From assembly GCA_030390025.1 (NCBI GenBank), contig JASTWF010000034.1:6014001-6078000 (forward strand): 64,000 bases of DNA. The letters run 5' to 3'. The position numbers and the translations under genes are program-made. Numbering within the stretch: the stretch's first letter is position 1; each line of letters opens with the position of its first letter. Below the pieces are notes generated by a model. That model saw only the letters and a program-made list of their open reading frames with translations, searched no databases and was not told the DNA's origin. Source of the stretch: Squalus acanthias. Lineage: Eukaryota. Shown in pieces: positions 1 through 64,000 of the stretch.

Positions 1-322
1 GGATTATATCTTTTAATGTTCTGGTACTGAGCTGACAATGTCCAACACAGGAACCCTTTGACATTTCCACCAGTAACAGTGAACCTGAATCCCAGCATTA
101 AACAAGACAGGTTACATTCCCGGCCCTGGTTACATCTCTGACTTCATTCAATCAGCGAAGTTAATGATTGAATTGATAGGGAGAGAATTTTGAATTGAGC
201 TGAGTTTGGGGAATCTTTTAAAATATATTCTGTGATCTCAGAAATGATAATGGGAGCCTTGTGTAAATCTGTTGTGCTCAGCTTACTGTAACTAATAAGA
301 AGCAGAGAGATGTACTTTCCAG
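1..322. repeat. Direct duplication of 1795-2118 (offset 1794 bp), possibly the end of a ~1.8 kb tandem unit
   Basis: ggattatatcttttaatgttctggtactgagctgac...agcagagagatgtactttccag at 1-322 aligns with few differences to gggttatatcttttaatgttctggtactgagctgac...agcagagacatgtaggttccag at 1795-2118. Confidence 0.9.
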
Positions 323-2349
323 TTCAGTGATGTATCAGGAAGGGCAGTGAATATATAAGTGAGATCAGTGACTGAACAATTGAGATCAGTAATGTCTCGG
401 AATGGGCAGTGGCAGTACAATGTATGTCAGAGATAGTCCTAGAGTTGTATTGACAGTACAATATCTGTCAGTAAACCAGCTCGGATTGTATGGACAGTAC
501 AAGTGAGGTCAGTAATGTGCCTGGATGTGGAACGATGGTGCAAGTGTGGTTCGTGGACTACAGAATGGATAGTGACAGTACAAGTGAGGTCAGTGACATA
601 TCGGAATGGGTAGTAACAGTAGATGTGAAGTCAGTTACATTTCTAAATAACTATCAAATCTTCCTGCATGTTCTGTGAGAAGCGATGATTTCTGTTGCTT
701 GTGTTGAAACCGGCAGTGAGACTGTCAGCTAACAGGGTCATATTAGTGCCAGTCCGTTGGTCACAGCAGCATCAGACATTATTCCCGCTCATGTTTATTA
801 CAGAACTGAAAATATTTAAATAGGGATATCGAGGAGGGGCAAACAGGACAATCCACTTCTCCCAAAGATCAGTTTCTGAACACTCCAGGTTTGCTAATTC
901 AAACTGATCATTAGGTCGTGCTGTACCAGAGAATTTTATTTGTGAACTGACCTGCTCCATGTTTCAAGGACGGTGTCTGAGTGTAAACTAACCGGGTGAA
1001 TTGGATAGACAGTCGCTGAAATGACAGGATTAGAATTTATCACCAAAATTATCTGAAATCTGTAACTAAATCTCTGCTCTCAATGTAATCCTATCGGACT
1101 ATGGGCCTCATATTTTCTATTATTCCCAATTCTAGTGGAATAATATTCAGTTCTTTTGGGAGTTCACCTTACCGACGGGTAATATCTGTCTCATATTAAT
1201 GTAGATATAAAATAATCTACTTTCTATTTGTTATATGAATTGCCGGAAAGAACAGGTTAATTTCAGCCGTTCAGTGACTAATTGATGCCAGTCTCCATGG
1301 GAACTAATTGTCTCTGCTTGTTATTAATTCCAGTCAGTTGAACACAGCAGGTCATAGAGTATTCTTTCCAATGTTTATTATAATGAAATATATTTAAAAT
1401 ATATCACAGATCTGCATTTTGCTCACATCAATAAATCAATTCCTATCATTTAATCATTAAACACTCTGACTGTCCAAAAACCAAGAGATGTTCATCTCAC
1501 TCAGCGAGGTTGCACAGTGGGAATCGGGTTCACTCTGCAGGATTGAAAATGTAGACTGCTGGGTGGAACGGAGCTAATTAATATCAGGACTTTCAAAATA
1601 CGGCAACAGATTCTCACCATTGTAAGCAGCACCTTTCAGGGATTCACTATACCTCTTTATTAGTTCAGTCTATACAGCATCAGTGTGAAAATCCCCAGCC
1701 CCCCTCATAATGCAGAAAATAAGCAACACGGACGGTCCCTCATTGTGGGGGATGGAGATTTCATTGAAAGTTTTGTCTACACTGGTTAGAATCTGGGTTA
1801 TATCTTTTAATGTTCTGGTACTGAGCTGACACTGTCCAACACAGGATCCCTCTGAAATTTCCACCAGTAACAGTGAACCTGAATCCCAGCATTAAACAAG
1901 ACAGGTTACATTCCCGGCCGTGGTTACATCTCTGACTTCATTCAATCAGTGAATTTAATGATTGAATTGTTGGGAGTGAATTGTAGAGTTGAGCTTAGTG
2001 TTAGTTTGGGGCATCTTTTAAAATATGTTCTGTGATCTCAGAAATGATAATGGGAGATTGTGTAAATCTGTTGTCAGCTTACTGTAACTAATAAGAAGCA
2101 GAGACATGTAGGTTCCAGGGTGAGTCACATTCAATCCAGTCACTGAACAGCTTCAGTTTCCCTTTTCACTCTAAGAACCTTTACACAACAATATACTTTA
2201 AACCAGGTATTGGACAGATGTATATTAAAAACCCCACAAACCACAGAATAGGATCATTTTAATAACTATTGGGAATAACAGATGGTGCGAATCGTTCGGT
2301 GTGACAGGAATGATGGGCAATGAGAGTCAATTCATTTACAGCTTTCAAA

Positions 2350-4695
2350 TCACTACCCATCCTGGGCCTACAACTGATTCCTGTCCCTCACTACCCGGTC
2401 TGTGCCTGCACCTGACTCTAGTCCCTCACTACCCGGTCTGGGTCTACACCTGAATCCATGTCCCTCACTACCCGGTCTGGGTATACACCTGACTCCAGTC
2501 CCTCACTACCCGGTCTGCGTCTACACCTGACTCCAGACACTCACTACCCGGTCTGCGTCTACACCTGACTCCAGTCCCTCTATACCCGGTCTGGGCCTAT
2601 ACCTGACTCCAGTCCCTCACTACCCGGTCTGGGCCTATACCTGACTCCAGTCCCTCACTACCCGGTCTGGTCCTACACCCGACTCCAGTTCCTCACTAAC
2701 CAGTCTGGGCCTACACCTGACTACGGTCACTCAATACCTGGTCTGGTCCTGCAGCTGACTCCACTCCCTCAATACCTCGTCTGGGCCTGCACCTGAGTCC
2801 AGTCCCTCACTACCCGGTCTGGGCCTGCACCTGAATCCAGTCCCTCACTACCCGGTCTGGGCCTACACCTGTCTCCAGTCCCTCACTACCCGGTCTGGGC
2901 CTACACCTGACTCCAGTCCCTCACTACCCGGTCTGGGCCTAGACCTGTCTCCAGTCCCTCACTGCCCGGTCTGGGCCTGCACCTGAATCCAGACCCTCAC
3001 GACCCAGTCTGGTCCTACACCTGACTCCAGTCCCGCACTACCCAGTCTGGGACTACACCTGACTCCAGTCCCTCACTACCTGTTCTGGGCCTAAACCTGA
3101 CTCCAGTCTCTCACTACCTGCTCTGGGCCCACACCTGACTCCAGTCCCTCAATACCTGCTCTGGGCCCACAACTGACTCCAGTCCCTCACTACCCGGTCT
3201 GGGCCTACACCTGACTCCAGTCCCTCACTACCCGGTCTGGGTCTACACCTGACTCCAGTCCCTCACTACCCGGTCTGGGCCTACACCTGAGTCCAGTCCC
3301 TCACTACCCGGTCTGGGCCTACACCTGAGTCCAGTCCCTCACTACCCGGTCTGGGCCGACACCTGACTCTGGTCCCTCAATGCCTGGTCTAGTCCTGCAC
3401 CTGACTCCAGTCCCTCATTATCTGGTCTGCGCCTGCACCTGACTCCAGTACCTCACTATCCGGTCTGGGTATACACCTGAATCCAATCCCTCACTACCCG
3501 GTCTGGGCCTGCACCTCCCTCCAGTCCCTCACTACCCGGTCTGGGCCTACACCTGATTCCCGTCTCTCTCTACCCGGTCTGGGCCTGCACCTGACTCCAG
3601 TCCCTCACTACCCGATCTGGGCCTTCACCTGACTCCAGTCCCTCAATACCCGGTCTGGGTATATACCTGACTCCAGTCCCTCACTACCCGGTCTGGGCCT
3701 ACACCTGATTCCAGTTCCTCACTGCCTGGTCTGGGCCTATACCTGACTCCAGTCCCTCTATACCCGGTCTGGGTATACACCTGACTCCAGTCCCTCAATA
3801 CCCGGTCTGGGTATATACCTGACTCCAGTCCCTCACTACCCGGTCTGGGCCTACACCTGATTCCAGTTCCTCACTGCCTGGTCTGGGCCTATACCTGACT
3901 CCAGTCCCTCTATACCCGGTCTGGGTATACACCTGACTCCAGTCCCTCACTACCCGGTCTGGGCCTACACCTGACTCCAGTCCCTCACTACCCGGTCTGG
4001 GTCTACACCTGACTCCAGTCCCTCACTACCCGGTATGGGCCTGCACATGAGTCCAGTCCCTCACTACCCGGTCTGGGCCGACACCTGACTCCAGTCCCTC
4101 ACTACCCGGTCTGGGCCTACACCTGATTCCAGTTCCTCACTGCCTGGTTTGGGCCTATACCTGACTCCAGTCCCTCTATACCCGGTCTGGGTATACACCT
4201 GACTCCAGTCCCTCACTACCCGGTCTGGGCCTACACCTGACTCCAGTCCCTCACTACCCGGTCTGGGTCTACACCTGACTCCAGTCCCTCACTACCCGGT
4301 CTGGGCCTACACATGAGTCCAGTCCCTCACTACCCGGTCTGGGCCGACACCTGACTCCAGTCCCTCAATACCTGGTCTAGTCCTGCACCTGACTCCAGTC
4401 CCTCACTATCTGGTCTGGGCCTGCACCTGACTCCAGTACCTCACTATCCGGTCTGGGTATACAAATGACTCCAGTACCTCACTATCCGGTCTGGGTATAC
4501 ACCTGACTCCAGACACTCACTACCCGGTCTGGGTATACACCTAAATCCAATCCCTCACTACCCGGTCTGGGCCTACACCTCTCTCCAGTCCCTCAATACC
4601 CGGTCTGGGCCTTCACCTGACTCCAGTCCCTCAATACCAGGTCTCGGCCTTCACCTGACTCCAGTCCCTCACTACGCGGTCCGGGCCTGCACCTT
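2350..4695. repeat. 38-bp minisatellite, ~60 copies (ccagtccctcactacccggtctgggcctacacctgact)
   Basis: Period measured directly (agtccctc at 3181 and 3219); variant units recur in multi-unit blocks. Confidence 0.97.
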
Positions 4696-4899
4696 CAGTC
4701 CTGTCAGTCGTAATGGGCACTGAGTGTTGGAGAGAGATTATTGACAGTATAAATACCTCTTATATCAGTAATGGGTCAGTATTGGGGAAATAGGTTATGT
4801 ATATTAACGAAATGGTACAATTGTAAAGTGGGTGCTGTAACAGAGACACCGGTTCCCGCTTTAAAGGACCGCAGTGAATTATAGTTGCACAACCATAAT

Positions 4900-5340
4900 T
4901 TGCGGGATGCGTCTCCGCTTTAAGGTCTCTCCTTGATTCCAAAGCGCAAACTCGCCGCTGAAGCGGAAGATGTAATCACGCTGGGCGGGTAATAACGTAA
5001 CGCTGCTGGGCGGGGATTGAGGACAAAGGCTGCACTCCGATTGGTGGAAGCGCAGCGGCGCCACCCAGTGATTGGTTCACTCAAATGTCCATCAGCGTGT
5101 GGCCGGGGAGGCGGGAGCTGAGAGGCTCAGTTGCTGGAGCGACCGTTTGATTGGTTGGTGAGCTGTCCATCGTCGAGCGAGTCGGCGGATCCCCCAGAGC
5201 GGCACTAGCTATTGGTTGGGGCGGCTGTCGGTCAAGCAACGGGCGGCTGCGATTGGTCAGCGGCCCCTTCAGTGGGCGGGGCAGGGGGACGAGACTCAGC
5301 GCCTGAAGCGGTGGCAAAGCCCCGCGATTGGGCAGGCGGA
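4900..5340. promoter_or_regulatory. CpG-rich promoter-like island with six co-oriented CCAAT boxes and several GC boxes
   Basis: ATTGG at 5040, 5071, 5150, 5211, 5252 and 5327; GGGCGG near 4983, 5008, 5218, 5241 and 5274; high CpG density against a CpG-poor background. Confidence 0.65.
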
Positions 5341-5659
5341 GAAAGAGGAGGGTCCACCTCAGCCCAGAGCCCAGAACAGGTGGTCACACCGGCAGCTAAT
5401 GTTCCCAATCCCCACCCCGGCCCTGCCTGGGATTAGGCATCAAGCCTCCATCTGGAGGAGGAAGAGGATGGTGAATCGGGGAGAGAAGGCCAGAAAACCC
5501 AGGGAGGGAGAAGAGATTTGGGGGCCTGGAACACCCCCTCCCCTCCGCTCCGGTGGAAATTCCCGCCTCTGGGCTTCCCAATGGGAGATCCTATGTAAAC
5601 ATGTCAAGCTGTAGTTCCCACTCCTGCCAGAGGGGTCGATGCAGCAGCTGGAATTACTT

Positions 5660-6470
5660 AGGATATACGGCACGGCAAGAGGCCATTCGGCCCAACCAGT
5701 CCCTGCCGGGGTTTATGCTCCACTCGAGCCTCCTCCTGTCTTTCCTCATCTAACTCTATTAGAGTAACCCTCTATTGCCTTTTCCCTCATATGCTTATCT
5801 AGCCTCCCCTTAAATGCATCAATACTGTTCGCTTCAACCACTCCCTGTGGAAGTGAGTTCCACATTCTCACCACTCTCTGGGTGAAGAAGTTTCTTCTGA
5901 ATTCCCTGTTTGCTTTCTTGGTGACTATCGTATAATGATGGCCTCTAATCTTGCTCTTCCCCACAAGTGGAAACACTCTCTCTGTATCTTCTCTTTCAAA
6001 ACCTTTCATTATTTTAAAGATCTTTGTTATGTTACCCCTCAGCCTTCTCTTTTCAAGAGAAAAGCCTGTTCATCCTTTCCTGATAGAGGTACCCTCGCAT
6101 TTCCTATATTATCCTTGTAAATCTGCTCTGCACCCTCTCCAGCCTCTCACTATCCTTTTTATAATCTGGTGACCAGAACTGTATGCAGTACTCCAAGTGA
6201 GGTCTAACCAAGGTTTGATACAGGTTTAGCAGAACTTCACTACTTTTCAATTCGATCTCCCTCGGAATAAACCCACAGGCTTGGTTTGCTCTTTTATGGC
6301 CTCGTTAATCTGTGTCACTATTTTCAGTGCGGTGTGTATTTGTACTCCGAGATCTCCACCCCATTTAAATGATTGGTTTCCAAGTGATATATGGCCTCTT
6401 TATTTTTCTTACCAAAATGAAATACGTCACATTTATCTGTGTTGTATTTCATTTGCCAATTATATGCCAA
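5660..6470 (-). mobile_element. CR1 LINE 3' fragment
   Basis: ORF 5746-6009 RRNFFTQRVVRMWNSLPQGVVEANSIDAFKGRLDKHM matches the CR1 ORF2 C-terminus. Confidence 0.9.
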
Positions 6471-6704
6471 TTAAAGATCTGTTACGAATGCATAATAAAT
6501 AGTATCAATCAATAATGCAAATATATGACTATAACTATAATATTTATGTCTCCCCATCTCTCTCCCGCTCTCTCCATCGGTCTCTCCTCCTCCCCCTATG
6601 TGTCCCTCTCCCTCTCTCCCTCAGAATTATAAAAAGTCTCTTCACATAGGATATACGGCACTGAAACAGGCCATTCAGCCAAAGCAGTCCAGGCTTTATT
6701 GCAG

Positions 6705-6740
6705 GTCTCCAAGCCACCGGGATCTGCTACAGAGGAGTAG
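6705..6740 (+). pseudogene. PEX5: PEX5 pseudogene exon (36 nt, VSKPPGSATEE*), premature TAG
   Basis: ttgcag|GTCTCC...GAGTAG|gtgagg; corresponds to human PEX5 ASKPLGVASEDE, which immediately precedes LVAEF; last codon is TAG where E is expected. Confidence 0.75.
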
Positions 6741-7043
6741 GTGAGGAGGACAAACACAGTTATCGTGTCAGCCTGTAATCCAGGCTCCATTCACCGTGTG
6801 AGGGTCAGGGTAACTCAGCACAGGCCGGGAATGAAGCCTGGGCCTTTCCTGCTCTGAGTGTGTGGGGGCTCTCAGTACCACACCAGGCGAGGATCAGGGT
6901 AACTCAGCACAGGCCGGGGATGGAGCCTCGGCCTTTCCTGCTCTGAGTGTGTGGGGCTCTCAGTACCCACTCCGGGTGGGGACATTTCAGGATTGGGGCA
7001 CATATCATTGTGTGGGTCTAATTGCCGCCTCTCTCTCTCGCAG

Positions 7044-7176
7044 TTAGTTTCGGAGTTTGTGACTGAGCAGAATGGGCCGCTGCTGCCCCGGGCACCTCAC
7101 ACATTTAAAATGGACGACCTGCTGGCGGAGATGCAGCAGATTGAGAACTCGAGACTTCGCCACGCTCCGCAGCAAG
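7044..7176 (+). pseudogene. PEX5: PEX5 exon (133 nt) [44 protein letters not shown]
   Basis: ctctcgcag|TTA...CAAG|gtaaga; strong match to human PEX5 [44 protein letters not shown], including the LVxEF PEX14-binding motif. Confidence 0.95.
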
Positions 7177-7264
7177 GTAAGATCACCCCTGGGAGTAGAG
7201 GGTAGAGCAGGGAAACTACTCAGCACAGTCCGGGGATGGAGCCTGGGCCTTTCCGTGTATGTGT

Positions 7265-8125
7265 GTGACTGACCACGGGCTTTGTGGGTACAGACACACT
7301 GACCCCGGGTATTGTGGGTACAGGGTCACTGACCCCGGGCATTGTGGGTACAGGGTCACTGACGCCGGGCATTGTGAATCTTTTATTACGCCGGGCATTG
7401 TGGGTACAGGGTCACAGACCCCGGGCATTGTGGGTATAGGTTCACTGACCCCGGGCATTGTGGGTACAGGGACACTGACCCCGGGCAATGTGGGTACAGA
7501 GTCACTGACCCCGGGCATTGTGGGTACAGGGTCACTGACGCCGGGCATTGTGGGTACAGGGTCACAGACCCCGGGCATTGTGGGTATAGGTTCACTGACC
7601 CCGGGCATTGTGGGTACAGGGACACTGACCCCGGGCAATGTGGGTACAGAGTCACTGACCCCGGGCATTGTAGGTACAGGGACACTGACACTGGGCATTG
7701 TGGGTACATGGTCACTGACCACGGGCATTGTGGGTATAGGTTCACTGACCCCGGGCATTGTGGGTACAGGGACACTGACCCCGGGCATTGTGGGTACAGA
7801 CACACTGCCCCATGGCATTGTGGGTACAGGGTCACTGACCACGGGCATTGTGGGTACAGGGTCACTGACCCCGGGCATAGTGGATACAGGGACACTGACC
7901 CTGGGCATTGTGGGTATAGGTTCACTGACCCCGGGCATTGTGGGTACAGGGACACTGACCCCGGGCATTGTGGGTATAGGTTCACTGAACCCGGGCATTG
8001 TGGGTACAGGGACACTGACCCCGGGCATTGGTGGTACAGGGCCACTAACCCCGAGCATTGTGGGTACAGGGTCACTGCCCCATGGCATTGTTGGTAAAGG
8101 GTCACTGACCCTGGGCATTGTGGTT
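7265..8125. repeat. 30-bp intronic minisatellite (gggcattgtgggtacagggtcactgacccc), ~28 copies
   Basis: Direct tandem repeat that produces spurious 10-aa-periodic ORFs on both strands. Confidence 0.97.
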
Positions 8126-8206
8126 AAGGTCCTGAGGGTGATTACGGTCGCTCTGACTGTTTCACTTTAAATGGTGTTTGACTTCTGAACCTTCCTCTAC
8201 CCTTAG

Positions 8207-8314
8207 ACCCCGCTGTGGCCTGTCCAGCAAAGTGGACCCTGGAATACCTGGAACAAACGGCAGAGGAACTGTAGCTGGGGAACCCGAGCTGGAGCAGAGT
8301 GAGGAACAGAAATG
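8207..8314 (+). pseudogene. PEX5: PEX5 exon copy 1 (DPAVACPAKWTLEYLEQTAEEL*LG/EPELEQSEEQKW), with TAG and 1-nt deletion
   Basis: cccttag|ACCCC...AAATG|gtatgg; matches human [28 protein letters not shown]...DRW with its WxxxY motif; TAG at 8272-8274 replaces W. Confidence 0.88.
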
Positions 8315-8469
8315 GTATGGAGCGGGAGGGAGTAACAGTGGTAATGTCAGGGTAATGTAGAGGGAGCTCTGTACTGTACCTGCCCTGGGAGTGCACGATT
8401 CTGACACTGGGTATAAAGTGGGGGGACACTGTCAGGGTAATGTAGAGGGAGCTCTGTATTGTACCTGCT

Positions 8470-9200
8470 CCGGTAGTGGGCGTGGCGATGGCCACTTTGT
8501 GACAATGTTCCAGGCTGCCATGTGATTGGCTCCCGGTTCCTTTGTGATGTCACCTGGAGTCAGGGCCCCGCCCCTGGTTACGGCCCATCAGTGGGATGTC
8601 AGTGTGGGAGGAGCTGGAGTGACAGCTGACACTGGCAGTGAGTTTAGTCAAATTAAATATAATCAGTCACAAAAACAGTCCCACTGTATTCCAGTTACAG
8701 ATTCTGGGATTAATATGAATCATTTTTCTATTGACAGTCTCTGGGAGTGAGCAATATCTCAGGAAGGTGGAGAGAGAGAAGTCGAATCATCGCCACACTG
8801 ACTGGGACTGGAGAAATGTCTCTGGCTTCACAGAGCAGATCTGGTGGGACCGAGACCCCCAGTGTCAGAGATGGGAAAAAACGGGAAGCTTCAACAATGA
8901 TTGGAAAGGGGAGGAACTTTACTCTGAATCCCACCAGTCCAGGAATTTTCCGAGGTGCGATTCTAACCAGATACTGGGAGCTGTTCAACATCTGTTGTCA
9001 GGCTCACCTCAAGCGGCAAGTTGAGCGGAGCTTAACTCAGAGATAAACATTGCCCGTACCTCACCTGGGAGTGTTTGACACTTACAGGTAGTGGGATCTT
9101 TATTCACCCCATGCTGTACCTGAGCTGGTTGAGCTTCATTGGGCAGTGACAGGGGAACTGTATGCTGCATTGAACACATGATGTATCAGAGTTGGTTCTG
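8470..9200 (+). other. Cassette A: promoter motifs, non-coding exon (donor 8638), intron, exon 8738-8908 (ATG 8816, MSLASQSRSGGTETPSVRDGKKREASTMIGK); second donor mutated GT>GG
   Basis: ATTGG 8525, TGATGTCA 8545, GC box ~8564-8574, GTGAGT 8638, tttttctattgacag acceptor 8737; paralogous to copies B-E. Confidence 0.7.
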
Positions 9201-9790
9201 TTTGTGGGTCACTGAACTCGGGCATTGTGGATACAGATCACTGACCCTGGGCCTTGTGGGTACTGGGTGACTGATCCTGGGCATTGTGGGTACAGATCAC
9301 TGACCCTGGGCCTTGTGGGTACTGGGTGACTGATCCTGGGCATTGTGGGTACAGATCACTGATCCTGAATCTTGTGGGTACTGGGTCACTGACCCTGGGC
9401 CTTGTGGGAACGGGTCATGACCTTGGGTATTGTGGGTAAGGTATCTGACCCTCAGGAATAGTGAGTAGAATGTCACTGACTCTGGGCATTGTGGGTACAG
9501 GGGACTGACACTGGGCAGTTTGGGTAAGCTCAATGACCCTGGACATTTTCGGTAAATTATCACTGCCCCTGGGCATTGTGGGTACAGGGTCACTGCCCTT
9601 GGGCATTGTGGATGCATCGTCACTGACCCTGGGCATTGTGGGAACAAGGGACTGAAACTGGGCATTGTGGGTAAGCTCAATGACCCTGGATATTGTCGGT
9701 AAATGGTCACTGCCCCTGGGCATTGTGGGTACAGGGTCATTGCCCCTGGGAATTGTGGATACAGCGTCACTGACACTGGGCATTGTGGGA
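9200..9790. repeat. Degenerate second array of the ~30-bp minisatellite
   Basis: gggcattgtgggtacagggtcactg units with indels, upstream of the second PEX5 exon copy. Confidence 0.9.
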
Positions 9791-9874
9791 AAGGTCCTGA
9801 GGGTGATTACAGCGGCCTGTGGGTGTATAACTTTAAATGGTGTTTGACCTCTGACACTTCCTGTCCCCCCGCAG

Positions 9875-9983
9875 AACCTGCTGTGTCCTGCCCAGCGAAG
9901 TGGGCCCAGGAATACCTGCAACATACAGAAGAGAAACTGTAGCTGGGGGAACACGAGCTGGAGCACAGTCAGGAACAGAATTG
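9875..9983 (+). pseudogene. PEX5: PEX5 exon copy 2 (EPAVSCPAKWAQEYLQHTEEKL*LGEHELEHSQEQNW)
   Basis: ccccgcag|AACCT...AATTG|gtacgg; 109 nt, frame intact, but the same TAG (9940-9942) as copy 1. Confidence 0.88.
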
Positions 9984-10029
9984 GTACGGAGCGGGCAGAG
10001 GGAGGTAGTAATAATGTTAATGTCAGTGT

Positions 10030-11080
10030 AATATAGATGGAGCTCTTTATTGTACCTGCCCCGGGAGCGCTCCATGATGACACTGGGTATAAAGTGGAGG
10101 GACACTGTTAGGGTATTGTAGAGGGTGCTCCTTATTGTACCTGCTCCGGGAGTGCTTGCTGCTTCTACTGGGTATAAAGTGGGGATACTCTGTCAGAGAA
10201 ATGTAGAGGGAACTCTGTATTGTACCAGCCCTGGGAGCGCTCGATGCTGACACAGGATATAAATTGGGGGTACACTCTCAGGGTAATGTAGATGGAGCTC
10301 TGTATTGTACCTGCCCTGGGAGTGCTCGATGCTGACACTGGGTATAAAGTGGGGGTACACTGTCAGGGTAATGTAGAGGGAGCTCTGTATTGTACCTGCC
10401 CTGGGAGCACTCGATGCTGACACTGGGTATAAAGTGGGGGTACACTGTCAGGGTAATGTAGAGGGAGTTCTGTATTGTATCTGCCCTGGGAGCACGCGAT
10501 GCTGACACTGGGTATAAAGTGGGGGTACACTGTCAGGGTAATGTAGAGGGAGTTCTGTATTGTATCTGCCCTGGGAGTGCTCGATGCTGACACTGGGTAT
10601 AAAGTGGGGGTACACTGTCAGGGTAATGTAGAGGGAGTTCTGTATTGTATCAGCCCTGGGAGCACGCGATGCTGACACTGGGTATAAAGTGGGGGTACAC
10701 TGTCAGGGTAATGTAGAGGGAGTTCTGTATTGTATCTGCCCTGGGAGTGCTCGATGCTGACACTGGGTATAAAGTGGGGGTACACTGTCAGGGTAATGTA
10801 GAGGGAGTTCTGTATTGTATCAGCCCTGGGAGCACGCGATGCTGACACTGGGTATAAAGTGGGGGTACACTGTCAGGGTAATGTAGAGGGAGTTCTGTAT
10901 TGTATCTGCCCTGGGAGTGCTCGATGCTGACACTGGGTATAAAGTGGGGGTACACTGTCGGAGTAATGCAGAGGGAGCTCTGTATTGTACCTGCCCTGGG
11001 AGTGCTCGATGCTGACACTGGGTATAAAGTGGGGGTACACTGTCGGAGTAATGCAGAGAGAGCTCTGTATTGTACCTGTT
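10030..11080. repeat. 85-bp satellite, ~12 copies (gctgacactgggtataaagtgggggtacactgtcagggtaatgtagagggagctctgtattgtacctgccctgggagtgctcgat)
   Basis: Near-identical tandem units; ORF track repeats at 85/170-bp offsets; ~1.5 units also at 8345-8470. Confidence 0.97.
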
Positions 11081-12549
11081 TTACCTGATTTCTCTCATTT
11101 CATTTTGGCTTTGTACTGTTTTCTTGGTCACAGTGGACTGAATAATTGAAAGAAACTGTACGCCATTATTATTTATTTTTAAGGTGTCCTACCATGATTG
11201 CCAAAGCAGATAAAAATAGTGTAGGACAAATCAGTTAGTTTATTCACTTAAAGGAGTATTCAGATGACAAAACAGTGATAGAATAATTTATACTACTAAC
11301 TTTTTAAAACACTTAGGAAATCAAACCAAGACAAAATAGCACTGACTTTTCACCTTGAATAACCCTCGTTAACTGTTAAGAATGTGGTACTATGGGTAAT
11401 AGCAGATTAAGTGCCATAAGACAAAAATCTGCTGAAGCTGCATTCATGCATATGTTTTGGTCTTGTCCTGTCCTTCTGATTGTTTCAGAGTTACTCATAG
11501 CCATGGTTCTGAATAGTATTTCTCTTGACGGGGGTATCATTGAAAGACAATTTATTTGTGTAGTTGACAACATGTGCTTATCGCTAATAATCCTATATTG
11601 CAAAATTCAAGTACCACCCCATTGCACTCTGTGTTTAGAGTTACTTTGGGGATAACTTAGCTAAAATTACTTGATCCTTGAGGCATCGAGTTACTCTTTT
11701 TATATGTTCCGATCTCCTTTGGCTTTTTGCCAGCTGTAGAGGGAGTTTCTGAGGTTGCAATTTATCCTTAATGGTCCGCTGTTAATTCAAGTTTGAGAAG
11801 CTGCTTTGTTGTCTTTTAAATTTCTAGTAATTTCACATAATTATATGTTTTATGAGCCAGCATCATGATGGTTAAAGTAACATAATTATTGCCTGTATAC
11901 CCTGGTGCAGTGGAGGACACACAGCTATGCTTGTCTGTCATCAGTTGAAATAGCCAGCAGAAAATGGTAATTTGGATCATGTTATAAAAATCTCATTTAA
12001 GCAGTGGTAAAAAATAGCTTGACACAGACTAGGATTGGCAGTAGAAAGATATTTTTGTATTTATTGGACTTGGGCATCCAACCAAGAAATTACCATTTAT
12101 CTTCCCAATGCTCATACAGTGTGTTTTTATCGAAAATAGGTGATTAATAGCAGTATGTTAAAGGAGGCAAACAGCAAATCTTGGGCTATCATACTGTCTT
12201 CTGACTTAACTGGTGAAAAACATTTGGACTTCTTTTGCATAATTTCCACCTGTTGCTGTATTGAACCCTTTCTTCAGATGACAAATCTGATGTAATCTTT
12301 AAAGGTCCTAGTTATTAAGAATATTAACTAATTTAAAAAATGTTATCTGGCTGCTGGATAGGCAGCAATTCACATTCTAACATTACTAAATTAAGGCGTC
12401 GTAACACACTGCACTGCACCATAGAGACAAGGGTATAGTTTAGTTTGGCAATTCCTTACAATCCAAATGCAAATCTCAACTAGATTGGTAGAAAAGCAGC
12501 AATGGAGATCAGGTGTTAATCCATGTAGGAAATCTAATACTGCAATCTA

Positions 12550-12922
12550 GACAGTGTGTACCATCAACAAGATGCACAGCAACAACTCGCCAAGGCTTCT
12601 TCATCAGCACCTCCAAAACCTGTGACCTCTACCGCTTAGAAGGACAATGGCAGCAGTTGCTTGGGAACACCACCACCTCCACTTTCCCCCTCCAAGTCAC
12701 ACACCATCCTGACTTGGAAAAATATCGCCGTTCCTTCATCGTCGCTGAATCAAAATCCTGGAACTCCCTCCCTAACAGCACTGTGGGAGTGTCTTCCCCA
12801 CATGGACTGCAACGGTTCAAGAAGGCAGCTCACCACCACTCTCTTGAGGGCAATTTGGGATGGATAATAAATGCTGGCCTTGCCAACGACGCCCACATCC
12901 CATGAACAAATAAAAAAATAAA
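12550..12922 (+). mobile_element. 3' end of a second LINE family (CR1/L2 superclade)
   Basis: SKSWNSLPNSTVG...LQRFKKAAHHH followed by an A-rich tail; the same family occurs at 23205-23660 and 45560-47230. Confidence 0.8.
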
Positions 12923-13524
12923 ATTCTCTGCACTGCTCCCACATATCGGTGGAAACATTTTAAATGCATCTGTAACTTACCTTGGGTTAAGTGCTTTTAG
13001 GTGAATTTTCTCACACGAAGGTAGTTTTTAAATTAGCAAAGCTGGATTGGTGCCTTGCATTATAATTGTTCATATGTAGCTCACACAGCTCCATGATATA
13101 GAACTAAGTGCATTATGTAAACAAAGTTTCTATGCTCCAGATCCAAGTGACTAGATTGTCAAAGATGTTGCATAGATCAGTCCAGCAGATCCTACTTATT
13201 GGACGTGTTGTACTTCCTTACAACTCAAGAAAATCCAGTAAATAAAGCACTTGTATTTGTGCACATCCAGCTATAGACAATTCAGAGCATAGGCTAGATA
13301 GCAGTTGACCACTCCAGGGCCATCCAAGGATTGGGTCTTTACCAAACTGGTAAAATTCTGTATGGACATTATCATAGTGAAGTACATAAACTGGGAAGGC
13401 ATCATCTCTGCATCCCAGCACCAAGCTGATATGGCACTGGTGTTGACCAAATCTTGTCCTCCTTTCTGATTAAACTCCTTACTATGTTGGTGGAATGTCA
13501 GAGTGGACATCTTGAACTAATTCA

Positions 13525-14415
13525 GGGTCCAGTGTGAAGAGGACACAAAGAGCCTGCAAAGAGATATAGACCGGTTAAGTGAGTGGGCAATAAGGTGGCA
13601 GATGGAGTATAATGTGGGGAAATGTGAGGCTGTTCACTTTGGTCGGAAGAATAGAAAAACAATATTTTTCAATGGTGAGAAACTGTTAAATGTTGCTGTT
13701 CAGAGAGATATAGGTGTCCTCTTAAAGGAAACATAGAAAGTTAGCATGCAGGTACAGCAAGCAATTAGAAAGACAAATGGCATGTTGGCCTTTATTGCAA
13801 GGGGGTTGGAGTACAAGAGTAAGGAAGTCTTGCTACAATTATATAGGGCTTAGGTGAAACCACACCTGGAGTGTTGTGCACAGTTTTAGTCTCCTTATCT
13901 GAGAAAGGACATACATGCCTTAGAAGCGGTGCAACAAAGGGTCCCCTAGATTGATCCCTGGGTTGAGAGGATTGTCCTATGAGGAGAGATTGAGTAGATT
14001 GGGCCTCTCCTCTCTGGAGTTTAGAAGAATGAAAGGTGATCTCATTAAAACATATAAGATTCTGAGGGGGATTTACAGGGTAAATGCTGAGAGGTTGTTT
14101 CCCCTGGCTAGAGAGTCTCGAACTAGGGGGCATAGACTCAGGATAAGGGGTCGGCCATTTAAGACTGAGATGAGAAGGAATTTCTTCACTCAGAGGGTTG
14201 GAATTCTCTGCACGAAAGGACTGTGAAGACTGAGTCTTTGAGTATATTCAAGGCTGACACAGATAGAATTTTAGACTCTAGGGGAATCAAGGGATATGGG
14301 GATCAGGCGAGAAAGTGAAGTTGAGGTCAAAGATCAGCCATGATCTTATTGAGTGGCAGAGCAGGCTCGAAGGGCTGAATAGCCTACTCCTGCTCTTAAT
14401 TCTTATGTTCTTATG
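13525..14415 (+). mobile_element. CR1 LINE 3' fragment with ttcttatg tail
   Basis: ORF 13951-14226 MIPGLRGLSYEERLSRLGLSSLEFRRMKGDLI...RRNFFTQRV. Confidence 0.92.
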
Positions 14416-15229
14416 CACCTGCCCCGCGAGTGGGAGGGGCTACGGCTACTTTGTGACATTGTTCCAAGCTGCTGTGTGATTGGCTCCCGGTTCCTTTGTG
14501 ATGTCACCTGGAGACAGGGCCCCGCCCCTGGTTACGGCCCATCAGTGGGGTGTCAGTGTGGGAGGAGCTGGAGTGACAGCTGACACTGGGAGTGTTTAGT
14601 CCCAATAAACAGGGCAAAGGGCCGAAAAGAACTATTTAATATTATCTACAGTAATTCAAACACTCATTAATTGCAAATATCTTCATAATAGATACAATCA
14701 CAGACACAAAAACAGTCCCGCTGTATTACAGGTAGAGATTCTGGGATTAATATGTCTCATTTTTCTATTGACAGTCTCTGGGAGTGAGCAATATCTCAGG
14801 AAGGTGGAGAGAGAGAAGTCGAATCATCGCCACACTCACTGGGACTACAGAAATGTCGCTGGGTTCACAGAGCAGATCTGGTGGGACCGAGACCCCCCCG
14901 TGTCGGAGACGGGATAAAACGGGAAGCTTCAACAATGATTGGAAAGGGGAGGAACTTTACTGAGAATTCCAGCAGTCCAGGAATTTGCTGAGGTGCGATT
15001 CTAACCAGATACTGGGAGCTGTTCAACATCTGCCGTTAGGCTCGGCCTTTGATGTGGCAAGTTGAGCGGAGCTTAACTCGGAGATAAACCTTGCCCGTAC
15101 CTCACCCGGGAGTGTTTGACATTTACATGTATAGGGATCTTTATTCTGTATTGACCCCGTGCTGTACCTGAGCTGGTTGTGCTTCATTGGGCAGTGTCAA
15201 GGGAGCTGTACGCTGCATTGAACACCTGC
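14416..15229 (+). other. Cassette B: exon 14775-14946 (ATG 14853) with +1 frameshift; both donors degraded
   Basis: Same promoter motifs and acceptor as A; extra C in gacccccccg; first donor reads gtgttt, second ggggag. Confidence 0.7.
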
Positions 15230-15457
15230 TGTTACGTCAGATAACTACTAGGCACCTGGTCTAATCGTTAAACAACGCTTTAATCAACTGTTTTACAACA
15301 TGGAGAACGAGTTGTGTCCTTCACTAGTTCCGGTTAAGTATGTCCCGCGCAAGCTGGACCCGTGCCCGAGTATTTATACTCTCCTTGGACAGCGCCACCT
15401 ACAGGCCACTCAGTATAATTTCATAAGTCATGAATGACAGATTCATGTCGTGCTACA
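15230..15457 (-). mobile_element. Probable solo LTR (228 bp, TG...CA ends) inserted in the tail of cassette B
   Basis: Absent from cassettes A, D and E; TGTTACG...GCTACA termini; flanks cctgc/cctga; TATAAATA and ATTAAA on the minus strand. Confidence 0.55.
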
Positions 15458-15489
15458 CCTGAGTTAGTTGTGTTGATGAACCAAATAGG

Positions 15490-16210
15490 AGGGAGCTTTA
15501 CTCTGTATCTAACCCGTGCTGTACCTGCCCTGGGAGTGTTTGATGGGACAGTGCAGAGGGAGCTTTACTCTGTATCTAACCCGTGCTGTACCTGCTCTGG
15601 GAGTATTTGATGAGATAGTGTAGAGGGTGCTTTACTCTGCATCTAACCCGTATTACACGTGTCCTGGGATTGAGTTGATGGGATAGTGTAGATGGAATTT
15701 TACTCTATATCTAACCCGTGCTGTACAGGCCCTGGGAGAGTTTGATGGGACAGTGCAGAGGGAGCTTTACTCTGTATCTAACCCGTGCTGTACCTGCCCT
15801 GGGAGTGTTTGATGGGACATTGTAGAGGGAGCTTTACTCTGGTTCTAAACCCTGCTGTGCCTGCCCTGGGAGTGTTTGATGGGACAGTGTAGAGGGAGCT
15901 TTACACTGTATCAAACTTGGTCTGAACCTGCCCTGGGAGTGTTTGATGGGACAGTTTAGTGACAGCTTTACTCTGAATCTGAAACATGCTGTGCCTGCCC
16001 TGGGAATGTTTGATGGGACAGTGTAGAGGGAGCTTTACTCTGTATCTAACCCCTGCTGTTCCTGTCCTGGGAATGTTTGATGGGACAGTGTAGAGGGAGC
16101 TTGACTCTGTTTCTAACCCCTGCTGTTCCTGTCCTGGGAATGTTTGATGGGACGTTATTGAGGGGGCTTTACTCTGTATCTAAACCGTGCTGCTCCTGCC
16201 CTGAAGTGTT
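15490..16210 (+). repeat. 67-bp satellite (gggacagtgtagagggagctttactctgtatctaacccgtgctgtacctgccctgggagtgtttgat)
   Basis: Period 67 (gggagcttta at 15491 and 15558). Confidence 0.95.
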
Positions 16211-16211
16211 T

Positions 16212-17890
16212 ATAGAGTTATACAGCACAGAAAGAGGCCCTTCGGCCCATCGTGTCTGCACCGGCCATCAAGCCCTGTCTATTCCAAACCCATTTTCCAG
16301 CACTTGGTCCCTAGCCTTGTATGCTATGGCGTTTCAAGTGCTCATCTAAATGCTTCTTCAATGTTGTGAGCGTTCCTGCCTCTACCACCCTTTAAGGGAG
16401 TGAGCTCCAGATTCAACTACCCTCTGGGTGAAAAAGATTTGCCTCAATACCCCTCTAAACCTCCTGCCCCTTACCTTGAAACTATGCTCCTGGTTATTGA
16501 CCCCTCTACGAAGGGAAGAATTTCTTTTTTATCCACCCTAGCTATGCCCCTCATACTTTTGTACACCTCAATCAGGTCCCCCCTCAGCCTTCTCTGCTCT
16601 AAGGAAAACAACCCCATCATGACCAGTCTCTCTTCACAGCTGAAACGCTCCAGCCCAGGTAACATCCTGGTGAATCTCCTCTGCACCCTCTCCAATGCAA
16701 TCACATCCCTCCTATAGTGTGGTGACCAGAACTGCACACAGTATTCCAGCTGTGGCCTAACTAGCGTTTTGTACAGCTCCATCATAACCTCCCTGCTCTT
16801 ATATTGTATGCCTCGGCTAATATCCAATATGCCTTTTTAACCACCTTATCTACCTGTCCTGCTGCCTTCAGGGATCTATGTATATGCACGCCAAGGTCCC
16901 TCTGATCCTCTGTCCTTCCTATGGTCCTACCATTCATTGTGTATTCCCTTGCCTTGTTTGTCCTCCCAAAATGCATCACCTCACACTTTTCAGGGTGAAA
17001 GTCCATTTGCCACTGTTCTGCCCATCTAACCATCCCGCCTATATCGTCCTGTAGCCTGAGGCTTCCCTCCTCGCTATTTAGCACTCCACCAATTTTCGTG
17101 TCATCTGCGAACTTACATTCATATCTAAATCATTAATGTACACTACAAACAGCAAAGGACACAGCACCGTTCCCTGCGGTACACCACTGGACACTGGCTT
17201 CCATTCACAAAAACTACCTTCGACCATCACCATCTGCCTCCTGCCACGAAGCCAATTTTGAATCCAATGTGCCAAATTGCCCTGGCTCCCATGGCCTCTT
17301 ACCTTCTTGACCAGTCTCCCATGTGGGACTTTATGAAAAGCCTTACTGATGACCATGTAGACGACATCAACTGCACTATCGTCATCCACACACCTAGTCA
17401 ACCCCTCAAAAAATTCAATCAAATTGGTTCGATATGATCTCCCCCTGATAAAAGCCATGCTGACTATCCCTGATTAGCGCTTGCCTCTCCCAGTGGAGAC
17501 TAATTCTGTCCCTCAGAATTTTTTCTAATAATTTCCCTATCACTGATGTTAGGCTCACTGGCCTGTAATTCCCTGGTTTAACCCTACTACCCTTCTTCAA
17601 CAATGGTACTATGTTAGCTGTTCTCCAGTCCTCTGGCACCTCCCCTGTGGTCAGAGAGGTTCTGAAAATTTGTGTCTGAGCCCCTGCAGTCTCCTCCCTT
17701 GCCTCACACAGCAGCCTGGGATACATCCCGTCAGGGCCTGGGGATTTATCCACTTTTAAGCCCGCTAAAACCGCTAGTACCTCCTCCCTCTCAATACTAA
17801 TTTGTTCAAGTATATCACAATCCCCCTGCCTGATTTCTATGCCTCCATCGTCCTTCTCCACAGTGAACACAGATGCAAAATATTCATTTC
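16212..17890 (-). mobile_element. CR1 LINE, 5'-truncated, RT region to 3' end, frameshifted
   Basis: ORFs with KSPGPDG, NYRPVSLTSV, SGVPQGTVL, RPQLEYCVQFWSP. Confidence 0.95.
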
Positions 17891-20800
17891 AGAGCTTTAC
17901 TCTGGACCAAACATTGTCTGAACCTGCCCTGGGATTATTTGATGGGACAGTGTAGAGAGTTTTTCTCTGTATCTAACCCGTGCTTTACCTGCCCTGAGAG
18001 TGTTTGATGTTACATTGTAGAGGGAGGTTCGCTCTGTATCTACCCTGTGCTTTACCTGCCCTGGGAGAGTTTGATGGGACAGTGTAAACGGATCTTTAAT
18101 CTGTATCTAATCCATGCTGCACTTGCTTTGGGAGTGTTTGATGGGCCAGTGTTGATGCAACTTTACTTTGTGCCTACCTCGTGTTGTGCCTGTCTTGGAA
18201 GGGTTTGATGGGACACTGTAGAGGCAGCTTTAGTCTGTATCTAACACATGCTGTACCTGCTCTGGGAGAGTTTGATGGGATAGTGTCGAGGGAGTTTTAA
18301 TCTGTCTTACTCGTGTTCTGCATGTCCTGGATGGGTTTAATGGGACAGTGTAGAGAGAGCTTTACTCTATCAAACGTGGTCTGAACCTGCCCTGGGAGTG
18401 GTTTGCTGGGACAGCTCAGAGGGAGATTTACTCTATCTAACCTGTTCTGAACCTTTCCCTAGGCAGTGTTTAATGGGACAGTGTAGAGAGAGCTTTACTC
18501 TGTATCACACGTGGTCTGAACCTGCCCTGGGAGTGGTTTGCTGGGACAGTTCAGAGGGAGATTTACTCTATCTAACCTGTTCTGAACCTGCCCAGGCAGT
18601 GTTTGATGGGACAGTGTAGAGGGATCTTTACTCTGTATCAAACGTGGTCTGAACCTGCCATGGGAGTGTTTGATGGAAAAGTGTAGAGGGAGCTTTATTC
18701 TGTATCGAACCGGTGCTGTCCCTACCCTGGGGTTGTTTGATTGGACACTGTAGAGGCAGCTTTACTCTGTATCTAACCCATGCTGTACATGCCCTGGGCG
18801 TGTTTGATGGGACAGTGTCGAGGGAGCTTTACTCTGTATCTAACCCATGCTGTACATGCCCTGGGGGTGTTTGATGGGACAGTGTTGAGGGAGCTTTACT
18901 CTGTTTCTAACACATGCTGTACCTGTCCTGGGAGTGTTAAATTGGACAGTGTTGATGCAGCTTTACTCTCTCTGTCTAACTCGTGTTCTGCCTGTCCTGG
19001 ACGGGTTTGTTGGGACAGTGTAAAGGGAGTTTTACTCTGTATCTTAACCGTGCTGTACCTGCCATGGGGGTGTTTAATGGGACAGTGTCAAGGGAGCTTT
19101 ACTCTGTTTCTAACCCCTGCTGTACATGCCCTTTAAATGTTTGATGGGACATTGTAGAGGAAGCTTTACTCTGTATCTAACCCATGCTGTTCCTGCCCTG
19201 GGATAGTTTGATGAGACAGTTCAGAGGGAGCTTTACTCTGTATCTACACATGCTGTATCTGCCCTGGGAGTGTTTGATGGGACAGTGTAGTGAGAGCTTT
19301 ACTCTTTACCAATCATTGTTTGAACCTGCCCTGGGAGTGTTGGATGGGACAGTGTAGAGGGAGATTTACTCTGTATCTAACCAGTGCTGTACCTGCCCTG
19401 GACGGGTTTGATGGGACAGTGTTGAGGGAGCTCTAAACTGTATCAAACATGGTCTGAACCTGCCAGGGGAGTGTTAGATGGGACAATGCAGAGATGAACT
19501 TTACTCTGTATCTAACCTGTGCTGCACCTGCCCTGTGAGAGTTTAATGGGACAGTGTAGAGGGAACTTTACTCTGTGTCAAACATATTCTGAACCTCCTG
19601 TGGGAGTGTTTGATGAGACAGTGTAGAGTGAGATTTACTCTGTATCTAACCTGTGCTGAAAATGCCCTGGGTGGGTTTGATGGAACATTGAAGAGGGCGC
19701 TTAACTCTGTAGCTAAATGGTGTTGTGCCTGTCCTGGGAGAGTTTGAGGGGAAAGTCTAGAGTCAGCTTTACCAGTATCAAACATGGTCTCAACCTGTCC
19801 TGGGAGTGTTTCATGGGACAGTGAAGAGGGAACTTTACTCTGCATCTAACCCGTGTTATACGTGTCCTGGGAGCGATTTGTTGGAATAGTGTAGAGGGAA
19901 CTTTACTCTGTATCTAAACCGTGCTGTACCTGCACTGGGAGTATTTGATGGGACAGTGTAAAGGGAGCTTTATTCTGTATCTAAATCGTGCTGTACCTGT
20001 CCTGGGAGTGTTTGATGGGACATTGTAGAGGGAGTTTTACTCTGTATCTAACCTACGCTGTACCTGCCATGGCAGTGTTTGATTTGACAGTGTAGAGGGA
20101 ACTTTACTCTGTATCTAACCCGTGTTGTGCCTGTCCTGGACAGGTTTGATGGAACAGTGTAGAGGAAGCTTAACTCTGTATCAAACAGTATGTTGGCGTT
20201 CATTGCAAGAGGATTTGAGTACAGGAGCAAGAATGTCTTACTACAGTTATACAGGGCCTTGGTGAGACCACACCTGGTGTACTGTGTGCTGTTTTGGTCT
20301 CCCTACCTAAGAAAGGATATACTTGCCACAGATGGAGTGCAGCGAAGGTTCACCAGACTGATTCCTGGGATGACAGGACTGACGTTTTAGGAGAGGTTGG
20401 GTCGACTAGGCCTGTATTCACTAGAGATTAGAAGAAGGAATGGGCATCTGATTGAAAGGTATAAAATTCTGACAGTGCTAGACAGACTGGATGCAGGGAG
20501 TATGTTTCCCCTGGCTGGGGTGTCTAGAACGAGGGGTCACAGTCTCAGGATACGGGGTAGGACATTTAGGACTGAGATGAGGAGAAATATCTTCACTCAG
20601 AGGGTGGTGAACCTGTGGAATTCTCTCCCACAGAGGCTGTGGTGTCCAAATCACTGAATATATTTAAGAAGGAGATAGATAGATTTCTAGACACAAAAGG
20701 CATCAAGGGGTATGGGGAGAGACCGGGAATTTGGTACTGAGATAGAGGAGCAGCCATGATCATGTTGAATGTCGGAGCAGGCTCGAAAGGCCGAATGGCC

Positions 20801-21565
20801 TACTCCTGCTCCTATTTTTCTATGTTTCAAACATGGACTGAACCTGCCCTGAGGTCCTTTTTATGGGACAGTGTAGAGGGAGCTTTACTCTGTATCTTAC
20901 CCATGCTGTACCTGCCCTGGGAGAGTTTGTTGCGGCAGTGCAGAGAACGCTTTACTCTCTACCTAACCAGTGCTGTACCTGCCCTGGGAGTGTTCGATGA
21001 GACAGTTTTGATGCAGCTTTATTCTGTGTCTAACTCGTAGTCTGCCTGTCCTGGACGGGTTTGAAGGGACAGTGCAGGGGGAGCTCTATCCTGTTACAAA
21101 CATGGTCTGAACTAGCCAAGGGAGTGTTTGATTGGACCGTGCAAAGATGAGCTTTACTCTGTATCTAACCAGTGCTGTACCTGCCCTGTGAGAGTTTGCT
21201 GGGACAGTGTAGAGGGACCTTTACTCTGTATCTAACCTGTGCTGTACCTGCCCTGTGAGAGTTTGTTGGGCCATTGTAGAGGGAACTTTACTCTGTATCT
21301 AACCTGTGCTGTACCTGCCCAGTGAGAGTTTGCTGGGACAGTGTAGAGGGACCTTTACTCTGTATCTAACCTGTGCTGTACCTGCCCTGTGAGAGTTTGT
21401 TGGGCCATTGTAGAGGGAACTTTAATCTGTATCTAACCTGTGCTGTACCTGCCCTGTGAGAGTTTGTTGGGCCAGTGTAGAGGGACCTTTACTCTGTATC
21501 TAACCTTTGCTGAAACTGCCCTGGGAGCGTTTGATGGGACAGTGCTGAGGGAGATTTACTCTGCC
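17890..21565 (+). repeat. 67-bp satellite array interrupted by a CR1 at 20189-20827
   Basis: Tandem diverged units of the same consensus. Confidence 0.95.
20189..20827 (+). mobile_element. CR1 LINE 3' fragment inserted in the satellite
   Basis: MLAFIARGFEYRSK...RPHLVYC; ttctatgtttc tail; tcaaaca on both flanks. Confidence 0.92.
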
Positions 21566-21569
21566 TCTG

Positions 21570-22610
21570 AACTATTCTGCCCAATTGGTTTGTGCCGGTG
21601 TTTATTCCCCACGCAAGCCTCCTCTCACCCCTCTTCATCTAATTCTATTAGCATAACCTTATATTCCTTTCTCCCTCATGTGTTTATCTAGCTTCTCCTT
21701 AAATGCATCTGTACTACCCCCTCCACTACTCCCTGTGGTAGCGAGTTCCACATTCTCACCTCTCTTTGGGTGAAGAATTTATCCTGAATTCTCCATTGGA
21801 TTTATTAGTGACTATCTTATATTGATGATCTCCAGTTTTGGACTCCCACAAGTGGAAACATTTTCTCCACGATCACCCTTTATAACCTTCTCATAATCTT
21901 AAAGACCTCTATCCGGTCATCCATCAGCATTCTCTTTCTTCAAGAGAAAAGAGACCCAGCCTGTTCAGCCAATCCTGAGAAGTATATCCTCTCAGTTCTA
22001 GGATCATCCTTACAAATCTCCTTCTCCAGTGCCTCTATATTAAGAACATAAGAAATAAGAGCAGGAGTAGGCCATTGGGCCCCTCGTAATAATATGGAGA
22101 CCAGAGCTTTTCACAGTACTCCAAGTATGATCTAACCCAGGGTCAGTACAAGTTTAACATAACCTCCCTGCTTTGCAATTCTATCCCTCTGGATATGAAC
22201 CCCAGTGCTTTGTTTGTTTTGTATGGCCCTATTAACCTCCATTGCTACTTTAGTGTTCTGTGTATCTGTACCCCGAAATCGCATTGCTCCTCTACCCCAT
22301 TTATACTCTTATTTTCAAAGCAGTATCTGGCCTCCTTATTCTTCCTACCAAAAGGCGCCACCTCACACTTATCTATATTGGAAATTCATTCGCCATTTAC
22401 ACTTCCATTCTGCAAGTTTATTAATGTCTTCTTGCATTATGTCACAGTCTTCATCAATAGTAACTGTACCGCCCAATTTGGTATCATTGACAAATTTTGA
22501 AATTGTACTTCAAATTCCCGAATCGAAATTGTTTATGTAAATTGTGAACAGCAGCGGTCCCAGCACCGATCCCTGTGGAACACCACATTCCACCTTTTGC
22601 CAGAGTGAAA
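21570..22610 (-). mobile_element. CR1 LINE 3' portion, decayed
   Basis: WQKVECGVPQGSVLGPLLFTIYIN (ORF 22510-22740) plus CR1 3' sequence. Confidence 0.88.
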
Positions 22611-22629
22611 AGCTGCTCTCTGTTTTGTG

Positions 22630-23200
22630 GCATTCAATGGCGGTGTGTTTACCCACGATCCCCCGCGTGGCAGAAAGTGCCCAATCAATGACTACAGGAG
22701 TCCAGTGCGCAGGCGTGGGACCGGGGAGTGCTCCGAGCATGCGCAGTGCGAGTGGTGCAGACGACGCGCTTGCGGCAGCAGGAACAATGCGCGGAGAGAG
22801 AAATCGCCAACGTTTCAGGTCGATAACTTCGTCAGAGCATTTGCTGTTGTACTAATGGCCGAACAAACGATTCAAGAGGCGGCAGGATATTCTGGGGGCC
22901 GGGGAGGAACAGGCGCCGCGCGGGGTCTGGGAAGCTTCACAAACACCCGGCCTCAGGCCCCGAATAAGACCCCGCGGGGCCTCGTGCTTGCGCCGCAGCG
23001 CCAGGTCCGGCCGCTCGGGTGAGCGGGGCGACTGTCCGCCAACCTGCTGAAGACATTGTCCCCGCCGACAGGCCCGTGTTACCCCGGCAACCGGCCACCA
23101 TCTTGGTGAAGGAAGGCGGGACTTTTCCCCGCGCCGCCATCTTGGAAAGGGCGGGGTCAGGGCGCATGCGCGGCCCTCAGTGCAAGTGCAGCAGAAGCAC
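22630..23200. promoter_or_regulatory. CpG island resembling a housekeeping or bidirectional promoter (NRF1, YY1, GC boxes)
   Basis: TGCGCAGGCG ~22706, GCATGCGCA ~22737, GCGCATGCGC ~23162, GCCGCCATCTTG ~23133, GGGCGGGG ~23149; the minus strand reads AAGATGGCGGCG. Confidence 0.7.
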
Positions 23201-23204
23201 TTTT

Positions 23205-23660
23205 TTATTATTCGTTTATGGAATGTGAGGGTCGCTGGCAAGGCCAGCATTTATTGCCCATCCCTAACTGCCCTTGAGAAGGTGGTGGTGAGCTGTCTTC
23301 TTGAACCGCTGCAGTCCGTAGGTAGGGAGTTCTAGGATTTTCAAGCAGCAACGAGGAAGGATTGGCGATATACTTCCAAGTCAGGATGGTGTGTGACTTC
23401 GAGGGTAACCTGGAGGTGGTGGGGTTCCCATGCGTCTGCTGCCCTTGTCCTTCTAGGTGGAAGAGGTTGCGGGTTTGGGTGGTGCTGACGAAGATGTCTT
23501 GGCGGGTTGCTGCAGTGCATCTCGTAGATGGTACACACTGCAGCCACGGTACACCGGTGGTGGAGGGAGTGAATGCGTAAGGTATGTGGATGGGTTGTCA
23601 ATCAAGCGGGCTGCTTTGTCCTGGATGGTGTCGAGCTTCTTGAGTGTTGTTGGAGCAGTA
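23205..23660 (-). mobile_element. 3' end of the second LINE family
   Basis: TTLKKLDTIQDKAARLI...HSLHHRCTVAAVCTIYEMHCSN. Confidence 0.85.
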
Positions 23661-23684
23661 CGCATCATATGAGGGGAGCGGGGT

Positions 23685-24065
23685 CGGAGACGGGGCTGAT
23701 TGTACACCCTGTGTTCATGCCCAGTGAGACTGCACACCAGGAGCAGAGCCTGGTCAATGTGACCCTGTGACGCCTCGAGTGGGAGGGGCTCCGGCCGCTT
23801 TATGACATCGCTCCTTGCTGCTGTGTGATGTCCCCTGGAGAAAGTGCCCCGCCGCTGGTTATGGCCCATCAGTGGGATGTCAGTGTGGGAGGAGCTGGAG
23901 TGACAGCTGACACTGGGAGTGAGTTTTCCCAATAAACAGTGCAATGGACAGAATAGAACAATATAATAAAGTTAGTAATTCAAACACTCATTAATTGCAA
24001 AAATAATCACATTGAATATAAATTTGGTCACAAAAATGCCCCCCCCCCTGTATTCTGGGATTAAT
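23685..24065 (+). other. Cassette C (partial): upstream region, non-coding exon and intron, truncated before the acceptor
   Basis: Aligns to 24572-24950; ends at tattctgggattaat, followed by an L2 fragment. Confidence 0.75.
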
Positions 24066-24084
24066 GGCTTCGGTCTACCCAATA

Positions 24085-24320
24085 TTTACTTCGAGAAACT
24101 TTTGCTCATGTCAGTCAAGCAGTCTGACAATTTAGACACCGTGGAGGGGTCGAGAGAAGAGGTAGTGAGGTAGAGCTGGGTGTCGTCAGCGTACATGTGG
24201 AAACTGACTGTGTTTCTGGATGATGTCACCAAGGGACAACATGTAGATGAGAAATAGGAGGGGGTCAAGGAGAGATCCTTGGGGGACACCAGAGGTAACG
24301 ATGTGGGAGCAGGAAGAGAG
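24085..24320 (-). mobile_element. L2 LINE RT fragment
   Basis: VTSGVPQGSLLDPLLFLIYM and FHMYADDTQLYL. Confidence 0.85.
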
Positions 24321-24571
24321 ACTGACTGATATTCTGGTCTTTTCCGTACAGTATGATCCCAGCCCCAGACGCATCCCTCACTGTGGAGAGAGAGAGAGAG
24401 GCAGAGACAGTGAGGGAGCAGATACGTAGAGAAGGAAAGAAATACTGGGATAGAGTTTGACGTTTAGTAGGTGCTATAGCACAAACTGGGTAATTGTGAA
24501 TCAGCCATCCATTTTACACCGATGGAAATAAAACTCGGGAGAGATGTAGGGCAGGATCCCGGTTCATTCCC

Positions 24572-25430
24572 GGAGACGGGGCTGATTGTACACCCTGTGT
24601 TCATGCCCAGTGAGACTGCACACCAGGAGCAGAGCCTGGTCAATGTGACCCTGTGACACCTCGTGTGGGAGGGGCTCCGGCCACTTTGTGACATCGTTCC
24701 TGGCTGCTGTGTGATGTCACCTGGAGACAGGGCCCCGCCCCTGGTTACGGCCCATCAGTGGGATGTCGGTGTGGGAGGAGCTGGAGTGACAGCTGACGCT
24801 GGGGGTGAGTTTAGTCCCAATAAACAGGGCAATGGACAGAAAAGAACTATTCAATATTAAATAAGTAATTTAAACACACTGATTAATTGCAAAAATAATC
24901 AAATTGAATATAACTATGGTCACAAAAATGCTCCCCCTGTATTCTGGAATGAATATGAATCATTTTTCTACAGACAGTCTCTGGGAGTGAGCAATATCTC
25001 AGGAAGGTGGAGAGAGAGAGAAGTCGAATCATCGCCACACTGAATGGGACTGGAGAAATGTCGCTGGGTTCACAGAGCAGATCTGGTGGGATCGAGAGCC
25101 CCAGTGTCGGAGACGGGATAGAACGGGAAGCTTCAACAATGATTGGAAAGGTGAGGAACTTTACTGAGAATCCCATCAGTCCAGGATTTTGCTGAGGTGA
25201 GAGTCTAACCAGATACTGGGAGCTGTTCAACATCTGCCATCAGGCTCGGCCTTTGATGTGGCAAGTTGAGCGGAGCTTAACTCGGAGATAAACCTTGCCC
25301 GTACCTCACCCGGGAGTGTTTGACACTTGCATGTAGTGAGATCTTTATTCTGTATTCATCCCATGCTGTACCCGAGCTGGTTGTGCTTCATTGGGTAGTG
25401 TCAAGGGAGCTGTACGCTGCACATGCTGTA
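24572..25430 (+). other. Cassette D: donor 24805, exon 24978-25150 (ATG 25058, MSLGSQSRSGGIESPSVGDGIEREASTMIGK) with intact AAG|gtgagg donor; CCAAT segment deleted
   Basis: Paralog of A, B and E; splice signals read directly. Confidence 0.72.
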
Positions 25431-25900
25431 TTAGAGGGAGCTTTGCATGTCACCCGCGCTGTACCTGCCCTGCGAGTGTTTGAGTGGACAGGGCAGAGGA
25501 AGGTTTAGTCTGTATCTCTCTATCGAACCAGTGCTGTTCGTGCCTTTGGACTATTTGATTGGGCATTGTAAAGGGAGCTTTACTCTGTATCTCTCTATCT
25601 AACCCGTGCTATACCTGCCCTTGGACTGTTTGATTGGGCAGTGTAAAGGAAGCTTTACTCTGTATCTCTCGATCTAACCGGTGCTATACCTGCCCTTGGA
25701 CTGTTTGATTGGGTAGTGTAAAGGGAGCTTTACTCTGTATCTTTCGATCTAACCCGTGCTGTACCTGCCCTTGGACTGTTTGATTGGGCAGTGTAAAGGG
25801 AGCTTTACTCTGTATCTCGCTATCTCACCCGTGCTATACCTGCCCTTGGACTATTTGATTGGGCAGTGTAAAGGGAGCTTTACTCTGTGTATAACTCATG
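25430..25900 (+). repeat. 75-bp variant of the 67-bp satellite
   Basis: Units carry an extra ~8-nt ctctctat/ctctcgat segment and ccttggactgtttgattgggcagtgtaaaggg. Confidence 0.9.
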
Positions 25901-25997
25901 CTAAATGCAGGAAGATTGCGGCAAATGGAATTTAATCCGGAGAAGTGTGAGGTAATTCATTTGGGGAGGGCTAACAAGTCAACGGATCCTACACTGA

Positions 25998-27055
25998 GGA
26001 ACATAGGAAGAGGAGTCGGCCATTCAGCCCCTTGAGCCTGTTGCCCCATTCAATGCGATCATTGACTGATCTGCGATCTAACTCCATAAACCCACCTTTG
26101 GCCCATATCCCTTCATACCTTTGGTTAACAAAAAGCAATAAATCTCCGATTTAAAATTAACAATTTATCTAGCATCCACTTCCGTTTGTGGAAGAGAGTT
26201 CCAAATTTCTCCCACTTTGTGTGTCGAAGTGTTTCCTAATTTCACTCCTGAAAGGACTGCCTCTAATTCTTAGACTGTGCCCCCAGTCCTAGTATCCCGA
26301 CCAATGGATATAGTTTCTCGCTATCTACTCTATCTGTTCCCCTTAATATCCTGAAAACTTCGCTCAGATCACCCCTTAACCTTCTAAATTCTAGGGAATA
26401 GAACCCTAATTTGTGTAATCTCTCCTCGTAACTTAACCCTTGAAGTCTGGGTATCATTCTGGTAAACCTGCGCTGCACTCCCTCCAAGGCCAATATATCC
26501 TTCCTAAGGTGTGGTGCCCAGAACTGCTCACAGTACTCCAGGTGTGGTCTAACCAGGGTTTTGTATAGCTGCAGAATAACTTCTACCCCCTTGTAATCTA
26601 GTCCTTTAGATATAAAGACCAGCTTTCCATGAGCCTTTTTGATTATTTTCTGTACCTGTCCATGACATTTTAATGATCTATGTACCTGGACCCCCCAAGT
26701 CTCTTTGGAACTCCACTCTTTTTAGCTTTTCACCATTTAGAAAGTAACCTGTTCTATCCTTTTAGGGTCCAAAGTGATTGACCTCACATTTGCTTACATT
26801 GAAATTCATTTGCCATAGTTTTGCCCATTCCCTTAATCTGTCAATATCCCTTTGTAACTTTATGGTTTCACCTACACTGCTTACAATGCTGCCTATCTTT
26901 GTGACATCGGCACATTTGGGTATATGACTTTCTATGACATCACCGAAGTCATTAATAAATATTGTGAATAGCTGAGGCCCCAAAACACAGCCCTGCCGGA
27001 CACCAGGAGTCACATCCTGCCAATTTGAGTACCTACCCATTATCCCTACGCTGTA
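25998..27055 (-). mobile_element. CR1 LINE 3' portion
   Basis: WQDVTPGVRQGCVLGPQLFTIFIND; ALEGVQRRFTRMIPRLQGLSYEERL. Confidence 0.92.
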
Positions 27056-27059
27056 TCCT

Positions 27060-27392
27060 GACGCTTTATAAAGGGTTATAAAGGATTATGCTGGGTTATA
27101 AATTATTATAAATGAATATAAAGTATTATAATGATATATAAATGTTGATATTGGGATATAAAGTTTTATGATGAATTGTTAAGGAATATAAAGGGCTGTA
27201 ATGATCGACAAAGGCTTATAAAGTGTTATAATGATTGACAAAGGATTATAAAGGGATTTGAATGGGGTACAAAGTGATGCAAAATATGATAAAGGGACAT
27301 GATCCTTTATAAATCATTACAATCCTTAATAACCCGTTATACACCTTTTGTAAATGATTATTAAGGATTCTAACGTTATAAAGAGTTATAAG
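27060..27392. repeat. AT-rich low-complexity ttataaag/ttataatg tract
   Basis: Degenerate short-period repeat. Confidence 0.75.
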
Positions 27393-28287
27393 GCTCCCAC
27401 TACACTGTCCCATTAAACAGTCCCAGTGCAGGTACAGCATTTGTTAGATACTTAGTAAAGATCCCTCTGCACTGTCCCATCAAACACTCGCAGGTTAGGT
27501 ACAGCATTGGTTAGATACAGAGTAAACCTTCCTCTACACTCTCCCAATGCACACTCCCAGGGCAGGTTGAGTATGGGTTAGATACAGAGTAATGCTCCCT
27601 CCACATTATGCCATCAAACACTCCCAGGTCATGTACAGCACGGGTTACCTACAGAGTAAAGCTCTCTCTACACTGTGCCAACAAGCATTCCCAGGCAGCT
27701 ACAGCACAAGTTAGATGCAGATTAAAGCACCCTCTACACTGCCCCATCAAACACGCCCAGGGCAGGAACAGTACGGTTTAGATACAGATTAAAGATCCCT
27801 CTACAGAATCCCATCATACATTCCCAGGGCAGGTACTGCAATGGTTAGATATAGAATGAAGCTCCCTCTACACTGTCCCATCAAACACACTCAGAGCAAG
27901 TACAGCACAGGGTAGATACAGAGTAAAGCTCCCTCTTCACTGTCCCATCAAACACTCGCAGGGCAAGAAGTGCATGGGTTAGGTACAGAGTAAAGCTCCC
28001 TTTACACTGTCCTATCAAAAACTGCCAGGGCAGGGACAGCACGGGTTAAGTACAGAGTAAAGCTCCCTCTACACTTTCCCATCAAACATCCCCATGGCAG
28101 GTACAGCCCAGGTTAGATGCAGAGTAAAGCTCCCTCTACACTGTCCCATGAAACACTCCCAGTGCAGGTGCAGCACGGGTTAGATACAGAGTAAAGCTTC
28201 CTCTACACTGTCCCATCAAACTTTCTAAGGCAGGTACAGCCCGCGATAGATACCGAATAAAGCTCCCTCTGGACTATCCCATCAAAC
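27393..28287 (-). repeat. 67-bp satellite in inverted orientation
   Basis: ctacactgtcccatcaaacactcccagggcaggtacagcacgggttagatacagagtaaagctccct is the reverse complement of the consensus. Confidence 0.95.
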
Positions 28288-31200
28288 TTCCTGTGTCCCT
28301 GACGACCATGTGTGTGGGAAATGTATCCAGCTGCAGCTACTGACGGACCGCATTGTGGCGCTGGAGCTGCGGATGGATGCATATTGGAGCATTTGCGACG
28401 CTGAGAACGTCGTGAATAACACGTTTAGCGAGTTGGTCACACCGCAGGTAAAGGGTGTACAGGCAGGAAGTGAATGGGTGACCATCAGGCAGCGTAAGAG
28501 GTGCAGGCACGTAGTGCAGGGGTCCCCTGTGGCCATCCCCCTCTCAAACAGATATACCACTTTGGATGCTGTTGGGGGGGATGACTTATCAGGGGAAGGC
28601 GGCAGCAGCCAACTTCCTGGCACCATGGGTGGCTCTGCTGCACAGGCTGGGAGGAAAAAGTGTGGAAGAGCTATAGTGATAGGGGATTCAATTGTAAGGG
28701 GAATAGATAGGCGTTTCTGCGGCCGCAATCGAGACTCCAGGATGGTGTGTTGCCTCCCTGGTGCAAGGGTCAAGGACGTCTCGGAGCGGCTACAAAACAC
28801 TTTGGAGTGGGACGGCGAACAGCCAGTTGTCGTGGTGCACATAGGCATCAACGATATAGGTAAAAAACGGGATGAGGTCCTAAAAGCAGAATATAGGGAG
28901 TTAGGAGGTAAATTAAAAAAGAGGACCTCAAAGGTAGTAATCTCAGGATTGCTACCAGTGCCACGTGCCAGTCAGAGTAGAAATAGAAGGATATTTCAAA
29001 TGAATACGTGGCTAGAAGAATGGTGCAAGGGGGAGGGATTCAAATTCCTTGGACATTGGAACCGGTTCTGGGGGAGGTGGGACCAGTACAAACGGGACGG
29101 TCTGCACCTGGGCACTGCCGGGACCGATGTCCTAGGGGGAGTGTTTGCTAGTGCTGTTGGGGAGGGTTTAAACTAAAGTGGCAGGGGGTTGGGAACCTGA
29201 GCAGGGAGACAGAGGAAAGGGAAATAAGGATAAAAGCTAAAGACAGGAAGGAGAAAAACAAAAGTAGAAGGCAAAGAACTCAACGGTTTAAATCAAACAT
29301 GGTCACAGTAAATAATAATTCATATAGGTCTGAGAGCGTAAAAAAAACAAGCCTGAAGGCTTTGTGTCTTAATGCAAGGAGCATTCCGAACAAGGTAAAT
29401 GAATTAGCTGCGCAAATACAGGTAAATGAATACGATTTGATTGGGATTACAGAAACATGGCTCCAGGGTGGCCAAGGCTGGGAACTCAACATCCAGGGTT
29501 ATTCAATATTTAGGAAAGATAGGCAACAAAGAAAGGGAGGTGGGGTAGCATTGCTGGTTAAAGAGGGGATTAACACAATTGAAAGGAAGGATATTAGCTC
29601 TGATGATGCGGAATCTGTATGGGTAGAACTGAGAAATAACAAGGGGCAGAAAACGTTAGTGGGAGTGGTATATAGACCTCCAAAAAGTAATACGGAGGTT
29701 GGGGACGGCATTAAAAGGGAAATTAGAGAAGCATGCAGTAAGGGCACAGCAGTCATCATGGGTGACTTTAATTTACATATAGATTGGGCTAACCAAATTA
29801 GTAAAAATACTGTGGAGGAGGAATTCCTAGAATGTTTGCGAGATGGTTTTCTGGAACAATATGTAAAGGAACCAACCAGAGATCAGGCCATCTTAGACTG
29901 GGTATTATGTAACGAGAAAGGATTAATTAGCAATCTTGTTGTACGATGCCCCTTGGGTCAGAGTGATCATAATATGATAGAATTCTTCATTAGGATGGAG
30001 AGTGAAGTAGTTGAATCAGAGACTAGGGTCCTGAATTTAAATAAAGGAAACTACGATGGTTTGAGGCGCGAATTGGGTAGGATTGATTGGGGAATGTCAC
30101 TCAAGGGGTTGACGGTGGATAGGCAATGGCAAACATTCAAAGACTGCATGGAGGAACTACAGAATTTGTACATCCCAGTGTGGCATAAGAATAAAACAAA
30201 AAGGGTGACTCAACCGTGGTTAACAAGGGAAATTAGGGATAGCATAAGATCCAAGGAGAGGGCATATAAATTGGCCAGAAAAAGTGGTAGCCCTGAGGAT
30301 TGGGAGCAGTTTAGGATTCAACAAAGGAGGACAAAGGGATTAATTAAGAAGGGGAAAATAGAATATGAAAGTAAGCTTGCTGGGAACATAAAAACTGACT
30401 AAGAGCTTTTATAGATATGTGAAGAGAAAAAGATTAGTGAAATCAAGTGTAGGTCCCTTGCAGTCAGAAGCGGGGAAGTTATAATGGGGAACAAAGAAAT
30501 CCCAGCCCAAGTAAATGCATATTTTGGTTCTGTCTTCACAAAGGAGGACACAAATAACCTCCCAGAGATGTTGGAGAATATACGGTCTGATGAAAGGGAG
30601 GAACTGAAAGAAATCAGTATTTGCAGGGAAATGGTGTTGGGGAAATTGACGTTATTGAAGGCCGATAAATCCCCAGGGCCTGATAATCTACATCCTAGGG
30701 TACTTAAAGAAGTGGCCCTAGAAATAGTAGATGAATTGCTGATCATCTTCCAACATTCGATGGAATCTGGAACTGTACCCATGGATTGGAGGGTAGCTAA
30801 TGTTACCCCACTATTCAAAAAGGGTGGTAGAGAGAAAGCGGGGAATTACAGACCGGAAAGCCTGACATCGGTAGTGGGGAAAATGCTAGAGTCCATTATA
30901 AAGGATGTAATAGCTGAGCATTTGAAAAACAGTGACAGGATCGGACAAAGTCAACATGGATTTACAAAAGGTAAATCGTGCTTGACTAATCTACTGGAAT
31001 TTTTTGAGGATGTAACTGGGAAAATAGATAAGGGAGAACCAGTAGATGTGGTGTATTTGGTCTTTCAAAAGGCTTTCGATAAGGTCCCGCATAAGAGATT
31101 AGCGGGTAAAGTTAAGGCACATGGGATTGGGGGCAAGGTATTGACTTGGATAGAGAACTGGTTGGCGGACAGAAAGCAGAGAGTAGGAATTGATGGGTCT

Positions 31201-32252
31201 TTTTCCGAGTGGCAAGCAGTGACTAGTGGGGTACCGCAGGGATCGGTCCTGGGACCCCAGCTATTCACAATATACATTAATGATCTAGATAAGGGAATTA
31301 AATGTAATATCTCCAAGTTTGCAGATGACACAATGCTGGGTGGGAGTGTGTGCAGCGAGGAGGATAGCGAGAGACTCCAGGATGATCTGGACAGGTTGGG
31401 TGAGTGGGCAGAAGCGTGGCAGATGCAATATAACGTGGAGAAGTGCGAGGTTATCCGCTCTGGTGTCAAAAACAGAAAGGCAGACTATTATCTGAATGGC
31501 AATAGATTGGGAGAAGGGGAAGTGCAACGAGACCTGGGTGTCCTTGTGCACCAGTCGCTGAAAGTAAGCATGCAGGTGCAGCAGGCGGTGAAGAAGGCAA
31601 ATGGTATGTTGGCCTTCATAGCGAAAGGGTTTGAGTATAGGAACAGGGATGTCCTGCTGCAGTTGTACAGGGCCTTGGTGAGACCACACCTTGAGTACTG
31701 TGTGCAGTTTTGGTCGCCTTATCTGAGGAAGGATGTTCTTGCCATGGAAAGAGTTCAGCGAAGATTCACAAGGCTGATACCTGTGATGGCAGGAATGACA
31801 TATGAGGAGAGATTAGGTCGATTGGGCTTATACTCACTGGAGTATAGAAGATTGAGAGGGGATCTCATCGAAACATAAAATTCTGACAGGTCTGGACAAA
31901 CTAGATGCAGGAAGAATTTTCCCGATGGTCGGAGAGTCCAGAAACAGGGGTCATAATCTACGGATAACGGGTAAACCATTTAGGACAGAAATGAGGAGTA
32001 ATTTCTTCACCCAGAGAGTGGTGAACCTGTGGAATTCTCTACCACAGAAGGTAGTTGAGGCGAGGTCATTAAATATATTCAAGGATGAGTTAGATATATT
32101 TCTTAAAGCTAAAGGTATCAAGGGATATGGGGAGAAGGCAGGTACAGGGTACTGAGTTTAGATGATCAGCCATGATCTCATCGAATGGCGGAGCAGGCTC
32201 GAGGGGCCGAATGGCCTACTCCTGCTCCTATCTTCTATGTTTCTATGTTTCT
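28288..32252 (+). mobile_element. Near full-length CR1 LINE: ORF1 (SGNH/GDSL esterase, 28310-29176) and ORF2 (APE + RT, 29299-32155, disrupted)
   Basis: IVIGDSIVRG, VHIGINDIG, DGLHL; LNARSI, ITETWL, GDFN, SDHN; NYRPESLTS, GVPQGSVLGP, FADD; ttctatgt tail; ORF2 broken at ~30400 and ~31876; aaac on both flanks. Confidence 0.97.
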
Positions 32253-33190
32253 AAACACTCCCAGGTCAGGTACAGCGCAGGTAAGATACAGAGTAATGTT
32301 GCCTATACACTGTTGCATCAAACACTCTCAGGCCAGTTACAGCACGGGTTAGATGCAGAGTAAAGATCCATCTACAGAATCTCATCAAACACTCCCAGGG
32401 AGTACAGCAATGGTTAGATACAGAGTAAAGCTCCCTCTAAACTGCCCCATCAAATACTCCCAGGGCAGGGACAGCACGGGTTAGATACAGAGTAAAGCTC
32501 CCACTGCACTGTCCCATGAAACACTCGCAGGGCATTTAGTGCATGGGCTAGGTACAGAGTAAAGCCCCCGCTACACTGTCCCATCAAAATCTGCCAGGGC
32601 AGGTACAGCACGGGTTAGATTCAGAGTAAAGCTCCCTCTACACTGTCCAATCAAACACTCCCAGGGCAGGTACAGCACGGGTTAGATACATAGTAAAGCG
32701 CCCTCTACATTGTCCCATCAAACAATCCCAGGGCAGGTTCAGCAATGTTTTGAAAGAGTAATGCTCCCTCATCACTGTCGCATTAAATACTCGCAGGGCA
32801 GGTAGTGCACGGGTTAGGTATAGAGTAAAGCTCCCTCTACACTGTCCCATCAAACACTCCCAGGGCAGATACAGAACAGTTTAGATACAGAGTAAAGCTC
32901 CCTCTACACTGTCCCATCACACACTCCCAGGGCAGGTACAGCACTGGGATTGATGCAAAGTAAAGCTCCCTCTACACTGTTCCTTCAAATATTCCCAGGG
33001 CAGGTACAGCACGGGTTAGATATAGAGTAACGCTCCCTCTACACTGTTCCATCACACACTCCCAGATCAGGTACAGCACGGGTTAGATACAGTGTAAAGC
33101 TCGCTCTACACTGTCCCATCAAACACTCCCAGGGCAGGTACAGCACGGGTTAGATACAGAGTAAAGCTTCCTCTACACTGTTCCATGAAA
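32253..33190 (-). repeat. 67-bp satellite, inverted; continuation of 27393-28287
   Basis: Same unit, resuming in register after the CR1 tail. Confidence 0.95.
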
Positions 33191-36100
33191 TTAGAGAGAT
33201 GAATGCGTAACTCAAAGACTGGTATGGGAGAAATTGGTTTCGCTTCCTGGGGCTCTAGCACCAGTACTGGGGAAAGTGGGATCTGTACCGTTGGGTTGGT
33301 CTTCACCTGAACCGTGCTGGGACCAGTGTTCTGGCGAGTCATATAACTAGGGCGGTAGAGAGGGCTTTCAACTTAATATTGGGGGCCAGGGATCAAATCT
33401 GGGAAGATGTGGTAAATCAAAGAGTAGAAACAAGACAAGAGAGAAAGGTATTAATATGGGAAATGATAAACAGACCATGACGGGAAGGGATAGAGAGTAC
33501 AAATCTAAGAGTAAATCAACAGATAAGGCTAAAGGTTACAAAAATAATAAAAGGACAAAACTAAAGGCTCTGTATCTGAATGCACGTAGCATTCGAAACA
33601 AAACAGATGAACTGATGGCGCAAATAGAATTAAATAAGTACAATCTGATAGCCATTACAGAGACATGGCTGCAGGATGACAAACATTGGGATCTGAATAT
33701 TGAAGGGTACATGATATTTAGGAAAAAGTGGAGGGGTGGCTCTGTAAATTAATAATGGTATTAGCGCAATAGAGGGATGACTTAAGTTCAGGAAACCAGG
33801 ATGTAGAAGCGGTTTGGGTAGAGATGAGAAATGATGAAGGCAAGAAGTCACTTGTGGAAGTGGTGTACAGGCCCCCTAACAGTAACCACACGTTAGGATG
33901 GAGTATCAAGGAAGAAATAATGGGAGCTTGTCAGAAAGGTACGGCAATAATCATGGGGGATTTTAATCTACATATAGATGGAAAAATCAGATGGGCAAAG
34001 GTAGCCTAGATGAGGATTTCATAGAATGTTTTTGGGACAGTTTCTTAGAACAGCACGTTCTGGAGCCAACCAGAGAGCAGGCTATAGTAGACCTGGTATT
34101 GTGAAACAAGATCAGATTAATTAATGACCACATAGTGAAGGTGCCCCTAGGTCGCAGCGATCAGAATATGATTGAATTTTACATTCAGTTTGAGGGAGAG
34201 AAGATTTGGTCCAAGACTAGTTTTTTCTAACTTGAATAAGGGCAATTATGAGGGCATGATAGCAGAGCTAGCTCAAGTGAACTGGCAAACTGGAGTAAGC
34301 GATAGGTCAATAGAGCTGCAGTGGCAGACTTTTAATGGGATAGTTCAGAATACACAGAATAGATCCATTCCAACGAGAAAGAAAAATTCCAAGGGGAGGA
34401 CCCACCATCCGTGGTTAACTAAAAAAGTTAAAGATAGTATCGAAAGTTAAAAAAAAAGCATATAATGGTGAAAAGATGGGTGGCAGGTCAGAAGATTGGA
34501 CAGAATATAAACAAACAGCAAAGAATTACTAAAAGATTAATAAGGAGAGAAAAATGAGAGTACGAGAGAAAGCTAGCTAGAAATATAAAAACAGATAGTA
34601 AGAGTTTCTATAGATATTCTAAAAAGAAAAGAGTTAACAAAGGGAGCGTTGGTCCTATAAAAAGTGAGTCTGGGGAATTAATAATGGAAAATAAGGAGAT
34701 GGCAGTTGAATTGAACAGGTATTTTGCATCGGTCTTCACTATAGAGGATACAAGTAACATCCCAGAAACAGCTGTAAATCAGGAAATGGAAGGGAGGGAG
34801 GAAGTCAAGAAAATTACAATCACCAGGGAAGTAGTACTGAGGAAATTGTTGGAGATGCGGGCTGACAAGTCCCCGGGTCCTGATGGACTTCATCCTAGGG
34901 TCTTAAAAGAAGTAGCTAGTGAGATAGTTGATGCGTTGGTTTTAATTTTCCAAAATTCCCTAGATTCGGGGAGGGTTCCATTAGATTAGAAAATAGCGAT
35001 TGTAACTCCTTTATTCAAAAAGGGAGTGAGACAGAAAGCAGGAAACTACAGGCCAGTTAGCTTAACACCTGTCTTAGGGAAGATGCTAGAAACTATTATT
35101 AAAGACGTTATAGCAGGGCACTTGGAAAAGTTCAAGGTAATCAGGCAGAGTCAGCATGGTTTTGTGAAAGGGAAATCATGTTTAACCAATTTATTGGAGT
35201 TCTTTGAGGAAGTAACATGTGCTGTGGATAAAGGGGAACCGGTGGATGTACTGTACTTAGATTTCCAGAAGGCATTTGATAAGGTGCCACATCAAAGGTT
35301 ATTTCGAAAATAAAAGCTCATGGTGTAGGGGGCAACATATTGGCATGGATAGAAGATTGGCTAGCTAACCGGAAACAGAGTGTAGGCATAAATGGGTCAT
35401 TTTCTGGTTAGCAAATGTAATGTGTAGTGTGCCACAGGGATAATGCTGGGGCCTCAACTTTTTACAATTTATATAAATGACTTGGATGAAGGGACCGAAG
35501 GTATGGTTGCCAAATTTGCTTATGACAAAAAGATAGGTAGGAAATTAAATTGTGAAGCGGACATATGGAGGCTACAAGGGTATATAAATAGGTTAAGTGA
35601 GTGGGCAAAGATCTGGCAAATAGAGTATAATGTGTGAAAATGTGCAATTGTGCATTTGGGCTGGAAACAAAAGATAAGCATATTATCTAAATGGTGAGAG
35701 ATTGCAGAGCTTTGAGGTGCAGAGGGTTCTGGGTGTCCTAGTGCATGAATCACAAAAGGTTAGTATGCAGGTACTGCGAGTAATTAGGAAAGCTAATAGA
35801 ATGTTAACGTTTATTGCGAGGGGAATTGAATACAAAAGTAGGGAGTTTATGCTTCAGTTATAGAGGGCATTGGTGAGACCACATCTGGAGTACTGAGTAC
35901 AGTATAAGTCCCCTTATCTAAGGAAGGATGTAAATGCGTTGGAAGCAGTTCAGAGAAGGTTTACTAGACTAATACCTGGAATGGGCGGGTTGTCTTATGA
36001 GGAAAGGTTGGACAGGCTAGGCTTGTATCCACTGGAGTTTAGAAGAGTAAGAGGTGACTTGATTGAAACCTATAAGATCCTGAGGGGTCTTGACAGGGTG

Positions 36101-36438
36101 GATGCGGAGAGGATGTTTCCTCTTGTGGGAGAATCACGAACTAGGGGTCACTGTTTAAAAATAATGGAGCGCCCATTTTAGACAGAGATGAGGAGAATGT
36201 TTTTTCTCAGAGGGTCGCGAGTCTTTGGAACTCTCTTCCTCAGAGGGCGGTGGAAGCAGAGTCTTTGAATATTTCAAGGCGGACGTAGATAGATTCTTGA
36301 TAAGCAAGGGAGTGAAAGGTTATCGGGGGTTGGACGGGAATGTGGAGTAATCAGATCAGCCATGATCTTATTGAATGGCGGAACAGGCTTGAGGGGCCGA
36401 ATGGCCGACTCCTGTTCCTAATTCGTATGTTCGTTATG
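33190..36438 (+). mobile_element. CR1 LINE (end of ORF1 to 3' tail), multiply frameshifted
   Basis: LYLNARSIRNK, ITETWL, KSPGPDGLHPRVLKE, DFQKAFDKVPH; ttcgtatg tail. Confidence 0.95.
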
Positions 36439-37285
36439 TACCTGCCCCGGGGGGATTGGGAGGGGCTTGGCCGCTTTAACATTTTTAAAGCTGCTCTTTG
36501 ATTGATTGGCTCCCTGCTCCTGTGTGATGTCACTTGGAAACAGGGCCCCGCCCCTGGTTACGGCCCATCAGTGGGATGTCAGTGTGGGAGGAGCTGAAGT
36601 GACAGCTGACACTGGCAGTGAGTTTAGTCCCAATAAACAGGGCAAAGGGCTGAAAGGAACATTTTAATAATGTAAGTAATTCAAATACACATTAATTGCA
36701 AATATAATGAAATTAGATACAATCCCAGTCACAAAAACAGTCCCACTGTATTCCAGGTACTGGATCTGGGATTAATATGACTGATTTTTCTATTGACAGT
36801 CTCTGGGAGTGAGCAATATCTCAGGAAGGTGGAGAGAGAGAAGTCGAATCATTGCCACACTCACTGGGACTGGAGAAATGTCGCTGGTTTCACAGAGCAG
36901 ATCTGGTGGGATCGAGACCCCCAGTGTCGGAGACGGGATAAAACGGGAAGCTTCAACAATGATTGGAAAGGTGAGGAACTTTACTGAGAATTCCACCAGT
37001 CCAGGATTTTGCCGAGGTGAAAGTCTAACCAGATACTGGGAGCTGTTCAACATCTGCCGTCAGGCTCGGCCTTTGATGTGGCAAGTTGAGCAGAGCTTAA
37101 CTCAGAGATAAACCTTGCCCGTACCCCACCCGGGAGTGTTTGACACTTGCATGTAGAGGGATCTTTATTCTGTATTCACCCCATGCTGTACCCGAGCTGG
37201 TTGTGCTTCATTGGGTAGTGTCAAGGGAGCTGTACGCTGCATTGAACACATGATGTATCAGAGTTGGTTGTGTTGATGAACCAAA
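36439..37285 (+). other. Cassette E (most intact): CCAAT 36505, TGATGTCA, GC box, donor 36618, exon 36800-36970 (ATG 36878, MSLVSQSRSGGIETPSVGDGIKREASTMIGK), donor gtgagg
   Basis: All motifs and both GT donors present; 93-nt open coding segment. Confidence 0.75.
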
Positions 37286-37492
37286 ATGGAGGGAACTTTA
37301 CTGTGTAGCTAATCCATGCTGTACCTGCCCTGGGACTGTTTGGTGGGGCAGTGTAGAGGGAGCTTTACTCTGTATCTAACCCGTGCTGTACCTGCCCTGG
37401 GAGTGTTTGGTGGGGCAGTGTAGCGGGAGCTGAACTGTGTATCTAACCCACTGTACCTGCCCTGGAGGTATTTGATGAGAGCTTTACTCTGT
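37285..37492 (+). repeat. Short 67-bp satellite array
   Basis: About 3 units in forward orientation. Confidence 0.85.
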
Positions 37493-37499
37493 AACAGAG

Positions 37500-39080
37500 G
37501 ATTACATGGGGTATACAGCACAGAACCAGGCCATTCAGCCCAACCAGTCCATGCCAGCGTTTATGCTCCACTCAAGCCTCCTCCCGTCTTACCTCATCTA
37601 ATTCTATCAGCGTAACCCTCTATTCCCTTCTCCCACATATGCTTATCTAACTGCCCGTTAAATGCATCAATACTATTCGCTTCAACCACTCCCTGTGGTA
37701 GCGAGTTCCACATTCTCACCACTCTCTGGGTAAAGAGGTTTCTTCTGAATTCCCTATTTGATTTCTTGGTGACTATCTTATATTGATGGCCTCTAATTTT
37801 GCTGTTCCCCACAAGTGGAAACACTCTGTCTCTATCTACTCCATCAAAACCTTTCCTCATTTTAAAGACCTCTATCAGGTCAACCCTCAGCCTTCAAGAG
37901 AAAGGAGACCCAGCCTGTTCATCCGTTCCTAATATGTATACCTTGCTTTTCTGGTATTATCCATGTAAATATTCTCTGCACCCTCTCCAGTGCCTCTATA
38001 TCATTTTTAGAATATAGCGACCAGAATTGTACGCAGCACTCCAAGAGTGGTCTAACCAAGGTTCGATACAAGTTTAGCATAAATTCACTACTTTTCAATT
38101 CTACCTTTCCAGATATAAACCCGAGTGATTGGTTTGCTTTTTATGGCCTTATTAACCTGTGTCGCTACTTTCAGTGATGTGTGTATTTGTACTCCGAGAT
38201 CCCTTTGCTCCTCGACCCAATTTAGATTCTTATTTTCAAAGTAGTATGTGACCCCTCTATATTTCTGACAAAATGAAATGGCCCGAAAATTCGACCTGAT
38301 GCGGGAGAGTACGCACTGTGTACTCTCGCGTATTAGGTCCCGAAGTGCCGGGTTCCTGCATGCACGGGAAACCGGCACTTCCGGTATGGCGTAGTGGGCG
38401 GTTCCTAGGTGAACCGCGTGCGCACTACAGGCTGTGAGCACGCAGCACACTTAGGTTCTTTTTCAGGTTTCAACGCGAGGGTTAGTATGGAAAATTTTAC
38501 ACATATAAAAAGGAGGCGTAAGACCCCCTTTTAACAAGGTAAGTAGTTAATTAAGTATTTTAAATTTTTTTCAACAGGTTTATCTTTTTTAGAGACTTTA
38601 AAGAAAGGTAAGTTTATTTTTATAACTTTTAAAAAGAATTAAATTTTTTTCAAAAATTAAAATTTTTGTTTAAAGTGGTTAATTTATTTAACTATAGTTA
38701 TTTTATTAATGTGATGGTTTTTTATTAAATTTAATTGAGGTTTGGCTGTTCTTTTGGGGGCATGTTGTATTCATAGTTTTGACAGCTCTGCCTGTCATAA
38801 CTATGAATGAAAGGTGGTGTGCTGCCATTGGCTCTAACTGGCCCACGTGATCCCAGAGGGCGCATCGAATTAACTGCGCCTCTGGGACACGCAAGCACTG
38901 CGCGCCGGCACCAGGGAGAGGCCCTGGAACTGAAGTTCGTGTGGGCCCGAACCATAAAGGCAGGCGCGGAGTGCGATATCGCGGGGGACCCTTACACCCG
39001 CGGCAATCATCGATGTCTAATTTCTGGTCCATTACCTCAGATTTATCTGTATAAATTGCATTTGCCAATTATATGCCCAT
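37500..39080 (-). mobile_element. CR1 3' fragment (paralog of 5660-6470) interrupted by a MITE
   Basis: RRNLFTQRVVRMWNSLPQGVVEANSIDAF; shares its junction and AT-rich flank with 6470-6560. Confidence 0.9.
38280..39030. mobile_element. Non-autonomous DNA transposon (MITE), possibly PIF/Harbinger type
   Basis: Imperfect TIRs ggcccgaaaattcgac / gtctaatttctggtcc; flanks aat/att; empty site atgaaatacgtc at ~6417; GC-rich arms and AT-rich core. Confidence 0.7.
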
Positions 39081-39169
39081 TAAAGAGCTATTAGAAATAC
39101 ATAATAAATAATATCAATCAGTAATGGAAAAGTATGACTATAAATATAACATTTATGTCTCCCCCCTCC

Positions 39170-41082
39170 CCCCAGTACTGAACCCTGGGTAACTCCACTG
39201 TATACCTCCCTCCAGCCCCCAGTACTGAACCCTGGGGAACTCCACTGTATACCTCCCTCCAGCCCCCAGTACTGAACCCTGGGGAACTCCACTGTATACC
39301 TCCCTCCAGACCACAGTACTGAACCCTGGGGAACTCCACTGTATACCTCCCTCCAGACCACAGTACTGAACCCTGGGGAACTCCACTGTATACCTCCCCC
39401 CTCTCCCCAGTACTGAACCCTGGGGAACTGCACTGTATACCTCCCTCCAGACCACAGTACTGAACCCTGGGGAACTCCACTGTATACCTCCCTCCAGCCC
39501 CCAGTACTGAACCCTGGGGAACTCCACTGTATACCTCCCTCCAGACCCCAGTACTGAAACCTGGGGAACTCCACTGTATACCTCCCTCCAGCCCCCAGTA
39601 CTGAACCCTGGGGAACTCCACTGTATACCTCCCTCCAGACCCCAGTACTGAAACCTGGGGAACTCCACTGTATACGTCCCTCCAGACCCTGCTACTGAAC
39701 CCTGTGGAATTCCACTGTATACCTCCCTCCAGCCCCCAGTACTGAACCCTGGGGAACTCCACTGTATACCTCCCTCCAGACCCCAGTACTGAACCCTGGG
39801 GAACTCCACTGTATACCTCCCTCCAGCCTCCAGTACTGAACCCTGGGGAACTCCACTGTATACCTCCCTCCAGCCCCCAGTACTGAACCCTGGGGAACTC
39901 CACTGTATACCTCCCTCCAGCCCCCAGTACTGAACCCTGGGGAACTCCACTGTATACCTCCCTCCTGTCCCCAGGGGAACTCCACTGTATACCTCCCTCC
40001 AGTCCCCAGTACTGAACCCTGGGGAACTCCACTGTATACCTCCCTCCAGCCCCCAGTACTGAACCCTGGGGAACTTTACTGAATATCTCCCTCCAGACCC
40101 CAGTACTGAACCCTGGGGAACTCCACTGTATACGTCCCTCCAGACCCCAGTACTGAAACCTGGGGAACTCCACTGTATACCTCCCTCCAGACTCCAGTAC
40201 TGAACCCTGGGGAACTCCACTGCATACCTCCCTCCAGCCCCAGTACTGAACCCTGGGGAGCTCCACTGTATACCTCCCTCCAGACCCCAGTACTGAACCC
40301 AGGGAAACTCCACTGTATACCTCCCTCCAGACCCCCAGTACTGAACCCTGGGGAACTACACTGTATACCTCCCTCCAGACCCCAGTACTGAACCTGGGGA
40401 ACTCCACTGTATACCTCCCTCCAGACCCCAGTACTGAACCCTGGGGAACTCCACTGTATACCTCCCTCCAGCCCCAGTACTGAACCCTGGGAACTCCACT
40501 GTATACCTCCCTCCAGACCCCAGTACTGAACCCTGGGGAACTCCACTGTTTACCTCCCTCCAGACCCCAGTACTGAACCCTGGGGAACTCCACTGTATAC
40601 CTCCCTCCAGACCCCAGTACTGAACCCTGGTGAACTCCACTGTATACCTCCCTCCAGACCCCAGTACTGAACCCTGGTGAACTCCACTGTATACCTCCCT
40701 CCAGTCCCCAGTACTGAACCCTGGGGAACTCCACTGTATACCTCCCTCCAGCCCCCAGTACTGAACCCTGGGGAACTCCACTGTATACCTCCCTCCAGCC
40801 CCCAGTACTGAACCCTGGGGAACTCCACTGTTTCCCTCCCTCCAGCCCCCAGTACTGAACCCTGGGGAACTCCACTGTATACCTCCCTCCAGCCCCCAGT
40901 ACTGAACCCTGGGGAACTCCACTGTATACCTCCCTCCAGACCCCAGTACTGAACCCTGGGGAACTCCACTGTATACCTCCCTCCAGCCCCCAGTACTGAA
41001 CCCTGGGGAACTCCACTGTATACCTCCCTCCAGACCCCAGTACTGAACCCTGGGGAACTCCACTATTTACCTCCCTCCAGCC
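39170..41082 (-). repeat. 47-bp minisatellite (~40 copies) derived from the CR1 RT motif WxxVxSGVPQGSVLG
   Basis: Period 47 (ccctggggaa at 39841 and 39888); continuous with the CR1 RT fragment at 41083-41340. Confidence 0.95.
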
Positions 41083-41340
41083 CGAAGACAGCCATTCAAC
41101 ACAATTCTGTGTTTTCTGTCCCTGATCCAATTTGTATCCATGCTGCCTCTGCCCCTTTTATCCCATGGGCTTTAATTTGCTAACAAGCCTAATATGTGTA
41201 ACTTTATCAAACGCCTTTTGAATGTCCGGATACAGAACATCAACTGCACAGCCCTCATCAACCCTGTTACCTCATCAAAACTCTCAATCAGTTTAGTCAA
41301 ACACGATTTGCCTTCAACAAATCTGGGCTGGCTCTCCCTG
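41083..41340 (-). mobile_element. CR1 RT fragment leading into the 47-bp array
   Basis: Minus strand resembles CR1 RT sequence (aaggcgtttgataaagt, agaattgtgttgaatggct) up to the W-REV motif. Confidence 0.8.
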
Positions 41341-41479
41341 ATAACAAATACACAGTGGAATAAAGATCCAGTGAATTGGTAAATTGGGCTTGATCAGCAA
41401 GACACAGGGCAATAAATTTATCATTAATTGTTAACTTGAACATGACAACCAGCACAGAGGGGAATAGAGCGAGAGATTT

Positions 41480-42500
41480 CTCATCTACTCGTTGCCCCTT
41501 GGTGACATCATCCCAAAACACAGCGTCAGTTTCCACATGTACGCTGACGACACCCAGCTCTACCTCACTACCTCTTCTCTCGACCCCTTCACAGTGTCTC
41601 AATTGTCAGACTGCTTGTCCGAGATACAGTTCTGAATGAGCCAAAAGTTTCTCCAATTATATATTGGGAAGACCGAAGCCATTGTTTTCGGTCCCTGCCA
41701 CCAACACCGTTCCCTAGCCACTGACTCCATCCCTCTCCCTAACATCTGTCTGAGGCTGAACCACACTGTTCGCAACATTGGTGTCATATTTGACCCTGAA
41801 GTGAGCCTCCGACCACATATCCGCAGCATAACAAAGGCCGCCTACTTCCACCTCCGTAACATCGCCCGTCTCCGCCCTTGCCTCAGCTCATCCGCTGCTG
41901 AAACCCTCATCCATGCCTTTGTTACTTCTAGCCTTGACTATTCCAATGCACTCCTGGCTGGCCTCCCACATTCCACCCTATGTAAACTTGAGGTCATCCA
42001 AAACTCGGCTGCCCGTGTCATAACTCGCAACAAGTCCCGTTCACCCATCTCCCCTGTGCTCGCTGACATACACTGACACCCGGTTAAGCAGCACCTCGAT
42101 TTCAAAGTTCTCATCCTTGTTTTCAAATCCCTCCATGGCCTCGCCCCTTCCTATCTCTAATCTCCTTCAGCCCCACAACCCCCCGAGATATCGCCGCTCC
42201 TCTAATTCTGCCCTCTTGAGCATCCCTGATTATAATCGCTCAACATTTGGTGGCCGTGCCTTCTGTTGCCTCGGCCCAAAGCTCTGGAATTCCCAACCTC
42301 AACCTCTCCGCCTCGCTACTTCTATTTCTCCTTGAAGACGCTCCTTAAAACCTACCTCTTTGAAAAAGGTTTTGGTCACCGGCCCTAATTTATCCTTCTG
42401 TGGAACGGAGCCTATTTTGTGTCTTAAACTCCTGAGCAGCGACTTGGGACGTTTTACTACGTTAAAGGCGCTATATAAATACACGTCGTTGTTGTTGTTG
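41480..42500 (+). mobile_element. L2 LINE 3' part with (ttg)n tail
   Basis: YADDTQLY-like sequence; KTEAIVFG...NIGVIFDPE...FHLRNIARLRPCLS...LIHAFVTSSLDYSNALL; ends ggcgctatataaatacacgtcgttgttgttg. Confidence 0.93.
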
Positions 42501-42739
42501 ATGTGGTTTTAAAATGGAAGTGGTAACCAATACACCGAGGAATAAAGGCACTGTTGATTGATAAATTGGTCATGAAAACTAATAAACAGGTGGCAGCGCA
42601 GGACCTACACCTGATCCTATTAATTATTTTATTCAGAACGTTGCAATTATTTGTAAAAATTGATAAATTAAGCAACAGAGGGGAAACAAGAGCTACAGTT
42701 ATTTATATTTGATTTGTTAAATAATACACAAGTCAATAA

Positions 42740-43535
42740 AGTTAGTTAATTGTTAAATTGGGTTTGATAATCAGTACACAGGGTGAAACTGTCACAGTTA
42801 ATTGTTAAATTGTGTCTGATAACCAATGCACAGAGTAAAACTGTCACAGTTAATTGTTAAATTGGGAATGATAACCAATACACAGGGTAAAACTGTCACA
42901 GTTAATTGTTAAATTGGGTATGATAATCAATACACAGGGTGAAACTGTTACAGTTAATTGTTAAATTGGGTATGATAACCAATACACAAGTTAAAACTGT
43001 CACAGTTAATTGTTAAATTGGATATGATAACCAATACACAGGGTAAAACTGTCACAGTTAATTGTTAAATTGTGTATGATAACCAATACAGAGGATAAAA
43101 CTGTAACAGTTAATTGTTAAATTGGGTATGATAACCAATACACAGGGTGAAACTATCACAGTTAATTATTAAATTAGGTATGATAGCCAATACACAGTGT
43201 AAAACTGTCAGTTAATTGTTAAATTGGGTATGATAACCAATACACAGTGTAAAACTGTCACATTTAATTGTTAAATTGGGTATGATAACCAATACACAGG
43301 TTAAAACTGTCACAGTTAATTGTTAAATTGGGTATGATAACCAATACACAGGGTGAAACTATCACAGTTAATTGTTAAATTTGGTATGATAACCAGTACA
43401 CAGGGTAAAACTGTGAGTTAATTGTTAAGTTGGGTATGATAAGCAATACACAGGGTAAAACTGTCAGTTAATTGTTAAATTGGGTATGATAGCCAATTAA
43501 CAAGGGAGTAAAGTTCATTGTTAATTCTTAAATTG
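42740..43535. repeat. 52-bp AT-rich minisatellite (gttaattgttaaattgggtatgataaccaatacacagggtaaaactgtcaca), ~15 copies
   Basis: Period 52 (42901, 42953); degenerate units also at 41340-41465 and 42520-42740. Confidence 0.95.
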
Positions 43536-43544
43536 GAAATAAGC

Positions 43545-43810
43545 AAAACACAACAAAAACTTATATTTATATAGCGCCTTTAACGTAGTAAAACGTCCCA
43601 AGGCGCTTCACAGGAGTTTATCAAACAACATTTGACCTCGAGCCACATAAGGAGATATTTGGGCAGATAACCAAAAGCTTGGTCAAAGAGGTAATTTTTA
43701 AGGAGCGTCTTGATGGAGGAGAGAGAGGCAGAGAGGTTTACGGACAGAATTCCAGAGCTTAGGGCCCAGGCAGCTGAAGGCATGGCCACCAATGGGGGAG
43801 TGATTAAAAT
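43545..43810 (-). mobile_element. L2 3' end
   Basis: Reverse complement of the tail type seen at 42240-42500. Confidence 0.85.
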
Positions 43811-44061
43811 CAGGGATACATTGAGAGAGACATTGACTGAAACATGGAGCGAGACATTGGGAGGGTCATTGAGCGGGCCATAGAGAGAGTCAGACAGACA
43901 CAAAGAGAGAAATAGAAACAATGAGAGTGGGCAGATTGAGAGATAGAAATAGAGAGACAGAAAGTCTGGGGGAGAGCCACAGACAGCCAGAGAGAGACAG
44001 ACAGGCTGAGAGAGGCAGAGGGAAGAGAAAGACAGGGATAGATATTGAGAGTTAGAAAATA

Positions 44062-45525
44062 GGAACATATGAAATAGGAGCAGGAGTAGGCCATTTGGCC
44101 CATCGATCCTGCTCCGCCGTTCAATAAGGTCATGGCTGATCTTCTACCTCAACTCCACTTTCCTGAACTATCCCCATATCCCTTGATTCCCTTAATATTC
44201 AAAAATCTTCAATCTCTGTCTTGAATATACTCAACGACTGAGCATCCACAGCCCTCTGGGGTAGAGAATTGCAAAGATTCCCCACCCTCCGAGTGAAGAA
44301 TTTTCTCCTCATCTCGGACCTAACTGGCCGACGTCTTTTGCTGAGACTGTGACCCCTTGTTCTAGACTCCCGAGCCAGGGGAAACATCCTCACTGCATCT
44401 ACCCTGTTAAGCCCTCTAAGAATTTTATATATTTCCATGAGGTCACCTCTCATTCTTCTAAATTCTAGAGAACATAGGCCTAGTCTACTCAATCTGTTCT
44501 CATAGGACAATCCCCCCATCCCAGGAACCAGTCTGGTGAACCTTCGTTGCACTCCCTCTTTGGCAATTATATCCTTCCTTTGGTAAGGAGACCAACACTG
44601 TACACAGTACTCCTGGTGTGGTCTCACCAGGGCCTTATATAATTGCAGTAAGACGTCTTTACTCTTATGCTCAAATCCTCTTGTAATAAAGGCCAATATA
44701 CCATTTGCTTTCCTAATTATTTGCTGTACCTGCATGTTACCTTTCAGTGATTCATGTACAAGGACACCCAGGTCCCTCTGAACACCAACATTTCCCAATC
44801 TCTCAACATTTAAAAAATACCTTGCTTTACTATTTTTCCTAACTGCACATTTCTCCACATTATATTCCATTTGCCATGTTCTTGCCCACTCACTTAGCCT
44901 GTCTATATCCCTTGAAGCCTCCTTGCATCCTCCTCACAACTTACATTCCCACCCAGCTTTGTATCATCAGCAAACTTGGATATATTGCATTTGGTCCCCT
45001 CATCCAAATCATTGATATATATCGTAAATAGCTGTGGCCCAAACACTGATTCTTGCGGTACCCCACTAGTTACAGCCTGCCAAACCGAAAATGACTCGTT
45101 TATTGCTATTCTCTGTTTTCTGTCCGTTAACCAATCCTCAACCCATGCTAGAATATTAGCCCCAATCCCATTTTGTTTAATAACCTCTTGTGCGGCCCCT
45201 TATCGAATGTCTTCTGAAAATCCAAATCCACCACATCTACTGTCTCCCCCTTATCTGTTCTGCTAGTTACAACCTCAAAAAACTCTAACAAATTTGTCAA
45301 ACACGATTTCCCTTTCATAAATCCGTGTTGACTCTGCCCAATCCTATTATAATTTTCTAAGTGCCCTGTTACTACGTCCTTAATATATTTTAGCATTTCC
45401 CTACTACTGATGTCAGGAAAACTGGTCTGTAGTTCCCCGTTTTCTCTCTCCCTCCTTTCTTAGATATTGGGGTTACATTTGCTGCATTCCAATCCGCGGC
45501 AAACGTTCTAAAATCTATGCAATTT
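44062..45525 (-). mobile_element. CR1 LINE RT to 3' end
   Basis: ORFs 44199-44870 and 45148-45396 (QHGFMKGKSCLTNLLEFFE). Confidence 0.93.
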
Positions 45526-45559
45526 ATGGAATTTCATCTGCCATCTATTTTGTTTTTCT

Positions 45560-47230
45560 TTTTTATTCATTCATGGGCTGTGGTCATCGCTGGCACGCCT
45601 TGCATTTATTGCCCATCCCTAGTTGCACTTGAGAAGGTGGTGGTGAACCGCTGCAGTCGGTGATGGAAAGGCGCTCCCACAGTGCTGTTATGGAGGGAGT
45701 TGCAGGATTTTGACCCAGCGACAATGAAGGAATGGTGATATACTTCCAAGTCAGGATGGTGTGTGACTTGGTGGGGAAGTTACAGGTGATGGTGTTCCCA
45801 TGCTCCTGCTGCCCTTGTCCTTCTAGGTGGTAGAGGCTGCATGTTTGGGAGGTACTGCCGAAGAAACCTTGGCAAGTTGCTGCAGTGCATCTTGTAGATG
45901 GTACACACTGCAGCCACGGTGCGCCGCTGGTGGAGGGAGTGAATGTTTAAGAACATAACATAAGAAATAGGAGCAGGAGCAGGCCTCCTCTGTTCCAAGG
46001 AAAACAAACCCAGCTTATCCCAGTTAATATTGGGGTAGTTCAAATCTCCTACTATTACTGCCCTATAGTTTTTGCACATCTCAGAAATGTGTCGACATAT
46101 TTGCTCTTCTATCTCCCTCTCACTGTTTGGGGGTCGAGAGTACACTCCCAGCAGTGTGGTCGCCCCTTTTTTGTTTTTCCATTCGACCCATATGGTCTCG
46201 TTTGATGATCCCTCCAACATATCATCTCTCCTCACAGCTGTAATAGTTTCTTTAATCAATACCGCGACCCCCTCCCTTTTTACCACCCTCTCTACCCCTT
46301 TATGGTGATGGATGGGGTACCAATCAAGTGGGCTGCTTTGTCCTGGATGATGTCGAGCTTCTTGAGTGTTGTTGGAGCTGCACTCATCCAGACAAGTGGA
46401 GAGTATTCCATCACACTCCTGACTTGTGCCTTGTAGATGGTGGAAAGGATTTGGGGAGTCAGGAGGTGAGACACTCGCCGCAGAATACCCAGCCTTGACC
46501 TGCTCTTTTAGCCACAGTATTTATGTGGCTGGTCCAGTTAAGGTTCTGGTCAATGGAACCCCCAGGATACTGATGGTGACGGATTTGGCGATGGTAATCC
46601 CATTGAATGTCAAGGGGATGTGGCTCTTGTTGGAGATTGTCATTGCCTGGCACTTGTTTGGTGTGATTATTACTTGCCACTTATCAACCCAAGGCTGAAT
46701 GTCATCCAGGTCTTGCTGCATGCGGGCATGGACTGCTTCATTATCTGAGGAGTTGTGAATAGAACTGAATACTGAGCAATCATCAGCGAACATCCCCACT
46801 TCTGACCATAGGATGGAGGGAAGGTCATTGATGAAATAGCTGAAGATGGTTGGGCCGAGGACACTGCCCTGATGTACTGCTGCAGCGATGTCCTGGGGCT
46901 GTGATGATTGACCTCCAAAAACCACAACCATCTTCCGTTGTGCTGGGTATGACTCGAGCCAGTGGAGAGTTTCCCCCTGCTTCCCATTGACACAATTTTA
47001 CTGGGGCTCCTTGATGCCACACTCAGTCCAATGCTGCCTTGATGTCAAGGGCAGTCACTCTCACCTCACCTCTGGAATTCAGCTCCTTTGTCCATGTTTG
47101 GACCAAGGCTGTAATGAGGTCTGGAGCCGAGTGGTCCTGGCGGAACTTAAACTGGGCATCGGTGAGAAGGTTATTAGTGAGTAAGTGCCACATAATAGCA
47201 CTGTCGACGGCACCTTTCGTCAATTTGCTC
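45560..47230 (-). mobile_element. Second LINE family (RT to 3' end) with a CR1 tail/endonuclease piece at ~45950-46290
   Basis: ALDIKAA, QGSVLGPTIFSYFINDLP, MFADDC, STIYKAQVRSVMEY; the insert encodes GVYSRPPNS...IVGDLNYPNINW. Confidence 0.85.
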
Positions 47231-47329
47231 ATTTCACCAGTCTGTCTATGTCCTCCTGAAGCCTACCTTATCCCGCTCTGTGTGTGTATATATATGTATA
47301 TATGTAAAAGTCTATATCATTAATATATA

Positions 47330-47920
47330 TCAAAAAGAGCAGTGGTCCGAATAGCGACATCTGGGGATACCACTGTACACTTCCCTCCAGTCTGAACAAC
47401 AACCGTTCACCACTACTCTCGGTTTTCTGTCCCTTAGCCAATGTCAGATCCCCACTGCCACTGTCCCTTTGGTCCTAACAAGTCTATTCAATTGTACTTC
47501 ATCAAATGCATTTTGAATGTCCATGTACACAACATCAAACGCACTACGCTCATCAACCATTTCCGTTACTTCATCAAATAACTTAATCAAGTTTGTCAGA
47601 CACACTTTGCCGTTAACATATCCGTGCTGGTTGTCATTTATCAATCCATGTTTTTCCAAAGACAGATACTTTTCTCTGTGAATATGGCCTCTAGACGTTT
47701 TCCCACCACTGACGTTAGGCTGACTGGCCTGCAGTTACAGGGTTTATCCCCCTCTCCTTTTTTAAACAGGGTGTAACATTTGCAACCCTCCAGTCCTCTG
47801 GCTCCACTCCCATATCCGAGGATGATTGAAATATTCTGGCCAGAGCCTGCGCTATTTCCACCATTCCTTCCCTCAGCAACCCTCATACTTCCCATCCGGA
47901 GCGGGTAAATGTTCTACTTT
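47330..47920 (-). mobile_element. CR1 RT fragment
   Basis: NCRPVSLTSVVGK; QHGYVNGKVCLTNLI. Confidence 0.85.
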
Positions 47921-48224
47921 ACTGTGGTATAAAAAGTGTTGGATTGAAAGGGGTTAACTGAAGCTGTTTGTTCAGTGACTGTAATTAATGTCAGTCTCCA
48001 CGGGTAACTGAAGTTGTTTGTTCAGTGACTGTAATTAATGTCAGTCTCCATGGACTCTGATTGTATCAGTGCAGGGTTTCCCTCTTCTATTAATAAGGGA
48101 CTCCTTTCAATGTGTTATCCATAGTGTCAGTGAGAGCATCACCTCCGGCACTGACAGGGATCAGCGCGCTGCTCCACAGAGAGGGAGTCGGAATCTGAGA
48201 ACAGTAGATTGGAATGTTACAACA

Positions 48225-48405
48225 ATGGGTCGGAATCTGAGAACAGTAGATTGGAATGCTGCAACAATGGGCAGGAGTTTCAGCTGGGATATTCAATTTC
48301 TTTCAGCACTTTATGATAGACTATCATTAGACCATCGGATAGATTTGGCACTTGAGATTATTCAATACATTTACTATCCGCTCCTTGCTGCTGTTGGTGT
48401 TCCTG
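48225..48405 (+). CDS. First coding exon of a GPR139/GPR142-like class A GPCR (N-terminus and start of TM1); exon 2 not in window, functional status unknown
   Basis: MGRNLRTVDWNAATMGRSFSWDIQFLSALYDRLSLDHRIDLALEIIQYIYYPLLAAVGVP G|gtaagt; IYYPxLxxxGVP with a phase-1 intron before the TM1 Asn is the pattern I recall for this family. Confidence 0.75.
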
Positions 48406-48659
48406 GTAAGTCTCTCTATCCAGCTATTCTGTTAACCATGTTTTACTGTATTACTGTTCTTGTCATTTACTCTCCCCTCCTTGTTGCGATTGTTGTTCTG
48501 GTAAGTCTCTCTATCCAGCTATTAACCCTGCAAACCTTTGCTAACTGTATTACTATTCTTCATTCTTTGCTGCTGTTGGTGTCCCTGGTAAGTCTCTCTA
48601 TATCCAGCAATTAGATCTGTAAACCACATTTCACTGTATTACTGTTTGTCATTTAAATC

Positions 48660-49140
48660 TTGGGAAGAGCGAAGCCATTGTCTTCGGTCCTCGTCACGAA
48701 CTCCATTCTCTATCTACCGATTCAGGCCCCCTCCCTGGTCAATGTCTGAGGCTGAACCAGGCTGTTTGCAACCTCTGCGATCTCTTTGTCCCTGAGCTGA
48801 GTTCCGAACTCATATCCTCTGAATCATCAGTCCTGCCGACGACCGCCCCCAAAATTTCACCCATCTCCGCTCCACCTCAGCCCTTCCGCTGCATAAACCC
48901 TCATCCGTGCCTTTGTTATATCCAGACTCGACTATTCCAATTCTCTCCTGGCCGGCCTCGCAGTAACAAGCCTCCATAAACTAGAGCTCATCCAAAACTC
49001 TGCTGCCCCTATCCTAACACACATCATGTCCCGTTCACCCATCACCCCTGTGATGACTGACCAACATTGGCTGCCGATCCGGCAACAACTCGATTTAAAT
49101 ATTCTTCTCCTCATGTTCAAATCCCACCATGGCCTCACCC
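48660..49140 (+). mobile_element. L2 LINE fragment
   Basis: ccagactcgactattccaat (SRLDYSN); SRSPITPVMTDQHWLPIRQQLDLNILLLMFK. Confidence 0.85.
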
Positions 49141-49334
49141 CTCAAATTAGTCCCATTCCCTTGCTCTTTTCCCATAGTCCTGCAAATTGTTCCCCTTCAG
49201 GTAATTATACAATTCCCCTTTTAAAGTTAATTTATTTCCCTCTGTACCTCTCCCTGTCTTTCAGTCTGTATTTTTATTTCTCTCTTTCTCCCTTTCTCTC
49301 TCTCCCCCTCTTCTCTCTCTCTCTGTCTCTTGCT

Positions 49335-52300
49335 CATAGAATCATAGAACGGTACATCACATACAGAGACCATTCGGCCCATCGTGTCCGTGCCGTCTCT
49401 TTGAAAGAGTTATTTATTCAGTCCTAATCTTTAATCAGAGCCCCATAAAAAATTCCCCTTCATCTAATTACCCCATTCCCTTTCGAAATTTACTATTGAA
49501 TCTGCTTCCACCACGTTCTCAGTCAGTGCATTCTAGATCACAACTCACTGCGTAAAGAAAATTCTCATCTCTCCTCTGGTTCTTTTGCCAATTACTTCAA
49601 ATTTGTTTCCTCTGGTTACCCACCATTCTGCCTCTGGAAACAGACTTACTTAATCTATCAAAACCCATGACAATCTGGAATATCTATACTAAATCTCCCC
49701 TGATGGAAAAGGACAAAGAAATACCAGGTTTAAAAATTTCAATTGGGGAAAGGCCAAATTTACTCAGCTGAGATGTGATTTAGGAAAAGTGGACTGGAAA
49801 CAGCTTCTTAATTGGAAATCAGTGCAGAGCTGTGGGAAGCATTCAACGAGGAGATAGTGAGGGCTCAGAGCAAATATATTCCCAAAAAGATAAAGGATGC
49901 GACTTCCAAATCTAGAGTTCCCTGGATGTCAAGGGGAATACAGGGTAGGATAAGGGAACAAAAAGGGAAGCTTCTGTCAGATACCGAGAGCTCAATACTA
50001 CAGAAAGCCTAGAGGGGTATAGAAAGTGCAGGGGTGAAATTAAAAAGTAAATTAGGAAAGCAAAGAGATGGCATCAAAAAATATTGGCAAGTAAAATCAA
50101 GGAAAACCCAAAGATGTTTTATGCGTACATCAAGAGCATGAGGATAACTAAGGAAAGAGTCTGGCCTATTATAGACCAAACAGTGATTCTGTGTGTAGAG
50201 GCGGAAGACATGGATATGGTTCTTAATAAATACTTTGTGTCTGTCTTCACAGAAGAGTGAGATGATGCAGACATTGTAGTTAAGGAGGAGGAGTGTGAAA
50301 TATTAGATGAGACAAACATAGTGAGAGAGGAAACATTAAGATGTTTAGCATCTTTGAAAGTAGATAAATCACGAGGCCCGGATGAAATGTATCCCAGGCA
50401 TTTTAAGGGAGGAAATAGCGGAGGCTCAGACCATCATTTTCCAATCCTCTCTGGCTACAGGCGAAATGCAAGATTAATCAAGGACAGTCAGCATGGTAAT
50501 GTTAAGGGAATGTCGTGTCTGACTAAATGGATTGAATTTTTTGAGGAGGTAATGAGGAGGGTCGATGAGGGGAGTGCATTTGATGTAGTCCACGTAGATA
50601 TTAGTAAGGCCTTTGACAAGGTCCCAAATGACAGGTTGGTCATTGGATCCAAGGGAAAGTGGCAAGTTGGATCCAAAATTGGCTCAGTGGCAGGAAGCAA
50701 ATGTCGTAATGGTCAACGGGTGTTTTTGTGACTGGAAGGTTGTTTCCAGTGGGGTTCCACAGGGCTCAGTACTAGGTCCCCTGCTATTTGTGGTATATAT
50801 TAATGATTTAGACTTCAGTGTTGGGGCCATGATGAAGAAGTTTGCACATGATACAAAAATTGGCCGTGTGGTTGATAGTGATGAAGAAAGCTGTAGACTG
50901 CAAGAAGATATCAATGGACTGGTCAGGTGAGCAGAACAGTGGCAAATGGAGTTCATTTCGGAGAAGTGTGAGGTAATGCATTGGTGGCGGGCTAACAAAA
51001 AGGGAATACACAATAAATGGTAGGATACTGAGAGGTGCAGTGGAACAGACGGACCTTGGAGTACATTTCCACATATCTCTAAAACTATCAGCACATGTAG
51101 ATAGGGTAGTTAAAAAGGCATGTGGGATACGTTGCTTTATTAGTCGAAGCATAGCATATAAAAGCAGGGAGTTTATGCTAGAACTGTATAAAACACCAAT
51201 TAGGCCACAGCTAGAATACTGCGTACAATTTTGGTCAAAACATTACAGGAAAGATGTGATCGCATTTGAGACATTATACAGGAGATTTACGTGGATGTTG
51301 CCAAGACTGGAGAATAGTCTGGGGTTCTTTACTTTGTAACAGAGGAGGCTGAGGGGAGATTTAATTGAGGTGTATAAAATTATGAGGGGCCTAGATAGAG
51401 TGGATAGCAAGCACCTATTTCCCCTGGCAGAGAGGTCAATAACCAAGGAGAATAGATTTAAAGTAATTGGTAGAAGGATTAGACGGGAGATGAGAATTTG
51501 TTTCACCCAGAGGTCGGTGCGGGTCTGAAACTCAAGGCCTGAAAGGGTGGTAGAGGCAGAAACCCTCATCACGTTTAAAACGTACATGGATATGCACTTG
51601 AAGTGCCATCACCTACAGGGCTACGGACCAAGAGCTGGAAAGTGGGATTAAGCTGGAAAGCTCTATTTCGACCGGCGCAGATGCAATGGGCCAAATGGCC
51701 TCCTTCTGTGTCGTAAATTTCGACGATTCTACAATTCTGTAATGTTTAACCTTCGCTGATCTAAAAATAACAATCCCAGCTTCTTCTGTCTCTCCACGTA
51801 ATTGAAGATCCAGATCCCTGGTACCATTCTGGTAAATCTCCTCTACACCTTCTCTAATCCTTGACATGCTTGCCAAAGTGTGGTGCTCAGAATTGGACAC
51901 AATACTCCAGCTGGGGTCTAACCAATGCTTTTTAAAAGGTTAACATTTCTACCTGGATTGTGTTACTCTGTGTCTCTGTTTGTAAAGCCAAGGACTCCAT
52001 ATGCTTTATTAACAGCCATCGCTAATTGTCCTGCCACCTTCAATGATTTGTGTAAGTACACACCAGGTCTCTCTGATCGCGCACCCGCTTTGAAATTGTA
52101 CCGTTTAGTTGATATTGCCTCTGCTCATGCTTCCTACCAACATGTATCACTTCACCCTTCTCTGTGTTAAATTGTATCTGCCATGTGTCTGCCCATTTCA
52201 CCAGTCTGTCTGCGACCTCCTGAATTTCTGTTACTATCATTCTCACTGTTTATTAACATTTCCGAGTTTTCTGTCATTTTCAAACTTTGAAATCATGCGC
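49335..52300. mobile_element. Cluster of decayed CR1 pieces: minus 49335-49700, plus 49700-51740, minus 51745-52300
   Basis: KVDKSRGPDEMYPR, SGVPQGSVLGPLLFVVYIND, RPQLEYCVQFW. Confidence 0.88.
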
Positions 52301-52977
52301 TGTCATAGAGTCATCGATAGTTATAGTTATACAGCACAGAAAGGGGCCCTTCGGCCCATTGTGTCCGCGCCGGCCATCAAGCCTATCTATTCTATTCCCA
52401 TTTTCCAGCACTTGGTCCGTAGCCTTGTATGCTGTGGCGTTTCAAGTGCTCATTTAAATAATTATTGAATGCTGCGTTGGTTCCTGTCTCTACCACCCTT
52501 TCAGGCAGTGAGTTTAAGATTCCAACCACACTCTGTTTGAAAAAGTTTTTCCTCCAATCCCCTCTAAACCTCCTGCCCCTTACCTTGAAACTATGTGCCC
52601 TGGTGATGGACCCTTCTATTAAGGGGGAAATTCCTTTCTATCTACCCTATCTATGCCCCTCATAATTTTGTACACCTCAATCAGGTCCCCCCGCAGCCTT
52701 CTCTGCTCTAAGGAAAGCAACCCCAGCCTGTCCAGTCTCTCTTCATTGCTGAAGCGCTCCAGCCCAGGTAACATCCTGGTGAATCTCCTCTGCACCCTCT
52801 CCAATGCAATCACATCCTTCCTATAGTGTGGCGATCAGAACTACACACCGTATTCCAGCTGTGGCCTAACTAGCATTTTGTACATCTCCAACACAACCTC
52901 CCTGCTCTTATATTCTATGCGTCGGCTAATGAAGGCAAGTATCCCATATGCCTTTTTAACCACCTTATCTACCTGTC

Positions 52978-54483
52978 TTCCAAAATTCTATCCACTCTAG
53001 AACAGTTCCCATGGATTGGAGGGTAGCGAATATAACCCCACAATTTAAAAAAGGTGGGAGAGAGAAAACGGGGAATTATAGACTGGTAAGCCTGACATCG
53101 GTAGTGGGGGAAATGCTAGAGTCCATTATAAAATATGTAATAGCAAAGCACTTGGAAACCAGTGACAGGATCGGACAAAGTCAACATGGATTTACAAAAG
53201 GTAAATCATGCTTGACTAATCGAGTGGAATTTTTGAGGATGGAACTGTTAGAATAGATAAGGGAGAACCAGTGGATGTGGTGTATTTGGACTTCCAGAAG
53301 GCTTTCGATAAGGTCCCGCATAAGAGATTAGCGTGTAAAGTTAAGGCACATGGGATTGGGGGCAAGGTATTGACTTGGATAGAGAACTGGTTGGCAGACA
53401 GAAAGCAAAGAGTTGGAATAAATGGGTCTTTTTCCGAGTGGCAGGCAGTGACTAGTGGGGTACCGCAGGGATCAGTGCTATGACCCCAGTTATTCACAAT
53501 ATATATTAATGATCTAGATGAGGGAACTAGATGCAATATCTCCAAGTTTGCAGATGACACAAAGCTGGGTGAGTGTGTGTGCCGTGAGGAGGATGCCGAG
53601 AAACTCCAGGATGATTTGGACAGGTTGGGTGATTGGTCGGATGCATGGCAGATGCAATACAATGTGGATAAATGCGTGGTTATCCACTTTGGTGGCAAAA
53701 ACAGGAAAGCAGATTATTATCTGAACGGCAATAGATTGGGAAAAGGGGAAGGGCAACGATCCTGGGAGTCCTTGTGCACCAGTCGTTGAAGGTAAGCATG
53801 CAGGTGCAGCAGGCGGTTAAGAAGGCAAATGGTATGTTGGCCTTCATAGCGAGAGGATTCGAGTACAGGAGCAAGGAGTTCTTGCTGCAGTTGTACAGAG
53901 CCTTGCTGAGACCACAACTTAAGTATTGTGTGCAGTTTTGGTCGCCTTATCTGAGGAAGGATGTTCTTGCCATGGAGGGAGTGCAGCGAAGATTTACCAG
54001 ACTGATACCTGGGATGGCAGGAATGACGTATGAAGAGAGATTGGATCGATTGGGATTATACTCGCTGGAGTTTATAAGAATGAGAGGGGATCTCACTGAA
54101 ACTTATAAAATTCTAACAGGACTAGACAGACTAGATGCAGGAAGGATGTTCCCGATGGCGGGGGAGTCCAGAACCAGGGGTCACAGTCTAAGGATAAGGG
54201 GTAAGCCATTTAGGACTGAGATGAGGAGGAATTTCTTCACCCAGAGAGTGGTGAACCTGTGAAATTCTCTACCACAGAAGGCAGTAGAGGCCAATTCATT
54301 AAATATATTCAAGAAGGTGTTAGATATATTTCTTAAGGCTAAAGAGATCAAGGATATGGGGAGAAAGCAGGGACAGGGTACCAAATTTGGATGATCAGCC
54401 ATGATCTCATTAAATGGCGGAGCAGGCTTGATGGGCTGAATGGCCTACTCCTGCTCCTATCTGCTATATTTCTATGTTTCTAT
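52978..54483 (+). mobile_element. 5'-truncated CR1 nested inside the minus-strand CR1
   Basis: DWRVANITP to ttctatg tail; same subfamily as 28288-32252; tgtc at both junctions. Confidence 0.93.
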
Positions 54484-54640
54484 GTCCTGCTGTCTTCAGG
54501 GATCTATGTACATGCACACCAAGATCCCTCTGGTCCTCTGTCCTTCCTAGGGTCTTCCCATTCATTGCGTATTTCCTTGCCTTGTTAGTCCTCCCAAAAT
54601 GTATCACCTCACACTTTTCCGGGTTAAATTCAGTTTGCCC

Positions 54641-57600
54641 CTGTTTGCGATTCAAAACGTGACGCGGGCAAGAGGAAACAGCTGATTGAGTGAGTACAGC
54701 CAGGTGAGTATTTACACGACTCCATAGTTTGACAGTTAAGGTTAATAGTTTATAAACTTTAGAAGGTCTTAATTTTGTGGTTATAGTTTCTAAGGTCTCA
54801 GTTGTGTAGCGGGGAGTGCTAGTAAACAATGGCCCTTGACTTTATCATTTAATTGCAGTGTTATTTGTAGCATTGATTTGATTTAATTTAATTTAAATTA
54901 TTTAAAGGTACGTCATGGCAGCACAGCTCGGCCCCGTGGTATGCTCCTCCTGCAGTTTGTGGGCAATCAGGGACACTTCCTGTGTCCCTGACGACCATGT
55001 GTGCGGGAAGTGAATCCAGCTGCAGCTGCTGGCAGACCGCATTGCGGCGCTGAAGCTGCGAATGGATACATACTGGGGCATTCGCGATGCTGAGGACATG
55101 GTGGATATCACGTTTAATGAGTTGGTTACACCGCAGGTAAACGCTGCACAGGAAGGAAGGGAATGGGTGACCGCCAGGCAGAGTAGTAGGCGCAGGCAGG
55201 TAGTGCAGTGGTCGCCTGTGGCCATCCCCCTCTCAAACAGATATACCGCTTTGGATATTGTTGAGGAGGATGGCTTATGGGGGAAGACAGCTGCAGCCAA
55301 CTTCCTGGCACCATGGGTGGTTCTGCTCCACAGGACGGGAGGAAAAAGAGCAGGAGAGCTATAGTGATAGGGGATTCTATTGTAAGGGGAATAGATAGGC
55401 GTTTCTGCGGCCGCAAACGAGACTCCAGGATGGTATGTTGCCTCCCTGGTGCAAGGGTCAAGGATGTCTCGGAGTGGCTGCAGGGTATTCTGGATGGGGA
55501 GGGTGAACAGCCAGTTGTCGTGGTGCATATAGGTACCAACGACATAGGTAAAAAACGGGATGAGGTCCTAAAAGCTCAATATAGGGAGTTAAGAGGTAAA
55601 TTATAAAATAGGACCTCAATCTCAGGATTGCTACCAGTGCCACGGAATAGTCAGAGTAGAAATAGAAGGATATTTCAGCTGAGTACGTGGCTGGAAGAAT
55701 GGTGCAAGGAGGAGGGATTCAAATTCCTGGGACATTGGAAACGGTTCTGGGGGAGGTGGGACCAGTACAAACTGGAAAGTTTGCACCTGGGCAGGACCGG
55801 GACCGATGTCCTAGGAGGAGTGCTTGCTAGTTCTGTTCAGGAGGGTTTAAACTAAAATGGCAGGGGGTTGGGAACCTGTGCAGGGAGACAGAGGAAATGG
55901 GAGCAAGGATAGAAGCAAAAGACAGGAAGGAGAAAAGCAAAAGTGGAAGTCAGAGAAAGCAAGGGTGTAAATCAAACATGGCCACAGTAAACAATAATTC
56001 TAAAAGGTCTAAGAGTGATAAGTAAACAAGCCTGAAGGCTTTGTGTCTTAATGCGAGGAGCATTCGTAATAAGGTGGATGAATTAGCTGCGCAAATAGAT
56101 GTAAACGGATATGATATAATTGGGATTACAGAGACATGGCTCCAGGGTGACCAAGGCTGGGAATTCAACATCCAGGGGTATTCAATATTCAGGAAGAACA
56201 GGCAAAGAGGAAAAGGAGGCGGTGTAGCATTGCTGGTTAAAGAGTTAATTCACACAATAGTAAGGAAGGATATTAGCTCGGATGATGTCGAATCTGTATG
56301 GGTGGAGCTGAGAAATACCAAGGGGCAGAAAACGTTAGTGGGATTTGTATACAAACCCCCAAACAGTCATGCTGAGGTTGGGGATGGCATTACACGGGAA
56401 ATTAGAGATGCGTGCAATAAGGGCACAGCAGTTATCATGGGTGACTTTAATCTACATTTCGATTGGGCTAATCAAATTAGTAACACTACTGTGGAAAAGG
56501 AATTCCTAGCGTGTATACGGGATGGCTTCCTGGACCAATATGTCGAGGAACCAACTAGAGATCAGGCCATCTTAGACTGGGTATTATGTAATGAGAAAGG
56601 ATAAATGAGCAATCTTGTTGTGCGAGGCCCCTTGGGGAGGAGCGATCATAAAATGATAGAATTCTTCATTAAGATGGAGAGTGAAGTTGTAGTTGACTCA
56701 GAAACTTGGGCACTGACTTTCAATAAAGGAAACTGTGATGGTATGAGGCGCGAGTTGGCTAGGATGGATTGAGGAATGTTACTTCAAGGGTTGATGGTGG
56801 ATAGGCAATGGCAAACATTTAAAGATCGCATGGATGAACTACAGAATTTCTTCATCCCTGTTTGGCATAAAAATAAAACAAAAAAGGTGACTCAACCGTG
56901 GCTAACAAGGGAAATTAGGGATAGCATAAGATCCAAGGAGAGACCATATAAATTGGTCACAAAAAGCAGCAAACTTGAGAATTGGGAGCAGTTTAGGATT
57001 CAGCAAAGGAGGACAAAGGGATTAATTAAGAGCGGGAAAATAGAGTATGAGAGTTAGCTTGCAGGGAACATAAAAACTGACTGTAAAAATTCCATAGATA
57101 TGTGAAGAGAAAAAGATTGGTGAAGTCAAGCGTAGGAACCTTGCAGTCAGAATCAGGGAAATTTATAATGGGGAACAAAGAAATGGCAGATCAATTAAAT
57201 ATATACTTTGGTTCTGTCTTCACAAAGGAGGACTCAAATAAACTCTCAGCGATGTCGGGGAACATAGGGTCTAATAAGGGAGGAACTGAATGAAATCAGT
57301 ATTTGAAGGGAAATTGACGTGATTGAAGGCCGATAAATCCCCAGGGCCTGATAATCTACATCCTAGGTTACTTCAGGAAGTGGCCCTAGAAATAGTCGAT
57401 GCATTGCTGGTCATGTTCCAAAATTCTATAGACTGTGGAACAGTTCCCATGGATTGGAGGGTAGCTAATATAACCCCACTATATTAACAAGCTGGTAGAG
57501 AGAAAACGGGGAATTATAGACCGGTAAGCTTGACATCGGTAGTGGGGAAAATGCTAGAGTCCATTATAAAAGATGTAATAGCAGAGCACTTGGAAAACAG

Positions 57601-58920
57601 TGACAGGATCGGACAAAGTCAACATGGATTTACAAAAGGTAAATCATGCTTGACTAATCTACTGGAATTTTTTGAGGATGTAACTGGTAGAATAGGTAAG
57701 GGAGAACCAGTGGATGTGGTGTATTTGGACTTTCAGAAGGCTTTCGATCAGATCCCGCATAAGAGATTAGCGTGCAAAGTTAAGGCACATGGGATTGGGG
57801 GCAAGGTATTGACTTGGATAGAGAACTGGTTGGCAGACAGGAAGCAAAGAGTTGGAATAAACGGGTCTTTTTCCGAGTGGCAGGCAGTTACTAGTGAGCG
57901 TTCGCAGGGATCGGTGCTAGGACCCCAGCTATTCACAGTATATATTAATAATCTAGATGAGGGAACTAGATGTAATATCTCCAAGTTTTCAGACGACACA
58001 AAGCTGGGTGGGTGTGTGTGCTGTGTGAGGAGGATGCAGAGAAACTCCAATATGATTTGCACAGGTTGGGTGATTGATCAGATGCATGGCAGATGCAGTA
58101 TAATGTGGATAAATACGAGGTTTTCCACTTTGGTGGCAAAAACAGGAAGACAGATTATTATCTGAACGGCAATAGATTGGGAGAAGGGGAAGTGCAACGA
58201 GACGTGCGTGTCCTTGTGCACCAGTCGCTGAAGGTAAGCATGCAGGTGCAGCAGGCAGTTAAGAAGGCAAATGGTATGTTGGCCTTCACAGCGAGAGGAT
58301 TCGAGTACAGGAGCAAGGATGTCTTGCTGCAGTTGCACAGAGCCTTGGTGAGACCACACCTTGAGTATTGTGTGCAGTTGTGGTCGTCTTATCTGAGGAA
58401 GGATGTTCTTGCCATGGAGGGAGTGCAGCGAAGATTCACCAGACTGATACCTGGGATGGCAGGAATGACGTATGAAGAGAGATTGTTTCGATTAGGCTTA
58501 TAGTCGCTAGAGTTTAGAAGAATCAGAGGGGATCTCATTGAAACTCATAAAATTCTAACAGGACTAGACAGACTAGATGCAGGAAGGATGTTCCCGATGG
58601 CGGGGGAGTCCAAAACCAGGGGTCACAGTCTAAGGATAAGGGGTAAGCCATTTAGGACTGAGATGAGGAGGAATTTCTTCACCCAGAGAGTGGTGATCCT
58701 GTGAAATTCTCTACCACAGAAGGCAGTTGAGGCCAATTTATTAAATATATTCAAGAAGGAGTTACATATATTTCTTAAGGCTAAAGTGATCAAGGGTTAT
58801 GGGGAGAAAGCAGGGACAGGGTTCTGAATTTGGATGATCAGCCATGATCGCATTGAATATCGGAGCAGGCTCGAGGGGCCGAATGGACTACTCCTGCTCC
58901 TATCTTCTATGTTTCTATGT
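54641..58920 (+). mobile_element. Full-length CR1 (5' UTR, ORF1 ATG 54915 with CxxC finger, ORF2, tail), inactivated and nested
   Basis: MAAQLGPVVCSSC...; esterase, APE and RT motifs; ttctatgt tail; tgtt at both junctions. Confidence 0.95.
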
Positions 58921-61900
58921 TCTACCCATCTAACCAAACCGTCTATATCGTCCTGTAGCCTGAGGCTTCCGTCCTCGCTTTTTACCACTCCACCAATTTT
59001 CGTGTCATCTGCGAACTTGCTGATCATACCTCCTACATTCATATCTGAATCATTAATGTACACTACAAACAGCAAAGGTCCCAGCACCGATCCCTGCGGT
59101 ACACCACTGGACCCAGGCATCAAGTCACAAAAACATCCTTCGACCATCACACTCTGCCTCCTGCCACTAAACCAATTTTCGATCCAATGTGCCAAATTGC
59201 CCTGGATCCCATGGGCTCTTACCTTCTTGACCAGTCTCTCATGTGGGACGTTGACAAAAGCTTTACTGAAGACCATGTAGACGACATCAACTGCACGACC
59301 CTCATCCAGAAACCTAGTCACTTCAATCAAATCGCTTAGAACTGATCTCCCCCTTCCAAAGCCATGCTGACTATCCTTGATCAATCCTTGCCTCTTCAAG
59401 TGTAGACTAACTCTGTCCCTCTGAATTTTTTCAAAGAATTTCCCTACCACTGATGTTAGGCTCAATGGCCTGTAATTCCCTGGTTCACCCCTACTAACCT
59501 TCTTGAACAATGGTACTATGTTAGCTGTTCTCCAGTCATCTGGCACCTGCCCTGTGGTCAGAGAGGTTCTGAAAATTTATGTCAGAGCCCCTGCAGTCTC
59601 CTCCCTTGCCTCACACTGCAGCCTGCGATACATGTCGTCTGGGCCTGGGGATTTATCCACTTTTATGCCCGCTAAAACCGCAATACCTCCTCCCTCTCAA
59701 ACCTAATTTATTCAAGTATACCACAATCGCCTTGCCTGATTTCTATGCCTACATCGTCCATCTCCATAGTGAACACAGATGCAAAATATTCATTTAAAAC
59801 CTCACCCACATCTTCTGGCTCTACACACAGATTACCACTTTGGTCCCTAATGGGCCCTACTCTTTCCCTGGTTATCCTCTTGCCCTTAATATACTTACAA
59901 AACACCTTGGGATTTTCCTTTTTTTTGCCCGCCAGTGTTTTTTTTCATGCCCCCTCTTCGCTCTCCTAATTTCTTTTTTAAGTACCCCCCTGCACTTTCT
60001 ATACTCCTCTAGGGCTTCCACTGTTTCTAGTCCTTTGTATCTGCCTAAAGCCTCTCTTTCTTTCCCAATCCATTCTTGTATATCCCTTGACATCCAGGGT
60101 TCCCTGGGCTTGTTGGTCCCAACCTTGACTTTTACGGGAACATGTTGGTGTTGTACTCTCTCTATTTCCTTTCTGAAAGAGTACCACTGCTCTGATGTGG
60201 ATTTTCCTACAAGTAGCTGATCCTAGTCCACTTTGGCCAGATCCTGCCTTATCATATTAAAATTGGCCTTCCCCCAATTTAGAACCATTATTCCGGTCCA
60301 TCTTTGTCCTTTTCAATGACTACCTTAAATCTCACCGAATTATGGTCACTGTCACCAAAATGCTCTCCTACTAACACTTCTACCACTTGCATGGCTACAT
60401 TCCCTAGAATTAGGTCCAGAACTGCCCCCTCTCTTGTAGCACTTTCTATATGCTGGCTTAAAAAGCTCTCCTGGATGCACTTTAAGAATTCCGCACCCTC
60501 TAAGCCTTTCACACTCTGACTATCCCAGTTAATATTGCGGAAGTTGAAATCCCCTACTATTATTACCCTATTATTTAGACACTTCTCTGAGATTTGCCTA
60601 CATATCTGTTCTTCTATCTCCCCCTGACTGTTTGGGGCCCTGTAGTACACTCCCAGCAAAGTGCTTGCCCACTTTTTGGTTTTAAGTTCTACCCATATGG
60701 CCTCCTTAGAGGAACCTGCTAAGATATCATCCCTCCTTACTGCAGTAATTGACTCCTTGATTAATATTGAGACACCCCCTCCTCTTTTACACACCCTCTG
60801 TCTCGCCTGAAGATTCTATACCCCGGAATATTGAGCTGCCTGTCCTGCCCCTCCCTCAACCATGTATCTGTGATAGCAACAATATCATACTCCCATGTGT
60901 TCATCAACACCTTCAATTCATCTGCCTTACTCGCAAGACTCCTTGCATTAAAATAAATGCCCACCAGGCTTGCCTTACATTCTTGTGCCGTTACATATTT
61001 GCTCTGCCTTCCAGGCTGACTTGTTTTTTCCTCTATATTTGGCTGTGCATCACCCCCTACTATAGCTCCACTCCGTATCCCATCCCTCTGCCAAGTTAGT
61101 TTAAACACCACCCACCACGCCCCCGCCAACAGCACTAGCAAACCTCCCCGCAAGGATGTTGGTCCCGTTCCGGTTCAGGTGCAACCCGTCCAAATTGTAC
61201 AGGTCCCACCTTCCCCAGAAGCAGACCCAGTGATCCAGGAAACGAAAGCCCTCCCTCCTGCACCAACTCTTTAGCCACCCATTCATCTGCTCTATTCTCC
61301 TATTCCTATACTCACTAGCAAGTGGCACCGGGAGTAAAACAGAGATTACAACCTTTGAGGTCCTGCTTTTTAATCTGCTACCTAGCTCCCTAAATTCTTG
61401 TTGCAGGACCTCATCCCTCTTTTTACCCATGTCGTTGGTACCAATGTGGATTAAGACCTCTGACTGTTCGCCCTCCCCCTTCAGAATACCCTGCAGCCGT
61501 TCAGTGACATCCTTGAACCTGGCACCAGGGAGGCAACATACCATCCTGGAGTCACGTCTGCGGCCACAGAAACGTCTATCTGTTCCCCTTACGATAGAAT
61601 CCCCTGTCACTATTGCTCTCCCACTCTTTCCCCCCCCCACGCCTCCTGTGGTGCTGAGCCACTCGTAGTGCCATGGACTTGGCTCTTGCTGCATTCCCCT
61701 GAGAAACCCTCTCCCCCATCAGTATCCAAAATGGAAAATCTGTTGGAGAGGGAGATGGACCTTGGGGACTCCTGTGCTGCCTTCCTAGTTCTTTTACACT
61801 GTCTGGCGGTCATCTCTTTCCTATCTGCCTGTGCACTCTTTACCTGCGGTGTGACCACCTCGTTAAATGTTCTATCCACGAAGATCTCAGCTTCGCGGAT

Positions 61901-62327
61901 GCTCCACAGTGACTATAGTCGCAGCTCCAGCTCCGAAACGCGGTTTTCGAGTAGCTGCAGCTGGGGTCACTTCCTGCACATGTGTTCGCCCCGGACACCT
62001 AAAGTGTCCCTGTCTTCCAACATAGCACAGCAGGAGCACTCCACGCTGCCGAGCTGCCCTGCCATGTCCTACCCATAATTTACTCCCTTTAAATTAAAGA
62101 ATATTAAATACACTAGGGACCTTACTTCCCTTTAAACACTACTTGCTCTAAACTCGAGACCTTACTTTTACTTTAACGACTGGATTGTAGAAATACTGAC
62201 CGGGTCTTGGAAGCTGACAAAGACATAAAAAGAAAGGAACACATCCCTCCATGAACTCCCTCACTCACCAAACTCGCAGCTTAACACTCGGTTCCAAGCT
62301 GCACTCCATGACAAACTGCACTCAAGC

Positions 62328-63180
62328 CAGTACTGAGGGAGTGCTGCATTGTTGGAGGGGCAGTACTGAGGGAGTGCATCTCTGTCAGAGGGGCAGTACT
62401 GAGGGAGCACTGCACTGTCAGAGGGGCAGTACTGAGGGAGCGCATCACTGTCAGAGGGTCAGTACTGAGTGAGCGCATCTCTGTCAGAGGGGCAGTACTG
62501 AGGGAGCACTGCACTGTCAGAGGGGCAGTACTGAGGGAGCGCATCACTGTCAGAGGGTCAGTACTGAGTGAGCGCATCTCTGTCAGAGGGGCAGTACTGA
62601 GGGAGCACTGCACTGTCGGAGGGGCAGTACTGAGGGAGCGCATCACTGTCAGAGGGTCAGTACTGAGGGAGCGCATCACTGTCAGAGGGGCAGTACTGAG
62701 GGAGTGCTGCATTGTTGGAGGGGCAGTACTGAGGGAGTGCATCTCTGTCAGAGGGGCAGTACTAAGGGAGCGCCGCACTGTCAGAGGGGCAGTACTGAGG
62801 GAGCACATCTCTCTCAGAGGGTCAGTACTGAGGGAGCGCATCACTGTCAGAGGGTCAGTACAGAGGGAGCGCATCACTGTCAGAGGGGCAGTACTGAGGG
62901 AGCACTGCACTGTCAGAGGGGCAGTACTGAGGGAGCACTGCACTGTCAGAGGGGCAGTACTGAGGGAGCACTGCACTGTCAGAGGGGCAGTACTGAGGGA
63001 GCACTGCACTGTCAGAGGGGCAGTACTGAGGGATCACTGCACTGTCGGAGGGGCAGTACTGAGTGAGCACTGCACTGTCGGAGGGGCAGTACTGAGGGAG
63101 CACTGCACTGTCAGAGGGGCAGTGCTGAGGGAGCACTGCACTGTCAGAGGGGCAGTACTGAGGTAGCACTGCACTGTCAG
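62328..63180. repeat. 33-bp minisatellite (cagtactgagggagcactgcactgtcagagggg), ~26 copies, resembling the Deu-SINE core
   Basis: 11-aa-periodic ORFs (STEGALHCQRG); the unit resembles CAGTACTGAGGGAGTGCTGCACTGTCGGAGG of AmnSINE1/SacSINE1 as I recall it. Confidence 0.9.
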
Positions 63181-63199
63181 ATAGGTAGGTTGGTGAGGA

Positions 63200-63655
63200 C
63201 GTGGTCAAGCAGCCTAATCTCTCATCTTGGGTCTCCCACCACCTGCCGCAATCCCAGTCTGGCAGCTGTGTTCTTCAGGGCTCGGTTAATGATGGTACTT
63301 CCGAGCCACTCTTGGTGATGGACATTGAAGTTTCCCCCTCCCGACCCAGAGTATAATTTGCGCTTTTTCTGCTCTCGGTGCTCCCATCAACTGGTGTTCA
63401 ACATGAAGATGTGCCGATTCATCAGCTGAGGGAGGGCGGTAGGTGGTAATCGGCAGGAAGTTACCTTGCCCATGTCTGACTGGAAGCCATCAGACTTCAT
63501 TATATCCTCAGGCAATGTTGAGGACTCACAGGGTTTCTCCCTCCCGATTGTATACCCCTGTGTCCCCACCTCTGGTGGGTCTGTGCAGACCCTGGAATGG
63601 TGATGGAGGGTTTGAGAATGTTGACTGACAGGTATGGTTCTGTGAGTATGATTAT
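63200..63655 (-). mobile_element. LINE APE endonuclease fragment
   Basis: Minus strand gives TTYRPPSADES and FNVHHQEWLGST. Confidence 0.75.
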
Positions 63656-63862
63656 GCGAGAATTTAATGTTTCCAGAGAGTTTCATGGAGTATTGAGGTG
63701 CTTACAGCGTATTTATCTCATTGGTTAATATTTTAAGTGTTTTCCTTTGATCCCTTCGTTTTAATCCTTTGCTCCTTTTAATTATTCTTCCCCTCGGTCA
63801 AACACGATGACATGTTTGTCTGGGTAAGGTCACTCTTCTTCTTCTTCTTCTTCCATTTTCAG

Positions 63863-64000
63863 GCAAAAGAGAAATGAACTGAGAATGAAATTCCTGGATT
63901 GAGGTGGGAGCAGTGTAATCTAGGCGGCCCTGGGAATGAAATTCCTGGATTGAGGCAGGAGCAGTGTAATCTAGGCTGTGCCTGGGAATGAAATTCCTGG
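63863..64000 (+). pseudogene. Candidate phase-0 exon AKEK*TENEIPGLRWEQCNLGGPGNEIPGLRQEQCNLG..., with 51/52-bp internal repeats, running off the window
   Basis: Strong (ctt)n ccattttcag acceptor at 63862; 17-aa repeat; TGA at 63875 and a 52-bp second unit disrupt the frame. Confidence 0.45.

Follow-up and report, generated by a model that had tools for sequence, protein, structure and literature searches.

Five same-strand copies of one 0.8-kb unit lie in the window, by which we mean the whole 64,000-nt stretch of Squalus acanthias DNA analysed here, raising the question of what kind of array this is. The initial annotation read it either as promoter-plus-first-exon cassettes, possibly serving one gene in the manner of UGT1A or the clustered protocadherins, or as repeated satellite-mediated capture of one gene's 5' end. 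Because the unit's exon behaves as an internal one, appears to be joined to itself and is multi-copy in related sharks, we consider the array probably to be an RNA module of repeated exons, surrounded by gene debris; a set of five alternative promoters of one gene is the less likely reading. Of the earlier interpretation, the exon and its splice sites stand and satellite-borne duplication fits, but the promoter/first-exon architecture is not supported.

Copies of the unit

All five copies are on the plus strand as annotated (Table 1), and copy E as query finds A to D with E-values of 0 to 5e-53, which is far beyond chance. Against the E unit, B matches at 89% over 884 nt, D at 89% over 754 nt, C at 83% over 248 nt and A in two pieces (93% and 90%), and copies C and D have extra upstream sequence in common (90% over 387 nt). 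Identity among the window's copies is 95-96% in the exon, 79-92% in the 5' intron and 88-96% in the 3' intron.

The lesions reported earlier are present: E is intact, D lacks CCAAT, A has a dead second donor, B is frameshifted with degraded donors (the first reads GTGTTT) and C is truncated. What was called intron 1 measures 100, 183, 173 and 182 nt, in line with the claimed 100-190 nt, and the 31-codon frame reads as first given, with its phase-0 AAG|GTGAGG donor in D and E. Judging by their sites, D and E are the sole copies in the window that could undergo splicing. Since the donors of A and B are dead and C has no exon, much of the array is debris.

Table 1. Positions of the unit copies and neighbouring features in the window
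Feature	Position	Strand	Remarks
Copy A	8460..9202	+	between duplicated PEX5 pseudo-exons; 5' intron down to 100 nt
Copy A exon	8738-8908	+	171 nt; donor AAG|GG, dead
Copy B	14414..15232	+	immediately behind CR1-type LINE 3' end
Copy B exon	14775-14946	+	172 nt (+1); dead donor AAG|GG, as in A
Copy C	23685..24065	+	5' part only; ends ~24065, before exon, at repeat fragment
Copy D	24571..25436	+	acceptor AG and donor intact
Copy D exon	24978-25150	+	173 nt, +2 nt upstream of ATG; donor AAG|GTGAGG
Copy E	36436..37288	+	best preserved unit
Copy E exon	36800-36970	+	171 nt, 57 codons; donor AAG|GTGAGG; ATG at 36878
GC-rich block	36503..36617	+	reverse CCAAT, TGATGTCA, GC box, GTGAGT word
CpG island	22600..23200	+	CpG o/e 0.93, GC 0.63
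67-bp satellite, 3' flank of E	37093..37465	+	degenerate units first, then regular
Two 67-bp satellite arrays	27389-28287, 32253-33190 (region 27389..33190)	-	around long CR1-type LINE
PEX5 exon copy	7044..7176	+	80-82% identical to shark PEX5 proteins; context of copy A
PEX5 pseudo-exon	8207..8315	+	carries a stop and a frameshift; immediately 5' to copy A
PEX5 pseudo-exon, second copy	9875..9999	+	identical stop; 3' of copy A

The exon in related organisms

The comparison covers four of the 11 listed related runs: three of RNA type by the tool's guess (X1-X3), from two related organisms, A and B, and one genome-size run (X11) from another organism. The runs come from relatives (best share of words 0.32) and from two studies; the seven left out include X8, the sole run recorded as RNA (word share 0.06).

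In X1-X3, exon depth is about 1170-1360 vs 53-70 in the downstream intron, a ratio of 19-25 (1.7 in X11), contig depth being a poor measure of expression and no measure of copy number. The depth edges in the relatives' contigs coincide with the predicted splice sites; the exon and both sites are real and are used in these organisms. All three RNA-type runs, and not X11, also contain a self-joint at the exon's splice sites (36968>36798, back 171), whose depths of 47, 361 and 284 are about 4%, 27% and 21% of exon depth, in contigs that do not tell whether the joint is linear, between tandem copies, or a back-splice. Tandem same-strand copies provide a collinear explanation, so we infer that the joint is linear; the window itself holds a collinear source in D and E, which share a strand and have intact sites.

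The exon has other partners as well. At least three distinct upstream loose ends are joined to it among the 24 of 286 listed, one partner being common to organisms A and B, and its downstream partners are several (consensus agreement 0.57 among five contigs). It behaves as an internal exon, fed by at least three upstream exons and by its own copies, and joining copies to one another runs counter to the mutually exclusive use of variable exons. In X11, 1,168 contigs fall on 861 bp and 73 have one exon variant in common; at least tens of variants of the unit are present in that run.

One upstream partner has a counterpart in the window's CpG island. Positions 23080-23109, located 1,866 nt 5' of D and on its strand, agree with this partner at 29 of 30 bases, a match that none of 100 shuffles produced by chance, and 23080-23111 is homologous to an exon that a relative splices to the 171-nt exon. 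After 23111 comes GA, not GT, so this donor lacks its GT in the window; an alternative candidate donor, CGG|GTGAGC, is at 23018 in the island. The other three of the four loose-end motifs, the downstream partner included, are not in the window (at best 11 mismatches of 30). The island also contains words that we take to be YY1-like (23134) and NRF1-like (23162), and its homology to a splice partner was overlooked in the initial annotation.

The GC-rich block

Upstream of the exon is a GC-rich block that had been read as promoter and exon 1. Its words are largely as described: the reverse CCAAT is in A, B and E and not in C or D, and four of the five units (C is the exception) carry TGATGTCA and the GC box without a mismatch. 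None of the five has a TATA. The block is 89-100% identical among copies, vs 79-92% for the intron behind it.

X1 shows a small depth bump here (99 vs 13), but so does the genomic run (7237 vs 1469), and after scaling to the latter, the claimed exon 1 is at intron level in the relatives' contigs. The joint 36617>36800 is absent among the 15 of 25 joints listed, in assembled contigs that show neither transcript starts nor proof of absence, and two contigs continue unspliced across 'intron 1'. With intron-level depth and no splicing among the joints listed, the claim of a short non-coding exon ending at GTGAGT finds no support in the relatives. Words resembling a C box and a D box, noticed by eye at a spacing of about 86 nt, had suggested a snoRNA in the block, an idea that gained no support from the searches described below.

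Surroundings of the array

The 3' flanks of A, B and D decay into 67-bp satellite much as that of E does. Spread inside satellite DNA, the second option of the initial annotation, fits for this reason, and satellite recombination may have carried the unit. The two minus-strand arrays run in the opposite orientation to the satellite behind E, and the inverted arms measure 100-297 nt with a complementarity of 73-89%.

Downstream of E, the window has 26,712 bases, including 17,518 of interspersed repeat and 3,818 of satellite. The unique pieces of these 26.7 kb contain no long ORF, gene body or constant exons, and the initial annotation had recognised no downstream exon after the individual copies. 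An exon at 48.3 kb, which we take to be GPR139-like (Pfam and PDB gave no confirmation), was rejected as a shared body, having its own ATG and an upstream TATAAA.

The LINE ends that precede B and E are only 72% alike, vs 96% for the exons, and on this ground 3' transduction of the unit by one CR1 was likewise rejected. No target-site duplication or terminal repeat is evident at the unit ends, where the longest shared words are 5-10 nt and satellite-like. DNA pattern scans of viral sequences and prokaryote genomes and one of two scans of metagenomes gave 0 matches; the other metagenome scan gave one locus (L001), discarded as a chance match because the overlap is 22-23 nt.

Coding potential and RNA structure

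In A and E, the whole exon is free of stops in two frames, also across the self-join, an observation missing from the initial annotation. Among proteins over about 100 aa, frame 0 gave 0 matches at E<=10 among 25 candidates and frame 2 gave 0 with one candidate, whereas a control, the neighbouring 49-aa PEX5 pseudo-exon, finds 54 proteins, shark ones among them. The 31-aa peptide had been guessed to be a NACHT-LRR N-terminus; with 0 of 25 in a protein set containing shark models, and with the control exon matching, that guess is without protein-level support. Searches with the exon found nothing in Pfam and no match in Atlas (best score 0.77). A full HMMER scan gave 16 weak matches (best 5e-10, 31-44% identity, 4-10 stretches each), which were set aside; the three of 16 inspected are unrelated repeat proteins of bacterial type.

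pN/pS is 0.93-1.31, i.e., about 1, from 15 substitutions with dead copies included. Expressed contigs carry 1-nt deletions in the 31-codon frame, at 36923 in all three RNA-type runs and at 36912 in X1, among the 12 of 29 indels listed, the other 17 of which may include compensating ones. The exon is most likely non-coding.

Small structured RNAs fared no better. The units have 0 Rfam matches at gathering score (only sub-threshold ones), the best fold among 98 windows in a hairpin/miRNA search (z -2.2) is not repeated in D, and 0 of 34 pairs show compensatory change. An intronic miRNA hairpin or snoRNA in each unit thus gains no support from folds, Rfam or covariation. The exon itself has no stable fold (z +0.77).

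Proposed mechanism and alternatives

We propose that the core is an internal exon of 171 nt, most likely non-coding, which would exist in many copies in this cartilaginous fish group, having been duplicated with about 0.3 kb of flank per side inside satellite- and LINE-rich DNA. Transcription would begin from distinct upstream exons, of which some would lie in CpG islands resembling the one at 22.6-23.2 kb. Such an exon would be spliced into one copy, often onward to another same-strand copy, and then on to downstream exons outside the window. The product may be a repeated-exon lncRNA or the 5' leader (5'UTR exon) of a multi-copy gene family. As a bolder extension, a high-copy satellite-borne module with many promoters might yield abundant functional tandem-module RNAs and, at its boldest, a 171-nt circle of exactly 57 codons that has an ATG, lacks stops in two frames as copies A and E do, and might be translated without end into a repeat polypeptide; this we regard as distinctly unlikely.

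The main rival is a back-splice, in which the exon, at one locus or several, would close on itself into an abundant single-exon circular RNA. A joint at the exact donor and acceptor, present in X1-X3 and absent from X11 (another organism), would suit a circle, as would the inverted satellite arrays on both sides of E and the two frames without a stop across the self-join in A and E. However, tandem same-strand copies explain the joint collinearly, and the exon has no stable fold. For so small a circle, a joint share of 21-27% of exon depth would also be high if the libraries were ordinary ones. Such collinear tandem-copy cases are filtered out before non-collinear RNA is called, according to PMC4132752. 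We judge the circle unlikely. The unit might also be a transposon relic or a dispersed repeat of no known class whose good splice sites trap it, unselected, in many unrelated transcripts. High copy number in a relative, several partners on both sides and a debris-filled window speak for a relic, but neither a target-site duplication nor a terminal repeat is evident, one upstream partner is common to two organisms and the exon is better kept than the 5' intron (though not clearly better than the 3' intron), making it very unlikely.

If the exon were coding, it could be a 31-aa N-terminus (e.g., of shark NLRs) or a 57-aa module in a tandem-exon protein. It is symmetric (57 codons, 3n long), joins to itself in frame and has two open frames in A and E, but the empty protein, Pfam and Atlas searches, the weak HMMER matches, a pN/pS of about 1 and the frame-breaking indels in expressed contigs leave little room for this. 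Least probable of all is the array in which each cassette is a promoter with its own first exon or exons, spliced alternately to a shared body beyond the window. UGT1A and the clustered protocadherins resemble the shark array in having same-strand serial cassettes that end in a splice donor. Their variable first exons, however, are large and coding, are chosen singly and splice to constant exons, none of which was seen in the shark array. In favour of such a locus, the five units carry promoter-like words, and their GC-rich block is more conserved than the adjoining intron and has its small bump in X1. Against this stand the same bump in the genomic run, the intron-level scaled depth, the lack of a 36617>36800 joint among the 15 of 25 listed and the two contigs unspliced across 'intron 1', and the exon behaves as an internal one, its copies are joined to one another and it has no protein match. 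Three of the five copies are, moreover, unable to splice out, and no constant region is found in the window.

Comparison with known systems

Word searches of papers, which are blind to sequence and leave out supplements, found no description of this element. To our knowledge, repeated-exon non-coding transcripts and core duplicons have been described mainly in mammals. If our preferred reading of a repeated-exon module is true, a shark counterpart that is abundant, common to at least two related organisms, multi-copy and interspersed with pieces of unrelated genes (PEX5 in the window) would be a tractable model for exon shuffling and new transcripts in satellite-rich shark DNA. The finding would be ordinary if the module were simply a 5' leader exon duplicated within a multi-copy family already known.

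C19MC-HG of primates has a non-coding exon of about 120 nt in repeat-bounded units of 400-700 bp, and its copies are spliced in series, giving an RT-PCR ladder (PMC2691840). The shark array likewise has a repeated, probably non-coding exon in repeat-bounded units, with copy-to-copy joints in relatives' contigs that may reflect serial splicing. C19MC is, however, one locus of about 100 kb with 46 miRNA genes and an intronic pre-miRNA in each unit (PMC2691840), whereas no pre-miRNA was found in the shark units and their copies are interleaved with fragments of other genes.

In human, the RRD repeat accounts for seven of the 13 exons of the FIRRE lncRNA; it is mostly restricted to a single locus and functions in nuclear retention and hnRNPU binding (PMC4820808). 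A single repeat thus supplies several exons of a spliced non-coding RNA in FIRRE and, on our reading, several exons of one RNA in the shark; the two differ in that RRD is largely local and functional, while the shark module is fed by several different first exons. The LCR16a/NPIP core duplicon is a 20-kb segment in Alu-rich DNA that carries a complete, positively selected coding gene, and core duplicons produce fusion transcripts in which an ORF is seldom kept (PMC7419210). The shark unit resembles it as a transcribed segment that recurs amid duplicated pieces of unrelated genes, in DNA rich in GC and repeats, and, on our reading, enters fusion transcripts that rarely retain an ORF. It differs in measuring 0.8 kb, in holding a single, apparently non-coding exon and in lying in satellite DNA.

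Copies of the unit

Sequence comparison within the window bore out the five same-strand copies (A to E) of the initial annotation. Two of them, A and B, are surrounded by PEX5 pseudo-exons, and of C only a stump remains, ending before the 171-nt exon (the unit's second exon), so that a large part of the array amounts to debris left by duplication. A and B also have a dead donor, AAG/GG, in common. The exon and the flank behind it hold 14 informative sites: eight set A and B against D and E, and three support each of the other splits. The copies thus form sister pairs, with some mosaicism. Between A, B, D and E, the exon is 95-96% identical, the claimed exon 1 (the GC-rich block ending at GTGAGT) 91-98%, the 5' intron that separates the two 79-92% and the opening 180 nt of the 3' intron 88-96%. 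Each full copy's 3' flank decays into a 67-bp satellite, and the unit ends of the window copies have no clear target-site duplication.

Positions of features in the window
Feature	Position	Strand	Remark
171-nt exon, copy A	8738-8908	+	sequence comparison
171-nt exon, copy B	14775-14946	+	sequence comparison
171-nt exon, copy D	24978-25150	+	sequence comparison
171-nt exon, copy E	36800-36970	+	sequence comparison
Duplicated non-satellite segment	1-322; 1795-2118		0.32 kb, 91% identity
Second CpG island	4950-5400		o/e 0.8-1.0; holds several CCAAT words in reverse; lies 1.6 kb before the PEX5 exon
Partial PEX5 pseudogene	7044-7176; 8207-8315; 9875-9999		
CR1-type LINE 3' tails	14414; 36434; 20828; 32252		adjoin 67-bp satellite or satellite-like words
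67-bp satellite between D and E	27389-33190	-	plus strand elsewhere
Near full-length CR1-type LINEs	28288-32249; 54977-58921		87% alike across 3,971 nt; disrupted ORF1- and ORF2-like frames
Satellite-like piece	37156-37207		
47-bp tandem array	39170-41080		41 copies, 93%
Exon with ATG and GTAAGT donor	48258-48407 (and 48368-48655)		TATAAA at 47928

Exon depth and joints in related organisms

Eleven public runs contain part of unit E; the highest share of its words in any run is 0.32, so the species of the window is not among them. Four of the eleven were aligned to 36430-37290 at 80% likeness: X1 from organism A and, from a single study of organism B, X2 and X3, all three presumed to be RNA (102-137 million letters), together with the genome-size X11 from organism D (2,700 million letters). 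Because every run consists of contigs, depth gives a rough measure and a missing feature is no proof of absence; introns of the same stretch and X11 served as controls.

The 171-nt exon is a genuine internal exon whose splice sites are in use, and it exists in many copies. Its depth in X1-X3 is about 1170-1360, or 19-25 times that of the downstream intron (1.7 times in X11), and the depth steps coincide with its predicted acceptor and donor. Depth in the 171-nt exon exceeds that in the claimed exon 1 by factors of 12, 107 and 124 in X1-X3 (1.4 in X11); scaled to X11, the claimed exon 1 stands at intron level (13.6, 1.8 and 1.5 per thousand vs 9.1, 9.3 and 12.1 for the 3' intron). Joint 36617>36800 is not among the 15 of 25 contig joints listed, and two contigs (X1 record 1, X2 record 17) cross the 5' intron unspliced at depth 8-12.

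The exon's end is joined to its own start (36968>36798, 171 nt) at depths of 47, 361 and 284 in X1, X2 and X3 (about 4%, 27% and 21% of exon depth); X11 contigs lack this joint. These copy-to-copy joints in two organisms are real. The exon also has several upstream partners, one being an exon of a CpG island with homology to the window at 23.1 kb. In the 24 loose ends listed out of 286, at least three different sequences precede the acceptor, and one upstream sequence is common to X1 and X2. One from X3 matches 23080-23109 with 1 mismatch (0 chance matches in 100 shuffles). The matching place belongs to the array's strongest nearby CpG island (o/e 0.93) and, on the same strand, precedes D's exon by 1,866 nt. 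Directly after the end of the homologous exon the window has GA, not GT; the word GTGAGC at 23019 may be an alternative donor. Behind the donor, five loose-ended X2 contigs have a consensus agreement of 0.57, so there is more than one downstream partner. The downstream-partner motif and two other upstream motifs do not occur in the window.

In X11, 1,168 contigs fall on 861 bp and 73 carry one same exon variant, so at least tens of distinct copies exist. The depth ratio suggests 400-700 copies, summed depth being no copy number.

Interpretation

The most likely reading, and a reasonably probable one, is that an internal non-coding exon has been repeated and its copies are spliced one after another. 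The unit would spread by recombination between satellite arrays; transcripts would begin at a CpG start, pass through one or more copies and continue into exons beyond the window, the possible path here being CpG island > D > E > outside exons. A back-splice yields the same joint, and E is flanked by inverted satellite arrays, as would suit an exon circle; tandem copies, however, are the collinear alternative, to be excluded first (PMC4132752), and we think the circle unlikely. An unselected trapped repeat is somewhat less likely again. The parent transcript may prove ordinary. The initial annotation had also proposed a variable-promoter array of the UGT1A or protocadherin type. The array lacks two tested features of such loci, and that proposal is the least probable.

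A coding module is scarcely more probable. The exon has 57 codons with no stop in two frames in A and E, self-join included, but the protein search (proteins of about 100 aa or longer) gave 0 of 25 candidates in frame 0 and 0 of 1 in frame 2. As a control, the 49-aa PEX5 exon retrieved 54 proteins, three shark genera among them. A full HMMER scan with the exon gave only weak multi-stretch matches, and the three read were unrelated. With small numbers and dead copies included, pN/pS among window copies is 0.93 in frame 0 (11 nonsynonymous, 4 synonymous), 1.31 in the ATG part and 0.95 in frame 2. In expressed contigs, one-base deletions break into the 31-codon frame at 36912 (256 of 770 depth in X1 contigs) and 36923 (all three RNA-type runs); these come from 12 of 29 indels listed, with compensating changes possible among the other 17. 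The exon is probably non-coding.

Because C19MC-HG-like repeated-exon hosts contain intronic miRNAs (PMC2691840), we searched the unit for small RNAs. Rfam gave nothing at gathering score (sub-threshold matches only), folding gave no recurring hairpin, and the 171-nt exon folded no better than shuffles. The unit resembles C19MC-HG and FIRRE (PMC4820808) in its repeated spliced exon, and small core duplicons in recurring among other genes' fragments (PMC7419210), but belongs to none of these. A word search of listings and abstract starts, not a search by sequence, turned up no account of the element; it may already stand in automatic annotations, as a UTR exon or an uncharacterised RNA.

Neighbouring gene fragments and repeats

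In a protein search, the best matches of exon 7044-7176 are shark PEX5 proteins (80-82% identity), so the window is cartilaginous-fish DNA. One PEX5 pseudogene exon has intact splice sites, and a later one is duplicated on both sides of copy A, both copies stopping at the same conserved Trp codon. The 48-kb exon presumably resembles the first exon of shark GPR139-like receptors; Pfam and PDB gave this candidate no confirmation, and no second exon was seen in the window. Its 3' end recurs in decayed form.

The window comprises about 33.0 kb of interspersed repeat (to judge by the ORFs, mainly pieces of CR1-type LINEs), 15.0 kb of satellite, 3.7 kb of cassettes and 12.3 kb of unique sequence. 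Although just 72% alike, the LINE tails in front of B and E stop at one and the same cassette position, which suggests independent insertions at a preferred site. On its minus strand, the 47-bp array resembles part of CR1's reverse-transcriptase region repeated over and over, and has a 679-codon open frame. The satellite's strand switch between D and E marks an inverted or inserted block. In X1, X2 and X3 alike, the satellite-like piece at 37 kb is embedded in one and the same long, unrelated contig; another transcript thus contains the satellite.
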